Source: an uncultured Gammaproteobacteria bacterium (GTDB taxonomy: Bacteria; Patescibacteriota; Patescibacteriia; CAIXNZ01). From it: 43,480 nt of DNA. How positions within the stretch are numbered: position 1 is the first letter of the stretch; each line of letters starts with the position of its first letter. The translations under genes were made by a program, and so were the position numbers. Under the pieces are notes generated by a model. It ran no database searches. It was given only the letters and a program-made list of their open reading frames with translations, and was not told the origin of the DNA. The stretch lies in NCBI GenBank assembly GCA_964400885.1, contig CAYNWH010000001.1, positions 2,768-46,247 on the forward strand, written 5' to 3'. Below, in pieces: positions 1 through 43,480 of the stretch.

Positions 1-2475
1 GAAAATCAGATTTCTGCCGCCTTGACCATTATCAATGTTAGCAGTGATTGCCTGTCCTTGGGCTAAAAGCAGCTGGCCTGGCAAAATACCCAGCCAGCTG
101 GCCAGCCAATTATTGTCTTCAAAAACAATGTTGCAGTAAATGGTGTCAGAATAAGCCAGGGCAACAGTCTTGTTTTTAAGACCATTAGCCAAAATCGCAT
201 TGGTCCAGTCCAAACCAGCGCCTGTGCAATGCAACTCAGGGTAGTTATAACTGCCCTGATACTCAAACGTCAAACTGCCGTCAGAGTATATTGTGACTGC
301 ATCTTCAAGGTTAGGCGGTGGCGGATCTGGATCAGGATCTGGTTCTGGTTCAGGCAAAGGTGGGGGTTCTGGCAGACTGCCGCCGCCAGCACCGAAATCA
401 CCTTCATAGATCAAAACCAAAGTGTCCAAAACGACGTTGTCAGTACTTAAAGCGCTTTGTGAAGCAGCAATTTCCACTGAGTAACGCCAGTCATTGTAAA
501 AATCAAAAGTGCCTAAATAGACTTTTTTATTTTCATTGTCATTAGACTGATTAATTGTCACTTCATAAGGATTGGTTAAACCCTGACGGCTATGCCAAAT
601 CTTGTAAGTGACAAAATCAGCTTCTGCATAATAGCGCGGTATGATCGCGTAAACTGACCAGGCTCCGCTTTGTGGCACGTAAAAATTCCAGGAAGCCGGA
701 CAATCATCACCAGCATTTTTCAGCCAGATATGATTGGCCCAGCCCACGCTGGACAAAGGCAAGCCGTCATAAAGCCGGCCCTGACGCTGCCAGCAATCTG
801 GATCAAATTCCACGTCAGCCAGTCTGCTTACATCGCGGTCATAACCATGGATGTAAAGGCTTAGCTGATTGCCATTAACCAAATCCCAATTGTTTTCAAT
901 GAATTCAATGGGATCAACAAAATAATCAAGGTAAGCTAGGTCATCAACCGGCCAATAACCAGCGCCCAGCTGGCTGTAGCCATTAATCCTGATTTCCAAG
1001 TGCAAATGCGGGCTAAAATTGCCATTGCCATCACCGACAGTGCCAATTTGCCAGCCTTTTTGCACATAAGTCTGCTGTTTTGTCAGCTGGCTTTGGCTGA
1101 TTGTCTGACCATCAGGCTTAATCACTTTGATCTCATTCAAATGGCCGTAAAGCACATGGATTTCAGTCACTCCAGAACCATCACTTAACGTGAAATCTTG
1201 TCCGAGTTTGGCCTGAATGCACAAAATCAGGTAATTGCCCCAGCCGCTAGTCCAGCCAAAATCCCAGATTAAAGCATTGGCAATCGCGTAAACTGGCGCG
1301 CCCAGATCATTAACTCCTTTAAGATTCAAATCAGCGCCTTGATGGATCTTGCTGCTAAAAGCAAACAAAGAACCAAAAGGCTGATAATCATAGCAGGCGC
1401 CAACTGGAATTTTGCTGTCAGTTTCCAGCCGGTAAATCTTGTCGCAGTTTAGCGGATAAGTAAAACTGTCAGCATAATGCGGATCTGAAACTGGCGGATC
1501 AATAGTCAGACAAGCTTCAACCACGCTACTGTTTAAACTGCCCTTAAAAGAGTTCAGCCGGTAACAATACTGACTAGGGTTTAAGCCTGAATCAGTGTAA
1601 TTGCTGGCATTAGCTGGCAAAGTCGCCAAGTAAGTCCAGTTGCGATAAAGCAAGAAACCATCTTCATTGCTGCTGTTATCTTGCCAAGTCAAAACAATGT
1701 TTTGACCATTTTGCGTCAGGACTAAATTTGACGGTGCTGCTGGCACAACTGGCTGCGGATCAGGCGGCGGATTTGGCTGCAGGTTAACTGTCACCATAAT
1801 TGGCCCGCCTGGTTCATAAGCAATGTTGCCAGCTTTGTCCTTGACCCAGAGCGTGAAAGTGTAAGTGCCAGCTGCCGGAGCCGTAAAACTGTAATTGGCT
1901 GAAATGCCGGCAAACTCTTTGTAGTACTGGTTAGGCAGGCCAGAAGGAATCCAGTCTGACAGATTATAGCCAGACGGGATAACTGCGTAAATGCGCAAAG
2001 CTTCCACGCCGCTCAGATTATCACTGCTGGAGACCTGGATGGTAAACTGACTTTGCGTAAAAACTTGCCCGCTGTAAATGTTGGTAAATGCTGCAGTTGG
2101 CAAAATCTGGTCAGAAACAACTGTCACTTGCGGACCATAATCCCACGTGCCATCACTTCTAAAAACCCAGTAAGTAATGACAAATTCCTGGTTGGCAATA
2201 CCATCCAAACGCCACATCACCCGCTGGGTAACATAGCTTAAGTCATAGTACCACCAGCCATTGCCAGAATCATGCCAGCCCGTATTTTGCCCCTGGCTGT
2301 TATTGCTGACTCCGCGCACATATGCGCGCCAGCGCACAAAGTTGCTGGCATTGTCCACGCCAAACTCGATACCGCCTTCATTGGTTGGATTTTTCTTGAT
2401 GTAAATCTGGTGCGCCCAAGCTGCCTGCGTCCAGAAAATCATCACCACCATTGCCGCAAAAACAAACCTTTTCAT
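1..2475 (-). CDS. Secreted multidomain M23 peptidase (signal peptide, Ig-like, FN3, M23, golvesin-like, Pro linker, C-terminal unknown domain); runs off the window
   Basis: Manual translation: open frame from ATG at 2475 to base 1 (825 codons), absent from the ORF track because its stop lies outside. MKRFVFAAMVVMIFWTQAAWA signal; FN3 motif APSNLVLT..LTWQDNSSNEDGF; M23 motifs HQGADLN, VYAIA, GWGNY, LYGHL, PHLHLEIR; PEPEPDPDPDPPPP linker; SD AAAGGAG upstream. Confidence 0.9.
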   Translation of the reverse strand, partial: MKRFVFAAMVVMIFWTQAAWAHQIYIKKNPTNEGGIEFGVDNASNFVRWRAYVRGVSNNSQGQNTGWHDSGNGWWYYDLSYVTQRVMWRLDGIANQEFVITYWVFRSDGTWDYGPQVTVVSDQILPTAAFTNIYSGQVFTQSQFTIQVSSSDNLSGVEALRIYAVIPSGYNLSDWIPSGLPNQYYKEFAGISANYSFTAPAAGTYTFTLWVKDKAGNIAYEPGGPIMVTVNLQPNPPPDPQPVVPAAPSNLVLTQNGQNIVLTWQDNSSNEDGFLLYRNWTYLATLPANASNYTDSGLNPSQYCYRLNSFKGSLNSSVVEACLTIDPPVSDPHYADSFTYPLNCDKIYRLETDSKIPVGACYDYQPFGSLFAFSSKIHQGADLNLKGVNDLGAPVYAIANALIWDFGWTSGWGNYLILCIQAKLGQDFTLSDGSGVTEIHVLYGHLNEIKVIKPDGQTISQSQLTKQQTYVQKGWQIGTVGDGNGNFSPHLHLEIRINGYSQLGAGYWPVDDLAYLDYFVDPIEFIENNWDLVNGNQLSLYIHGYDRDVSRLADVEFDPDCWQRQGRLYDGLPLSSVGWANHIWLKNAGDDCPASWNFYVPQSGAWSVYAIIPRYYAEADFVTYKIWHSRQGLTNPYEVTINQSNDNENKKVYLGTFDFYNDWRYSVEIAASQSALSTDNVVLDTLVLIYEGDFGAGGGSLPEPPPLPEPEPDPDPDPPPPNLEDAVTIYSDGSLTFEYQGSYNYPELHCTGAGLDWTNAILANGLKNKTVALAYSDTIYCNIVFEDNNWLASWLGILPGQLLLAQGQAITANIDNGQGGRNLIF

Positions 2476-2501
2476 TCCCTTTTCTCCTTTTTTATCCTTT
2501 C

Positions 2502-2542
2502 TGCGCCCCTCCTTCGCTCCTGCAGAGCTTCGGAGGGGCGCA
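2502..2542. repeat. REP-like palindrome in the leader of the M23 gene
   Basis: tgcgcccctcc-ttc-gctc ctgca gagc-ttc-ggaggggcgca; same architecture (GC stem, 3-nt purine-rich internal loop, inner stem) as elements at 14292 and 22689. Confidence 0.7.
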
Positions 2543-2570
2543 CTTTGTAGTTTTGTTGTTGGTTAACTTT

Positions 2571-2600
2571 TTAACGCGCCTTAGCCACTTTTTTTCTCAT
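2571..2600 (-). other. Putative leader mini-ORF MRKKVAKAR
   Basis: AAAGGAGGTA directly upstream of ATG AGA AAA AAA GTG GCT AAG GCG CGT TAA. Confidence 0.4.
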
Positions 2601-2946
2601 TACCTCCTTTCTTGAATATATTTCAAATCTTAACTATTCGTATATTAGTATTCAAAAGCAACTAGATTTTCAAAGAACTTTTTTAAAAAAATAAAACACT
2701 TTCAAACCTGAAAGTGTTGCTCAACTTCTTTATTTTTTTTTGTTTTTTGTTTTTGTCCCCCATTTTTTTATTTTTTAAAAAACTTTTACTACTTTAAAAA
2801 TAACATTACTAAATTTTCAGTCAATCAAAATTTTTAATCAATTAAATTAATTAACAATAAAAAAATATCCACAGCCAGACATATTTTAAACACAAAAAAA
2901 CTGTTAATGTAAATTAACAGCCGCAATTTTTTTGTGGATATATGAC

Positions 2947-2981
2947 AAAACCCCTGCGCCGATTCATCGGTGCAGGGGGTT
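2947..2981 (-). terminator. Intrinsic terminator downstream of the 3006..3335 gene
   Basis: cccctgcgccgat/atcggtgcagggg stem followed by a T-tract on the minus strand. Confidence 0.75.
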
Positions 2982-3005
2982 ATTTAAGAATGCTAGACAA
3001 TCAAT

Positions 3006-3335
3006 TTAGCTTATTTTGTAAGTCAGAATTGTCATTTTCTCGGGCCGTGGGCCAGAACATAAGGGACACCAAGACAGCTTGACCGAAAGGCCTTTTAAAC
3101 TTTCCAGCTTAGGGAACTCTGGCAATTTGACCAAGAATTCCCAGATTTTGCTGTCTGCCTTGTCCTGCTCAGTCAAATACGTGCGGTTGCCACAACTGCT
3201 GCAGTAAACCACCAGCAGCTCCGGGTCAGCACACTTGTCACACAAAAAATCCCTGCTGCCCTGGCCTTCTATCCCGCACAAACTGCAATGGCCCTGCTTG
3301 GCCTGAATTTCTGTCTGATTTGTCTGACCTGCCAT
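3006..3335 (-). CDS. Small zinc-ribbon protein (4 x CxxC)
   Basis: CSLC, CDKC, CSSC, CPLC; SD AAAAGGAGG; promoter TTGACA(3424-3419)-17-TAGAAT; own terminator. Confidence 0.75.
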   Translation of the reverse strand: MAGQTNQTEIQAKQGHCSLCGIEGQGSRDFLCDKCADPELLVVYCSSCGNRTYLTEQDKADSKIWEFLVKLPEFPKLESLKGLSVKLSWCPLCSGPRPEKMTILTYKIS

Positions 3336-3425
3336 TGTCTACCTCCTTTTGTAAACTAATCTTTTTTATTAAAACAACAATAATGCTAGTTTTTTATTCT
3401 AACAAACAAACAAAAAATTGTCAAA

Positions 3426-4322
3426 TCAATGTTGAGTCAATTGGCGAACTGTTCTTTTGGATAAATGGCTAATAACCTCTTTGGCAATTCCTTCAACAAA
3501 ATCATAATAAGCTTTAACCTCTTCTTCACTGCTATTAGGCTGAGGCAAATCTATTTCTGGCACTACAATGGCTCGGTCATTACGTTTTTTTCTATCTAAA
3601 GTAACATCCAGTAAGACAAGATCTCCTATTTTTTCTTCATCACCGCCTATTTCAATAAAACAGTCCGTGCCATGATAATAATCCAAAGGTGTCAGATCAG
3701 CAGCTACTTCTCTGTCATCAGCATGGCGGTAATAGACTGGTGACTTTTTCTCCCGGCTGGCGGCCACAAAAAACCTGACTTGTTCTGCCTGCTCTGGTGC
3801 CAGGTCTAATTCCTCAACAATCGCTGTACGTAAATCATGGCCAAAACGCGATTTATCAGAATCTGGTTCTGTCGGATCTTGCCAGGGCTGATGTTTTTTG
3901 ACTAATTTTACAGCGGCCGGGAAATCCAAATATACCAAACCTCTTTCTTTAAAATTTTTTTGTGCCTCTGCCCTGGCTTGTTCTGTTGACCAGCCTTTTC
4001 TCTTAGCCATTTCCAAAAAAAGATTTTCAAAATCACTAAGATATGCTTCTGTATTAATTTCAATGCCATGCAATAAATCCCGTTCATACTCATGACCGTA
4101 ATATTTTTCTCTGTTCAGAGTGCTTGGCTGAGGTCTAACAACTTCAGAAATCCCGGGCTGTTTTAAGTCAGGTTTTTGAACAATGCCTTTTTTCCTTGTA
4201 ATCACAGAACCCTTTCTCGTCTCTTTGGCTGCCTGAGCTTTTTTAATTGCAGCTATTTTTTCCTCTGTTAATTCCCCCATTTTTTTTATTTGCGGCACTT
4301 GATAAGGCATTTTTTCTGGCAT
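3426..4322 (-). CDS. Hypothetical protein, possible PD-(D/E)xK-like C-terminal domain
   Basis: 298-aa ORF downstream of argS; motif TPLDYYHGTDCFI...LLDVTL resembles a restriction-endonuclease-like fold signature (inference). Confidence 0.65.
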   Translation of the reverse strand: MPEKMPYQVPQIKKMGELTEEKIAAIKKAQAAKETRKGSVITRKKGIVQKPDLKQPGISEVVRPQPSTLNREKYYGHEYERDLLHGIEINTEAYLSDFENLFLEMAKRKGWSTEQARAEAQKNFKERGLVYLDFPAAVKLVKKHQPWQDPTEPDSDKSRFGHDLRTAIVEELDLAPEQAEQVRFFVAASREKKSPVYYRHADDREVAADLTPLDYYHGTDCFIEIGGDEEKIGDLVLLDVTLDRKKRNDRAIVVPEIDLPQPNSSEEEVKAYYDFVEGIAKEVISHLSKRTVRQLTQH

Positions 4323-4361
4323 ATTTCATTATTAATAATTAAAAATAAACATTTTAAAAAA

Positions 4362-6074
4362 TTACATTTCATCCAAAACAGGCAAACCTAATAATTCCAT
4401 GCCATTAACCAAAATTTGCCTTACAGCTTTGGCCAATTCCAAGCGCGCAGCCCTAATCTTAGGTTCAGCTTTAACCACTGGCAATTCATGGTAAAAAGTA
4501 TTAAAGTCCTGAGCCAAATTAAATAAGTATTGAGTTAGCGCAGAAGGATCATTTAAATTTAAGCTTTCTAAAATTATTTCCGGATAATCAATTAAATCTT
4601 TAATTAATTTTTTTTCAATATTGCTGGCCAAAGCCTGATAATCAATTTTGCCTTTAGGCACTTTGACTTGTTTGCTTTTTTGAAAAAGAGAATATAACCT
4701 GGCCGTGGTGTATTGCAAATAAGGACCAGTAAACCCATTAATATCCAAGGCTTCATCAACATCAAAAGTAATAATTTTATCATCATTAACCTTGAGCATG
4801 CCGAATTTCAAGGCTGCAATTACAATTTTCAAAGCTGCGGCTGCAACATCCTTAGCCAGCCAGTCAGCATGCCTTTGTTTTGTTTCATTAATAACTTTAT
4901 TTAAAGCGGTTTCTCTAACTTCATCATAAGTCACGACATTGCCAGTGCGTGAAGACATTATCCCACTTTTAAGCTGGACAAATTCATAAGGCACATGGAT
5001 CATCTCTTTTTTAAAACCCATCAATTCCAAAATTTTAAAAATTTGTTTTATATACTGGCTTTGACGATTATCAATTACATATAAAGATTTCTGAATTTTA
5101 TACTTTTTAAATTTTTTAACTGCCAAAGGAATATCTTTCAAGCCGTACAAAACTGTGCCGTCTTTGCGCAATAAGACTAAAACTCCCAAATCATACTTAT
5201 TCAAATCAGCAATAACCGCGCCTTCGCTTTTTTTAATAAAATTATATTTTAAAAGCTGAGGCAGCATTCTTTTGCCGTCCTTTTCTTCCTCGCTTTCAAA
5301 AAAATAAAGATCAAATTTTATACCCAGCTCTTTATAAATATTTTTAAACTGCTCCAGACTCCATTGCCTAGTTTCCTTCCATAAAACAGTCAGCTCTTTA
5401 TCACCATCTTCTAGTTTTTTTAAAACGTCTGCTACTTGAAATTTATAATCATCATTTTCCTTAACTTTAGCTGCAGAAGTTGAATAAACGTTACCCAGAA
5501 ATTCGCCACGGGCTTCGGGCAAAGATGGAATATCAGTCTGATTAACAAAGTTTTGCAAATACCAAAGTGTTTTGGCCACATGAGCGCCAGTATCGCCTAT
5601 ATAATTGGCGGCAATAACTTTATAACCGCAACTTTTATAAATATTAACTAAAGCTGAACCAATACAGGCATTGCGCAAATGGCCGACATGAAATTCTTTA
5701 TGCGTATTAGGCTGAGAATATTCAATCATCACTTTTTCTTTTTTGCCTTCGTTGTTTTGCCCGTATTTCTTTTTCTTTTTTAAAATTTCCGGCAAAACAG
5801 TACCAGCTACTTTTTCAAAATTAAAAATAAAATTCAAATACGGCCCAAAATTCTGATAATTGATGATAAACTTTGTCGGCTTTAAATTCTTGGCAAAATC
5901 AGCGGCGATTTCTTCTGGTTTTCTTTTAAACTGTTTGGCTAATTTAAAACAAGGCAAAGCCAAATCACCCATTTCTGCTGATGGTGGCACAGTCAAATCT
6001 TCGGCTTTAATATTAATCTTTTGTTTTTTCAAAAGATTAACGATTTCTTTTTTAATTTTTTGGTTAATAGTCAT
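4362..6074 (-). CDS. argS: Arginine--tRNA ligase
   Basis: GDLALPCFKLAK N-domain, EYSQPNTHKEFHVGHLRN HIGH motif, MSSRTG, GPYLQYTTAR, C-terminal LLGLPVLDEM. Confidence 0.98.
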   Translation of the reverse strand: MTINQKIKKEIVNLLKKQKINIKAEDLTVPPSAEMGDLALPCFKLAKQFKRKPEEIAADFAKNLKPTKFIINYQNFGPYLNFIFNFEKVAGTVLPEILKKKKKYGQNNEGKKEKVMIEYSQPNTHKEFHVGHLRNACIGSALVNIYKSCGYKVIAANYIGDTGAHVAKTLWYLQNFVNQTDIPSLPEARGEFLGNVYSTSAAKVKENDDYKFQVADVLKKLEDGDKELTVLWKETRQWSLEQFKNIYKELGIKFDLYFFESEEEKDGKRMLPQLLKYNFIKKSEGAVIADLNKYDLGVLVLLRKDGTVLYGLKDIPLAVKKFKKYKIQKSLYVIDNRQSQYIKQIFKILELMGFKKEMIHVPYEFVQLKSGIMSSRTGNVVTYDEVRETALNKVINETKQRHADWLAKDVAAAALKIVIAALKFGMLKVNDDKIITFDVDEALDINGFTGPYLQYTTARLYSLFQKSKQVKVPKGKIDYQALASNIEKKLIKDLIDYPEIILESLNLNDPSALTQYLFNLAQDFNTFYHELPVVKAEPKIRAARLELAKAVRQILVNGMELLGLPVLDEM

Positions 6075-6637
6075 AATAATGTCTTATAAATAAATGGTTC
6101 TAATTCTTCTCTAATTAAAAGTCTTGATAATGTTGCATTCTTCTGCATTGCGATAGAAGGCTGATAAGAAAAACCGATATATTCAACTTTCTTCTTTAAA
6201 TGCTTCACTTTTTTTATCGCTGGGATTAAATCAGTATCAGAAGAAATTAATATGGCAGTATCATACATATTTTCATATGCTCCAATTAGTAAATCAACGG
6301 CTAAATGAACATCAACACCCTTTTCATGATAAACTCCGTCATTTTTCATTATGTAGCCCCTCTTAATAATAAAATTTTGTTGGGGTGATGTTAAATGAGA
6401 AAATAATTTTTGTTGCTCTTTTCTTAATTCTTGGCCTTTTACATTACTCTCTTCTGCCTTTACAACTCCAACATAATATCGGCAAGATACTATTTCTCTC
6501 TGCAAAGATAACCACTCTGCCAATCCTCTGTAATTAAATTTTGTTAAATTATTAAAATTTAAAGGAGCAGATCTTAATTTGAAATAGAAATTACTGCCAT
6601 CTATATAAATAGCTACTTTTTCTTTTTTACCAAACAT
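6071..6637 (-). CDS. NYN domain (LabA/DUF88, PIN-like) ribonuclease
   Basis: YIDGSN, EKGVDVHLAVD, LISSDTDLIPAI motifs; stop overlaps the argS start by 4 bp. Confidence 0.92.
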   Translation of the reverse strand: MFGKKEKVAIYIDGSNFYFKLRSAPLNFNNLTKFNYRGLAEWLSLQREIVSCRYYVGVVKAEESNVKGQELRKEQQKLFSHLTSPQQNFIIKRGYIMKNDGVYHEKGVDVHLAVDLLIGAYENMYDTAILISSDTDLIPAIKKVKHLKKKVEYIGFSYQPSIAMQKNATLSRLLIREELEPFIYKTLL

Positions 6638-6650
6638 AATGCTTAAATAT

Positions 6651-6732
6651 AAAAACCCGCCGTATGACCGAAGGCCATAGGGCGGGCGTTTTTAGCTAAT
6701 TTAATAATATGACATTTATTGAGACTTGTCAA
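6651..6732 (-). promoter_or_regulatory. Sigma70-type promoter followed by a terminator-like hairpin upstream of the NYN gene
   Basis: TTGACA (6732-6727)-17-TATTAT, then cccgccctatggccttcggtcatacggcggg-TTTTT ending 13 nt before the ATG. Confidence 0.6.
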
Positions 6733-6780
6733 TATCAAGCTGTGCATAATATTTTTACACCAAATCATACGATATTTTTA

Positions 6781-8007
6781 TTAAATTACCACTTTAACAA
6801 AATGTCTTTTGCCTTTTTGAATCAAGTGTTCGCCAGTGCTTAATTTATAATTTATATCTTCAATAACTTGATCATCAATTTTAATGCCTTTTTGTTCAAT
6901 TAAGCGTTTCGCCTCAGAATTAGAAGTAGCTAAACCCGTTTCCACGAGAATATTAATCACTCCACCTTTTAGAGTATATTCACCTAATTCAGCAGATAAT
7001 TTATAAGTTTTAATTCCTTCAGGTTTTTCTTTTTGCTGAAAAATTTTAATAAAGTTTTCTTTAGCTGCTAAAGCTGCTTTTTCTCCTTTGTAAATTTTTA
7101 CAATATCATTGGCTAGTTTCATTTTAAAATCGCGGGGATTAGCGCCTTCTTTCATCTGTTTGGTCATGGCTTCAATTGCACTCATAGGTTCATCAGTGCA
7201 AATTTCAAAGCCTAAGGCAATCATCTGATCTGACCAAGACATGACTTTGCCAAACATATCTTCGGCTGTGTCGCCTAAAGTAATCATATTGCCTTCGGTC
7301 TTACCCATTTTTTTACCAGTCGGATCTGTTAATAATTTTAAAGTCAAAACAAGTTTTTCCTTGTTTTTTAATTCTTTGAGCAAATCCCGACCAGCCAGCA
7401 TATTAAAAGTCTGGTCAGAACCACCTAGTTCCAAATCAACGTTCATGGCCACAGAATCATAACCCTGCATCAAGGGATACATAAATTCATGGATATAAAT
7501 CGGCTTGCCTTCTTCAATCCTTTTTTCAAACATATCGCGCTCTAACATTTGCTGAACAGTAAATTTAGAAGCCAAATTTAAAACATCTTCAAATTTCAGC
7601 TTACCCAGCCATTTGGAATTAAACATGACTTTGGCAGCATTTTTGCCACTAAAATCTAAAATTGAACTGGCTTGTTTTTTATAATTTTTTAAATTAGCTA
7701 AAACTTCTTTGCGGGGAAGCTGTTTACGAGCAGCCACCTTGTCAGTCGGATCACCAATCATGGCTGTAAAATCGCCAATTAAAAAAATGACTTCATGACC
7801 CAGTTTTTGAAATTCTGCTAATTTACGAATTTGATTGCCGTGGCCAATATGCAAAGTCGGACCAGTGGGATCAAAACCGCAATACAGTTTGATGCGTTCG
7901 CCAGACATTAATTTCTTTTTTAATGCTTCCTTGGTCGGATAAATCATTTCCACTCCGCGCCTTAACATTCTGTCAATTAATTTTTCATCTGTAATTACTT
8001 TAGGCAT
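6781..8007 (-). CDS. tyrS: Tyrosine--tRNA ligase
   Basis: YCGFDPTGPTLHIGH, YPLMQGYD, GGSDQTFN, KMGKT, C-terminal S4 domain. Confidence 0.98.
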   Translation of the reverse strand: MPKVITDEKLIDRMLRRGVEMIYPTKEALKKKLMSGERIKLYCGFDPTGPTLHIGHGNQIRKLAEFQKLGHEVIFLIGDFTAMIGDPTDKVAARKQLPRKEVLANLKNYKKQASSILDFSGKNAAKVMFNSKWLGKLKFEDVLNLASKFTVQQMLERDMFEKRIEEGKPIYIHEFMYPLMQGYDSVAMNVDLELGGSDQTFNMLAGRDLLKELKNKEKLVLTLKLLTDPTGKKMGKTEGNMITLGDTAEDMFGKVMSWSDQMIALGFEICTDEPMSAIEAMTKQMKEGANPRDFKMKLANDIVKIYKGEKAALAAKENFIKIFQQKEKPEGIKTYKLSAELGEYTLKGGVINILVETGLATSNSEAKRLIEQKGIKIDDQVIEDINYKLSTGEHLIQKGKRHFVKVVI

Positions 8008-8126
8008 ATTATTCGTTTTAATTAGTGATTATAAATTAGTATTAAAGCATTTCATTATATACCTAATTTAGCATAAAAATTTATCTTTTTCAAATTAAAA
8101 AAGCAGTCCGATATTTACCGGACCGC

Positions 8127-8372
8127 TTAGCAAACAATGATCTCCTGCGGAGGAACTTGAGAATCATCAGGATTAATAAGCTGCAATTTTCTGTAGCCTT
8201 CTTTTCTGGCTTTGAGGATAATATAAAAAATATGAATGGCTTGAATAATAATGGCTCTAGCCGTTGAATGGCTGGAAATCTGCTTTATTTCTTTTAGTTC
8301 TTCGGCTGTACTATTGCCCAAAAGCAAAGTCATTCTTTTATCCTGCACTGTTTTTCCCTCTTGATTTTTCAA
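8127..8372 (-). CDS. Small protein, ribbon-helix-helix-like
   Basis: TTG start with SD AAAAGGAGG; KRMTLLL strand followed by two predicted helices; own promoter (TTGACA 8429-8424) and a downstream hairpin at 8097-8127. Confidence 0.6.
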   Translation of the reverse strand: MKNQEGKTVQDKRMTLLLGNSTAEELKEIKQISSHSTARAIIIQAIHIFYIILKARKEGYRKLQLINPDDSQVPPQEIIVC

Positions 8373-8420
8373 ATTTTTCCTCCTTTTATCCAGATTTAAT
8401 ACCTTACATTAAAAATATAA

Positions 8421-8469
8421 TTTTGTCAATAAATCCAGCTGCTCGCGAGCAGCTGGATTAAAAAACGGC
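8421..8469. repeat. Copy 1 of a ~49-bp direct repeat containing a perfect 28-bp palindrome
   Basis: ttttgtcaataaatccagctgctcgcgagcagctggattaaaaaacggc; palindrome 8432-8459; second copy at 9630-9677. Confidence 0.9.
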
Positions 8470-8507
8470 TCGTTTTCCTTGGCTTACGCCTTGGAAAACG
8501 AGCCGTT
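8461..8507 (-). terminator. Terminator of the 8554..9507 lipoprotein gene
   Basis: aacggctcgttttcc / ggaaaacgagccgtt 15-bp stem with a T-tract on the minus strand. Confidence 0.75.
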
Positions 8508-8553
8508 GAGACTCACTCGTAGTTTGGAAAACGAGCCAATGTTTGCTTAACTA

Positions 8554-9507
8554 TTACTCCTCGTAAATTATCTCTAAGTAGGGTACATCCCCTGTTCCAC
8601 CATGATTACCGCCATCTTCCCACCATGAATTATTCAAAGTTTCTTGACCTTGGCTATCATAGGTCCTTTGAATAAGTTCAAAAGTGAGCAATGAACCTTT
8701 GCGGCTGTTTAGAAAATCTGGCAAAACCGAAGCGTATGTTTTCCAATAGCCATTCAGCGCCGGATACAGGACAAAATGCTGATCAGAGGTCACATAATTG
8801 TGAGCCGGCATCAGGCACCCTTGAGGGAGCCAGAGTGAAAAACCTGTTCTATCTGTGTAATGAGCACAGGTTTCCCAGCCAGCATAATCCGCTTGAGGCA
8901 CCAGTAACTCGCTTATAATAGGAATTACTGTTGGTGAATACGGGTAAGCAAAGGAATCAATTTGATAGATTCCTATTTCGGCTTCGGTAATCTTTTGTGA
9001 GTTCCCTAAGAAACCCAAGTCAAAAGTCACCAAACCATTAGTATTGGGATATCCGTCAGGGGACACATAGTTAGTGTAAATAAATTTATTGTTAGAGTCC
9101 CCCTCCCGGCCAAAGCCTATTGACATAATGACCCTATCATCCTCATATCCTCCCCACCAGCCATCATATTCATTGAGAGAAAAAATGGTCGTGGAGCAGA
9201 TAAAATCCGGACCATTGCAATTATTGTCCAGACCGTCGCAGATTTCAGTGGCGCCGGGATGAACATCTGCATTACTGTCATCACAATCGCTGTTGTTCTG
9301 ACTATAATCATCATCCTTTTGAAGCGCCCAAATCGGGATGTTCGGGTCGCCGTAACCATCGTGATCAGCGTCAAGGTAGAATAACCTATATTCTTTCGGC
9401 GGGAAACAATTCGAGTTGCATTCGCAATCGCGACAATCAATGTCACCGCAACTACTGATCAGGCCCGCAAACACGAGAATCAAGACAAACCAAAGTGCCT
9501 TTTTCAT
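8554..9507 (-). CDS. Lipoprotein with a MopE-type putative metal-binding Cys/Asp repeat
   Basis: Start reassigned to MKKALWF (SD GGAGG); lipobox-like LISSC; FYLDADHDGYGDP and CDDSNADVHPGATEICDGLDNNCNG. Confidence 0.85.
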   Translation of the reverse strand: MKKALWFVLILVFAGLISSCGDIDCRDCECNSNCFPPKEYRLFYLDADHDGYGDPNIPIWALQKDDDYSQNNSDCDDSNADVHPGATEICDGLDNNCNGPDFICSTTIFSLNEYDGWWGGYEDDRVIMSIGFGREGDSNNKFIYTNYVSPDGYPNTNGLVTFDLGFLGNSQKITEAEIGIYQIDSFAYPYSPTVIPIISELLVPQADYAGWETCAHYTDRTGFSLWLPQGCLMPAHNYVTSDQHFVLYPALNGYWKTYASVLPDFLNSRKGSLLTFELIQRTYDSQGQETLNNSWWEDGGNHGGTGDVPYLEIIYEE

Positions 9508-9629
9508 GACTTGTTCCTCCCTTTGGCTACGCCTTAATAGGCCTCTGTTCTCCTTTCTATATATTAAAATATCCTCTCTTATCAAAGAACTATATTTTTA
9601 TAATCTAATATTTTAGCATTTAAAAAGCC

Positions 9630-9677
9630 TTTTGTCAATAAATCCAGCCGCTCGCGAGCGGCTGAATAAAAAACGGC
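9630..9677. repeat. Copy 2 of the palindromic direct repeat; contains the -35 of the lipoprotein promoter
   Basis: ttttgtcaataaatccagccgctcgcgagcggctgaataaaaaacggc; minus strand TTGACA(9638-9633)-17-TAAAAT. Confidence 0.9.
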
Positions 9678-9718
9678 CCATTTTAAGAGCCGTTTCTAAA
9701 AATCTAAAATGCTAAAAT

Positions 9719-12487
9719 CTAATCCAAACTTTTCAATTGTTCTGCCAGTTTCTCTCTTTTCTCCTTTTGCTCATTTAATTTAAACTCTTCTTTTTCCACC
9801 ACTTCTTTTGGCGCTTTTTTTACAAACTCTTTGTTTTTTAATTTTGTTTCCAGTTGTTTAATAAAACCTTTGACACTATCAATTTCATTTTCTAATCGTT
9901 CTTTTTCTTTTTTAAGATCAACCAACCCTTCCAAGTGCAAACAAATTTCTCCTACCCCGGCCAAAACATGAGAAACAGAATTATCAGGTTTTACTTTGCC
10001 AAGTTCCAAATCGCTTAAACGCGCCAAATGAATAATATTATCCATTTGTTCTTTAAATTTTATTTTTTCTGGTTCTGCACAAATAATTGTTACTGCCACT
10101 TTTTTGGCTGGCTCAATTTTAAAATCAGCGCGCAAATTTCTAATGGCCATGACAATTTCTTCAAATTTATAAAATGGATAAAGCACATCATCATATTCAA
10201 TCAGCTTGTCAGTTTCTTCATAATATTCACGATCCTGCATATCAGTAAATAATTCTTTATCTGCCACAGTCGGCCAGTGTTGAATCATTAGCAAATCTTT
10301 TTCTTCCAAATTAGACCAGATTTCTTCGGTCACAAAAGGGATGAACGGATGCCAGAGGATTAAAAGTTTTTCCAAAACATATAATAAAATCTCTTCGGTA
10401 TGCGCGCGTAATTCTTCCAATGGCTTATCAGAACTTTCCTGCATTTGCAGTTTAGATATTTCCAAATACCAGTCAGCCAAATCATCCCAGGTAAACGCCC
10501 GCAAAGTATCAGCTGCCGCAGAAAAATTAAAATTATTTAAATCAGCTGTCACCTGATTAATTGTTATCTCTAACCTGGCTAAAATCCACTCATCAGCCAA
10601 AGTTTCGCCATGCGGCCGTTCAACGGCCCTTCTGACATTATTAACTGAAGTTAAAATATAGCGGGAAATATTCCAAAGCTTATTAACGAAGTTGCGAAAA
10701 CCTTCTACTTTTTCATCATACAAACGTGTATCAGCCCCGGCTGCTGTGCCGGATATCATGGCAATGCGCAAAGCGTCAGTGCCATATTTCTTAATTATAT
10801 CCAAAGGATCAACCACATTGCCCAGAGACTTGGACATTTTCCTGCCCTGTTCATCTCGCACTAAGCCGTGAAGATAAACGGTTTTAAATGGTATTTCTCC
10901 CATTATAAATGTAGTCTGGATAATCATGCGTGCAATCCAGAAAAATAAAATATCATAACCAGTTTCCATGACTGAAGTGGGATGAAATTCCAGATCAGGA
11001 GAATTAGCCCGCCATTCTTCCCAGGTTTTAAATTTTTTATAATCTTTATTTAACAAAGTAGAAAAAGTCCAAAGCCCAGATGAAAACCAAGTATCCAGAG
11101 TATCAGGATCTTGTTCAAAACCTTTTTCTTTTGGTACTGTTAAGCCAACAAAAATTTCTTCATTATCCTTGCCTTTATTTTTGTACCAAACCGGGATCTG
11201 ATGGCCAAACCAAATCTGGCGGGAGATACACCAGTCGCGCAAATTTTCCAGCCAGCGAAAATAATCTTTTTCAAAACGTTCGGGAATAATTTTAATATCC
11301 CGCTCTTTCACTACTTGCAAAGCCACTTCTTTAAGAGATTTATTTTGAAAATATTGATTATCTGCTAAAGTAATTTTTTTATTAACATCCACAAACCATT
11401 GCAAAGACGGCAAAGGTTCAACTGTAGTGCCACAGCGGTAGCAGACGGTCAAATTCATATCAATATCTTCTTCCTTTTCCATTAAGCCCTGGCCTTTCAA
11501 CCAGTTAACTAGTTTTTCTCTGGCGTCCAAAACCGGCAACCCTTCATATTCTGGTCCCGCTGCTTGGGTCATATTGCCATCTTCACCAATCACTTTAATG
11601 ACTGGCAATAAATTTTTTTGCGCCATTTCATAATCAATCATAGAATGCGCCGGAGTCACGCCCAAAGCGCCTGTGCCCAATTTCATATCCACTGAGTCAT
11701 CAGCAATGATTTTTATTTTTTGCTTGCCAGCACCAATATCAACAGTAAAAGTCTGGCCAATGTATTTTTTATAGCGCTGATCTTTAGGATTAACAGCCAC
11801 AGCAGTATCGCCCAGCTTTGTTTCTGGCCGAGTCGTGGAAATAGACAGAGGAAAATCTTTGGCATATTTAAAAGTATAAAATTTGCCTTTAGTTGCCTGG
11901 TATTCAACTTCATCATCAGACAAAGTTGAAAGGCAATGCGGACACCAATTAACAATACGCTGACCACGATAAATCAAACCTTCATTATACATTTTGACAA
12001 AAGCTTGCTTAACGACTTGCGACAATCCCGGGTCCAAAGTATAACGTTCACGCGACCAGTCGCAGGAAGATCCCATTTTACGCACTTGATTATTTATAAT
12101 CTTCCCAGATTCTTCAGCAAATTCTTCAACTTTTTTCAAAAATTTTTCCTTGCCCAAATCATGGCGTGTTTTTTTCTCTTTTTCATATAAAAGCTTCTCC
12201 ACTTTAGCTTGAGTGGCAATTGCCGCATGATCAGTGCCCGGCAGCCATAAAGTCTTTTTGCCCAGCAACCGATTAAAACGCACCATTAAATCCTGATAAG
12301 CCAGCATAATAGCATGGCCAGTATGCAAGGTGCCAGTACGGTTAGGTGGCGGCATGGCAATGGAAAAATTTTTCGCATTATCAGCCACTTTTAAATTATC
12401 AGGATTAAAATAGCCTGATTTCTCCCATTTATTATAAATTTTGTCTTCAACTTTTTGAGGCTGATACGCCTTTTCCATTTCCTTCAT
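9719..12487 (-). CDS. valS: Valine--tRNA ligase
   Basis: PPPNRTGTLHTGH, PGTDHAAIATQ, DWCISRQIWFGHQIP, KMSKS, C-terminal coiled coil. Confidence 0.98.
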   Translation of the reverse strand: MKEMEKAYQPQKVEDKIYNKWEKSGYFNPDNLKVADNAKNFSIAMPPPNRTGTLHTGHAIMLAYQDLMVRFNRLLGKKTLWLPGTDHAAIATQAKVEKLLYEKEKKTRHDLGKEKFLKKVEEFAEESGKIINNQVRKMGSSCDWSRERYTLDPGLSQVVKQAFVKMYNEGLIYRGQRIVNWCPHCLSTLSDDEVEYQATKGKFYTFKYAKDFPLSISTTRPETKLGDTAVAVNPKDQRYKKYIGQTFTVDIGAGKQKIKIIADDSVDMKLGTGALGVTPAHSMIDYEMAQKNLLPVIKVIGEDGNMTQAAGPEYEGLPVLDAREKLVNWLKGQGLMEKEEDIDMNLTVCYRCGTTVEPLPSLQWFVDVNKKITLADNQYFQNKSLKEVALQVVKERDIKIIPERFEKDYFRWLENLRDWCISRQIWFGHQIPVWYKNKGKDNEEIFVGLTVPKEKGFEQDPDTLDTWFSSGLWTFSTLLNKDYKKFKTWEEWRANSPDLEFHPTSVMETGYDILFFWIARMIIQTTFIMGEIPFKTVYLHGLVRDEQGRKMSKSLGNVVDPLDIIKKYGTDALRIAMISGTAAGADTRLYDEKVEGFRNFVNKLWNISRYILTSVNNVRRAVERPHGETLADEWILARLEITINQVTADLNNFNFSAAADTLRAFTWDDLADWYLEISKLQMQESSDKPLEELRAHTEEILLYVLEKLLILWHPFIPFVTEEIWSNLEEKDLLMIQHWPTVADKELFTDMQDREYYEETDKLIEYDDVLYPFYKFEEIVMAIRNLRADFKIEPAKKVAVTIICAEPEKIKFKEQMDNIIHLARLSDLELGKVKPDNSVSHVLAGVGEICLHLEGLVDLKKEKERLENEIDSVKGFIKQLETKLKNKEFVKKAPKEVVEKEEFKLNEQKEKREKLAEQLKSLD

Positions 12488-12612
12488 AAATTAATGATAT
12501 AATCATTATAAAAAAATTTTACCAAAATTAGCCCTTCTTGACAAGAAACAAAATCCCAGCTTAAATATTTGACAGTTTTACTTAAAAATTATAAACTAAA
12601 AAATCACTTCTT

Positions 12613-12640
12613 TTAGTCATTAGTTATTGGTTATTAGTTA
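12613..12640. repeat. Heptamer short tandem repeat
   Basis: ttagtca ttagtta ttggtta ttagtta; same family inverted at 30043-30068 and 35767-35806. Confidence 0.7.
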
Positions 12641-12652
12641 TATGTTAATTTT

Positions 12653-13789
12653 ATGGGTTTAAATACTAATCAACAAATCTTTGAGCTAGTTAAAAATAGC
12701 CAAAAAATTTTAGTTGTCTTCAAAAAGAATTTTTCCAGTGATGCTCTAGCCTCGAGTTTGGCTATTTTTTTACTTTTACAAAAACTAGAGAAGCAAGCCG
12801 ATATTATTTGCCAGGATTTTGTAATTCCTCAAAATTATACTTTTTTGCCGGAAATAAATAAGGTAAAACCAGAAATCCAAGGGTTGAAAAGATTTATTAT
12901 TTCTTTAGAAATAAAAGACAACCGGATTAAAGATTTTTCTTATGACATTAAAAAGGACAAATTGAATATTTACTTAACCCCGGAAAAAGGCACTATTGAT
13001 GAAGAAAAAATCAATTTCAAATCAGGCAACTATAAATATGATTTGATTATTACGATTGATACTGATGACCTGGAATCATTAGGCCAGCTTTATGAACAAA
13101 ACACTGATTTTTTTTACAATACACCGATTGTTAATATTGACCATAATCCGGAAAATGAACAGTATGGCCAGATTAACCTGGTGGAACTGACTAAAACATC
13201 TATTGCGGAAATAATCTTTGATCTAATTGAAGATTATGATATTAAACTGCTTGACTCTAAAATTGCCACCTGCCTTTTAACTGGCATGATTGCTAAAACT
13301 AAAAGTTTTCGTTCAACAAATGTTACGCCACGTGCTTTAAACATTGCCAGCCAATTAATTTTAAACGGAGCGGAACGGGATTTAATTATCCAGCATTTAT
13401 ACCGCACCAAATCAATTAATACTTTAAAACTTTGGGGCAAAGTTTTGGCTCGTTTAAAAAATGATCCCCAGTACAAAATGGCCTGGTCATATTTACAGCA
13501 AAAAGATTTTATAGAGTTAAGCCTGCAAAATCCGAATTTAACCGAAGTGATTGAAGAATTAATTACCACTGCGTCTGAAGCGGAAATTATACTTTTATTT
13601 TTTGAAAATCAGAAAAAGACTATTTCCGCCTTGCTTTATACTTCCAGAAATTATGATTCATTATATTTAGCCAAAAGTTTTAAGCCAGCTGGCAATAAAC
13701 GTTTGGCGGAATTTGAACTTGATAAGACTGACATGGTTGGAGCTGGCAAAGAAGTCATTGAAAGCATTAAAAGCAATTTGCAAAAATAA
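12653..13789 (+). CDS. DHH/DHHA1 family (NrnA-like) protein with degenerate active site
   Basis: DALASSLA, DLIITID, IVNIDHN, IATCLLTGMIAKTKSF follow the DHH family motif order. Confidence 0.85.
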   Translation: MGLNTNQQIFELVKNSQKILVVFKKNFSSDALASSLAIFLLLQKLEKQADIICQDFVIPQNYTFLPEINKVKPEIQGLKRFIISLEIKDNRIKDFSYDIKKDKLNIYLTPEKGTIDEEKINFKSGNYKYDLIITIDTDDLESLGQLYEQNTDFFYNTPIVNIDHNPENEQYGQINLVELTKTSIAEIIFDLIEDYDIKLLDSKIATCLLTGMIAKTKSFRSTNVTPRALNIASQLILNGAERDLIIQHLYRTKSINTLKLWGKVLARLKNDPQYKMAWSYLQQKDFIELSLQNPNLTEVIEELITTASEAEIILLFFENQKKTISALLYTSRNYDSLYLAKSFKPAGNKRLAEFELDKTDMVGAGKEVIESIKSNLQK

Positions 13790-13810
13790 AAAGGGAAAAA
13801 GGAGGGAGAG

Positions 13811-14020
13811 ATGAAGATTGGAGACCAGGAAATCAAAATTGAAACAGATGAAGCCGTCGAATTAAAGGAAGGAGAACACATCCAACTACTCGTGCCCGCC
13901 AGCATGGGCAGAACAGCCGTTCATCTGTCCGTAATCAATGGCAGGCTCGAAATCACAGGAGGATCCTCAATCATTTGCGGGATCGTCGGCCCTGGCATGG
14001 CAGAAAAAGTAAGGGAATAA
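13811..14020 (+). CDS. Hypothetical protein (69 aa)
   Basis: SD AAAGGAGGG; more GC-rich than the upstream gene. Confidence 0.65.
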   Translation: MKIGDQEIKIETDEAVELKEGEHIQLLVPASMGRTAVHLSVINGRLEITGGSSIICGIVGPGMAEKVRE

Positions 14021-14083
14021 TTTTAGTATGCTATTTTACAGTCAACTCGTTTGCCTTACAGTTCGCTTACCTTTCGTTCACTA

Positions 14084-14113
14084 AAAAGGCGAGGAAATAT
14101 TTCCTCGCCTTTT
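14084..14113. terminator. Bidirectional terminator
   Basis: Perfect 30-bp palindrome aaaaggcgaggaaatatttcctcgcctttt between a convergent ORF and tRNA-Val. Confidence 0.8.
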
Positions 14114-14123
14114 AAAATTTTTG

Positions 14124-14197
14124 TGGGCAATAGTGGACTCGAACCACTGACCTTCTCGACGTCAACGAGACGCTCTAACCAACTGAGCTAATTGCCC
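14124..14197 (-). tRNA. tRNA-Val(GAC)
   Basis: GGGCAAT acceptor, TAGCTCAGTTGGTTAGAGC D-arm, TCTCG-TTGACGT-CGAGA anticodon arm, GGTTCGAGTCC T-loop; CCA not encoded. Confidence 0.97.
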
Positions 14198-14282
14198 GTA
14201 TTTAATTTTAAATTCACGATTTCAATTTATCATTTTTTATGCAATTAGCGAAGTTGGTTAATCAAATTATTAAATTTCTCAA

Positions 14283-14346
14283 AACCAACTGCCTGCCCGC
14301 CGAAGTCCTGAGTTTGTCGAAGGACGAAGGCGGGAGCTAATTGCCC
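14283..14346 (-). pseudogene. Duplicate of the 5' 21 nt of tRNA-Val interrupted by a 43-bp REP-like insertion
   Basis: aaccaactg[14292-14334 insert]agctaattgccc is identical to 14177-14197 once the insert is removed. Confidence 0.85.
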
Positions 14347-14350
14347 CCAG

Positions 14351-14423
14351 TCCGCTTGGGTGGATTCGAACCACCGACATCTACCTTATAAGGGTAGCGC
14401 TCTAACCACTGAGCTACAAGCGG
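14351..14423 (-). tRNA. tRNA-Ile(UAU)
   Basis: CCGCTTG/CAAGCGG acceptor plus A73, TAGCTCAGTGGTTAGAGC, CTACC-CTTATAA-GGTAG anticodon arm, GGTGG-TTCGAAT-CCACC T-arm. Confidence 0.93.
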
Positions 14424-14493
14424 TTAAATATGAAAAAATTTTAACAAAAAAATTAAAATTTTTCAATAGCTGTTGATATGATATCATTATAAC

Positions 14494-15549
14494 ATGATTG
14501 CCAAGAGAAAAAACTTAAAAACTTATAATTTTCACCTACTTAAAGAATTAATAGCACAAAAAACAGCCCAACCCGCTGATGCTTGTAAGCTTTTAATTTT
14601 GGACAAAAAAATAAAAAAAATCACTGATGATAAATTTTTAAATTTAATCAACTACCTACAAAAGGGTGATGTTTTAATTTTTAATAATTCCAAAGTCATT
14701 CCTGCACGTTTGATTGGCCAGAAACAAACCGGGGGCAAAGTGGAAATTTTATTATTAAAACAAATCAATTCCAATACTTGGGAATGTTTGGTCGGCAATT
14801 TGCCGATTAAAAAACAAGTCGGCACATTACTCACCTTCGGGGGGAGACAAGGCTTTCATGCCTTGGCTGGGCAAATTGCCGCACGCCAAAAAGACACTGC
14901 CCAGATTAAATTTAATTTATCTGGCCAAAAATTAATGGCTAAAATTTTTCAGCTAGGACAAATGCCGACTCCGCCATATATTAAAAGGATTGCCAAAGCC
15001 AATGAATACCAAACATTTTTTGCTGATCCTAAAAAACTTGGCTCAGTGGCTGCACCCACTGCCGGCCTGCATTTTACCAAAAGAATGTTTAAAAAATTAA
15101 AGGCTAAAGGCGTACAAATAGAATTTGTGACTTTGCATGTCGGACTGGGTACTTTTGCGCCCATTAAAGAACAAGATATTACTAAACATCAAATCCACGA
15201 AGAATATTTTGAACTGGATAAACAAACAGCCCAAAGATTAAACCAAGCTAAAAAAGAAAAACGCCGCATTATCGCAGTCGGCACAACTTCAGTTCGCGGA
15301 ATTGAAACTTGCGTTGTTTCGTCCTCATTACTAAAGCCACAAAACTCACACACAAAAATTTACATCTACCCCGGCTACAAATTTAAATTTGTTGACGCTC
15401 TAATCACCAACTTTCATCTGCCTCAATCAAGTTTAATCCTGCTGGTCAGCGCTTTTGCCGGCACAAATTTTATAAAAAAAGCTTATCAGCATGCTATCAG
15501 AAAAAAATATCGTTTTTACTCATTTGGCGATGTGATGCTGATCAAATAA
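14494..15549 (+). CDS. queA: S-adenosylmethionine:tRNA ribosyltransferase-isomerase
   Basis: FNNSKVIPARL, GSVAAPTAGLHFT, VTLHVGLGTF, AVGTTSVR, TNFHLPQSSL, YRFYSFGD. Confidence 0.97.
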   Translation: MIAKRKNLKTYNFHLLKELIAQKTAQPADACKLLILDKKIKKITDDKFLNLINYLQKGDVLIFNNSKVIPARLIGQKQTGGKVEILLLKQINSNTWECLVGNLPIKKQVGTLLTFGGRQGFHALAGQIAARQKDTAQIKFNLSGQKLMAKIFQLGQMPTPPYIKRIAKANEYQTFFADPKKLGSVAAPTAGLHFTKRMFKKLKAKGVQIEFVTLHVGLGTFAPIKEQDITKHQIHEEYFELDKQTAQRLNQAKKEKRRIIAVGTTSVRGIETCVVSSSLLKPQNSHTKIYIYPGYKFKFVDALITNFHLPQSSLILLVSAFAGTNFIKKAYQHAIRKKYRFYSFGDVMLIK

Positions 15550-15616
15550 GCTTGATTTTTAAATCATGATAGACTAAGCTAAATTAAGTTGTTTAAATAT
15601 ATCAAGGAGGGGAAAA

Positions 15617-15871
15617 ATGGGTGAAAAGCATCGAACAGTTCTTATATATATAGTTGACGATGCTATGCAAGCAACAAAGATAGATGGTGATGATGCCTGG
15701 GTTTATACGCAAATTGTGGCTGAAGCTTTAAAACTGCTTAAAGAGCAAGCTCCAGAAAAATTTGAAATTTTTACCCAGCTAAAAACCACTAGAGTACGTT
15801 TGCTTGTCCGCAAAGTTACAGGCCCAGAGTTTGATAAAATCACCAAGCAGCAAAAGGAGGATCAAGAATAA
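15617..15871 (+). CDS. Hypothetical protein, one copy of a ~55-aa module
   Basis: SD AAGGAGGGG; similar to both halves of the next ORF (LKLLKEQAPEK vs LKLLKEKPEK). Confidence 0.7.
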   Translation: MGEKHRTVLIYIVDDAMQATKIDGDDAWVYTQIVAEALKLLKEQAPEKFEIFTQLKTTRVRLLVRKVTGPEFDKITKQQKEDQE

Positions 15872-15995
15872 AAATGGTCCTCTTTTTTAATTTTAAAAAA
15901 GCTTACCTTATTCTTTTGGCAATGTCACGCTGATCACTTGACATAAGATAAAAAATTGTTTACATTAAAATATAACTCAAAGGAGGTGATGACCT

Positions 15996-16373
15996 GTGGC
16001 TAGGACTATCAAAATAATTTTTGTTAAGCCAAGTGGCGTTGGTTTGCTTCTCGAAGGCGAAGACTTAACCAAGTATAATAATCTACATAACCAAGCCATT
16101 GAAGCTTACAAAAGAGCTTCTCGCATGCTGGAAAAAATCAGAGGCGCTACTGCCAGGTTTGAATATGAAATAATTGATCCTGTAACTGTGGCCAACGAAG
16201 ATTTGCAGGTTCCGGCAAATAAGATCATCATTGTTAAAGATGATGGCACAACTTTGCTGCTGGAGAAAGAAGCTTTTACCAGCTATCAGGAACATCATTT
16301 TCAGGGACTAAAATTGCTTAAAGAAAAACCGGAAAAAATCCAGGGTCAAACAGTCAGAGTGACCTTTTTATAA
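15996..16373 (+). CDS. Hypothetical protein, two tandem copies of the same module
   Basis: GTG start, SD AAAGGAGGT, promoter TTGACA-17-TACATT, hairpin and T-tract at 16377-16405. Confidence 0.72.
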   Translation: MARTIKIIFVKPSGVGLLLEGEDLTKYNNLHNQAIEAYKRASRMLEKIRGATARFEYEIIDPVTVANEDLQVPANKIIIVKDDGTTLLLEKEAFTSYQEHHFQGLKLLKEKPEKIQGQTVRVTFL

Positions 16374-16457
16374 AACAGAGAGGCTGCAACAAGTCTCTCT
16401 TTTTATTTAAAATATATAATAAAGACGGCCCCGAGAAGGACCGCCTTAATAAAAAAA

Positions 16458-17384
16458 TTATAAAGCCTTAAGTATAGTATTTTTAAGCTTTTCTCCAGAG
16501 CCCAAGACAGCCTGCAAATCCTGCTCCACCTGAATCAGAATTTCACCACCCAAAGCTTCCAGGTTTTTAGCTGAAAGTTCAGCTGCCTCGGCAATTTTAG
16601 GCCTTAAGGCAGATAAGTGACTAGCCAGCGCCCGGATCAGTAAAACATCGGGATTCATTTCCGGCGCTTTGCCTTTTTTGGGTTTAAGAGGTTTGGTAGT
16701 CCCCTGGGCTGCTCTAGCAACAACCAAAGAAATTTCTTCATGCCTCAATGCACTGCCCTTTTCCTCTTTGGCCGCTTTTAATTTTTCAACTATGGCAGGC
16801 TGTTTATCCTGCGGAAAACGAGAAGCTGCTAAGGCCATGGCCGGCGTAATTCGCCTTTCAAGTAAATCATCGGCCACTCCAGAATGCAATTTCAGATACT
16901 TAAGCATATTAGAAACCCACCCCGGAGTCTTGCCTACCAAAGCAGCGACCTCTCCCTGATTCAAATCATACAAGTTCATCAATCGCTGCAAGGCTCTAGC
17001 AGTTTCGATCTCGGTCATGTCTTCCCGGCAAAAATTGGAAATGACTGATTCCCGAAAAAGAGCCTTTTCATCAGCATGTCGACAAGAACTTAAAATAACC
17101 GGCACATGCGGCAGATTCAATTCTGTTGCTGCCCGGAAACGACGTTCACCGTCAACCAGACTGGCATTGCCAGCTACATCAAGAGGCATAATCCGCAATG
17201 GTGTTAATATGCCGACTGCCTTGATCGATTTTTTAAGAGCATCCATCTTTTCCGGATCAAAATACTTACGTGGCTGTTTAGGATTCGGCTGAATCAACTT
17301 CCTATCCCATAAAAGATAACCATCCGGAGACCTTGTCGGCTGATAAGGCTCGACTGATTTACCCTTATTACGCTTTTTAGCCAT
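16458..17384 (-). CDS. ParB/Spo0J family protein (no adjacent parA)
   Basis: IQPNPKQPRKYFD, GILTPL, LVDGERRFRA box II, SNFCREDM, HTH QGEVAALVGKTPGWVSN; SD AAAAGGAGG; own promoter and terminator. Confidence 0.9.
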   Translation of the reverse strand: MAKKRNKGKSVEPYQPTRSPDGYLLWDRKLIQPNPKQPRKYFDPEKMDALKKSIKAVGILTPLRIMPLDVAGNASLVDGERRFRAATELNLPHVPVILSSCRHADEKALFRESVISNFCREDMTEIETARALQRLMNLYDLNQGEVAALVGKTPGWVSNMLKYLKLHSGVADDLLERRITPAMALAASRFPQDKQPAIVEKLKAAKEEKGSALRHEEISLVVARAAQGTTKPLKPKKGKAPEMNPDVLLIRALASHLSALRPKIAEAAELSAKNLEALGGEILIQVEQDLQAVLGSGEKLKNTILKAL

Positions 17385-17509
17385 GACTCCTCCTTTTTAT
17401 TTTCAATTTTTGAGAACGATTTTTTTATTACTTTAACAAAATCAATTTTAAATGTCAAAATTTTTCGCTTGTTTTAAGCTTAAAAATCGGGTATTCTTTA
17501 AATAAGATT

Positions 17510-19021
17510 ATGGATAAGAATAAAAACAAATTAATTGTTAACTTTTTAAAGGATTTTTCCAGCGATCCTAATTTTAGTTTTGTTAAAAAATTATTAAAAA
17601 ATTTTAAGGAAGCGGAAATTTATTTAGTAGGCGGTAAAATTAGGGATATTTTATTAGAGCGACAATCTTACGATTATGATTTTGTCGTCCGCCATGTGAA
17701 AACCAAAGATTTAGAAAAATTTTTAAGTAAACTAGGCTCAATTGACTTAGTCGGCAAATCTTTTGGCGTTTTTAAGTTTGTACCAAAAAAATATACTGGT
17801 TTTGAAGCTATTGATATTGCCTTGCCCAGAACAGAACACTCTTTTAACACTGGGGGTTATCGCGATTTTGATATTCAATCTGATCCGGAATTGCCCATGG
17901 AGAAAGACTTAGAAAGACGTGACTTTACTATTAACGCCATGGCGCTAAATTTAAGCACCGGCGAACTAATTGATCCTTTTTTCGGTCAAAAGGATTTAGC
18001 TGATAAATTAATTAAAACAGTTGGCAAACCGCAGGATCGCTTTCAAGAAGATTATACCAGGATGTTGCGCGCTATAAGATTTTCCGTGCAATTATATTTT
18101 AAAATTGATCAGCCGACTTATCTGACAATTCAAAAAATGGCAGCTAAAATAAAAACTATTCCGGCTGAACGCATTACAGAAGAATTAGATAAAATTATTA
18201 TGTCGCCTAATGCGGAATTCGGTTTGCAGCTTTTGCAAAAATCAAATTTGTTAAAATATATTATTCCTGAATTGGAACAAGGCGTGGGTGTTTCCCAAAA
18301 CAAAAGCCATATTTACAGCGTATTTACGCATAATGTCAAAGCTCTGGGATTTGCGGCTCAAAGGAATTACAATCTTAATGTCAGATTGGCAGCTTTGCTT
18401 CATGACATTGCCAAACCTCAGGTTAAAAAGGGCGAAGGACCTGGCAGTACTTTTTACAATCATGACATTGCCGGTGCCAAAATTTCCAGAAAAATTCTCC
18501 AGCGTTTAAAATATTCGAACGAAGTCATTGATAAAGTTTCCCATTTAGTCCGCCACCATATGTTTTTTTATTCTTTAGGCACAATTACTGACGCAGCGAT
18601 AAGAAGACTTTTAGTCAGAATCGGACCTGATAATATTAATGAAGCAATTCAATTACGAATTTGCGACCGTTTAGGCATGGGCCGGCCCAAAGCCAAACCT
18701 TACAAGCTGATGGAACTGGAAAAACGTTTGCATGAAGTCCAGTTAGATCCGATTTCTGTAAAAATGTTAAAAGTTAATGGTGAAGATGTGATGAAAACCT
18801 TAAAACTCAAACCCAGCCCAAAAATTGGCTTGCTCTTAAACGCGCTTTTGGCTGAAGTTTTGGAAGATCCAAAAAAAAATAAAAAAGCTTACTTACAAAA
18901 AAGATTAAAGGAACTTAATAAGCTTTCTGATGCCAAATTAAAAGCTACAGCGCCTCAAATAGACAAATACGAACAAGAAAGGAAAAAGGAATATTTTAGT
19001 AAAATTAAATGGGTGGAATAA
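17510..19021 (+). CDS. cca: CCA tRNA nucleotidyltransferase with HD domain
   Basis: YLVGGKIRD..DYDF, DLERRDFTINAMA, FQEDYTRMLRAIRF, LLHDIAKP. Confidence 0.92.
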   Translation: MDKNKNKLIVNFLKDFSSDPNFSFVKKLLKNFKEAEIYLVGGKIRDILLERQSYDYDFVVRHVKTKDLEKFLSKLGSIDLVGKSFGVFKFVPKKYTGFEAIDIALPRTEHSFNTGGYRDFDIQSDPELPMEKDLERRDFTINAMALNLSTGELIDPFFGQKDLADKLIKTVGKPQDRFQEDYTRMLRAIRFSVQLYFKIDQPTYLTIQKMAAKIKTIPAERITEELDKIIMSPNAEFGLQLLQKSNLLKYIIPELEQGVGVSQNKSHIYSVFTHNVKALGFAAQRNYNLNVRLAALLHDIAKPQVKKGEGPGSTFYNHDIAGAKISRKILQRLKYSNEVIDKVSHLVRHHMFFYSLGTITDAAIRRLLVRIGPDNINEAIQLRICDRLGMGRPKAKPYKLMELEKRLHEVQLDPISVKMLKVNGEDVMKTLKLKPSPKIGLLLNALLAEVLEDPKKNKKAYLQKRLKELNKLSDAKLKATAPQIDKYEQERKKEYFSKIKWVE

Positions 19022-19025
19022 ATCA

Positions 19026-19946
19026 ATGATTATCAAAATAAAATCAGAAGATACCGATCAGCGTTTAGACAAATTTCTCAGAGATAAACTGCCTATCTCC
19101 CGCAGCCAGATTCAAAAATTAATTAAAGCAGGTGATATTTTAGTTAATGCAAAAAAAGTTACGCCCCATTATTTTTTACAGGCTAATGATAAAATTAACG
19201 TTCCGCAAAAAGAGGTCAAGGAATTAACTAAAGAAAAAAAACTAGAAGCAAATAAAAAAATAAAATTAAAAATAGTTTTTGAAGATGAAAATATTTTAGT
19301 CATTGATAAGCCGGCCGGTTTAATGGTGCATCCGACAGAAAAAATGGAACCAGACACCTTAGTTAACGGCCTATTAGCTTATAATCCGCAAATTAAAAAT
19401 GTCGGCGATGATCCTTTGCGGCCGGGCATTGTTCATCGTTTGGATAAAGCAGTATCAGGTCTGATTTTAGTCTGCAAAAATCAAAAAGCTTTTGATTATT
19501 ACAAACAGCAATTCCAAAATAGAAAAATAAAAAAAATCTATACTGCTTTAGTCCATGGACAGATGGAAAAGCTGGAAGGCGAAATTAATCTGCCCATTGA
19601 ACGCGCCAAAGGCAAAGGCAAAATGGCAGTTAAGCCCATTTCCCAAGGTGGCAAAGAAGCAATTACCAAGTATGTAGTTATTAAGCAATTCAAAAACTTT
19701 GCTTTGCTGGAGGTGGAAATTCTAACCGGCCGCACTCACCAAATTCGTGCTCATTTGAATGCTATTCAGCATCCGGTTGTGGGCGATAAATTGTATAAAC
19801 AAAAAAATGTCAAAGAATCATTAGCGCTGGATCGGCCTTTTTTGCATTCAACAATTCTAAGTTTCACTGATATGCAGGGTAAATGCCAGGAATTCAAATC
19901 AAAACTCCCTGCAAAGCTAGAAAAAATAATTAAAGAATTAAAATAG
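19026..19946 (+). CDS. RluA/RluD family pseudouridine synthase
   Basis: S4 domain QRLDKFL, DKPAGLMVHP, GIVHRLDK, TGRTHQIRAH. Confidence 0.95.
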   Translation: MIIKIKSEDTDQRLDKFLRDKLPISRSQIQKLIKAGDILVNAKKVTPHYFLQANDKINVPQKEVKELTKEKKLEANKKIKLKIVFEDENILVIDKPAGLMVHPTEKMEPDTLVNGLLAYNPQIKNVGDDPLRPGIVHRLDKAVSGLILVCKNQKAFDYYKQQFQNRKIKKIYTALVHGQMEKLEGEINLPIERAKGKGKMAVKPISQGGKEAITKYVVIKQFKNFALLEVEILTGRTHQIRAHLNAIQHPVVGDKLYKQKNVKESLALDRPFLHSTILSFTDMQGKCQEFKSKLPAKLEKIIKELK

Positions 19947-19950
19947 CCCT

Positions 19951-20568
19951 ATGCCCAAGGCCCAAAGCTCAAAGCTTATTATTACCATTTCCGGCGACCC
20001 GGGCAGCGGCAAATCAACGATTGCCAAAGAACTGGCTAAGAAATTGAAGGCCAAGCGTATTTATGTCGGCGAAATTCGAAGAAAGCTTGCCAAACAAAAA
20101 GGCCTGACTTTAGAACAATTAAACCAATATGCGCAAACCCATCCGGAAACTGATGTTGATATTGATAAAAAAGTAGCGAAGGAAGCTAGGCATCTCGCCA
20201 AAAAATATCCAGTCATTGTAGAAGGCCGTACTCAATTTCATTTTATTCCCGAATCATTCAAGCTCTATATAAAAGTTAATCTTAATGAAGCCACGAAAAG
20301 GATCTGGAAGGAAATGCAATCTAAAACTGCCAAAGCTGCCCGCAATGAAGGCAATATTAATTCTTTAGCTCAGCTTAAAAAATCCATTAAAGCAAGGATT
20401 GCCAATGATAAAAAAAGATACAAAAAATATTACAATATAGACCATACTAAAAAATCTAATTATGACTTTGTCTTAGATACGACTAAACTGACAAAAAGAC
20501 AGCAAATTAATAAAGTCTGGCAGAAAATAAAAGCCTTGACCCGCCGCTCAAGAGCGGCGCGGTCTTGA
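19951..20568 (+). CDS. cmk: Cytidylate kinase (archaeal-type family)
   Basis: ITISGDPGSGKSTIAK, VIVEGR, RYKKYYNID, YDFVLDT. Confidence 0.85.
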   Translation: MPKAQSSKLIITISGDPGSGKSTIAKELAKKLKAKRIYVGEIRRKLAKQKGLTLEQLNQYAQTHPETDVDIDKKVAKEARHLAKKYPVIVEGRTQFHFIPESFKLYIKVNLNEATKRIWKEMQSKTAKAARNEGNINSLAQLKKSIKARIANDKKRYKKYYNIDHTKKSNYDFVLDTTKLTKRQQINKVWQKIKALTRRSRAARS

Positions 20569-20593
20569 CGAATAAAATAAAATAAGCTAAAAT
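20535..20593 (+). promoter_or_regulatory. Palindrome flanked by a CTTGAC duplication, plus rplS promoter
   Basis: cttgac-cc gccgctc aa gagcggc gcggt-cttgac; TTGACG(20565-20570)-17-TAAAAT. Confidence 0.65.
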
Positions 20594-20706
20594 AGATGAT
20601 ATCTTAAACACTAAATAATAACCACGAAAAACTCACGAAAAATTTAGTGTTTTTTGTGTCCCGAAGGGATCCCTTTGGGATAAAATTTTCGTGGTTCAGC
20701 AACTAT

Positions 20707-21069
20707 ATGGCAAAATCTAAAAAGCAAGAAGAAAAAAAAATCATTGACAAGACAGAAGTTAAGCCAGGCATGATTATTCGTATACATCAAAAAATTAAGG
20801 ATATCACCGCTAAGGGCGAAGAAAAAGAAAGGATTCAGGTTTATGAAGGTCTGGTCATTGCCAGAAAACATGGCAAAGAAACTGGTTCTACAATCACGGT
20901 CAGAAAAATCAGCGAAGGCATTGGCGTAGAAAAAATTTTCCCTTTAAATTCTCCTCTTATCGATAAAATAGAATTGGTTGATCAAAAAGCAGTCAGACGA
21001 TCAAAACTTTATTACACTCGAACTTATAAAAAGAGATTAAAATCAGTTACTGAAAAAAAAGCCAGATAA
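20707..21069 (+). CDS. rplS: 50S ribosomal protein L19
   Basis: KERIQVYEGLVI, TITVRKISEGIGVEKIFP, VRRSKLYY; start reassigned to ATG 20707. Confidence 0.97.
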   Translation: MAKSKKQEEKKIIDKTEVKPGMIIRIHQKIKDITAKGEEKERIQVYEGLVIARKHGKETGSTITVRKISEGIGVEKIFPLNSPLIDKIELVDQKAVRRSKLYYTRTYKKRLKSVTEKKAR

Positions 21070-21074
21070 AAAGA

Positions 21075-21099
21075 AAAACGAGGCCGAGGCCTCGTTTTT
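21075..21099. terminator. Bidirectional terminator
   Basis: aaaacgaggcc-ga-ggcctcgttttt between convergent genes. Confidence 0.8.
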
Positions 21100-21124
21100 A
21101 TAATCTTGAAATAAGGAACGATGT

Positions 21125-21751
21125 TTAAATGGAGATTTTGAAACGCAAGCCCAGGTAATTATCACCGGCCAAATTCGGCGTTTCATTGTAAAACAGCCAG
21201 AGCTTGAACCGGTCCATCTGGACGAACGGTCCGTAAGCGAATTCCTGCGGCGAACTTTCTTCGTAAAGGCCGTAAATTTCCAGGTCCGCGCCCAGCCTCA
21301 TCTTGTCTTTCAGACTGTAGCTGTACTCACTCAGGCTGTAATAGGCATGGGGCGGCAGAGCCGCGTCTTCGTCATGCGATGTGGCCAAAAAAGGCACGTA
21401 ATAGTCGTACTCGGTGAAAAGATAATTCTTGTTCCCGACGTACTCCAGCCAGAGTGATGGCCCGACGCTCCAGCCGGACGGATCGTTCATGGTCATGAGA
21501 AGCGGGTAGATATTGACTTTGCCTGCTTTGATGACTGGTCCGCCATAGCCGAAAAGGATGGGCCAGCCGCTGTTCAGATCGAACATGAAAATGCCGGCGG
21601 CATAGCCGCTGACCGTCTGCTGCTGATCGCCGAAGAAATGGTCCACGGAAATCTGCAGCTGCGAATCCGCGGCCAAATCATTGGCCCGAGCCTGGCCAGC
21701 CAGGCTGACCAGGAACAAACAAGCGATCATCAAGCTCATTACTTTCTTCAT
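21125..21751 (-). CDS. Secreted aromatic/Gly-rich beta-strand protein (possible beta-barrel)
   Basis: Signal peptide ending AGQARA; alternating aromatic strands; C-terminus YLGLRFKISI; GC-rich; SD TAAGGAGG; promoter TTGACA(21833-21828)-17-TAAACT. Confidence 0.75.
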   Translation of the reverse strand: MKKVMSLMIACLFLVSLAGQARANDLAADSQLQISVDHFFGDQQQTVSGYAAGIFMFDLNSGWPILFGYGGPVIKAGKVNIYPLLMTMNDPSGWSVGPSLWLEYVGNKNYLFTEYDYYVPFLATSHDEDAALPPHAYYSLSEYSYSLKDKMRLGADLEIYGLYEESSPQEFAYGPFVQMDRFKLWLFYNETPNLAGDNYLGLRFKISI

Positions 21752-21847
21752 TTAAGTTTCCTCCTTATTTTTTTTCAAAAATCTTGCCGACTATTCGACC
21801 TCATAGTTTAGCAAATTTCCTCTATTTTGTCAATGTAACAAGCGGAG

Positions 21848-22429
21848 TTAATGACGTTTATCAACTAAATCCAGACAAAATTGTTTTTGCCAGGGATCTT
21901 TCACTTCCTCAACAAAACACTGAGCAATTTCCAAGTCTCCTTGCCACTGGTAACCGTATTCAGGAGCTAAAGGGCACAGCTCATTCATGTTGGAAATAGA
22001 TATTGCTCTGACAGTCTGAGTTTGGCCAGCAATCAGAAAAGGCAGCTTAAAGTTTGAGGTAATACAGGCGCTGACCGCTGCCTGAAACTGCCTGGACTTG
22101 GTATCGGTACCAACAAGAAATTTTTTGACTGATCGTTTGTCTGCTGGCAAATAAAATTTGGCTTTGTACGCCACATTATTTACCAATCCGACCAAGGTGA
22201 CTTTTTCGTAAAGAACAACATAGCGCTCACCAGGTCCCCACCAATCAGCCAACCATTCACCGAAACTCAGCTTAGGCCTAATTTCCTGTTTGGCATAATC
22301 AAAAGTTATGCCATCGGTAGTGTGCTCATAAGTAATAAGCAGCATCCCCAGGATCAAACCCATCAAAACTAGAACAAGGACTAACCCAGCCCTTTTCGGT
22401 TCACTCAAATGTTGCCACCAGTTTCTCAT
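21848..22429 (-). CDS. Hypothetical single-pass membrane protein
   Basis: N-terminal TM helix; SD AGGAGGGG; start overlaps the upstream stop. Confidence 0.72.
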   Translation of the reverse strand: MRNWWQHLSEPKRAGLVLVLVLMGLILGMLLITYEHTTDGITFDYAKQEIRPKLSFGEWLADWWGPGERYVVLYEKVTLVGLVNNVAYKAKFYLPADKRSVKKFLVGTDTKSRQFQAAVSACITSNFKLPFLIAGQTQTVRAISISNMNELCPLAPEYGYQWQGDLEIAQCFVEEVKDPWQKQFCLDLVDKRH

Positions 22430-22644
22430 TTTCCCCTCCTTTTTTCAGATATTGCTATCCACTTATCCAATAGAATAAGGAAGCCGTTAAATAGCATTAT
22501 CGTTAAAAAAATCTTACCAGCCAAGGATGAAAAATCCTCTGCATTTTCGATAATTAAAGGAACAGTACTGCCCCCAAAAGCCAGCAAAGAAAAAAATAAC
22601 ACTTTTTCCAAAAACCCTTGTAGCTTTTTGAATTTTTCTTTCAT
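22426..22644 (-). CDS. Small 2-TM membrane protein
   Basis: SD TAAGGAGGGG; two hydrophobic segments. Confidence 0.65.
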   Translation of the reverse strand: MKEKFKKLQGFLEKVLFFSLLAFGGSTVPLIIENAEDFSSLAGKIFLTIMLFNGFLILLDKWIAISEKRRGK

Positions 22645-22687
22645 CAGATCCCCTCCTTATTTCGTCAAGTTTTCTAAAACTCACCAT

Positions 22688-22719
22688 CGTCCGCCATAGC
22701 TCAAAGAGCGAAGGCAGAC
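22688..22719. repeat. REP-like palindrome
   Basis: gtccgcc-ata-gctc aaa gagc-gaa-ggcagac. Confidence 0.65.
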
Positions 22720-22752
22720 CAAGTCTTGATGGGCTTTAGAAAATAGGGATGA

Positions 22753-22953
22753 TTACTCATCCCTGAAATTTGTTTTGTCTTCGGGCACAAAAAGCACTAG
22801 ACTGAAAAATAAAACCGCCAAAAACGATATTACATAGACCACAAAGCCAATGACAAAGAGGGAATAATTACAAATGCCATACTGCATAAGTAATCTTCCA
22901 CTAACCAGCCCTATGACAGAGAAAATCAACAGTATCTTAAGAACTTTTTTCAT
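22753..22953 (-). CDS. Small 2-TM membrane protein
   Basis: Two hydrophobic segments; ATGA overlap with the upstream ORF. Confidence 0.62.
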   Translation of the reverse strand: MKKVLKILLIFSVIGLVSGRLLMQYGICNYSLFVIGFVVYVISFLAVLFFSLVLFVPEDKTNFRDE

Positions 22954-23132
22954 TTCTTTACCTTCTTTTTAAAGTTCAATTTACCTTTAAGCCATTTCAA
23001 AGTTCGGTTAAATTCGTCACTTAATAGGTAAGAAATCACATGAGCTGGAATTGCAACCATCAGTACAGGTATAAGACCATACACAAAAAAGATAAGAATC
23101 AAACATAAAAAACCAGCGATAAGTTCATTCAT
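22950..23132 (-). CDS. Small membrane protein
   Basis: Hydrophobic N-half, basic tail; SD AAGGAGG. Confidence 0.6.
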   Translation of the reverse strand: MNELIAGFLCLILIFFVYGLIPVLMVAIPAHVISYLLSDEFNRTLKWLKGKLNFKKKVKK

Positions 23133-23133
23133 T

Positions 23134-23736
23134 TCAGGCCTCCTTCTTTTTACAGTTAATTTCTGCCAAATATCCCTGAAATTCCTGCCACTTCTTCTGT
23201 TCTGCGGAAGTTATGGAATCAAAATCAACCAGTGTCTGAATTAGCTCAATTGCGTCTAGCTTTTCAACAATCCTCAAGCACTCGTTGTAACCGTCCTCAA
23301 TATAAAATTCAGGCGGTTCGGCTAAAACATAGCTGACAATTTTTTGCAGCAGTTTTATTTTATCCTTTTCGTCAGGGCAGGTAATTTCCAGGCAAAGGAT
23401 CTGAATTGCTGTCAGATTGAGGATCTCGCGCTTGGTGAATTTTTCATCCTTTATTGCTTTGCCCAAAATATCACATGCTTCCCAATCAACAACAATGAGC
23501 GCGAATTGTTCCAAATAAGTCGCCCCAAAATCACGGTCATTGATTTCAAAATCCTTGAAAAAATTGGAAATCAGAAACTCGGCAAGTTCAGCCTGAATTT
23601 CCTGAGGGATTTCTACACGCCTAAGGCACATAAGAATATCCCAGAAACTTAGCCGAATCTCATCGTCCTTAAAAAACTTAAGCAACAATTCCATGAAAAG
23701 CCGATGCACCGAAATTTTCTCCAGTTTTTCTGCCAT
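23134..23736 (-). CDS. Hypothetical acidic helical protein
   Basis: 200-aa ORF; SD GAAAGGAG; promoter TTGACA(23798-23793)-17-TAGTAT. Confidence 0.75.
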   Translation of the reverse strand: MAEKLEKISVHRLFMELLLKFFKDDEIRLSFWDILMCLRRVEIPQEIQAELAEFLISNFFKDFEINDRDFGATYLEQFALIVVDWEACDILGKAIKDEKFTKREILNLTAIQILCLEITCPDEKDKIKLLQKIVSYVLAEPPEFYIEDGYNECLRIVEKLDAIELIQTLVDFDSITSAEQKKWQEFQGYLAEINCKKKEA

Positions 23737-23868
23737 AACTTTCTCCTTTCAATGTACGAATAATAGCTTATACTATCATACATTTTAAATTATGTCAATA
23801 TATTTATATCAAAAAAAAAGCCAAAGTAAGCATAATTAGCCAATTTTTAATATTTCTTATCAAAAATA

Positions 23869-23897
23869 TTGACAAATCAAGATAGACATGATATACT
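23869..23897 (+). promoter_or_regulatory. Sigma70-type promoter of trmB
   Basis: TTGACA-17-TATACT with extended -10 TG. Confidence 0.8.
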
Positions 23898-23918
23898 TAA
23901 AATATTAATTTCTTTATA

Positions 23919-23987
23919 GCGGGTAGCCAAGAGCCCCTGCTCTTGGCACAAAATTCACGAATGGAGCAGGGGCTCCATTCTACCCGT
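23919..23987 (+). ncRNA. Candidate structured 5'-UTR RNA (three-way junction, complementary loops)
   Basis: P1 gcgggta/tacccgt; P2 gccaagagc-CCCT-gctcttggc; P3 gaatggagc-AGGG-gctccattc. Confidence 0.6.
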
Positions 23988-23998
23988 TTTCAAAAACT

Positions 23999-24754
23999 AT
24001 GGACGACAAACTATCACAATTACTTCAAAACATTGGCTTTACTGAAAAAGAAGCCCTGGTTTATCTTGCTTTAATGGCATTAGGCAGCGGCACCGTGACT
24101 GATATTGCTCAGAGAGCTAAACTTAAACGTTCTATTATTTACATACTTTTAGAAGGGCTCATTAAAAGAGGTTATGTTTCAGAATTACCTGAAACAAAAA
24201 TTAACCGCTATATTGCGGCTGAACCCACAAAAATTCTAAATGATTTGAGAAATAAAACTACTGAGTTTAAAAACTTACTGCCCTCTTTATTAGCTGTTTA
24301 CAATAAACCTACCTGGAAACCAAAAATAAATTATTTTGAAGGCAAAGATGCAATAATCAGCGTTTATAGACGAACAGAATTAGCCAAAGAAGCCTATTAT
24401 ATTACTAATATTGAGGCCCTCGCCCAATATATGCCTGAAGAAATTGAACGTTGGATAGATTATTTCCAAAATAAAATATCTCCCGCTACCAAATGTAAAC
24501 AAATTCTTTCAGATACCCCTAAGGCTAGGGATTTTGCTAAAAAAGCCCAGAGTAAAAATGTCCAATTTGAATTTTTGCCAAAAAATTATGACATGAATGT
24601 AGACATCTCCTTATTTGACAATCAAGTTGCTTTAACATCATTAAAAGAACATCTTTTTATTGTTGTCATTGAGTCCAAAGCTCTTTATAATTCCATGAAA
24701 ACAATTTTTGATTTACTGTGGCAACAAGGCATTAAATTAGAAGATTTAAAATAA
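23999..24754 (+). CDS. TrmB family transcriptional regulator
   Basis: LQNIGFTEKEALVYLAL..IAQRAKLKRSIIYILLEGLIKRGYV wHTH; PKINYFEGKD; FDLLW end. Confidence 0.92.
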   Translation: MDDKLSQLLQNIGFTEKEALVYLALMALGSGTVTDIAQRAKLKRSIIYILLEGLIKRGYVSELPETKINRYIAAEPTKILNDLRNKTTEFKNLLPSLLAVYNKPTWKPKINYFEGKDAIISVYRRTELAKEAYYITNIEALAQYMPEEIERWIDYFQNKISPATKCKQILSDTPKARDFAKKAQSKNVQFEFLPKNYDMNVDISLFDNQVALTSLKEHLFIVVIESKALYNSMKTIFDLLWQQGIKLEDLK

Positions 24755-24787
24755 ATTGAAATAAAAAATCAGCGCATGTTTTTAACA

Positions 24788-24818
24788 TGTAGGGACAGAG
24801 CAATGTTCTGTCCCTACA
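24788..24818. repeat. GTAG-type REP palindrome nested in a bidirectional terminator-like inverted repeat (24765-24840)
   Basis: tgtagggacagagcaatgttctgtccctaca inside aaaatcagcgca...tgtgctgatttt. Confidence 0.75.
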
Positions 24819-24840
24819 AAATAAATTTTGTGCTGATTTT

Positions 24841-27696
24841 TTATTTCAATAATTTTTTCAAAAATTGTCCAGTATAACTTGATTTAACTTTCACAATATC
24901 TTTGGGTGTCCCTTGGGCTACAATTTTGCCGCCTTTTTCACCGCCTTCTGGTCCCATATCAATCACCCAGTCAGCCTGTTTAATCACATCTAGATTATGT
25001 TCAATAATTAAAACCGTATTGCCTTTATCAACTAATTTATGCAAAACGCCTAATAAGCGGTTAATATCATCAAAATGCAAACCAGTTGTTGGCTCATCAA
25101 GAATATATAAAGTCTTGCCAGTCGCCCGGCGTGAAAGTTCAGTAGCCAATTTTACTCTTTGCGCTTCACCTCCAGATAAAGTAGTAGCTGGCTGGCCTAA
25201 TTTAATATAGCCTAAACCTACGTCATATAAAGTTGCTAATTTCTCATGAATAATCGGCACATCAACAAAAAATCTTTTTGCCTCTTCTACTGGCATGTCC
25301 AAAATATTAGCAATATTTTTGTCTTTATAATGGATTTCTAAAGCTTCTTTAACATAACGCGTGCCGTGGCACTCTTCGCACTCCACATAAACATCGGGCA
25401 AAAACTGCATTTCAATTTTAACTAAACCTTCGCCAGCGCAAGTCTCGCAACGGCCGCCGACTACATTAAAACTAAATTTACCAGCATCAAATCCGCGCAT
25501 TTTAGCCTCGGGAATTTGCGTAAACAAATCGCGTATATAGGTGAAAACGCCTGTATAGGTTGCGGGATTAGAACGCGGCGTGCGACCAATTGGCGACTGG
25601 TCAACTGTAATTACTTTATCAAGATTGCTAATGCCGACAATTTCTTTGTGAGCCGCTGGCTGTTCTTTTGCCCGATAAAAATGCTTGGCTAAAGCGCGAG
25701 AAAGGATATCAGTCACCAAAGTTGATTTGCCAGAGCCAGACACGCCAGAAACTGCAATAAATTTGCCTAAGGGAAATTTAACATCAATATCTTTCAAGTT
25801 ATTAGCAGTCGCCCCTTTTACTACTAAAAATTTATTATTACCTCTACGATAATTTTCCCGCGTCTCAATTTTATATTTGCCAGAAAGATACAAACCAGTT
25901 AAAGATTCTTTATTTTTTTTAATTTTTTCAATTGGGCCAATATCAACAATTTTGCCGCCATATTCACCAGCACCCGGACCCATATCAATCACCACATCAG
26001 CTGCTTCCATAATTGCCTGATCATGCTCAACCACAATCACTGTATTGCCCATATCTCTTAATTTCTTCAAGGTTTCAATTAAGCGATGATTGTCTCGCTG
26101 ATGCAAGCCAATTGAAGGTTCATCTAAAACATAAATAATTTCTGTTAAGGAAGAGGATATCTGTTTTGCCAAACGGATGCGTTGCGCTTCACCGCCAGCC
26201 AAGGTCGTAGCACTGCGATCTAAAGTTAAATAATCAAGAGAAACAGCAATCAAATATTCCAAGCGACGTTTAACTTCGCGGATTAATTGTTCAGCTATTT
26301 TATATTCCTTTTCTGTCAAGCCTAATTTTTTGCCATTTTTAGCATCTTTTTCTATAGCAGCAAAAAAATCAAAAATTGCTTGCAGATTCAAGTTAACCAA
26401 ATCCGCAATATTTTTATCTAAAATAGTCACAGCCAAACTTTCCGGCTTTAATCTTTTGCCCTGGCAAGTCGGGCAAACAATTTCTTGCATATAATCTTCA
26501 ATTTCTTTTTGCACATAATCAGAATCCGTTTCTCTGTATTTCTTTTCCAAAAAAGGAATAATGCCTTCAAACTGATATTTTTTGCCGCCAATTTCATATT
26601 CTTCTTCGCCTGTGCCATATAAAATCAAATTCAAATCCTCCTTTTTCATCTTATTAACTGCTTTATTCAATGGCACTTTATGCACTTTGGCTACAATTGT
26701 AATAATTTTATGCTGCAAGGGCTGATTAGAAGTTAAACGAGTCCAAACCTTAATCGCTCCCTGTTCAATAGTTAAACGCGGATTAAAAACTACTAATTCG
26801 GGATCAATTTCCAAACGCACTCCCAAGCCCATACATTTAGGGCAAGCCCCGACTGGTGAATTAAAAGAAAAACTGCGCAACTCAATCTCGGGTAAATTTA
26901 CATCACATTTAGGGCAATGCAAATGTTGAGAATAAGTATATTCTTGCTGATTATCTTTGCGTAAAATTTTAACCATGCCATTGGCCAAATCCAAGGATTG
27001 TTTTATTGCTAAATATAACGGACTTTGCGCTAATTTTTCCGGCCTGACTCGCTCCACAAAAACATGATCAATCACTACATCCAAATCATGCTCTTTCTCT
27101 TCATTAATAAGCAAATCTTCTAATTCTTTAATGCTGTAAATTTTTTTGTCTAACCTCAGTTGATAAAAATTAGCTTTTTTCATTTTTTTAATCAAATGAT
27201 CTAGCTTGCCTTTTTTACCAATCACAATCGGAGACAAAATAGTCACTCTCGTTTGCTTCGGCATTTCTAAAATTTTTTCAATAATCTGCTCTATGCCTAA
27301 TTTTTTTATTTCCTGGCCGCAAACCGGACAATGGACATGACCAATTCTGGCAAATAAAAGACGAAGATAATCATAAATCTCCGTAATTGTACCTACTGTT
27401 GAGCGGGGATTATTTGAAGTTGATTTTTGATCAATGGCAATCACGGGCGAAAGTCCTTCAATTTGATCGACATCAGGTTTATCCATTACGCCAATAAACT
27501 GCCGGGCATAAGATGATAAACTTTCAACATACTGCCTCTGCCCTTCAGCAAAAATAGTATCAAAAGCCAAAGAAGATTTACCGCAACCAGAAAGACCCGT
27601 AATAACTACAAATTTATTTTTTGGAATTTCAACATTAATGTTTTTTAAATTATGAACTCTAGCGCCTTTGATAATGATTTTGTCTCTTTTAATCAT
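24841..27696 (-). CDS. uvrA: Excinuclease ABC subunit A
   Basis: GARVHNLKN, two Walker A motifs ([18 protein letters not shown]), zinc fingers, [12 protein letters not shown]. Confidence 0.98.
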
Positions 27697-27705
27697 AATG
27701 GAATA

Positions 27706-27778
27706 GTTAGAGTTTTAGAATTTTAGATTATAGAATTTTGGTACTAAAACGCTATAATGCCGAAACTCTAAAATGCTT
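27706..27778. repeat. Inverted array of octamer repeats (TTTTAGAA-like)
   Basis: gttagagttttagaattttagattatagaattttg gtac taaaacgctataatgccgaaactctaaaatgc; similar to 28810-28870. Confidence 0.7.
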
Positions 27779-27908
27779 AAATTAAAAAGCATGAATTAGT
27801 AACATTGTAGCACTGCCAGATAATCAGGTCAAGGGGGAAAGCCTAAATAGCGCATTAAATAAAAAAATGAAGCGAATTTAACTCCGCCTCATTTGTATTA
27901 ATCAATGA

Positions 27909-28805
27909 TTATTTTAAATTATATTTAGCAATATTATGATTGCAAATATCCTGCAAAACTTTTATTTCTTCTTTACCTTTTGGATCTTGAAACAAATGTT
28001 TAAACCTTACATGATGCTCTAAATATTCCTGAACCGGCGGCGTTTCTTGCGGCACTTTCATGGCATTTACTAATTCACCATTAACATATTCTAAAACTGG
28101 AAAAAATCCTGTCTTTTGCGCCAGCTTGCCTAAATCAATTGCCATATTATCATTAACGCCCCAGCCTGGAATGCAAGGTGTTAAAATATGAATAAATTTA
28201 GGACCTTCAAATTCCAATGCTTTTTTAACCTTACGTTTAATATCTTCGATATGCCCGCTAGTTGTTGTGGCCACATAAGGTAAACGATGAGCCAAAGCAA
28301 TGGCTGCCATATTTTTTTTAAAATAAATATTGCCCATAGATTTTTTGCCTGGCCAGGAAGTACGGGTAAAAGCATCATGCGGCGTAGCGCCTGACGCCTG
28401 ATAGCCAGTATTGGAATAAACTTCCGTATCATAGCAAACATATAAAATATTATCCTGCCGTTCCCACATGCCGGAAATCAAACCAAAGCCAATATCAAAA
28501 GTTGAGCCATCGCCTCCCTGCGCCAAAACATGAACTTTTTTATCTAACCCTTTAGTTTTTAGGGCCGATAAAATACCAGTGGCCACAGCTGAAGGATTTT
28601 CAAAAACAGAGTGAATCCAGGGCACTTTCCAAGAAGTAGTCGGATGCTTGGATGTTGTTACTTCCAAACAACCAGTAGCATTGGCAATAATGGTATTTTT
28701 GCCGCAGGCATCAATCACATGGCGAGCTGCAATAAGCTGCCCGCAGCCAGGACAAGCCGTATGGCCGGGATTAATCAGATGTTCAAATGGATTTTTATAT
28801 TTCAT
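27909..28805 (-). CDS. porB: Pyruvate/2-oxoacid:ferredoxin oxidoreductase beta subunit
   Basis: GHTACPGCG, ATGCLEV, GGDGSTFDIG TPP motif, YSNTGYQ, PCIPGW. Confidence 0.93.
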   Translation of the reverse strand: MKYKNPFEHLINPGHTACPGCGQLIAARHVIDACGKNTIIANATGCLEVTTSKHPTTSWKVPWIHSVFENPSAVATGILSALKTKGLDKKVHVLAQGGDGSTFDIGFGLISGMWERQDNILYVCYDTEVYSNTGYQASGATPHDAFTRTSWPGKKSMGNIYFKKNMAAIALAHRLPYVATTTSGHIEDIKRKVKKALEFEGPKFIHILTPCIPGWGVNDNMAIDLGKLAQKTGFFPVLEYVNGELVNAMKVPQETPPVQEYLEHHVRFKHLFQDPKGKEEIKVLQDICNHNIAKYNLK

Positions 28806-28809
28806 AAAC

Positions 28810-28870
28810 TAGATTATAGATTTTAGAATTTTAGTACTAAAACTCTAAAATGCTGAAACACTAAAATTCT
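28810..28870. repeat. Inverted array of octamer repeats between porA and porB
   Basis: tagattatagattttagaattttagtactaaaactctaaaatgctgaaacactaaaattct. Confidence 0.7.
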
Positions 28871-28875
28871 TAATT

Positions 28876-30039
28876 TTATTGGCCAACAAAATGTAAGCCG
28901 TTTTTTTTATCTTTAACCTCTTTAATAATTTTTTCAATCATCTTTTTAGTTACGTCGCGTCCGCCTAACCCAACTATAAAACTTTTAATCGGCACTTTAA
29001 TCTTGCCATAACAAGCGCGCTTAATGTCTGAAGCTAAAATTCCTTCAGTTCCCATAGAAATTGACTTATCAATTACTCCAATATATTTCGCCTTAGCTAA
29101 AGATTTAATTATTTCTTCATCAGGAAACGGCCGAAAAGAAATCACTTTCAAAAGCCCGGCTTTTATTTTTTTGGCTCTCAATTCGTCAATTACATCTTTA
29201 ATTGTGCCGCAAACAGAACCCATGGCCACTAAAATAATATCAGCATCTTTAATTTTATATTCTTCAATCAATCCATTATCACCCAAACTGCGGCCAAAAA
29301 CTTTTTTAAATTCTAAATTTAATTTCTTAATTTGGCTTAAAGCAGCTGCCGCATCATCAAATAATTCCTGCCTTATTTCCATGTAACGATCGGGAGCGGC
29401 AAAAGTGCCTAAAGATCGAGGATTATTAACATCTAAAATAATATCTTTAGGCGGAACATAATTAGGTAAATATTTTTTAATTAAAGTTTCTGCCGGAATT
29501 TCTACTGGTTCATAAGTATGGGTCATAACAAAACCATCCATATTAATCATAACCGGCAGCAGAATACTTTCTGCTAATTTATAAGCTAAAATATGCAAAT
29601 CAACTACTTCCTGATTTGTTTCGCCGTAAAGCTGGAGCAGGCCAGAATCCCTGACAGTAACTGAATCCTGCTGGTCATTCCAAATATTGATTGGCGAAGA
29701 GACTGCCCTGTTTGCGCAAGTAATCACTACTGGCAAGCGCAGACCGGCAATATTAAATAAAACTTCAGTCATTAATAAAAGGCCTTGAGAACAAGTCGCG
29801 CAATAAGTACGCACGCCAGTAGCACTGGCACCCAAAACAATTGAAGCAGCGGCAAATTCTGATTCAGCTCTAATATACTCAAAATCAGCCTCGCCTTCAG
29901 CTTTTATTCTTTCCAGATCTTCCACAATATGAGTCTGTGGCGTAATCGGATAAGCTGAAATGACAGCTGGCTTAATTTGCTTGATCACTTCAGCCACTGC
30001 ATGCGAACCCTCTAAAATTTGCTTATTATTTTTTTTCAT
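28876..30039 (-). CDS. porA: Pyruvate/2-oxoacid:ferredoxin oxidoreductase alpha subunit
   Basis: AYPITPQT, ESEFAAAS, NIWNDQQD, FRPFP, GLGGRD; start reassigned to ATG 30039. Confidence 0.93.
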   Translation of the reverse strand: MKKNNKQILEGSHAVAEVIKQIKPAVISAYPITPQTHIVEDLERIKAEGEADFEYIRAESEFAAASIVLGASATGVRTYCATCSQGLLLMTEVLFNIAGLRLPVVITCANRAVSSPINIWNDQQDSVTVRDSGLLQLYGETNQEVVDLHILAYKLAESILLPVMINMDGFVMTHTYEPVEIPAETLIKKYLPNYVPPKDIILDVNNPRSLGTFAAPDRYMEIRQELFDDAAAALSQIKKLNLEFKKVFGRSLGDNGLIEEYKIKDADIILVAMGSVCGTIKDVIDELRAKKIKAGLLKVISFRPFPDEEIIKSLAKAKYIGVIDKSISMGTEGILASDIKRACYGKIKVPIKSFIVGLGGRDVTKKMIEKIIKEVKDKKNGLHFVGQ

Positions 30040-30082
30040 ATCACTAGTAACCAATGACTAATAACCAATTGCTTAAAATTTA

Positions 30083-30364
30083 TTATTTATAATCTTCCAC
30101 TAATCTAATTGCTTTTACCGGACAATGCTTAACGCAAAGCCCGCAGCCTTTGCAATAATCTAAATCGCGATCATAATAAACTCGGCCTTTGCTATTTTTT
30201 AAACCCGTGGAAAAACAAACGCCTTCAGGACAAACCTTATTGCACATATCACAGCCAATACAGATTTCATGATCAACTACTGGCTTATATGTGCGCCAGC
30301 CGCCAGTTAAATTTTCTGCAGTCGTACCTGGTTTGGCTGTTAAAATATTTTTTAACTTTTTCAT
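30083..30364 (-). CDS. porD: Pyruvate/2-oxoacid:ferredoxin oxidoreductase delta subunit (2x[4Fe-4S])
   Basis: TGGWRTYKPV, CIGCDMCNKVCP, YCKGCGLCVKHCP. Confidence 0.93.
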   Translation of the reverse strand: MKKLKNILTAKPGTTAENLTGGWRTYKPVVDHEICIGCDMCNKVCPEGVCFSTGLKNSKGRVYYDRDLDYCKGCGLCVKHCPVKAIRLVEDYK

Positions 30365-30366
30365 AA

Positions 30367-30918
30367 TTATTTTTTAGTTGCCTTATAAGCGGCTTCAAAA
30401 GCTAAATAATTCTTATCAATTATTTCTTTGCCATATTTTTCTTCTAATTTTTTCTGAATAGCTTTAATCGCTGATTTCAGTTTAATCAAACCGCTAATTT
30501 TTACAAAAGCTCCCAGCATGGCTGTATTAATAATTGGTTTGCCAATTGTTTTCAAAGCAATATCCAAAGCCGGCACGCAATAAGCTTTGCCAGTATAATT
30601 AGGACAAGCCTTAGCTGGCAGTTTGCTAGAATTTATTAAAACAACTGTATTTCTTTTAGCGCCTGCTAAAGGTTCAGCCGCTTTAAGCAAACCAGGATCT
30701 TGGATAATTATAAAATCAGGCCCATAAATTTGTTCCCGGCTGCGAATAAATTTATTATCAATTTTAACAAAAGCCACAACTGGCGCTCCTTTTCTTTCCA
30801 CGCCAAACATAGGAAAAGTTTGAGAAGACTTGCCATCATAAAAAGCTGACATGGCAATCAATTCTGCCAAAGTAACATTGCCTTGTCCTCCCCGGCCATG
30901 GACTCTGAGTTCTATCAT
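30367..30918 (-). CDS. porC: Pyruvate/2-oxoacid:ferredoxin oxidoreductase gamma subunit
   Basis: ELRVHGRGGQG, FGVERKGAPV, NTAMLGAF. Confidence 0.93.
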   Translation of the reverse strand: MIELRVHGRGGQGNVTLAELIAMSAFYDGKSSQTFPMFGVERKGAPVVAFVKIDNKFIRSREQIYGPDFIIIQDPGLLKAAEPLAGAKRNTVVLINSSKLPAKACPNYTGKAYCVPALDIALKTIGKPIINTAMLGAFVKISGLIKLKSAIKAIQKKLEEKYGKEIIDKNYLAFEAAYKATKK

Positions 30919-30929
30919 AAAATAATAAT

Positions 30930-31655
30930 TTATTGAAGGCTTAAGCTCTTATCAATAATTAATTTAAAAGTATCATAAGGAATAACGCCAGGCACTTTTA
31001 TGCCATTAATATAAAAAGTAGGTGTCCCATTCACTCCTAATTTTAAGCCAGCCTGCATATCATCCTGTATTTCTGTAATATATTTTTTATTATCTAAACA
31101 GTCATTAAACTGACTTAAGTTCAAGCCGATTTGAGCCGCTAATAATTTCAAATTTTCCAAGGAAAGATTATTTTGGTTATCAAAAATTTTATCCTGATAA
31201 GGCCAATACTGATTTTGCTCATAAGCACAATCTGCTGCTAGAGCTGCATTTATAGAATCCGGATGGGCAGCTATATTGGGAAAATCACGATAAATAAATT
31301 TTATCTGATTCTGATATTCTTCCTGCAATCTTTTTATAATAGGATAAGACTGCAAGCAGTAAGGACACTGAAAATCTCCAAATTCCACGATGACCAATTT
31401 AGCATCTTCAATGCCCCAATCGGGATCGTCCTGGCTTTCAATTAAATCTCTAGTATTAACTTTGGGATCTAAACTTTGAGCGAAATTAAGCTGCTGCAAG
31501 CTAGATTCCTTCTGGAGCTCGATCATAACAACTATTTGATAAATAAAGATAGCCAAATAAATCAATAGAATAACGATAATCAGCAAAAAAATAATGCCCC
31601 ACCAGTGCTGGGACCATCTTTTTTTCTCCTTTGTTATATTTTTTGGCTTTGCCAT
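30930..31655 (-). CDS. Membrane-anchored DsbA-family thiol-disulfide oxidoreductase
   Basis: TM helix, EFGDFQCPYC, YRDFP, GVNGTPTFYING. Confidence 0.92.
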   Translation of the reverse strand: MAKPKNITKEKKRWSQHWWGIIFLLIIVILLIYLAIFIYQIVVMIELQKESSLQQLNFAQSLDPKVNTRDLIESQDDPDWGIEDAKLVIVEFGDFQCPYCLQSYPIIKRLQEEYQNQIKFIYRDFPNIAAHPDSINAALAADCAYEQNQYWPYQDKIFDNQNNLSLENLKLLAAQIGLNLSQFNDCLDNKKYITEIQDDMQAGLKLGVNGTPTFYINGIKVPGVIPYDTFKLIIDKSLSLQ

Positions 31656-31804
31656 TGTAATTTTCAAGATTAAAGTTTATAATTTTATTATAGCATATTA
31701 ATAGAAATTATCAGATATAAAATCTCTTTTAAAAGCTTAATATAGTTGACAATTTGCCATAGATCTGATAACCTATATAAATAAATCTTGATTTGTTTCA
31801 ATTT

Positions 31805-32014
31805 ATGATATTGAATATTATCCAAATTATAATCTCTATTATCTTAATTACTGTTATTTTATTACAAAATAGAGGCACTGGTCTAGGTGCTGCTTTTGGG
31901 GGTGAAGGCAATATTTACAGGACAAAAAGAGGACTGGAAAAAGCGCTCCATATTGCAACCATTATTTTATCAGTTATTTTTTTCATTACAGCCTTTTTAA
32001 ACATTCTCTATTAA
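31805..32014 (+). CDS. secG: Preprotein translocase subunit SecG
   Basis: ILLQNRGTGLGAAFGG, RTKRGLEK, two TM helices. Confidence 0.93.
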   Translation: MILNIIQIIISIILITVILLQNRGTGLGAAFGGEGNIYRTKRGLEKALHIATIILSVIFFITAFLNILY

Positions 32015-32045
32015 ACATTTACTCATTCAGATAATTTTTTAAATC

Positions 32046-33881
32046 GTGGCTTCTAAAATTAAATTTCTCTCCACTTTGAGTCAAAACTTAAAAGCTTTTA
32101 TTGTTTTTCAATTTGTCAAAATAAAAAAGGTATTAAAAGTTGAAGAACAGAAAAAATTTGATAAAAAAATTATTAGTTCACTCAGCAAAAAAAAATTGCC
32201 CCAATGGCGGCAATTTAAACAGCTGCCCAAAATTTTAACTAAAAATGAGTTTTTAATAATCAAAATTTCAGCAGCTATAATCTTAATTATTGCCATTTCC
32301 TTGTTTTATATTGATTATTATCAAAAATTAACCACACTGCCCAAAGCAGGCGGCGAATTTTCTGAAGCCTTAATCGGCTCGCCCTTATATATTAATCCTA
32401 TTTTAGCTCAAAGCCATATTGATGCTGATCAAGATCTTTCAACTTTGATTTTTTCGGGCCTTTTGAAATATGATAAAAATTTAGAACTTGTTCCAGACTT
32501 AGCTGAAAAATATGAAATTTCCGAAGACCAAAAAACTTATACTTTTTATTTAAAAGACAATGCTAAATGGCATGATGGGCAAAAATTAACAGCTAGTGAT
32601 GTTGTTTTTACTATTTTAAGCATTCAAAATCCAGATTTTAAAAGTCCGCTTTTTAGAAGCTTTGAAGGCGTAAAAGTTGAAAAAGTCGATGATTATACTG
32701 TTAAATTTACTTTATCTGAACCTTATGCCGCCTTTTTAAATGTTTTAACCGTTGGCATTCTTCCCCAGCATCTCTGGTATGACATTCCACCGCTCAGCGC
32801 CAAATTAGCGGTCTATAACCAAAAACCCATTGGCAGCGGACCTTATAAATTCAAATCCTTAATTAAAGAAAAAAGCGGTGTTATCAAGGCTTATACCCTG
32901 GAAAAAAATAAAAATTATTATGCCCAAGAACCTTATATTGATAAAATTGTTTTTAAATTTTATCCAGATTATGATACAGCCATTAATGCTCTTAATAATA
33001 AGGAAGTCCAAAATTTAAGTTATTTGCCTAAAGAATATTTGGAAAAAAATAAAAATAAAAGGGAAATAAATTTATATAATATAAATTTATCTCAGTATAC
33101 CGCGATTTTCTTCAATCAAAAAAACAATGAATTTCTAAAAGATAAGGATATTCGAGAAGCTTTAAGTTATGCAATTGATAAAAACAAAATCATTGAAGAT
33201 GTGCTGCAAAATCAAGGCCAAATTATTGACGGCCCCATTTTGCCGGGTTTTTTAGGTTACAATACGGACATAAAAAAATATGAGTATAATCCTGAAAAAG
33301 CCGTTGAATTGCTAGCTAATAACGGCTGGGCGTTAACAGATGAAATTTTTCATAAGAAAGATCAGGAACTAAAAATAACGCTGACTACTGTTGATCAGGC
33401 AGTCAATGTAAAAACAGCTAATTTAATCAAAGAATTTTGGAATAATATTGGCGTTAATGTCGAATTGCAAATAGTTTCCAAAGATGATATTGAGAATCAG
33501 GTCATTAATCCCCGCAATTACCAAGCATTACTTTATGGTGAAATAATTGGCTATGACCCTGATCTCTTTCCCTTCTGGCATTCTTCTCAGCGAGATTACC
33601 CAGGCGTTAATTTAGCCAATTATGTCAATCGTAAAGCTGATCAGCTTTTAGAAGAAGCCCGTTTGACGAATGATCCCAAGATCAGAGACGGAAAATACCG
33701 TGAATTTCAAGATTTAATGATTGATGATCTCCCGGCTATTTTCCTCTTTAATCCTACTTATACTTATCCTGTGACAACAAAAATAAAAGGCATTGAGCTC
33801 AAAAGAATAGCTCAGCCTTTTGACCGTTTTATTGATATTGAAAATTGGTACATCAAAACTAAGAAAAAATTTTTACAATAA
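32046..33881 (+). CDS. Peptide ABC transporter substrate-binding protein (family 5), TM-anchored
   Basis: LVPDLAE, KWHDGQKLTASDVVFT, PIGSGPYKF, DLPAIFL; follows secG. Confidence 0.92.
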   Translation: MASKIKFLSTLSQNLKAFIVFQFVKIKKVLKVEEQKKFDKKIISSLSKKKLPQWRQFKQLPKILTKNEFLIIKISAAIILIIAISLFYIDYYQKLTTLPKAGGEFSEALIGSPLYINPILAQSHIDADQDLSTLIFSGLLKYDKNLELVPDLAEKYEISEDQKTYTFYLKDNAKWHDGQKLTASDVVFTILSIQNPDFKSPLFRSFEGVKVEKVDDYTVKFTLSEPYAAFLNVLTVGILPQHLWYDIPPLSAKLAVYNQKPIGSGPYKFKSLIKEKSGVIKAYTLEKNKNYYAQEPYIDKIVFKFYPDYDTAINALNNKEVQNLSYLPKEYLEKNKNKREINLYNINLSQYTAIFFNQKNNEFLKDKDIREALSYAIDKNKIIEDVLQNQGQIIDGPILPGFLGYNTDIKKYEYNPEKAVELLANNGWALTDEIFHKKDQELKITLTTVDQAVNVKTANLIKEFWNNIGVNVELQIVSKDDIENQVINPRNYQALLYGEIIGYDPDLFPFWHSSQRDYPGVNLANYVNRKADQLLEEARLTNDPKIRDGKYREFQDLMIDDLPAIFLFNPTYTYPVTTKIKGIELKRIAQPFDRFIDIENWYIKTKKKFLQ

Positions 33882-33975
33882 AATTGGGCTCTTTTTTCTT
33901 AATGGACAATGTATAATTTACAATAAATAATTAATTATCCATTATCCATTATCCATTATTCATTAATTTAAAATT

Positions 33976-35694
33976 ATGGTTTATCAAAGAACTAGAAGCC
34001 TTAAAAAACAAGGCAAATTTTCACGTGAACAAAAATTAAGAATTATTGTTTTGGGCGGACTTGAAGAAGTCGGACGCAATATGACTTTGCTTGAATATGG
34101 CCGTGATATTATTATTATTGACATGGGTTTGCAATTTCCTGAAGAGGACATGCCTGGCATTGATTATATTATTCCCAATATTTCTTATTTAAAAGGTAAA
34201 GAAAAAAATATTAGGGGCGTAATAATAACTCACAGTCATTATGATCATATCGGAGGTATTCCTCATATCATGCCCAAAATAGGCAATCCTATCATTTATA
34301 CTGCCAAACTTTCAGCTGGCATTATTGAAAAAAGACAGGAAGAATACAGAAATTCTCCCAAGCTTAAATTTTATATTATTGATGAAAACAGCAAATTAAA
34401 ATTAGGAATTTTTAATATTGAATTCTTTCGCGTTAATCACAATGTGCCGGATAGTTTTGGCGTTGTGGTTCATACCCAGGTCGGCACAGTTGTACATACG
34501 GGTGATTTTAAAATAGATTACAGCCCGATCAATGACAAGCCGGCTGACTTAAATCGGATTGCCAAATTTGGTGCTCAAGGCGTTTTAGCTTTAATGGCTG
34601 ACAGCACTAATGCTGAGGAAGAGGGTTATCAAATTTCTGAAACTAGAGTCAGTGATGAATTGGAAAAAATTTTTGAAGATGCTAAAGGCAGAATAATTAT
34701 TGGCACTTTTGCTTCACTTTTAAATCGTGTCCAGCAAGTCATTACTATGGCGGAAAAATTTGACCGCAAAGTTATGATTGAAGGCCGTAGCATGAAAACT
34801 AATGTAGAAATAGCTCATCGGCTTGGTTATTTAAAAATAAAACCTGGCACCTTAGTTGAATCAGAGCATTATAATGAAAAAAAATTCCCGAATAATAAAA
34901 TAGTCATTATAGGTTCTGGCGCTCAAGGCGAACAAAATGCATTTTTGGTCAGATTTGCTGAAGGCGAACATAAATTTCTGCATGTCAAAGAAGGCGATAC
35001 GGTTATTTTCTCTTCTTCAGTTATTCCTGGTAATGAAAGAACGATTCAAAACCTTAAAGATACGTTTTATCGCAAAGGCGCTAAAGTTATTCATTATAAG
35101 CTTATGGATGTCCATGCTGGCGGCCATGCCAAAAAAGAAGATTTGAAACTTTTAATTAGGTTGCTACAGCCAAAATATTATATTCCTATTGAAGCTAATC
35201 ATTATATGTTGAAAATAAATGGTGAAATAGCTGAAAGCATTGGCATTCCTAAAAGTAATATTTTTATTGCTGACAACGGTCAAGTCATAGAATTTACTGC
35301 CAAAGGCGGCCATTTAACCAGAGAATATGTGCCTTCTGATTATGTTATGGTTGATGGTTTAGGCGTCGGTGATGTCTCTAATATTGTTTTACGCGATCGC
35401 CGCGTCATGTCTGCTGACGGTATGCTGGTTGTCATTGCCACTATTGAAAATAAAACAGGCCGGCTGATTGGCAATCCTGATATTATTTCCCGCGGTTTTG
35501 TTTATATGAAAGAAAATAAAAAGCTAATTGAAGCCACGCGCATGAAAGTCAAAAAACTCTGTGAAGATACAGATACTAAATCTCCGGCTTTTGATGATTT
35601 TCTAAAAAACAAAATTCGCGATCAAATCGGCCAGTTTTTATATCAGCAGACCAAAAGACGGCCCATGATTTTGCCCGTAGTTATTAAGGTTTAA
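33976..35694 (+). CDS. rnj: Ribonuclease J
   Basis: LGGLEEVGRNM, THSHYDHIGG, HTGDFK, HAGGHA, RRPMILPV. Confidence 0.97.
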   Translation: MVYQRTRSLKKQGKFSREQKLRIIVLGGLEEVGRNMTLLEYGRDIIIIDMGLQFPEEDMPGIDYIIPNISYLKGKEKNIRGVIITHSHYDHIGGIPHIMPKIGNPIIYTAKLSAGIIEKRQEEYRNSPKLKFYIIDENSKLKLGIFNIEFFRVNHNVPDSFGVVVHTQVGTVVHTGDFKIDYSPINDKPADLNRIAKFGAQGVLALMADSTNAEEEGYQISETRVSDELEKIFEDAKGRIIIGTFASLLNRVQQVITMAEKFDRKVMIEGRSMKTNVEIAHRLGYLKIKPGTLVESEHYNEKKFPNNKIVIIGSGAQGEQNAFLVRFAEGEHKFLHVKEGDTVIFSSSVIPGNERTIQNLKDTFYRKGAKVIHYKLMDVHAGGHAKKEDLKLLIRLLQPKYYIPIEANHYMLKINGEIAESIGIPKSNIFIADNGQVIEFTAKGGHLTREYVPSDYVMVDGLGVGDVSNIVLRDRRVMSADGMLVVIATIENKTGRLIGNPDIISRGFVYMKENKKLIEATRMKVKKLCEDTDTKSPAFDDFLKNKIRDQIGQFLYQQTKRRPMILPVVIKV

Positions 35695-35707
35695 AATTAA
35701 ATACAAT

Positions 35708-35740
35708 AAAAAAGTCTCGCTTAGCGAGATTTTTTTATTT
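35708..35740 (+). terminator. rnj terminator
   Basis: aaaaaagtctcgct-t-agcgagattttttt. Confidence 0.8.
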
Positions 35741-35890
35741 AAAAGTAAAAAAACTATTAAGTCCGATCACTAATGACTAATGACCAATAACCGATTACTA
35801 ATAGCTATTATATTGACAAATTTACAAATTGTGCTAAAATAATTTAATGTTCAAAAACTTGTCCTTCGACAACAAAAAGGAGGTTATATC

Positions 35891-36955
35891 ATGGCCAGTT
35901 CCCATCCGCCGAGCCTTTTCGGCACAATACTCAGTAATCTGTTCAAGCTTATTTTTAACAAAAAAGTACTCATTATTATAGTAGCTCCGATTGTCTTGAC
36001 TCTCTGTTATTATTTCCTCATCCCATTTCTGGCCGACATTAATTGGGACTTCGTATCTTCTAAATTGTTCCGGACTATCCTTGCCAGCATCATTGTATTG
36101 TTGGCGCTAGGCGCGCTTATCTGGCATTATGGCCTGGAAACAATGTACGAATTCCTGACAGACAAACTGCTTAAAAAAATCTTCAGCAAGAAAGGCCTTC
36201 TAGTTTTAGGCTTGTTGGCAGCCACAGGCTTATTCTACTTTTTCCTGCTGCCGATACTGTCTTCCATAAACTGGAAAGCCATTTTTTCCGAAAAGATTTC
36301 AGTTATCATTGCTGGCATTCTCTTCTTAAGCGCGGTCATTGTGATCATGTGGGCAGGCGGTTTTCAATTGCTCTATAATTTATTTTCCTGGAAAAAAATC
36401 CTGGTGTTTTCTGCAATTATTATTTTAATATTGACTTCTGTCTTCATTTTCAGGCACAGCAATTACCTGCAATCAAAAGCCAAGATAAGCTGGGCTGAGA
36501 GTACGGAGACATTCAATCAGGAAAATGCCAGACATGCTCAAGAAGTTGATGAACTCGCCAATCAGGTCAAATCACTGGAAAAAAAAGTCCGGGATTTGAA
36601 AGCTGATATTGCAGAGCTGAAAAACCCTCCAGTGCCAACTGGCTCACCAGTCAAAACAACCGCTGCACCGGCTTCAACAGAGGAAGTTACGCAACTCAAA
36701 ACAAAAGTGGAAAATCTGGAAAATGATTTACAGAGATTAAAAGCAAAACGAAATGAGCCACGGCGAATTTTTAAGGTTAATCCGCCATCAAACAGCACTG
36801 CCATAATTGGTGCACCAACTTCAGGCTCACAAACCGATCAAATCATTCCCGGACCCAAAGCTCCACCAAGTGAGCAAATAGGACAAATTATTCCTGGACC
36901 AAAAGCGCCAGGCGGACAAGCCAATCAAATCATACTAGGGCCAAAAGCGCCTTAG
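35891..36955 (+). CDS. Multi-pass membrane protein with duplicated TM module, coiled coils and QIIPGPKAP repeats
   Basis: Repeated IF(N/S)KK..(Y/F)YF..P.L..INW modules; heptad segments; three QII(P/L)GPKAP; SD AAAAGGAGG; promoter 35813-35840. Confidence 0.82.
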   Translation: MASSHPPSLFGTILSNLFKLIFNKKVLIIIVAPIVLTLCYYFLIPFLADINWDFVSSKLFRTILASIIVLLALGALIWHYGLETMYEFLTDKLLKKIFSKKGLLVLGLLAATGLFYFFLLPILSSINWKAIFSEKISVIIAGILFLSAVIVIMWAGGFQLLYNLFSWKKILVFSAIIILILTSVFIFRHSNYLQSKAKISWAESTETFNQENARHAQEVDELANQVKSLEKKVRDLKADIAELKNPPVPTGSPVKTTAAPASTEEVTQLKTKVENLENDLQRLKAKRNEPRRIFKVNPPSNSTAIIGAPTSGSQTDQIIPGPKAPPSEQIGQIIPGPKAPGGQANQIILGPKAP

Positions 36956-36972
36956 TTTCAAAAACATCTTAC

Positions 36973-37003
36973 AAGCAGGCAATTGCAAAATTGTCTGCTT
37001 TTT
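36973..37003 (+). terminator. Intrinsic terminator
   Basis: aagcaggcaatt-gcaa-aattgtctgctttttt. Confidence 0.75.
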
Positions 37004-37026
37004 TGTAAGCTAAAATGATTCATGGG

Positions 37027-37251
37027 TTGACAAAAATTTAAAAATATGCTAAAATGACTTATTGAATTAATTCTCTTAGGCTCCTGAAAAGTTGAATATA
37101 AATCTATTTTAAAAAAATTTGTGTATTTGTAGAATATTCGTGGATTTGTAACGATTTTTTAGTAGCTTAGGCTACTTGGAAATATTAAGGAAATTAAAAA
37201 TCTATTTGGTCTTTAAAATCAAGGAACAAAGCCAATCAAGGAGGTTTTTTC
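37027..37251 (+). promoter_or_regulatory. Promoter and conserved leader 1
   Basis: TTGACA-17-TAAAAT (37027-37055); AGTAGC-ttag-GCTACT 37161-37176; GGTCTTTAAAAT 37208-37219; CAATCAAGGAGG. Confidence 0.8.
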
Positions 37252-38376
37252 ATGAAAAAAGCGATGATCGTAATGGTGCTCATGGCCCTGGCATTTTTGC
37301 CGGCCATGGCGCAAGTGTCCAATGAGGGCCGGGTGTTTTACACCATGCCCAAGATGGAAAAACAGCACACCGAGGACGGCCGCATTTACTTCGAGGTCCA
37401 GGCTGACGGCAAAACCTGGCACATCTACGACCAGTTCGGAGCACCGTTCCCTCCGGGAACCGAAGCCGGCCGCAGCCAACGGCTGGATGGCAAATGGGAG
37501 ATCCGCATCATATACCCGACTGGGGCTACCACCTTGGTCATGGCCAACATGGTGCGCGATGCCCAGACTGGCAGCGTCAACGCAAACGCGCAGATTCAGG
37601 AATTCGATTTCGTGGGCTGGGAACGCGACCGGGCCGAAATCCCGGCCAGCACCATGCCCAAAATCGATGAACTCATCCAGAACATTCAGATCTCGGTCAT
37701 TAAAATCAAGGTCTATGTCCTGGGCGGCGTGTCCGATGAGAACATCAGGCATGCCGAATGTTATCGGGGAGAAACGTCCCCGTACTACCTGCCCAAAGAC
37801 GGAGCCGAAAACTTTCAAAAAGTGACCGGCGAGATCAACAGCGAAGGCGACAACGTTGCCTGTCAGGCGTTGCTGGCCGATGGCCGCGAAAAAACTTTTC
37901 GCGACTATCTGGTCAACCATGGCATTAACCCGGACATGATTCAGCTCTCCAGATGGGGCGGCATCATAGACATTGACAACACGCATTTCAATAACCGCGG
38001 GGTCAGGGTCCTTTTGATACCGATCACCATCTATGAACAGCTGAAAAAGGACCCACCGCCTCCGGCACCAGTCATTGACATCTACCAGATAAACACTGAA
38101 CCCGGACCGCAATCCTATACCGCGCCCCCTCCTCCGGCATCCAGCGAAAGCGACGAATGCTGGAAATGGGCGCTGGGTGGCGGGCTGGGCGGCGCCGGAC
38201 TGGGCTGGGGAGTTTCCCAAATCCAGGTGGATGGCGGCAAAGGCGCTAATAACGCCGGGGATGGCGGTAGCGTCTCCGTTTGTGGCGACAACCCTGCGGC
38301 CTGCATTGGCGGCGGCGTCCTTTTGGGAGCCGGTGGCGCCTACGTGGGCTGCAGAATCTACAAAAGCCGCCACTAG
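37252..38376 (+). CDS. Secreted protein with divergent OmpA-like domain and C-terminal glycine-zipper hairpin
   Basis: Signal peptide ending PAMA; LLADGREKTFRDYLVNHGINPDMI...NNRGVRV matches the OmpA C-terminal pattern; CWKWALGGGLGGAGLGWG. Confidence 0.8.
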   Translation: MKKAMIVMVLMALAFLPAMAQVSNEGRVFYTMPKMEKQHTEDGRIYFEVQADGKTWHIYDQFGAPFPPGTEAGRSQRLDGKWEIRIIYPTGATTLVMANMVRDAQTGSVNANAQIQEFDFVGWERDRAEIPASTMPKIDELIQNIQISVIKIKVYVLGGVSDENIRHAECYRGETSPYYLPKDGAENFQKVTGEINSEGDNVACQALLADGREKTFRDYLVNHGINPDMIQLSRWGGIIDIDNTHFNNRGVRVLLIPITIYEQLKKDPPPPAPVIDIYQINTEPGPQSYTAPPPPASSESDECWKWALGGGLGGAGLGWGVSQIQVDGGKGANNAGDGGSVSVCGDNPAACIGGGVLLGAGGAYVGCRIYKSRH

Positions 38377-38399
38377 ATCTCCTAGACCTTAATATTTTC

Positions 38400-38434
38400 A
38401 GACCCGGAAGTTTCAACTTCTGGGTCTTTTCTTT
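38400..38434 (+). terminator. Intrinsic terminator
   Basis: agacccggaagtt-tc-aacttctgggtct-tttcttt; homologous to 39980-40016. Confidence 0.8.
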
Positions 38435-38476
38435 ATTTTTAAAAAACTTACAAGCAAAACAAAAACATTAAAATAC

Positions 38477-38661
38477 TTGACAAAAAAACAAAAAAATGCT
38501 AAAATGCTTTATTAAACATTATGTTTAAGCTTTCAAAAAGAATTAATTAAAATTATAAATTAATTATTTTTGGTAGCTTAGGCTACTTTTAGATATTAAG
38601 GGAACTAGAGATCAGTTTGATCTTTAAAATCAGGAAAAAACAAATCAAAGGAGGTTTTGAA
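38477..38661 (+). promoter_or_regulatory. Promoter and conserved leader 2
   Basis: TTGACA-17-TAAAAT (38477-38505); GGTAGC-ttag-GCTACT 38572-38587; GATCTTTAAAAT 38619-38630; AAATCAAAGGAGG. Confidence 0.8.
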
Positions 38662-39957
38662 ATGAGAAAAATGTTGGTCTTTTTGGCAATCTTTTGTCTC
38701 TTGGGTGCGCCGGTAACTCCGGCATTGCCCCAGACAGCGGACACGCCGCTGGTTCTCGACAGCATGCCCACCTTGTCGTGGCAGAAAATCGACGGCGGCT
38801 CCATGCTCGTTGTCCAGGCCGGCGACAAAACGTATTACATCTTGAATGGTCAGCAGACCGCTTTTCCGCCCGACACTCAGTCCGGCCGAAAACAAAGAAG
38901 CGACGGCAAGTGGGAAGTGTACTTCCTCCTGCCCGGCGCTGATCCCCAAACCGGCTGGAAAGTTGTCAACACGAACATGGTCGGCAACAACTCCACGCCC
39001 GGCCCCGGGGTTCGGCAAGCCAAGCAGGACCTGCCGCCGGGCGTAATTCCCGAAGGCATGAGTCAGAAAGCTTCGCCTCACACGATCTTGACCGGGTTTC
39101 CGACCGGCTATGCCACGGTAACCGCGGCCATCGAACAGCAGATGGCGCACTTGGTCAAAGTCTGCAAGGACAATGATGTCCTTTGCATTCTTGAAGGCCA
39201 GGCCTCGCGCCTGAGTTACAGCGCTTGCTACGTTGACATGGACGAGGGTTATATTGCCCCACCCAGCGGCCACAACCCCAGCGAGCATCCCAATGCTCAG
39301 CTGGTCAAAGGTGACCGCAACTGCAACGAAGAGCTGGCTCAGATCCGTGCCATGAATGCGGCCAAAAAACTCGTGGAAATGGGCGTGCCCAAAGAGCGGG
39401 TTTTCTGGCTCACGCACGCCAGCTGGGGCATCAGGCCAGGCACCAACTACGAAAACCAAGCGGTCGTGGCCTTTGTCATCAGCAGAAGCTCAGTCAACAT
39501 CGAAACAAACGGTCCGGTCATCAGCAACAATGCTCCGCCGGCCGCCGAATGCCCGACCTGCAACCAGGCCGAGCCTCCCATCATTAACATTCATGGCGAC
39601 TGCTTTGTCGCCAGCCGGCAAAACGACAACGGCCGCTGGACAGTGACCGTTATCTGTTTCCTCAACAGCACTACTCCGCCAGCCCCAGCCTCAACAAAAA
39701 ACGATGAAGGTGATGATTGCTGGAAATGGGCATTGGCCGGCGGCCTGGGTGGTGGAGGACTGGGCTGGGGCGTTTCCCAGATCCAGGTCGAAGGTGGCCA
39801 AGGCGCCGGCAGTGCGGGTAATGGCGGGGATGTCTCCATTTGCGGAGACAATCCCACTGGCTGCATTGTGGGCGGAGCTCTCTTGGGTGCGGGCACCAGC
39901 TACCTGAGTTGCAAAATCTCCAAGCACCACAAGGAGTACAAAGAACACAAAAAATAA
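38662..39957 (+). CDS. Paralog: secreted OmpA-like domain protein with glycine-zipper tail
   Basis: Start reassigned to MRKMLV after SD; GFPTGYATV..LEGQAS..NEELAQIRAMNAAKKLVEMGVPKERV; CWKWALAGGLGGGGLGWGVSQIQVEGG. Confidence 0.82.
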   Translation: MRKMLVFLAIFCLLGAPVTPALPQTADTPLVLDSMPTLSWQKIDGGSMLVVQAGDKTYYILNGQQTAFPPDTQSGRKQRSDGKWEVYFLLPGADPQTGWKVVNTNMVGNNSTPGPGVRQAKQDLPPGVIPEGMSQKASPHTILTGFPTGYATVTAAIEQQMAHLVKVCKDNDVLCILEGQASRLSYSACYVDMDEGYIAPPSGHNPSEHPNAQLVKGDRNCNEELAQIRAMNAAKKLVEMGVPKERVFWLTHASWGIRPGTNYENQAVVAFVISRSSVNIETNGPVISNNAPPAAECPTCNQAEPPIINIHGDCFVASRQNDNGRWTVTVICFLNSTTPPAPASTKNDEGDDCWKWALAGGLGGGGLGWGVSQIQVEGGQGAGSAGNGGDVSICGDNPTGCIVGGALLGAGTSYLSCKISKHHKEYKEHKK

Positions 39958-39979
39958 TCCTTAGTATCTCAACATTTTC

Positions 39980-40016
39980 AGACCCAGGAATCACAGTTTC
40001 TGGGTCTTTTCTTTTT
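39980..40016 (+). terminator. Intrinsic terminator
   Basis: agacccaggaa-tcacag-tttctgggtct-tttctttt. Confidence 0.8.
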
Positions 40017-40032
40017 AAGAAAAACAATACTA

Positions 40033-40223
40033 TTGACAAAATGTCAAAAATATGCTAAACTTCTCAATTAAACTTAACTCCTGAAAAAAGGCGATTTACA
40101 TTCAAAAATAACTTTTTTTCAGTAGCTAAAAAGCTACTTTAAATTATAGAAATGGTTAAAATTTAGGCCAGCCAGCCGAACTTTGAAAAAAAACTTCGCA
40201 ACCAATCAATAAGGAGGAAGGTC
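40033..40223 (+). promoter_or_regulatory. Promoter and conserved leader 3
   Basis: TTGACA-17-TAAACT (40033-40061); AGTAGCT-aaaa-AGCTACT 40121-40138; GAACTTTGAAAA 40178-40189; CAATCAATAAGGAGG. Confidence 0.8.
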
Positions 40224-42146
40224 ATGAAAAAAATGTTTTGGATCTTGTTGGTAGTTATAAGCCTCCTTGCCGGCTGTGCTGGCAAAGGCGGTGACGACAA
40301 CTCTTCAAGCAAAACCACCAATGGCGGCGGCGGTAACGGAGGCGACGGGAATACCCCTCCCTCCGTAACCATAACTGCGCCGGCTAACGGCGCTATCTTC
40401 AACACACCGGCTAACATCATGATCAGCGCCAACGCTTCGGACGATGGCCAAGTGGTCAGCGTGGAATTTTTCTGGGGAAGCAATTCCCTGGGCATTGCCA
40501 CGCAAACGCCCTATTCTGTTCTCTGGTCCGACGTCACTCAGGGGCAATACACCCTGACTGCCGTAGCCACGGACAACCTAGGCGCCAAAACCACTTCAGC
40601 GGCCGTGACCATCACGGTCAATCAGCCACAGCCGAACAACCAACCCCCGACCGTCAGCATCACCGCGCCGACCAATGGCGCCACTTTCACGGCGCCGGCC
40701 AATATCACGGTCAACGCCAACGCCACCGATCTGGATGGCAACGTCACCCAGGTCGAGTTTTACCGCGACGGCGTACTGATCGGCATAGATTTGGTGGCGT
40801 CCTCTGGGTCCTACTCCGTTGTCTGGAACAATGTGCCTGCCGGAACTTATGTGCTGACAGCCATCGCCTATGACGACGACGGGGCCAGCACCACGTCCAA
40901 CAGTGTGACCATCACAGTCACCCAGCCGAACCAGGCACCGACGGTCACTCTGACCGCACCGGCCAATGGTGCCACTTTCACGGCACCAGCCAACATCACG
41001 CCCACCGCCACTGCCAGCGACCCGGATGGCAACATCACCGAGGTCGACATTAACGGCAATGGCATCCTGATCGGCACGGACTTGGTCGCTCCCTACTCCA
41101 TTGTCTGGAGCAATGTGCCCGCCGGGACTTATGTCCTGACCGCCATCGCCTATGACAACAGCGGGGCCAGCACCACTTCCAACAGCGTGACCATCACAGT
41201 CAACACCGGCGATACGGATGGTGATGGCGTCCCCGACGACGTGGATTGTGATCCTTTGGATCCCGATACCTGGACCAAAATGCCGTTCCGACCGGACAAT
41301 GACCAGGATTATCTGCCTGACAGCAGCACTCCAAACAATTACTGCGTCGGCGATCCGGACACTTATCCGCAAAGAACCACCACCTGGACCTCTCCTCTTG
41401 ATCCCTGCCTGGACGACAAGTATAACGCTTGCGTCACTGGTCATTTCGGAGTGGAGTGGGCCTATGGCGACACGGCAGGAACCTGGGAATCCACGGTCTA
41501 TTGGGACTGCGGTTTTCCCGACACATTCGCCCAGCAATGGCAGGCCGCAGGTACGGTCACTGGCAATGCACCGCCGCAAAACCGCGTTATGGATAGCCCT
41601 AACCCGGCTGTTCTGCGCTACGGCACATGCATCGCCAACATTCATGTTCCCGATTCGGGACTGAATCAGTGCAATGGCTGGAATGACGACTGGTTCCCGG
41701 CCGGAACCCCGACCTATGGGTTTTGTTCCAGCCTGCCCAGCGGCTACCCTCACTTTGTCTACTCCAAAACCGGAGACTCGGACATTTGGGGCTCCAGCGA
41801 TCAGCTCACACTGGACTGGGAGATCGATGTCAACACATCCGGCAACGGAGCGAACTACCTAGTCTATTTGGATCAGGGCACGAATTCCTCCGGCGCCACC
41901 GTGGCCATTGACCTGACCGATGCAGACAATGACGGCTATCCGAACGTCTGCGCAGTCGGAGCCACTGGTTGTCACCGGGACAACTGCCGACTGTTCTACA
42001 ATCCGGGTGAGGGTGGTTATCCCGCAATCCAACCGGACACGGATGGTGATGGAGTGGGAGATATCTGTGAAGGCGTCGACGATGATAACGATGGCTGGCC
42101 CAACGCCGACGACCTTTTCCCGAATGACCCCACCCGTCACGAGTAA
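40224..42146 (+). CDS. Lipoprotein with three bacterial Ig-like domains and thrombospondin type-3-like Ca-binding repeats
   Basis: Lipobox LLAGC; three P(S/T)V(T/S)(I/L)TAP.NGA.F..PANI repeats; DTDGDGVPDDVDC, DTDGDGVGDIC, DDDNDGWPNADDLFPNDP. Confidence 0.9.
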   Translation: MKKMFWILLVVISLLAGCAGKGGDDNSSSKTTNGGGGNGGDGNTPPSVTITAPANGAIFNTPANIMISANASDDGQVVSVEFFWGSNSLGIATQTPYSVLWSDVTQGQYTLTAVATDNLGAKTTSAAVTITVNQPQPNNQPPTVSITAPTNGATFTAPANITVNANATDLDGNVTQVEFYRDGVLIGIDLVASSGSYSVVWNNVPAGTYVLTAIAYDDDGASTTSNSVTITVTQPNQAPTVTLTAPANGATFTAPANITPTATASDPDGNITEVDINGNGILIGTDLVAPYSIVWSNVPAGTYVLTAIAYDNSGASTTSNSVTITVNTGDTDGDGVPDDVDCDPLDPDTWTKMPFRPDNDQDYLPDSSTPNNYCVGDPDTYPQRTTTWTSPLDPCLDDKYNACVTGHFGVEWAYGDTAGTWESTVYWDCGFPDTFAQQWQAAGTVTGNAPPQNRVMDSPNPAVLRYGTCIANIHVPDSGLNQCNGWNDDWFPAGTPTYGFCSSLPSGYPHFVYSKTGDSDIWGSSDQLTLDWEIDVNTSGNGANYLVYLDQGTNSSGATVAIDLTDADNDGYPNVCAVGATGCHRDNCRLFYNPGEGGYPAIQPDTDGDGVGDICEGVDDDNDGWPNADDLFPNDPTRHE

Positions 42147-42160
42147 CCATTTCTAACCCT

Positions 42161-42208
42161 AACCGGGCTAAGCTTTTCACCAAGAAAAGCTAGCCCGGTT
42201 TTTTTATT
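42161..42208 (+). terminator. Intrinsic terminator
   Basis: aaccgggctaagctttt...aaaagctagcccggtt-ttttt. Confidence 0.8.
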
Positions 42209-42223
42209 AAATTTAAGCTTCTA

Positions 42224-42418
42224 TTGACAAAAATTTTGCTATATGCTAAGCTTTTATATTAACATTATTATAGACTCTTATAAGCTATTAAGATAAGCTA
42301 AGTGCTATATATTTAGTATATAAAAATTAGTTTTTCTTAGTGGCTTAAAGCTACTTATAAATAAAAGTTGAGGTCATTGACCTTTGAAAAAAAATCAAAT
42401 CAAAAAAGGAGGCTTACC
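42224..42418 (+). promoter_or_regulatory. Promoter and conserved leader 4
   Basis: TTGACA-17-TAAGCT (42224-42252); AGTGGCT-taa-AGCTACT 42339-42355; GACCTTTGAAAA 42379-42390; AAATCAAAAAAGGAGG. Confidence 0.8.
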
Positions 42419-43420
42419 ATGAAGATAAGATGGCTAATTATGGTGATTTTCGTATCGTTTTCCTTGATTTTCTGGAATGGCTGCGCTGGCGGCGGCGGCG
42501 ACGACAATCGCAAAACAGTGAATAATGGCAACACTGCCAACGACACTGACGGCGATGGCGTGGCCGATCCTTATGACTGCGCGCCCAATGACAGCACACG
42601 TTACAACAACGTTTCTTTCTGGCCTGACGCCGACGGCGACGGACTCCCCGATTCCGGGAACAGCCAGCTTTTCTGCGTAGGCGCTCCCAGCACTTACCCG
42701 AATGGCTACACGCCGAATGCGCCACCTCCCCTGGATCCTTGTCCCGGGGATCATGACAACACTTGCGGCGTTCCGAGCGTACCCTACCTGCAGATCGATT
42801 TCGCCTTTGCCACGGGAACTCCGGAATGGACAGTCTATGGGACTTGCTTCCCTGACCCAGCCCCTCCGGATAATTTCCCGGAAATGTGCGAAGGCCAGTC
42901 TCATGAAGGCAGCTGCCTTGGCGCGGTTAATCCCGAAGCCATAGCAACCGGCTATTGCATCTTTGCCATAAACTTCACTCCGCCGGTTTCCAACCATTGC
43001 GGGGACGAAGTCAACTGGTTTCCCTGCCAGAGCGGCGATCAGGCCCTTTTCTCGGGTCTGGATGGCGATGGACTGGGTGGACTCCAAGTCTATCTCAGTC
43101 CCTCTGGTTTGGGCAATGACATTTTAGTCCTTGACTGGGATGTCATTGACAATGGCCAGGGCGGCGCCAACTTCATTGTCTACCTTAATTCAGGAACTGA
43201 TGATGATGGCAATGACATCACAGTCATCGTCGGTATCCTTCAGGACACTGACAATGACGGGATTCTTAATCCCGACGACAACTGCATCCGGGTCGCTAAT
43301 CCTTTACAGGAAGACCTGGACAGCAATGGCGTCGGCGATGTCTGCGTCGGCATTGATACCGACAACGATGGCTGGCTCGATGTGTCGGATGCGGATCCCA
43401 ATGATCCCAACGTCCATTGA
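42419..43420 (+). CDS. Paralogous lipoprotein with TSP3-like repeats, lacking the Ig domains
   Basis: Start reassigned to MKIRW after SD; WNGC lipobox-like; DTDGDGVADPYDC, DNCIRVANPLQEDLDSNGVGDVC; collinear with the C-half of 40224..42146. Confidence 0.88.
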   Translation: MKIRWLIMVIFVSFSLIFWNGCAGGGGDDNRKTVNNGNTANDTDGDGVADPYDCAPNDSTRYNNVSFWPDADGDGLPDSGNSQLFCVGAPSTYPNGYTPNAPPPLDPCPGDHDNTCGVPSVPYLQIDFAFATGTPEWTVYGTCFPDPAPPDNFPEMCEGQSHEGSCLGAVNPEAIATGYCIFAINFTPPVSNHCGDEVNWFPCQSGDQALFSGLDGDGLGGLQVYLSPSGLGNDILVLDWDVIDNGQGGANFIVYLNSGTDDDGNDITVIVGILQDTDNDGILNPDDNCIRVANPLQEDLDSNGVGDVCVGIDTDNDGWLDVSDADPNDPNVH

Positions 43421-43441
43421 CCAGTTCAATGACCTTACTAC

Positions 43442-43478
43442 AAACCGGACAAGTTGAAAAACTTTGTCCGGTTTTTTT
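43442..43478 (+). terminator. Intrinsic terminator
   Basis: aaaccggacaag...tttgtccggttttttt. Confidence 0.8.
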
Positions 43479-43480
43479 AT

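Follow-up and report, generated by a model that had tools for sequence, protein, structure and literature searches.

Two gene classes with different translation start signals are interleaved in a Patescibacteria genome

Results

Gene content and start signals of the window

The DNA analysed here (the window, 43,480 nucleotides) carries genes led by a strong Shine-Dalgarno (SD) site and genes without one, arranged as follows.

1–2475, minus strand: gene truncated at the window end, whose full product in the genome (879 aa) is a secreted M23 peptidase carrying a Golvesin_C domain; SD-led (AAAAGGAG, 9 nt upstream of the ATG at 2475), GC3 0.45
3006–3335, minus strand: Cys-rich orphan of 109 aa; SD-led, GC3 0.59; TTGACA/TAGAAT promoter at 3424–3396, hairpin at 2951–2978
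3426–8007, minus strand: SD-less block in which A/U-rich leaders with T at −1 precede a hypothetical gene (start 4322), argS, an NYN-domain gene and tyrS
8127–9507, minus strand: two SD-led genes, for an 81-aa orphan (TTG start) and a lipoprotein-like protein of 317 aa that has a MopE metal-binding motif; a copy of a 71-nt hairpin-plus-TTGACA module precedes each gene (8394–8464 and 9603–9673)
9719–13789: SD-less core genes, valS (minus strand) and a DHH-family gene (plus strand)
13811–14020, plus strand: orphan of 69 aa; SD-led, GC3 0.50; terminator hairpin at 14084–14113
14123–14423, minus strand: tRNA-Val(GAC) and tRNA-Ile(UAU)
14494–15549, plus strand: queA, SD-less core
15617–17384: three SD-led genes, for an 84-aa orphan (plus), a 125-aa orphan (plus, GTG start) and a 308-aa ParB-like protein (minus); promoters at 15938–15966 and 17458–17430, terminators at 16377–16400 and 16447–16422
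17510–21069, plus strand: SD-less core genes for a CCA-adding enzyme, a pseudouridine synthase, a cytidylate kinase and bL19 (rplS)
21125–23736, minus strand: cluster of six small genes (starts 21751, 22429, 22644, 22953, 23132, 23736), five with a strong SD
23999–35694: SD-less core block with genes for a TrmB-type regulator, a DsbA-like protein, a solute-binding protein, RNase J and pyruvate:ferredoxin oxidoreductase (POR/TPP/Fer4/POR_N), and uvrA and secG
35891–43420, plus strand: GC-rich island (GC 0.42–0.58) of five SD-led genes (starts 35891, 37252, 38662, 40224, 42419) for a coiled-coil protein, two paralogues that weakly resemble OmpA, a Big_7 Ig-domain protein and a TSP_3-repeat protein

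We examined the sequence before each start codon. All 18 starts described as SD-led in the initial annotation (2475, 3335, 8372, 9507, 13811, 15617, 15996, 17384, 21751, 22429, 22644, 23132, 23736, 35891, 37252, 38662, 40224 and 42419) carried AGGAG or GGAGG 5–10 nt upstream of the initiation codon, and start 22953 had GAAGGT only, as described. Neither motif was present at any of the 21 other window starts inspected, which had A/T-rich upstream sequence with T before the ATG in most; the hypothetical gene at 4322 followed this core pattern, again as described. The pattern AGGAGN{4,10}ATG occurred 16 times in the window, compared with a mean of 6.94 (sd 2.76) after shuffling, and 0/100 shuffled windows reached 16. 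Fifteen of the 16 occurrences were SD starts already described, and three described starts fell outside the pattern (TTG, GTG or GGGAGG).

SD presence tracked gene class in the window. Strong SDs preceded 1/20 genes whose reciprocal best hit in a genome of another genus (G003; ValS 78% identical) reached 45% identity or more, and 17/20 genes without such a hit (Fisher p = 4e-7). The single exception among the conserved genes was the M23 peptidase gene, whose G003 orthologue was 61% identical and SD-led too; an internal SD site flagged by our caller in the POR gamma gene was a miscall. A Pfam family was found for 20/20 SD-less window genes tested (E ≤ 1e-5). Above the curated cut-off, one was found for 5/19 SD-class genes, with 22753–22953 counted in, and none for the six genes of the cluster at 21125–23736.

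The claim that most SD genes have their own promoter and terminator was largely right, as 10/13 perfect-TTGACA promoter-like sites in the window preceded SD genes. In the island, genes 2–5 had promoter copies TTGACAAAA-N-TATGCTAAAAT at 37024, 38474, 40030 and 42221, the first gene (start 35891) had its own TTGACA/TAAAAT site at 35813–35840, and hairpin terminators lay 3' of the first three. The claim that SD genes are inserted singly held only in part, given the clusters at 21125–23736 (six genes) and 35891–43420 (five genes). The whole window was collinear with G003, where the genes at 21125–21751 and 21848–22429 had SD-led orthologues in the same slot (32% and 36% identity). The gene at 35891–36955 gave one weak match among 40 relatives.

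The split is genome-wide

We then scored the whole genome for AGGAG/GGAGG 3–10 nt upstream of the start, with a home-made gene caller and start choice. SD sites led 164 of the 897 called genes, and SD presence again tracked gene class. Predicted pairing with the resident 16S tail reached −8 kcal/mol or stronger at 177/897 starts and at 33/836 control internal ATGs, while only 18 starts, compared with 58 controls, fell between −8 and −6, a bimodal distribution. SD genes were GC-richer than the rest (GC3 0.440 vs 0.289; GC 0.435 vs 0.344), and their GC1, GC2 and amino-acid use were shifted too. Among genes with GC3 > 0.40, 93/105 had an SD; at GC3 ≤ 0.35 the count was 45/718 (about 6%, many of them probably chance matches). 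A promoter pattern within 120 nt was present for 81/164 SD genes vs 56/733 others, and a terminator-like hairpin 3' of the gene for 96/164 vs 147/733. The true intergenic DNA upstream of SD genes was as AT-rich as that of core genes (GC 0.295 and 0.284), so that promoters and leaders of SD genes look resident and only their coding parts look foreign.

The SD class contained orphans, surface proteins and purine-biosynthesis genes. Twelve of 20 SD genes picked outside the window had a family above the Pfam cut-off; these genes resembled purC, E, H, B, D, N, A and F, guaA and dapB, an amidohydrolase and a metallo-beta-lactamase-fold protein. The SD-less class included the genes for EF-Tu, EF-G, GroEL, RpoB and FtsZ. 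Its starts had T at −1 in 70% and A at −6 to −4 in 54–57%, with G at only 4–9% across the last ten positions. In the SD-blind translation of Bacteroidia, upstream adenines are reportedly found at −3, −6, −12 and −13. Both tRNA(CAU) genes of the genome have A37. These results confirm that the two gene-expression architectures of the window are those of the genome as a whole; the split appears family-wide.

Such a split might arise if a chimeric assembly or a contaminated bin mixed an SD-using, GC-richer organism with an SD-less one, and the genome is indeed a 25-contig metagenome assembly with runs of N. However, on every contig above 12.1 kb single SD genes were interspersed among core genes, and the same interleaving was present at the same slots in G003. 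Contigs from public runs bridged the borders between core and SD genes at 99–100% identity; those of run X1, which may be the source sample, did so with 0–2 differences (e.g., 17965–24248). An artefact is thus hardly conceivable.

Anti-SD variant and rpsU

The 16S tail read GGACCAUCUCCUUUCU in 5/5 genomes of the family that were read and the canonical GGAUCACCUCCUUUCU in 8/8 genomes read from other families. The family variant has CAUCUCC in place of CACCUCC and keeps the CUCCU core. Upstream of rpsU, the gene for bS21, GGAGA was present in 12/13 family genomes and GGAGG in 0/13, whereas AGGUG was present in 22/28 genomes from other families. The extended rpsU SD, complementary to the 16S tail over up to 11 nt (AAAGGAGAUGG), covaried with the family anti-SD variant. 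Because the resident rpsU SD has changed to match the variant, SD/anti-SD pairing appears to be in use in this genome. The accessory SDs kept the canonical G: GGAG ran into GUG in 21 and 18 cases and into AUG in 0 and 2. The gene for bS18 had no SD. A C-terminal bS21 motif with a tyrosine, EYLKKIGK, was present in 21/22 aligned sequences of the class.

The initial annotation had speculated that host ribosomes translate the SD-led genes, here taken as following delivery of mRNA or DNA to the host cell. The accessory GGAGGUG is indeed a better match to the canonical bacterial anti-SD than to the resident CAUCUCC. However, many products have signal-peptide- or lipoprotein-type N-termini, and others are a homologue of ParB and purine-synthesis enzymes, which are cytoplasmic and needed inside the cell. 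The resident 16S rRNA keeps a CUCCU able to pair and still pairs with AAAGGAGG, one G-U pair included, the resident rpsU uses an SD, and no transfer mechanism was linked to the SD genes. Host translation was therefore not supported, and we consider it very improbable.

A further explanation is that bS21, with bS18 and bS6, hides the anti-SD, so that complete ribosomes ignore SDs, as in Flavobacteria, and SD-led mRNAs are translated only by ribosomes lacking bS21. The 15–25% of genes with an SD would in that case form a regulon governed by bS21 occupancy and thereby by, for example, growth state or host contact. This would be compatible with a horizontal origin of the SD genes. It is favoured by the SD-poor core genome despite a kept anti-SD core, and by the covariation of the extended rpsU SD with the anti-SD variant, described as a hallmark of Flavobacteriales (PMC9976891; PMC13000453, as far as the consulted text of these papers goes). 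The bS21 tyrosine is a putative equivalent of the signature Tyr54 in the less basic C-terminus of Bacteroidia bS21, as given in the part consulted of PMC7797042. However, bS18 lacks an SD, and an rpsU SD is ordinary in SD-using bacteria too. In addition, at least 130 genes here have a strong SD, compared with typically one in Flavobacteriales (according to the relevant text of PMC9976891), which is easier to reconcile with a usable anti-SD than with a hidden one. We regard this explanation as possible but rather unlikely.

Conservation and slots in relatives

We compared the genome with G003 over 1.135 of about 1.3 Mb. A BLASTP match was found for 564/733 SD-less genes and 48/164 SD genes. Among the 561 reciprocal best hits, 502 pairs lacked an SD on both sides, 30 had one on both and 29 were discordant; most of these discordant pairs look like start miscalls. 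The 30 SD-led pairs spanned 24–76% protein identity, and no SD decay was observed in this relative. Mean identity was 44% for SD/SD pairs and 67% for core pairs. G003 itself was split likewise (290/1158 genes SD-led), and in G028, from another family, 26/195 genes were SD-led and T at −1 reached 57%.

SD genes were present at 62 of 406 syntenic slots in this genome and at 80 in G003; at 40 slots, both genomes had them (odds ratio 13.8). Of the 67 SD genes in shared slots, 21 resembled their slot-mate and 46 had no similar slot-mate; a recognisable slot-mate was found for 0.4% of random slots. Part of the SD class is therefore old, since about one-third of the SD genes in shared slots are recognisable orthologues. 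Where tested, the distribution of SD genes was patchy: full-length purC was present in 2/14 family genomes, and purA in 72 of 400 other sampled Patescibacteria, with a best identity of 45%. A donor search with purA gave about 40% identity to Proteobacteria and Patescibacteria alike and identified no donor, and the slots showed neither an integrase nor an attachment-site-like repeat.

These data bear on whether the SD genes are instead native and fast-evolving. Selection for mRNA stability or a given level of expression would then maintain their SD, strong promoter, terminator and raised GC3, and the conserved slots would reflect orthology eroded beyond recognition. The conserved SD state of the 30 pairs, the shared slots and the resident composition of the upstream DNA all favour this. 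So does the GC3 of shared SD genes, which correlated between genera (r = 0.63) and, at 0.465 and 0.405 vs 0.286 and 0.338 in the core, had not drifted towards the genome value, which would not be expected of old imports and agrees with a native class that is being maintained. However, the patchiness of purC and purA and the 46 genes without a similar slot-mate argue against it, as do guaA and purB, whose supposed orthologues share only 34% and 30% identity between the two genera, compared with 67% for the core. The amino-acid composition of the class is shifted as in GC-richer genomes, and its SDs fit the canonical rather than the resident anti-SD, though the native rpsU SD has adapted. A native origin of the whole class is unlikely.

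Discussion

The reading that fits best, to which we assign a probability of about 0.6, is an SD-independent core together with an accessory compartment that is exchanged and whose canonical signals are maintained by selection. Of the interpretations first offered, acquired genes with selected SDs would thus be the one that stands, and host ribosomes the one that does not; "a different translation regime" holds descriptively, in that one class is SD-led and the other SD-independent with U at −1.

In this reading the core comprises AT-rich, vertically inherited, tightly packed, SD-less genes, often with only an extended −10 promoter and no −35 box. We infer that a 30S subunit with four-domain bS1 binds the unstructured A/U-rich leader and that four-base pairing of UAUG with the initiator tRNA (A37) fixes the start. 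Pairing of U(−1) with A37 has been demonstrated in E. coli (PMC10018350, in the results consulted); its role in these core genes is suggested by sequence.

The accessory class, about 15–18% of genes, is GC-richer in its coding parts, poorly conserved, fast in turnover and placed in recurrent slots between core blocks; it would be gained and exchanged horizontally. Many of its genes are self-contained units, in which a TTGACA-17-TAnnnT promoter is followed by a leader (about 44 nt from −10 box to start in the median), AAAGGAGG 6–9 nt upstream of the start and a hairpin plus T-run terminator. The class is presumably translated through ordinary SD/anti-SD pairing. Selection may keep the SD because GC-richer, more structured 5' ends cannot use the A/U-rich route. 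A small CPR cell would then express two kinds of genes, an SD-less housekeeping majority and an SD-led, fast-changing accessory minority. We found no published description of such a two-class split in a genome.

The nearest known system is Flavobacterium johnsoniae and other Bacteroidia (Jha et al. 2021, PMC7797042; McNutt et al. 2023, PMC9976891; Naeem et al. 2026, PMC13000453), compared here with the consulted parts of these papers. In both, most genes lack an SD, the 16S anti-SD is kept and rpsU has an extended SD; a variant anti-SD with a matching rpsU SD occurs in Chryseobacteria (UCUCA) and here (CAUCUCC with GGAGAUG). The present genome differs in having strong SDs in 15–25% of genes rather than in one, and in a signature of U at −1 and A at −4 to −6, where those papers describe upstream adenines. 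Its phylum is another, and anti-SD sequestration is only putative in it.

The U at −1 in 70% of core genes and the A37 of tRNA(CAU) agree with Hollerer and Jeschek 2023 (PMC10018350). In the data consulted there, however, the E. coli quadruplet effect is modest and modulating, whereas in the present genome U at −1 is, of all positional signals in the majority class, the strongest.

Among CPR bacteria, roughly half of Parcubacteria lack the CCUCC(U) anti-SD motif according to the consulted text of Tsurumaki et al. 2022 (PMC9297842), and the family, whose 16S lacks CCUCCU, would count among them. Those authors suggest that SD helices do not form, whereas CUCCU is kept here and appears to be used. 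SD-scarce genomes listed in the part consulted of a PLoS One 2024 paper (PMC10783764) include Wolfebacteria, Campbellbacteria, SR1 and Peribacter. Both studies, in the portions consulted, treat genomes whole and do not describe a second SD-rich class, its composition or rpsU covariation.

Finally, the accessory genes resemble flexible genomic islands and integration hot spots in their atypical GC, low conservation and recurrent positions between core genes across genera. They differ in showing no integrase, tRNA-linked attachment site or flanking repeat, and in that the units are very small, often one gene, and many (62/406 slots), with flanking non-coding DNA of resident composition.

Initiation regimes in the window

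The initial annotation had divided the genes of this window into two translation regimes, one with strong Shine-Dalgarno (SD) sites and one, made up of core genes, with none. Inspection of the starts showed AGGAG or GGAGG 5-10 nt upstream at all 18 sites described as SD-led, and only GAAGGT before the start at 22953, as stated there. The motif was absent from all 21 other printed starts, which were A/T-rich. The pattern AGGAGN{4,10}ATG matched 16 times in the window, compared with a shuffle mean of 6.94 (sd 2.76); none of 100 shuffles reached 16, and 15 of the 16 matches were starts already claimed as SD-led.

The two classes also differed in recognizable content. A Pfam family was found in 20 of 20 SD-less genes tested, while 5 of 19 SD-class genes exceeded the curated cut-off (M23 peptidase, MopE motif, ParB, Big_7 and TSP_3). 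The SD-less hypothetical gene at 4322 had no Pfam family.

SD-less window genes with a Pfam family
argS
NYN-domain gene
tyrS
valS
DHH-family gene
queA
CCA-adding enzyme gene
pseudouridine synthase gene
cmk
rplS
TrmB-type regulator gene
uvrA
four pyruvate:ferredoxin oxidoreductase genes
DsbA-like gene
secG
solute-binding protein gene
RNase J gene

An Rfam search of the window returned two tRNAs and nothing further. A tRNA-Ile gene with a genomic TAT anticodon (14350-14423) adjoins tRNA-Val(GAC); the slot they share is bounded by the DHH-family gene and queA. The genes at 37252-38376 and 38662-39957 are paralogues, with a C-terminal 218-nt repeat (73% identity) and homologous leaders. This pair had a weak OmpA-family peptidoglycan-binding likeness (Pfam 20.2 bits, under the cut-off), and 37252-38376 matched OmpA-family clusters in a protein atlas (score 0.81), which is a lead only.

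Genome-wide division of the genes

The window corresponds to C1:2768-46247 of the genome under study, G000, and we then scored SD sites across its whole assembly (913 kb, 25 contigs, 94.7% complete). Gene calls and starts were our own, made with a codon-usage model for which long ORFs served as the training set, and supplemented with SD-led ORFs in the gaps. The results showed AGGAG or GGAGG 3-10 nt upstream of 164 of 897 genes, with a spacing peak of 6-8 nt from AGGAG to the start, and neither motif before the other 733. SD presence tracked gene class genome-wide, as proposed from the window. Across starts, the energy predicted for pairing with the genome's own 16S tail was bimodal: 177 of 897 starts reached -8 kcal/mol or lower versus 33 of 836 control internal ATGs, 18 starts versus 58 controls lay between -8 and -6 kcal/mol, and the remaining starts paired more weakly than the controls.

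The SD genes were richer in GC than the rest (0.435 vs 0.344), above all at third codon positions (GC3 0.440 vs 0.289), and shorter (mean 191 vs 313 aa); GC1, GC2 and amino-acid use were shifted as well. The share of SD genes rose with GC3, from 45/718 at ≤0.35 through 26/74 at 0.35-0.40 to 93/105 at >0.40. Among low-GC3 genes, about 6% were scored as SD-led, close to the rate from chance internal motifs, so that the true SD class is nearer 120-130 genes. Every contig longer than 12.1 kb carried SD genes, either alone or in small groups, with 210 runs versus 269 (sd 9) after shuffling.

Two simpler descriptions of the class were rejected. An N-terminal hydrophobic stretch was present in 24% of SD genes and 27% of the others, so that the SD genes are not simply the secreted ones; nor are they the highly expressed ones, since EF-Tu, EF-G, GroEL, RpoB and FtsZ are all encoded by SD-less genes. 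An assembly artefact was excluded by contigs from the public run X1, possibly the source sample, that cross core/SD borders (e.g., 17965-24248, 0 differences), and by synteny with a relative. The 11 sequencing runs listed were of DNA type; pieces from two further runs, X2 and X3, were short and identical in core and SD genes.

Transcription signals of SD genes

Promoter and terminator signals were concentrated at SD genes. TTGACN-16/18-TAnnnT was present within 120 nt of 81/164 SD genes versus 56/733 others, and a hairpin followed by a T-run lay downstream of 96/164 versus 147/733. Within the window, 13 promoter-like sites contained TTGACA without mismatch, and 10 of these were upstream of SD genes. 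Promoter, leader and terminator modules were duplicated between adjacent cassettes (repeat families D4, D7, D8 and D11). Accessory genes would be expressed from private transcripts by ordinary SD-led initiation.

Several recurrent elements were seen beside these signals.

Recurrent elements upstream of SD genes
8394-8464 and 9603-9673: 71-nt module of terminator hairpin and promoter, 77% identity, before unrelated neighbouring SD genes
37024, 38474, 40030 and 42221: four copies of the promoter TTGACAAAA...TATGCTAAAAT, before four of the five GC-rich-island genes
upstream of g0807 (C18:19655), g0780 (C17:15509), g0366 (C5:63141 region) and g0138 (C2:56600 region), on other contigs: GGCGGAC(G)AAGGGAGG-like motif, common to several SD genes, with a complementary CCGCC/CCTCC stretch 5' of it

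The GGCGGAC(G)AAGGGAGG motif and its complementary stretch may form a hairpin by which the SD is either masked or exposed.

Starts and leaders of core genes

SD-less starts had T at -1 in 70% of cases and A at -6 to -4 in 54-57%, and G was very scarce. The extended -10 box TGCTATAAT was enriched in the last 60 nt before them. Leaderless core mRNAs, with no 5' UTR, would have the -10 box about 6-12 nt ahead of the start codon; TAnWAT ending 6-11 nt before the start occurred at 0.15 per gene versus about 0.09 in adjacent bins. Leader tandem repeats with a 6-9-nt unit (e.g., TACTAAT...) were found in 20% of SD-less genes versus 7% of SD genes. Both tRNA(CAU) genes carry A37, and pairing of U(-1) with A37 of initiator tRNA has been demonstrated in E. 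coli (PMC10018350). We infer that core genes initiate independently of an SD on unstructured, G-poor leaders, probably aided by bS1, and that, through U at -1, pairing with the initiator tRNA would gain a fourth base pair, at A37.

Repeat-bearing core leaders in the window lie at the following positions, with many more elsewhere.

Repeat-bearing core leaders
12620-12652
27697-27726
28806-28835
33892-33973

Upstream of the RNase J gene, for example, CCATTAT is repeated three times; other core leaders have the TACTAAT/ACTAATT family. By BLASTN, 94 upstream regions, chiefly of SD-less genes, joined one similarity cluster.

The 16S tail and the ribosomal proteins

The initial annotation had also raised the 16S anti-SD and the proteins bS1, bS21 and bS18. 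The results showed a variant anti-SD and the presence of all three proteins. The 16S tail of G000 ends in ...CCAUCUCCUUUCU. Among the genomes read, the variant 3' tail GGACCAUCUCCUUUCU was present in 5/5 of the family, and the canonical GGAUCACCUCCUUUCU in 8/8 belonging to the class's other families, so that the family tail retains the CUCCU core. It has CAUCUCC in place of CACCUCC, and AAAGGAGG pairs with the resident tail when one G-U pair is included.

To the bS21 gene, rpsU, belongs the only long match to the resident tail among core-type genes. Upstream of rpsU in the family, GGAGA was present in 12/13 genomes (GGAGAUG in 8, AAAGGAGAUGG in 4) and GGAGG in none; in other families, AGGUG was present in 22/28 genomes (e.g., GAAAGGAGGUGA). 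Such rpsU covariation in Flavobacteriales with a variant anti-SD is taken as evidence of SD/anti-SD pairing in PMC9976891. The accessory SDs do not track the variant: G followed GGAG in 143/164 cases in G000 and 227/290 in G003, a relative from another genus of the family, with GUG in 21 and 18 and AUG in 0 and 2, respectively. The G at the variant position was kept even in orthologue pairs.

G000 encodes a four-domain bS1, uL1 and bS18, and rpsR, the bS18 gene, had no SD. Its bS21 scored 22.8 bits in Pfam, under the cut-off, and its PDB matches were bS21; F. johnsoniae bS21 was absent from these 16 matches. Across the class, bS21 was found in 78/81 genomes. A conserved C-terminal motif, (K/R)EYLKKIGKL.EE, has its Tyr in 21 of 22 aligned class sequences (loci L143-L172 and L190-L200); by analogy, this Tyr recalls the Bacteroidia bS21 signature of Tyr54 with a less basic C-terminus.

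The prfB frameshift site was considered for testing a second native SD, and RF2 proved to be a single unshifted ORF. A Pfam RF-1 domain search gave a single class-I release factor, RF2-like with an SPF motif.

RF-1 domain matches in G000
C6:61550-62644: RF2-like factor, unshifted ORF
C3:16371-16769: ArfB-like 132-aa protein

RF1 was not found in the 94.7% complete assembly, though TAG ends 110/897 gene calls; it may simply be unassembled.

Conservation of the two classes in relatives

Bulk comparison was made with one relative, G003 (ValS 78% identical), of which 1.135 of about 1.3 Mb was covered; G000 is the sole member of its genus among the genomes compared. G003 showed the same split, with 290/1158 SD genes, GC3 of 0.39 vs 0.33, and T(-1) at 69% of starts in its first 400 kb. 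G028, from a different family (46% GC; 200 kb covered), was also SD-poor, with 26/195 SD genes and T(-1) at 57%.

A BLASTP match in G003 was found for 564/733 SD-less genes versus 48/164 SD genes. Among 561 reciprocal best hits, 502 were SD-less in both genomes, 30 were SD-led in both, and 29 were discordant, mostly with truncated alignments that point to start miscalls. The 30 pairs SD-led in both indicate that SDs are conserved in orthologues, as had been asked of sister genomes, at a mean identity of 44% vs 67% for core pairs (guaA 34%, purB 30%).

The window aligns collinearly with G003 C1:97-46329, and the same core-gene gaps are filled by SD genes in both. Among 406 syntenic slots, SD genes occupied 62 in G000 and 80 in G003, with 40 of the slots occupied in both genomes (odds ratio 13.8). 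A similar slot-mate (≥25 bits) was found for only 21 of 67 G000 SD genes in shared slots, compared with 0.4% for random slots. Three SD genes were traced beyond G003: full-length purC was present in 2/14 family genomes, purA in 72/400 other sampled Patescibacteria (best identity 45%), and gene 35891-36955 had one weak match among 40 relatives.

Functions encoded by SD genes

Twenty SD genes outside the window, picked as conserved or very GC-rich, were tested against Pfam, and 12 of them had families, indicating that the SD class does not consist of orphans only.

Pfam families in the picked SD genes
SAICAR synthetase
AIR carboxylase
AICARFT/IMPCHase
adenylosuccinate lyase
GAR synthetase
formyltransferase
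adenylosuccinate synthetase
PurF-like amidotransferase
GMP synthase
DapB
amidohydrolase
metallo-beta-lactamase-fold protein

A near-complete purine-synthesis set was seen in G000 (likenesses of purF, D, N, E, C, B, H and A, plus guaA), all SD-led and GC-rich. To our knowledge, CPR bacteria usually lack such biosynthetic genes, and a near-complete purine set is unusual there.

Purine-synthesis loci in G000
C2:38098-44422
C2:70504-71802
C4:18476-20056
C8:8273-9835
C10:7986-9695
C18:18330-19655

Origin of the SD class

The most likely origin of the SD genes is an accessory compartment exchanged horizontally (probability about 0.6), given their composition, patchiness and within-slot turnover and the tuning of their SDs to the canonical tail. 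Signs of mobility were sought in the window: a repeat scan showed no flanking repeats except the duplicated promoter/terminator modules, and no integrase was among the window genes. A donor search with PurA gave matches of about 37-49% identity, mostly to Proteobacteria MAGs, and no donor emerged; we claim none because these matches are not nearest neighbours.

Three observations do not fit simple import-and-decay. Intergenic DNA upstream was AT-rich in both classes (GC 0.295 for SD genes, 0.284 for core genes), GC3 of shared SD genes stayed high and correlated between genera (r = 0.63), and the G at the variant position was retained. These are better accommodated by two rival readings, a native class maintained by selection and a regulon read by a ribosome subpopulation with a free anti-SD; either can coexist with horizontal origin. 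An explicit form of the latter, drawn for this class of Patescibacteria by analogy with Flavobacteria, has two ribosome states: bound bS21 would hide the anti-SD and restrict translation to SD-less core genes, and its absence would free the anti-SD for an accessory regulon of 130-290 genes in place of a single one, made up of surface-protein, nucleotide-synthesis and orphan genes. Occupancy by bS21 would in that case be a global switch between housekeeping and accessory, host-facing translation, which we consider improbable. The rpsU SD has adapted to the variant anti-SD; under such a scheme, the accessory-SD G could pair with canonical and variant tails, making these genes usable in any recipient lineage. 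Translation by host ribosomes, a speculation of the initial annotation, is very unlikely: the proteins encoded by SD genes are cytoplasmic enzymes or bear export signals, and their SDs can pair with the resident tail.

The SD-led class gives SD, GC3 and private promoter and terminator together as a simple mark of accessory, probably exchanged and host-facing CPR genes. Gene finders and start-site models for these genomes need two initiation models, and the expression of acquired genes by CPR cells becomes a testable question.

Comparison with known systems

For some CPR lineages, SD scarcity and anti-SD motifs that are variant or absent have been described (PMC9297842 and PMC10783764). Within the literature collection searched, on SD in CPR and on horizontally transferred genes, we found no paper on the two-class pattern or on CPR rpsU covariation. 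The accessory class shares with canonical SD-led initiation a purine-rich SD 5-10 nt upstream that is conserved in orthologues. With horizontally acquired genomic islands it shares atypical base composition and codon use and a patchy distribution; in the window, no mobility genes or attachment sites were found at the borders.

Bacteroidia, the only group in which the mechanism of SD-poor translation is understood, provide the closest known parallel, SD-blind translation with rpsU autoregulation. There, bS21 (Tyr54), bS18 and bS6 form the pocket that holds the 16S 3' tail; in the class studied here, the Tyr-containing C-terminal motif of bS21 was seen. As in Bacteroidia, an SD-poor genome keeps the anti-SD core, and the extended SD of rpsU co-varies with anti-SD variants. 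The same hallmark thus appears in an unrelated phylum of ultra-small bacteria, where it coexists with a large second, SD-led class: at least 130 strong-SD genes here, unlike the one or very few in Bacteroidia.

What the first reader, a model, noticed from the sequence alone, without database searches (positions are those of the whole stretch)
37027..43478. Tandem array of four secreted-protein cassettes sharing a conserved hairpin + boxA-like leader
Seen: four consecutive monocistronic units, each with TTGACA-17-TAAnnT preceded by TGc, a long (~150-190 nt) AT-rich leader, a GC-rich secreted-protein ORF and a terminator. The ORFs belong to two unrelated families, yet all four leaders keep, in order: a U-rich run, the hairpin RGTRGC-loop-GCTACT (37161, 38572, 40121, 42339), G..CTTTRAAA 23-39 nt later (37208, 38619, 40178, 42379), and AATCAA..AGGAGG. 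Both substitutions in the 5' arm are A-to-G, which gives G-U pairs and favours an RNA hairpin over a DNA operator. Established: rrn antiterminators are a boxB hairpin followed by boxA (E. coli TGCTCTTTAACA) bound by NusB/NusE. Inference: an undescribed cis-regulatory leader (nut-like, or an mRNA tag) co-regulating a set of host-interaction proteins. This is the best candidate for a new system in the window.
Basis: partly seen in the sequence, partly recalled or inferred. Interest (0 to 1): 0.85.

Follow-up and report, generated by a model that had tools for sequence, protein, structure and literature searches.

The report
Two-state RNA leader before surface-protein genes
Four neighbouring genes for secreted envelope proteins each start with the same undescribed, folded RNA leader, which is conserved in one small bacterial family and probably sets how long the messages last or how well they are translated.

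Summary
There are four promoter-leader-ORF-terminator units, and all share the hairpin RGTRGC-loop-GCTACT. The element is not a duplication residue. Covariance models find 19 sense-strand copies in 8 of 14 genomes of the same family (5 of 8 genera), plus 2 on metagenome contigs. Every copy lies in one syntenic locus between the RNase J gene and trpS. None was found in 147 other genomes of the class, and there is no Rfam match.

An upstream box pairs with the U-run, the 5' arm and the start of the loop to form a 16-30 bp helix, P1. P1 is present in 21 of 21 leaders, and 10 of its 21 pairs carry compensatory changes. Hp1 covaries too, and G-U far outnumbers A-C, so this is sense-strand RNA.

My best guess at mechanism (about 0.35) is that RNase III cuts P1 and hp1 then refolds as a protective 5' cap. 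No RNA data exist to test this.

The "boxA-like" box does resemble the family's own rRNA boxA, but the statistics are inconclusive. Rho was not found, and each gene has its own promoter and terminator, so a nut-like antiterminator is unlikely.

The parts
37027..37055 (+). Promoter of unit 1 (TTGACA-17-TAAAAT, TG before the -10 hexamer)
37076..37170 (+). Helix P1 of unit 1. The upstream box (37076-37108) pairs with the U-run, the 5' arm and the start of the loop (37139-37170). The apical insert between the strands is variable.
   Evidence: RNAduplex -27.1 kcal/mol, 0 of 200 shuffles as good; pair counts
37161..37176 (+). It is mutually exclusive with the base of P1.
37208..37220 (+). BoxA-like box of unit 1 (GGTCTTTAAAATC). 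It is the 3' strand of hairpin 2 running into an A-run.
37252..38376 (+). ORF u1, 374 aa: signal peptide, no Pfam family, Gly/Cys-rich C-terminus shared with u2
38477..38505 (+). Promoter of unit 2
38525..38581 (+). Helix P1 of unit 2 (38525-38549 pairs with 38557-38581)
   Evidence: RNAduplex -17.5 kcal/mol, 0 of 200 shuffles
38572..38587 (+). Hairpin hp1 of unit 2
38619..38631 (+). BoxA-like box of unit 2 (GATCTTTAAAATC)
38662..39957 (+). ORF u2, 431 aa: signal peptide, weak OmpA/MotB/Pal-like domain
   Evidence: (OmpA E 7.5e-4, below the cut-off)
40033..40061 (+). Promoter of unit 3
40073..40130 (+). Helix P1 of unit 3 (40073-40098 pairs with 40105-40130)
   Evidence: RNAduplex -14.6 kcal/mol, 0 of 200 shuffles
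40121..40138 (+). Hairpin hp1 of unit 3. It lies inside a 32-nt run identical to a leader of another genus.
40178..40190 (+). BoxA-like box of unit 3 (GAACTTTGAAAAA)
40224..42146 (+). ORF u3, 640 aa: lipoprotein signal, three Big_7 Ig-like domains, TSP3 repeat
42224..42252 (+). Promoter of unit 4 (TTGACA-17-TAAGCT)
42280..42348 (+). Helix P1 of unit 4 (42280-42312 pairs with 42317-42348)
   Evidence: RNAduplex -26.0 kcal/mol, 0 of 200 shuffles
42339..42355 (+). Hairpin hp1 of unit 4
42379..42391 (+). BoxA-like box of unit 4 (GACCTTTGAAAAA)
42419..43420 (+). ORF u4, 333 aa: lipoprotein signal, TSP3 repeats, homologous to the C-terminal half of u3
38400..38437 (+). Terminator after u1. Others: stems starting 36973 and 39980; 42162-42206 and 43445-43479 (read).

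Best explanation
Each unit carries a lineage-specific structured mRNA leader of 150-190 nt that acts in cis as RNA.

Anatomy. An upstream box (consensus UUAGGCU-N-YUGAAAAGAAUU) pairs with the A/U-rich stretch, the U-run, the 5' arm AGUAGC and the first loop bases. This forms a long helix, P1, of 16-30 bp. The two folds exclude each other at the base of P1. A second hairpin follows, whose 3' strand runs into the box GNNCUUURAAAA about 45 nt before the start codon.

Most likely mechanism. P1 is a substrate for the double-strand-specific RNase III. After the cut, the upstream strand is lost and the 5' arm refolds with the 3' arm. The mature message then begins with hp1, which shields it from 5'-to-3' decay by RNase J. 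The result would be stable, co-ordinately expressed messages for abundant envelope proteins.

Shown: the conservation, the covariation of both helices, their mutual exclusion, the strand, and the presence of the rnc and rnj genes.

Inferred: the cleavage, the refolding in the cell, and the stabilisation.

I put about 0.85 on 'a functional structured RNA leader with P1 and hp1' and about 0.35 on the RNase III processing mechanism. The confidence figure given here is for the mechanism.
For: Distribution:
- Model R3 finds sense-strand leaders in 8 of 14 family genomes (5 of 8 genera): 4+2+2+3+3+2+1+2 = 19 copies.
- Two more copies lie on metagenome contigs.
- None was found in 3 genomes of the sister family, nor in the 147 genomes of 89 other families sampled from the class.
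- All copies sit in one syntenic locus between rnj and trpS.

Helix P1:
- An unguided RNAalifold run found it, with compensatory changes at 9 of 20 pairs.
- RNAduplex picks the same partner in 17 of 17 leaders tested, at -11.6 to -27.1 kcal/mol. Thirteen of the 17 had at most 1 of 200 shuffles as good.
- On alignment A6, 93.4% of 244 cells are paired and 10 of 21 pairs changed on both sides. None of 500 shuffles reaches this, and slid controls give 32-60%.

Hairpin hp1:
- 100% of 72 cells are paired and 3 of 6 pairs are compensatory, with 0 of 500 shuffles as good.
- Further double changes occur in a G013 leader.

Strand: G-U versus A-C is 29:7 in P1 and 5:0 in hp1. Sense-strand R3 hits score 39-81 bits against 34-41 bits for their antisense echoes.

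Folding:
- In full leaders P1 dominates. The indexed P1 pair has P >= 0.95 in 9 of 12; in 2 of the other 3 my index was off.
- In RNA that starts 12 nt before hp1, hp1 forms with P >= 0.9 in 11 of 12.
- The two states differ by 2.0-7.1 kcal/mol in favour of full P1 in 11 of 12 leaders, and by -3.1 in u3.

Enzymes: rnc is present, and an RNase J-like ORF lies beside the locus (named by reading).

Precedent: RNase III cuts the long 5'UTR hairpin of S. aureus cspA and leaves a shorter, more stable message with a 5' hairpin. RNase J1 is blocked by such hairpins (PMC3386247, passages read). S-layer messages are stabilised by 5'UTR stem-loops (PMC10221546, one passage read).
Against: - No transcript data exist. 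No RNA run holds the stretch, so the transcription start sites, the cleavage and the refolding are all unobserved.
- In 3 of 21 leaders (G009a, G009b, G012a) the 3' arm of hp1 is missing. A separate hairpin that does not overlap P1 follows P1 instead. The toggle is therefore not universal.
- P1 begins 10-45 nt after the predicted start, not at the 5' end.
- Predicted accessibility of the Shine-Dalgarno sequence does not change consistently between full and shortened leaders.
- The post-hairpin box and the boxA-like box are not explained by this mechanism.
- The paralogous and orthologous leaders are not independent, and alignment A6 was cut at anchors taken from the duplex prediction, so its pair counts lean towards P1.
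- E-values of the models are rough.
Confidence: 0.35

Rival explanations
1. A factor-operated RNA toggle. A protein, small RNA or small molecule shifts the balance between the base of P1 and hp1. This exposes either the upstream box or the A/U-rich 3' arm, and so changes translation or decay of all cassettes together.
For: - Both helices covary independently. The compensatory changes of hp1 are not the ones that keep P1 paired.
- The two states lie only 2-7 kcal/mol apart, and upper P1 abuts hp1 with no spacer.
- The element is confined to one locus per genome, as expected for a dedicated regulator.
Against: - There is no conserved multi-helix core or set of conserved unpaired bases such as ligand pockets show. 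The apical part of P1 varies from 0 to about 100 nt.
- No candidate regulator gene was identified in the locus.
- Three of 21 leaders lack the overlap.
- Predicted Shine-Dalgarno accessibility is not consistently altered.
Confidence: 0.25
2. A Nus-factor site. The box GNNCUUURAAAA is a boxA bound by NusB/NusE, with a hairpin just before it. It would modify RNA polymerase (antitermination) or hold the complex near the ribosome-binding site.
For: - The family's own rRNA leaders carry GAAGUUUGACAACU (16S, 5 genomes) and GRACCUURACAAYU (23S, 3 genomes). The three 23S boxes are preceded by a hairpin whose UUAAGG can pair with CCUU[A/G]A of the box (my reading), as in the cassettes. In the G000 16S leader a different hairpin precedes the box (my reading).
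- A matrix built only from those 8 rRNA sites picks the box as best site in 4 of 4 cassettes.
- That matrix beats shuffles at p<0.05 in 11 of 21 leaders (7 at p<0.01). One leader, G006b, matches its own genome's 16S box over 12 bases.
- u1 and u2 match 10 of the 11 positions of the E. coli consensus GYTCTTTAANA (PMC5725501, passages read; match counted by reading).
- nusB is present.
Against: - No Rho RNA-binding domain was found in a genome that is 94.7% complete.
- Each cassette is monocistronic, with its own strong promoter and terminator, so there is nothing to read through.
- The box is low in information: 381 loose matches in the genome. The four cassettes rank only 67th, 34th, 8th and 30th of 236 control leaders.
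- The box is absent or weak in several leaders (G004c, G006c, G009a, G009b and G012a).
- It is partly buried in hairpin 2.
- It is not enriched before GC-rich genes in general (p 0.055).
Confidence: 0.15
3. Transcription attenuation. P1 is an antiterminator, and hp1 is a terminator that forms when a factor blocks P1.
For: The topology fits: the upstream helix shares its 3' strand with the 5' arm of a downstream hairpin. Hp1 is followed by 2-4 U.
Against: - Hp1 is weak (-3.5 to -8.1 kcal/mol) and lacks a U-tract.
- The terminator scan does not flag it, although it flags the real terminators, which have 12-bp stems and long T-runs.
- P1 forms first and is stronger, so termination would need an unknown factor.
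Confidence: 0.05
4. A DNA-level element (an operator for a dimeric repressor), or a mere residue of duplicated promoter-leader modules with no function of its own.
For: The arms form a DNA palindrome. The cassettes are paralogous, and the leaders clearly share descent.
Against: - The spacing between the half-sites varies from 4 to 18 nt.
- All one-sided changes give G-U and none gives A-C in hp1; in P1 the ratio is 29:7.
- The hairpin is kept across genera whose proteins are 23-47% identical, while the flanks have diverged.
Confidence: 0.05

Closest known systems
RNase III-processed 5'UTR of Staphylococcus aureus cspA (PMC3386247)
   Same: A long hairpin in the 5'UTR. A shorter hairpin would be left at the new 5' end. 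The organism has both RNase III and RNase J. The expected effect is a more stable, well-translated message for an abundant protein.
   Different: There is no sequence likeness. Here the short hairpin shares one arm with the long helix, so it can form only after the helix opens or is cut. The element sits before several unrelated envelope-protein genes at one locus. Cleavage has not been observed.
rRNA leader and phage lambda nut antiterminators (boxB hairpin plus boxA, NusB/NusE)
   Same: A hairpin is followed by a box that resembles the family's own rRNA boxA. nusB is present. BoxA sites are known in mRNA leaders (suhB, PMC5725501).
   Different: Rho was not found. The genes are monocistronic, with their own terminators. 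The box is degenerate (mostly AAAA where the rRNA box has ACAA) and statistically unremarkable.
5'UTR stabilisers of envelope-protein messages (Lactobacillus slpA, PMC10221546; E. coli ompA, recalled)
   Same: A strong promoter, a long 5'UTR with stable stem-loops, and abundant secreted or surface proteins downstream.
   Different: Those stabilisers are single-gene features defined by structure only. This one is a sequence family shared by 1-4 genes per genome, and it has two alternative pairings.
Antiterminator/terminator leaders (riboswitches, T-box, TRAP- or PyrR-type attenuators; recalled)
   Same: Two mutually exclusive helices share one strand.
   Different: There is no U-tract terminator, no conserved ligand- or tRNA-binding core, and no Rfam match.

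Membership tests
nut / rrn antiterminator (boxB-boxA) | BoxA sequence matching the organism's own rRNA boxA or the published consensus | tested here: inconclusive
   The matrix from 8 family rRNA sites picks the box in 4 of 4 cassettes, but the ranks are 67, 34, 8 and 30 of 236 controls. In 11 of 21 leaders p<0.05 against shuffles. u1 and u2 match 10 of 11 positions of GYTCTTTAANA (by reading).
nut / rrn antiterminator (boxB-boxA) | Terminators (Rho-dependent or intrinsic) inside the transcription unit that must be read through | tested here: not met
   Rho_RNA_bind was not found in the genome. Each ORF has its own promoter and ends at its own terminator.
nut / rrn antiterminator (boxB-boxA) | Nus factors encoded | tested here: met
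   NusB at C5:45020-45403, E 4e-40. NusE, NusA, NusG and SuhB were not searched.
nut / rrn antiterminator (boxB-boxA) | NusB/NusE binding to the box and modified elongation | not testable with these tools
   This needs a binding assay or in vitro transcription.
RNase III-processed 5'UTR (cspA type) | Long, nearly perfect RNA duplex (about two helical turns) in the 5'UTR | tested here: met
   P1 is 16-30 bp at -11.6 to -27.1 kcal/mol in 17 of 17 leaders tested, with covariation.
RNase III-processed 5'UTR (cspA type) | RNase III encoded | tested here: met
   Ribonucleas_3_3, E 1.9e-41, at C5:44440-44835.
RNase III-processed 5'UTR (cspA type) | Processed message begins with a shorter hairpin | tested here: inconclusive
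   In silico only: hp1 forms with P >= 0.9 in 11 of 12 shortened leaders. In 3 of 21 leaders another hairpin takes its place.
RNase III-processed 5'UTR (cspA type) | rnc-dependent processed 5' end in vivo | not testable with these tools
   No RNA run was listed.
Riboswitch / attenuator | Intrinsic terminator (stem plus U-tract) as one of the alternative folds | tested here: not met
   Hp1 is not flagged by the terminator scan, and only 2-4 U follow it.
Riboswitch / attenuator | Match to a described RNA family | tested here: not met
   Rfam at gathering threshold gives only 2 tRNAs in the window. At E up to 5 there are only chance hits far below gathering scores.
Palindromic DNA operator | Fixed spacing of half-sites and symmetric sequence constraint | tested here: not met
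   The spacer is 4-18 nt. G-U to A-C is 5:0 in hp1 and 29:7 in P1.

The most novel reading that the evidence does not exclude
The messages for surface proteins in this reduced, apparently Rho-less bacterium may be matured like ribosomal RNA. A leader that combines an RNase III-type duplex, a refolding hairpin and an rRNA-type boxA would recruit the Nus complex and RNase III. Output of envelope proteins would then be coupled to the cell's capacity for making ribosomes. This would be a new use of the rRNA leader machinery for a protein-coding regulon.
Probability: 0.1. Interest if true: 0.8.

Novelty: new member of a known kind. Interest (0 to 1): 0.55.

Why it matters
Almost nothing is known about gene regulation in small-genome, uncultured bacteria of this kind. 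This is a well-supported new RNA family with two covarying, mutually exclusive helices, and it controls a block of secreted or lipid-anchored envelope proteins. Those proteins are the ones most likely to shape the cell surface.

The element gives a concrete, testable handle on post-transcriptional control (RNase III, RNase J, perhaps Nus factors) in such organisms. It could also serve as a strong expression leader.

Its reach is narrow, though: one family, and one locus per genome.

Tried and rejected
- **RNA evidence.** No RNA holder was listed.
- **Read laying.** Contigs of four DNA runs showed the same strain, with 3 single-base differences, all inside ORFs. This says nothing about constraint on the leaders. 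A joint between 42070 and 42541 rests on short pieces in TSP3 repeats, and I did not trust it.
- **The 5' box.** TATTAAAC, 4 nt after the -10 hexamer, looked leader-specific. It occurs at the same offset in 17 of 169 TTGACA-17-TAnnnT promoters of the genome, including apparent non-coding RNA genes. It is therefore a general start-site feature.
- **Pairing of the 5' segment with the region after hp1.** The duplexes were no better than shuffles in most leaders.
- **Sequestration of the Shine-Dalgarno sequence by the switch.** No consistent change was predicted.
- **BoxA-like boxes as a general mark of GC-rich genes.** Not significant (p 0.055, cassettes included).
- **Whole-collection scans.** In genome contigs, 90 stretches matched the pattern and 80 were listed. 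Only one listed stretch passed model R2, and it mirrors leaders already known. In metagenome contigs, 7 stretches matched: 2 are new members, 1 was already known, and 4 were chance or weak.
- **Mobile inverted-repeat element carrying a promoter.** Considered and rejected. All copies lie at one syntenic locus, and the substitution pattern is RNA-like.
- **Protein searches.** No NCBIfam match for u1 or u2. PDB profile hits are only to OmpA/MotB/Pal domains, at E 0.004-0.02.
- **Prior description in print.** One full-text search ('candidate phyla radiation', 'structured RNA', 'UTR', 'covariation', 'motif') listed only general motif-discovery papers. I read titles and the beginnings of abstracts only. 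Supplements were closed and may hold motif lists that I could not see.

Full report
**What is in the window.** Between 37027 and 43478 lie four units on the + strand.
- Each unit has a near-consensus promoter: TTGACA, 17 nt, TAAnnT, with TG before the -10 hexamer. The scan lists three; the regex lists all four.
- Each has an A/T-rich leader of about 150-190 nt, counted from the predicted start.
- Each has a strong AGGAGG ribosome site, a GC-rich ORF (GC 0.54-0.58 in a genome of about 0.35), and a terminator.
- u1 and u2 are paralogues (31% identity) with signal peptides and a weak OmpA/MotB/Pal-like domain.
- u3 and u4 are lipoproteins with Big_7 Ig-like domains and TSP3 repeats, 34% identical over the shared half.
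- The hairpin regex and model R1 find only these four copies in the 913-kb genome.

**It is not a duplication residue.**
- A relative from another genus (G002) has the same gene order and two such leaders. One shares 32 identical bases with u3 around the hairpin, although the proteins are only 27-35% identical.
- Models were built stepwise: R1 from 4 leaders, R2 from 11 hairpin cores, R3 from 12 leaders with helix P1.
- R3 finds 19 sense-strand leaders in 8 of 14 genomes of the family, which is 5 of 8 genera.
- It finds none in 3 genomes of the sister family. It finds none in 147 genomes of 89 other families sampled from the class, under stricter filters.
- A pattern scan of one genome per species gave 90 matching stretches. 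Of the 80 listed, only one passed R2, and it repeats known leaders.
- A metagenome scan added two new leaders.
- In every genome the leaders sit in one locus: an RNase J-like gene, a membrane coiled-coil protein, the cassettes, then trpS.
- Among 66 pairs of 12 leaders, the only exact shared runs of 14 nt or more (6 pairs) all lie on the hairpin.

**The hairpin is half of a two-state structure.**
It paired an upstream box with the A/U stretch, the U-run, the 5' arm and the first loop bases.
- RNAduplex then chose this same partner in 12 of 12 leaders and in 5 of 5 added later. Energies were -11.6 to -27.1 kcal/mol, and 13 of the 17 had at most 1 of 200 shuffles as good.
- On alignment A6, helix P1 has 21 pairs, with 93.4% of 244 cells paired. 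Ten pairs changed on both sides (19 cells). None of 500 shuffles reaches this, and slid controls give 32-60%.
- A6 was cut at anchors taken from the duplex prediction, so it leans towards P1. The unguided alignment A5 nevertheless showed compensatory changes at 9 of 20 pairs.
- The short hairpin hp1 is also real: 6 pairs, 72 of 72 cells paired, 3 pairs compensatory, 0 of 500 shuffles. More double changes occur in a G013 leader.
- The changes that keep hp1 paired are not the ones that keep P1 paired, so both folds are under selection.
- G-U outnumbers A-C by 29:7 in P1 and 5:0 in hp1. Sense hits of R3 score 39-81 bits against 34-41 bits for their antisense echoes. The structure therefore forms in the sense-strand RNA and not in DNA.

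**Energetics.**
- In whole leaders the ensemble is dominated by P1. In RNA that begins 12 nt before hp1, hp1 forms with P >= 0.9 in 11 of 12 leaders.
- Forcing hp1 costs only the basal 8-9 pairs of P1. 'Upper P1 abutting hp1' lies 2.0-7.1 kcal/mol above 'full P1' in 11 of 12 leaders, and 3.1 below it in u3.
- In three leaders of one genus (G009a, G009b, G012a) the 3' arm is missing and an unrelated hairpin follows P1 directly. P1 plus an adjacent hairpin is therefore universal (21 of 21, by duplex, model or reading). The overlap is found in 18 of 21.

**The other boxes.**
- The 5' box TATTAAAC is a general start-site feature, present at 17 of 169 strong promoters.
- I located the family's own rRNA boxes. 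GAAGUUUGACAACU lies directly before the 16S processing stem in 5 genomes. GRACCUURACAAYU lies before 23S in 3 genomes.
- The cassette box resembles them, and one leader (G006b) matches its own genome's 16S box over 12 bases.
- A matrix made only from the 8 rRNA sites picks the box in 4 of 4 cassettes. It beats shuffles at p<0.05 in 11 of 21 leaders.
- The signal is weak, however. The four cassettes rank 67th, 34th, 8th and 30th of 236 control leaders. A loose form of the box occurs 381 times in the genome. The leaders are related and so are not independent.
- nusB is present and lies beside rnc. No Rho RNA-binding domain was found.
- With monocistronic units that each end at a strong terminator, processive antitermination has no evident task.

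**Mechanism.**
- Shown: a conserved, sense-strand RNA leader with two mutually exclusive covarying helices; genes for RNase III and RNase J; strong promoters and envelope-protein ORFs.
- Inferred: P1 is cut by RNase III, and the freed 5' arm refolds into hp1 at the new 5' end, which protects the message from RNase J. S. aureus cspA shows the same two-step logic (PMC3386247, passages read). S-layer 5'UTR stabilisers are another parallel (PMC10221546, one passage read).
- I give this about 0.35.
- Rivals: a toggle worked by an unknown factor (0.25); a Nus-factor site (0.15); attenuation with hp1 as terminator (0.05; hp1 is not terminator-like); a DNA operator or functionless residue (0.05).

**Comparison and novelty.**
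- No Rfam family matches. One literature search found no description, but I saw titles and the beginnings of abstracts only.
- It is a new RNA family of a known general kind, a structured 5' leader with alternative pairings, and it is confined to one bacterial family and one locus.
- The small genome, the unlinked 16S and 23S genes and the long 23S match fit a reduced, uncultured lineage. That reading is recalled and was not tested.

Noticed in passing
window 37252-43420; also G000 C2:39101-44400, C3:3557-4618, C4:37457-38161, C5:21058-22065, C13:24777-25634, C16:3692-4300: About 20 ORFs scattered through a 35% GC genome have GC3 of 0.6-0.86. Many carry signal peptides, and they sit behind ordinary A/T-rich promoters and leaders. 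In the cassette locus the GC excess is kept across genera (ORF GC 0.46-0.58 in G002, G003 and G004). It therefore does not look like recent transfer and remains unexplained.
   Followed up: partly
G000 genome-wide; in the window at 37060, 38510, 40066 and 42257: The box [TA]ATT[AGC]A lies exactly 4 nt after the -10 hexamer in 17 of 169 TTGACA-17-TAnnnT promoters. By base composition I expected about one (my estimate). Some of these promoters drive what look like structured non-coding RNAs at C3:54359, C5:22752 and C8:36106.
   Followed up: partly
G000 C5:44440-45403 (outside the window): The nusB and rnc (RNase III) genes lie side by side on the same strand.
   Followed up: no
G000 C13:12414-13915 and C1:68584-71960 (outside the window): The 16S and 23S genes are unlinked. 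The 23S match spans 3377 nt against a model of 2925, so it probably holds an insertion. In G003 the 23S match spans 4165 nt. The 16S gene is flanked by a perfect 21-bp processing stem that starts right after the boxA.
   Followed up: partly
G000 C13, 3' end of the 16S gene: The sequence around the 16S 3' end reads ...GGACCATCTCCTTTCT. The usual form, as I recall it, is ...GGATCACCTCCTTTCT. If the end is placed correctly, the anti-Shine-Dalgarno context is slightly unusual.
   Followed up: no
window 33976-35694 and 35891-36955: The cassette locus is always preceded by an RNase J-like gene (metallo-beta-lactamase type, named by reading). A membrane protein follows it, with a coiled coil and Pro-rich repeats (IIPGPKAP). 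That protein has the same type of promoter but no P1/hp1 leader.
   Followed up: partly
L026 8294-8553 (G002, third cassette) and L152 2034-2283 (G012, second cassette): Two cassettes of the same locus lack P1 and hp1 but keep a GGNCTTT[TG]AAAA box before the ribosome site. The box can therefore occur without the rest of the leader.
   Followed up: partly
window 43480 onward (G000 C1:46248...): An assembly gap (a run of N) follows directly after the last terminator, before trpS. A further cassette could be missing from the assembly.
   Followed up: no
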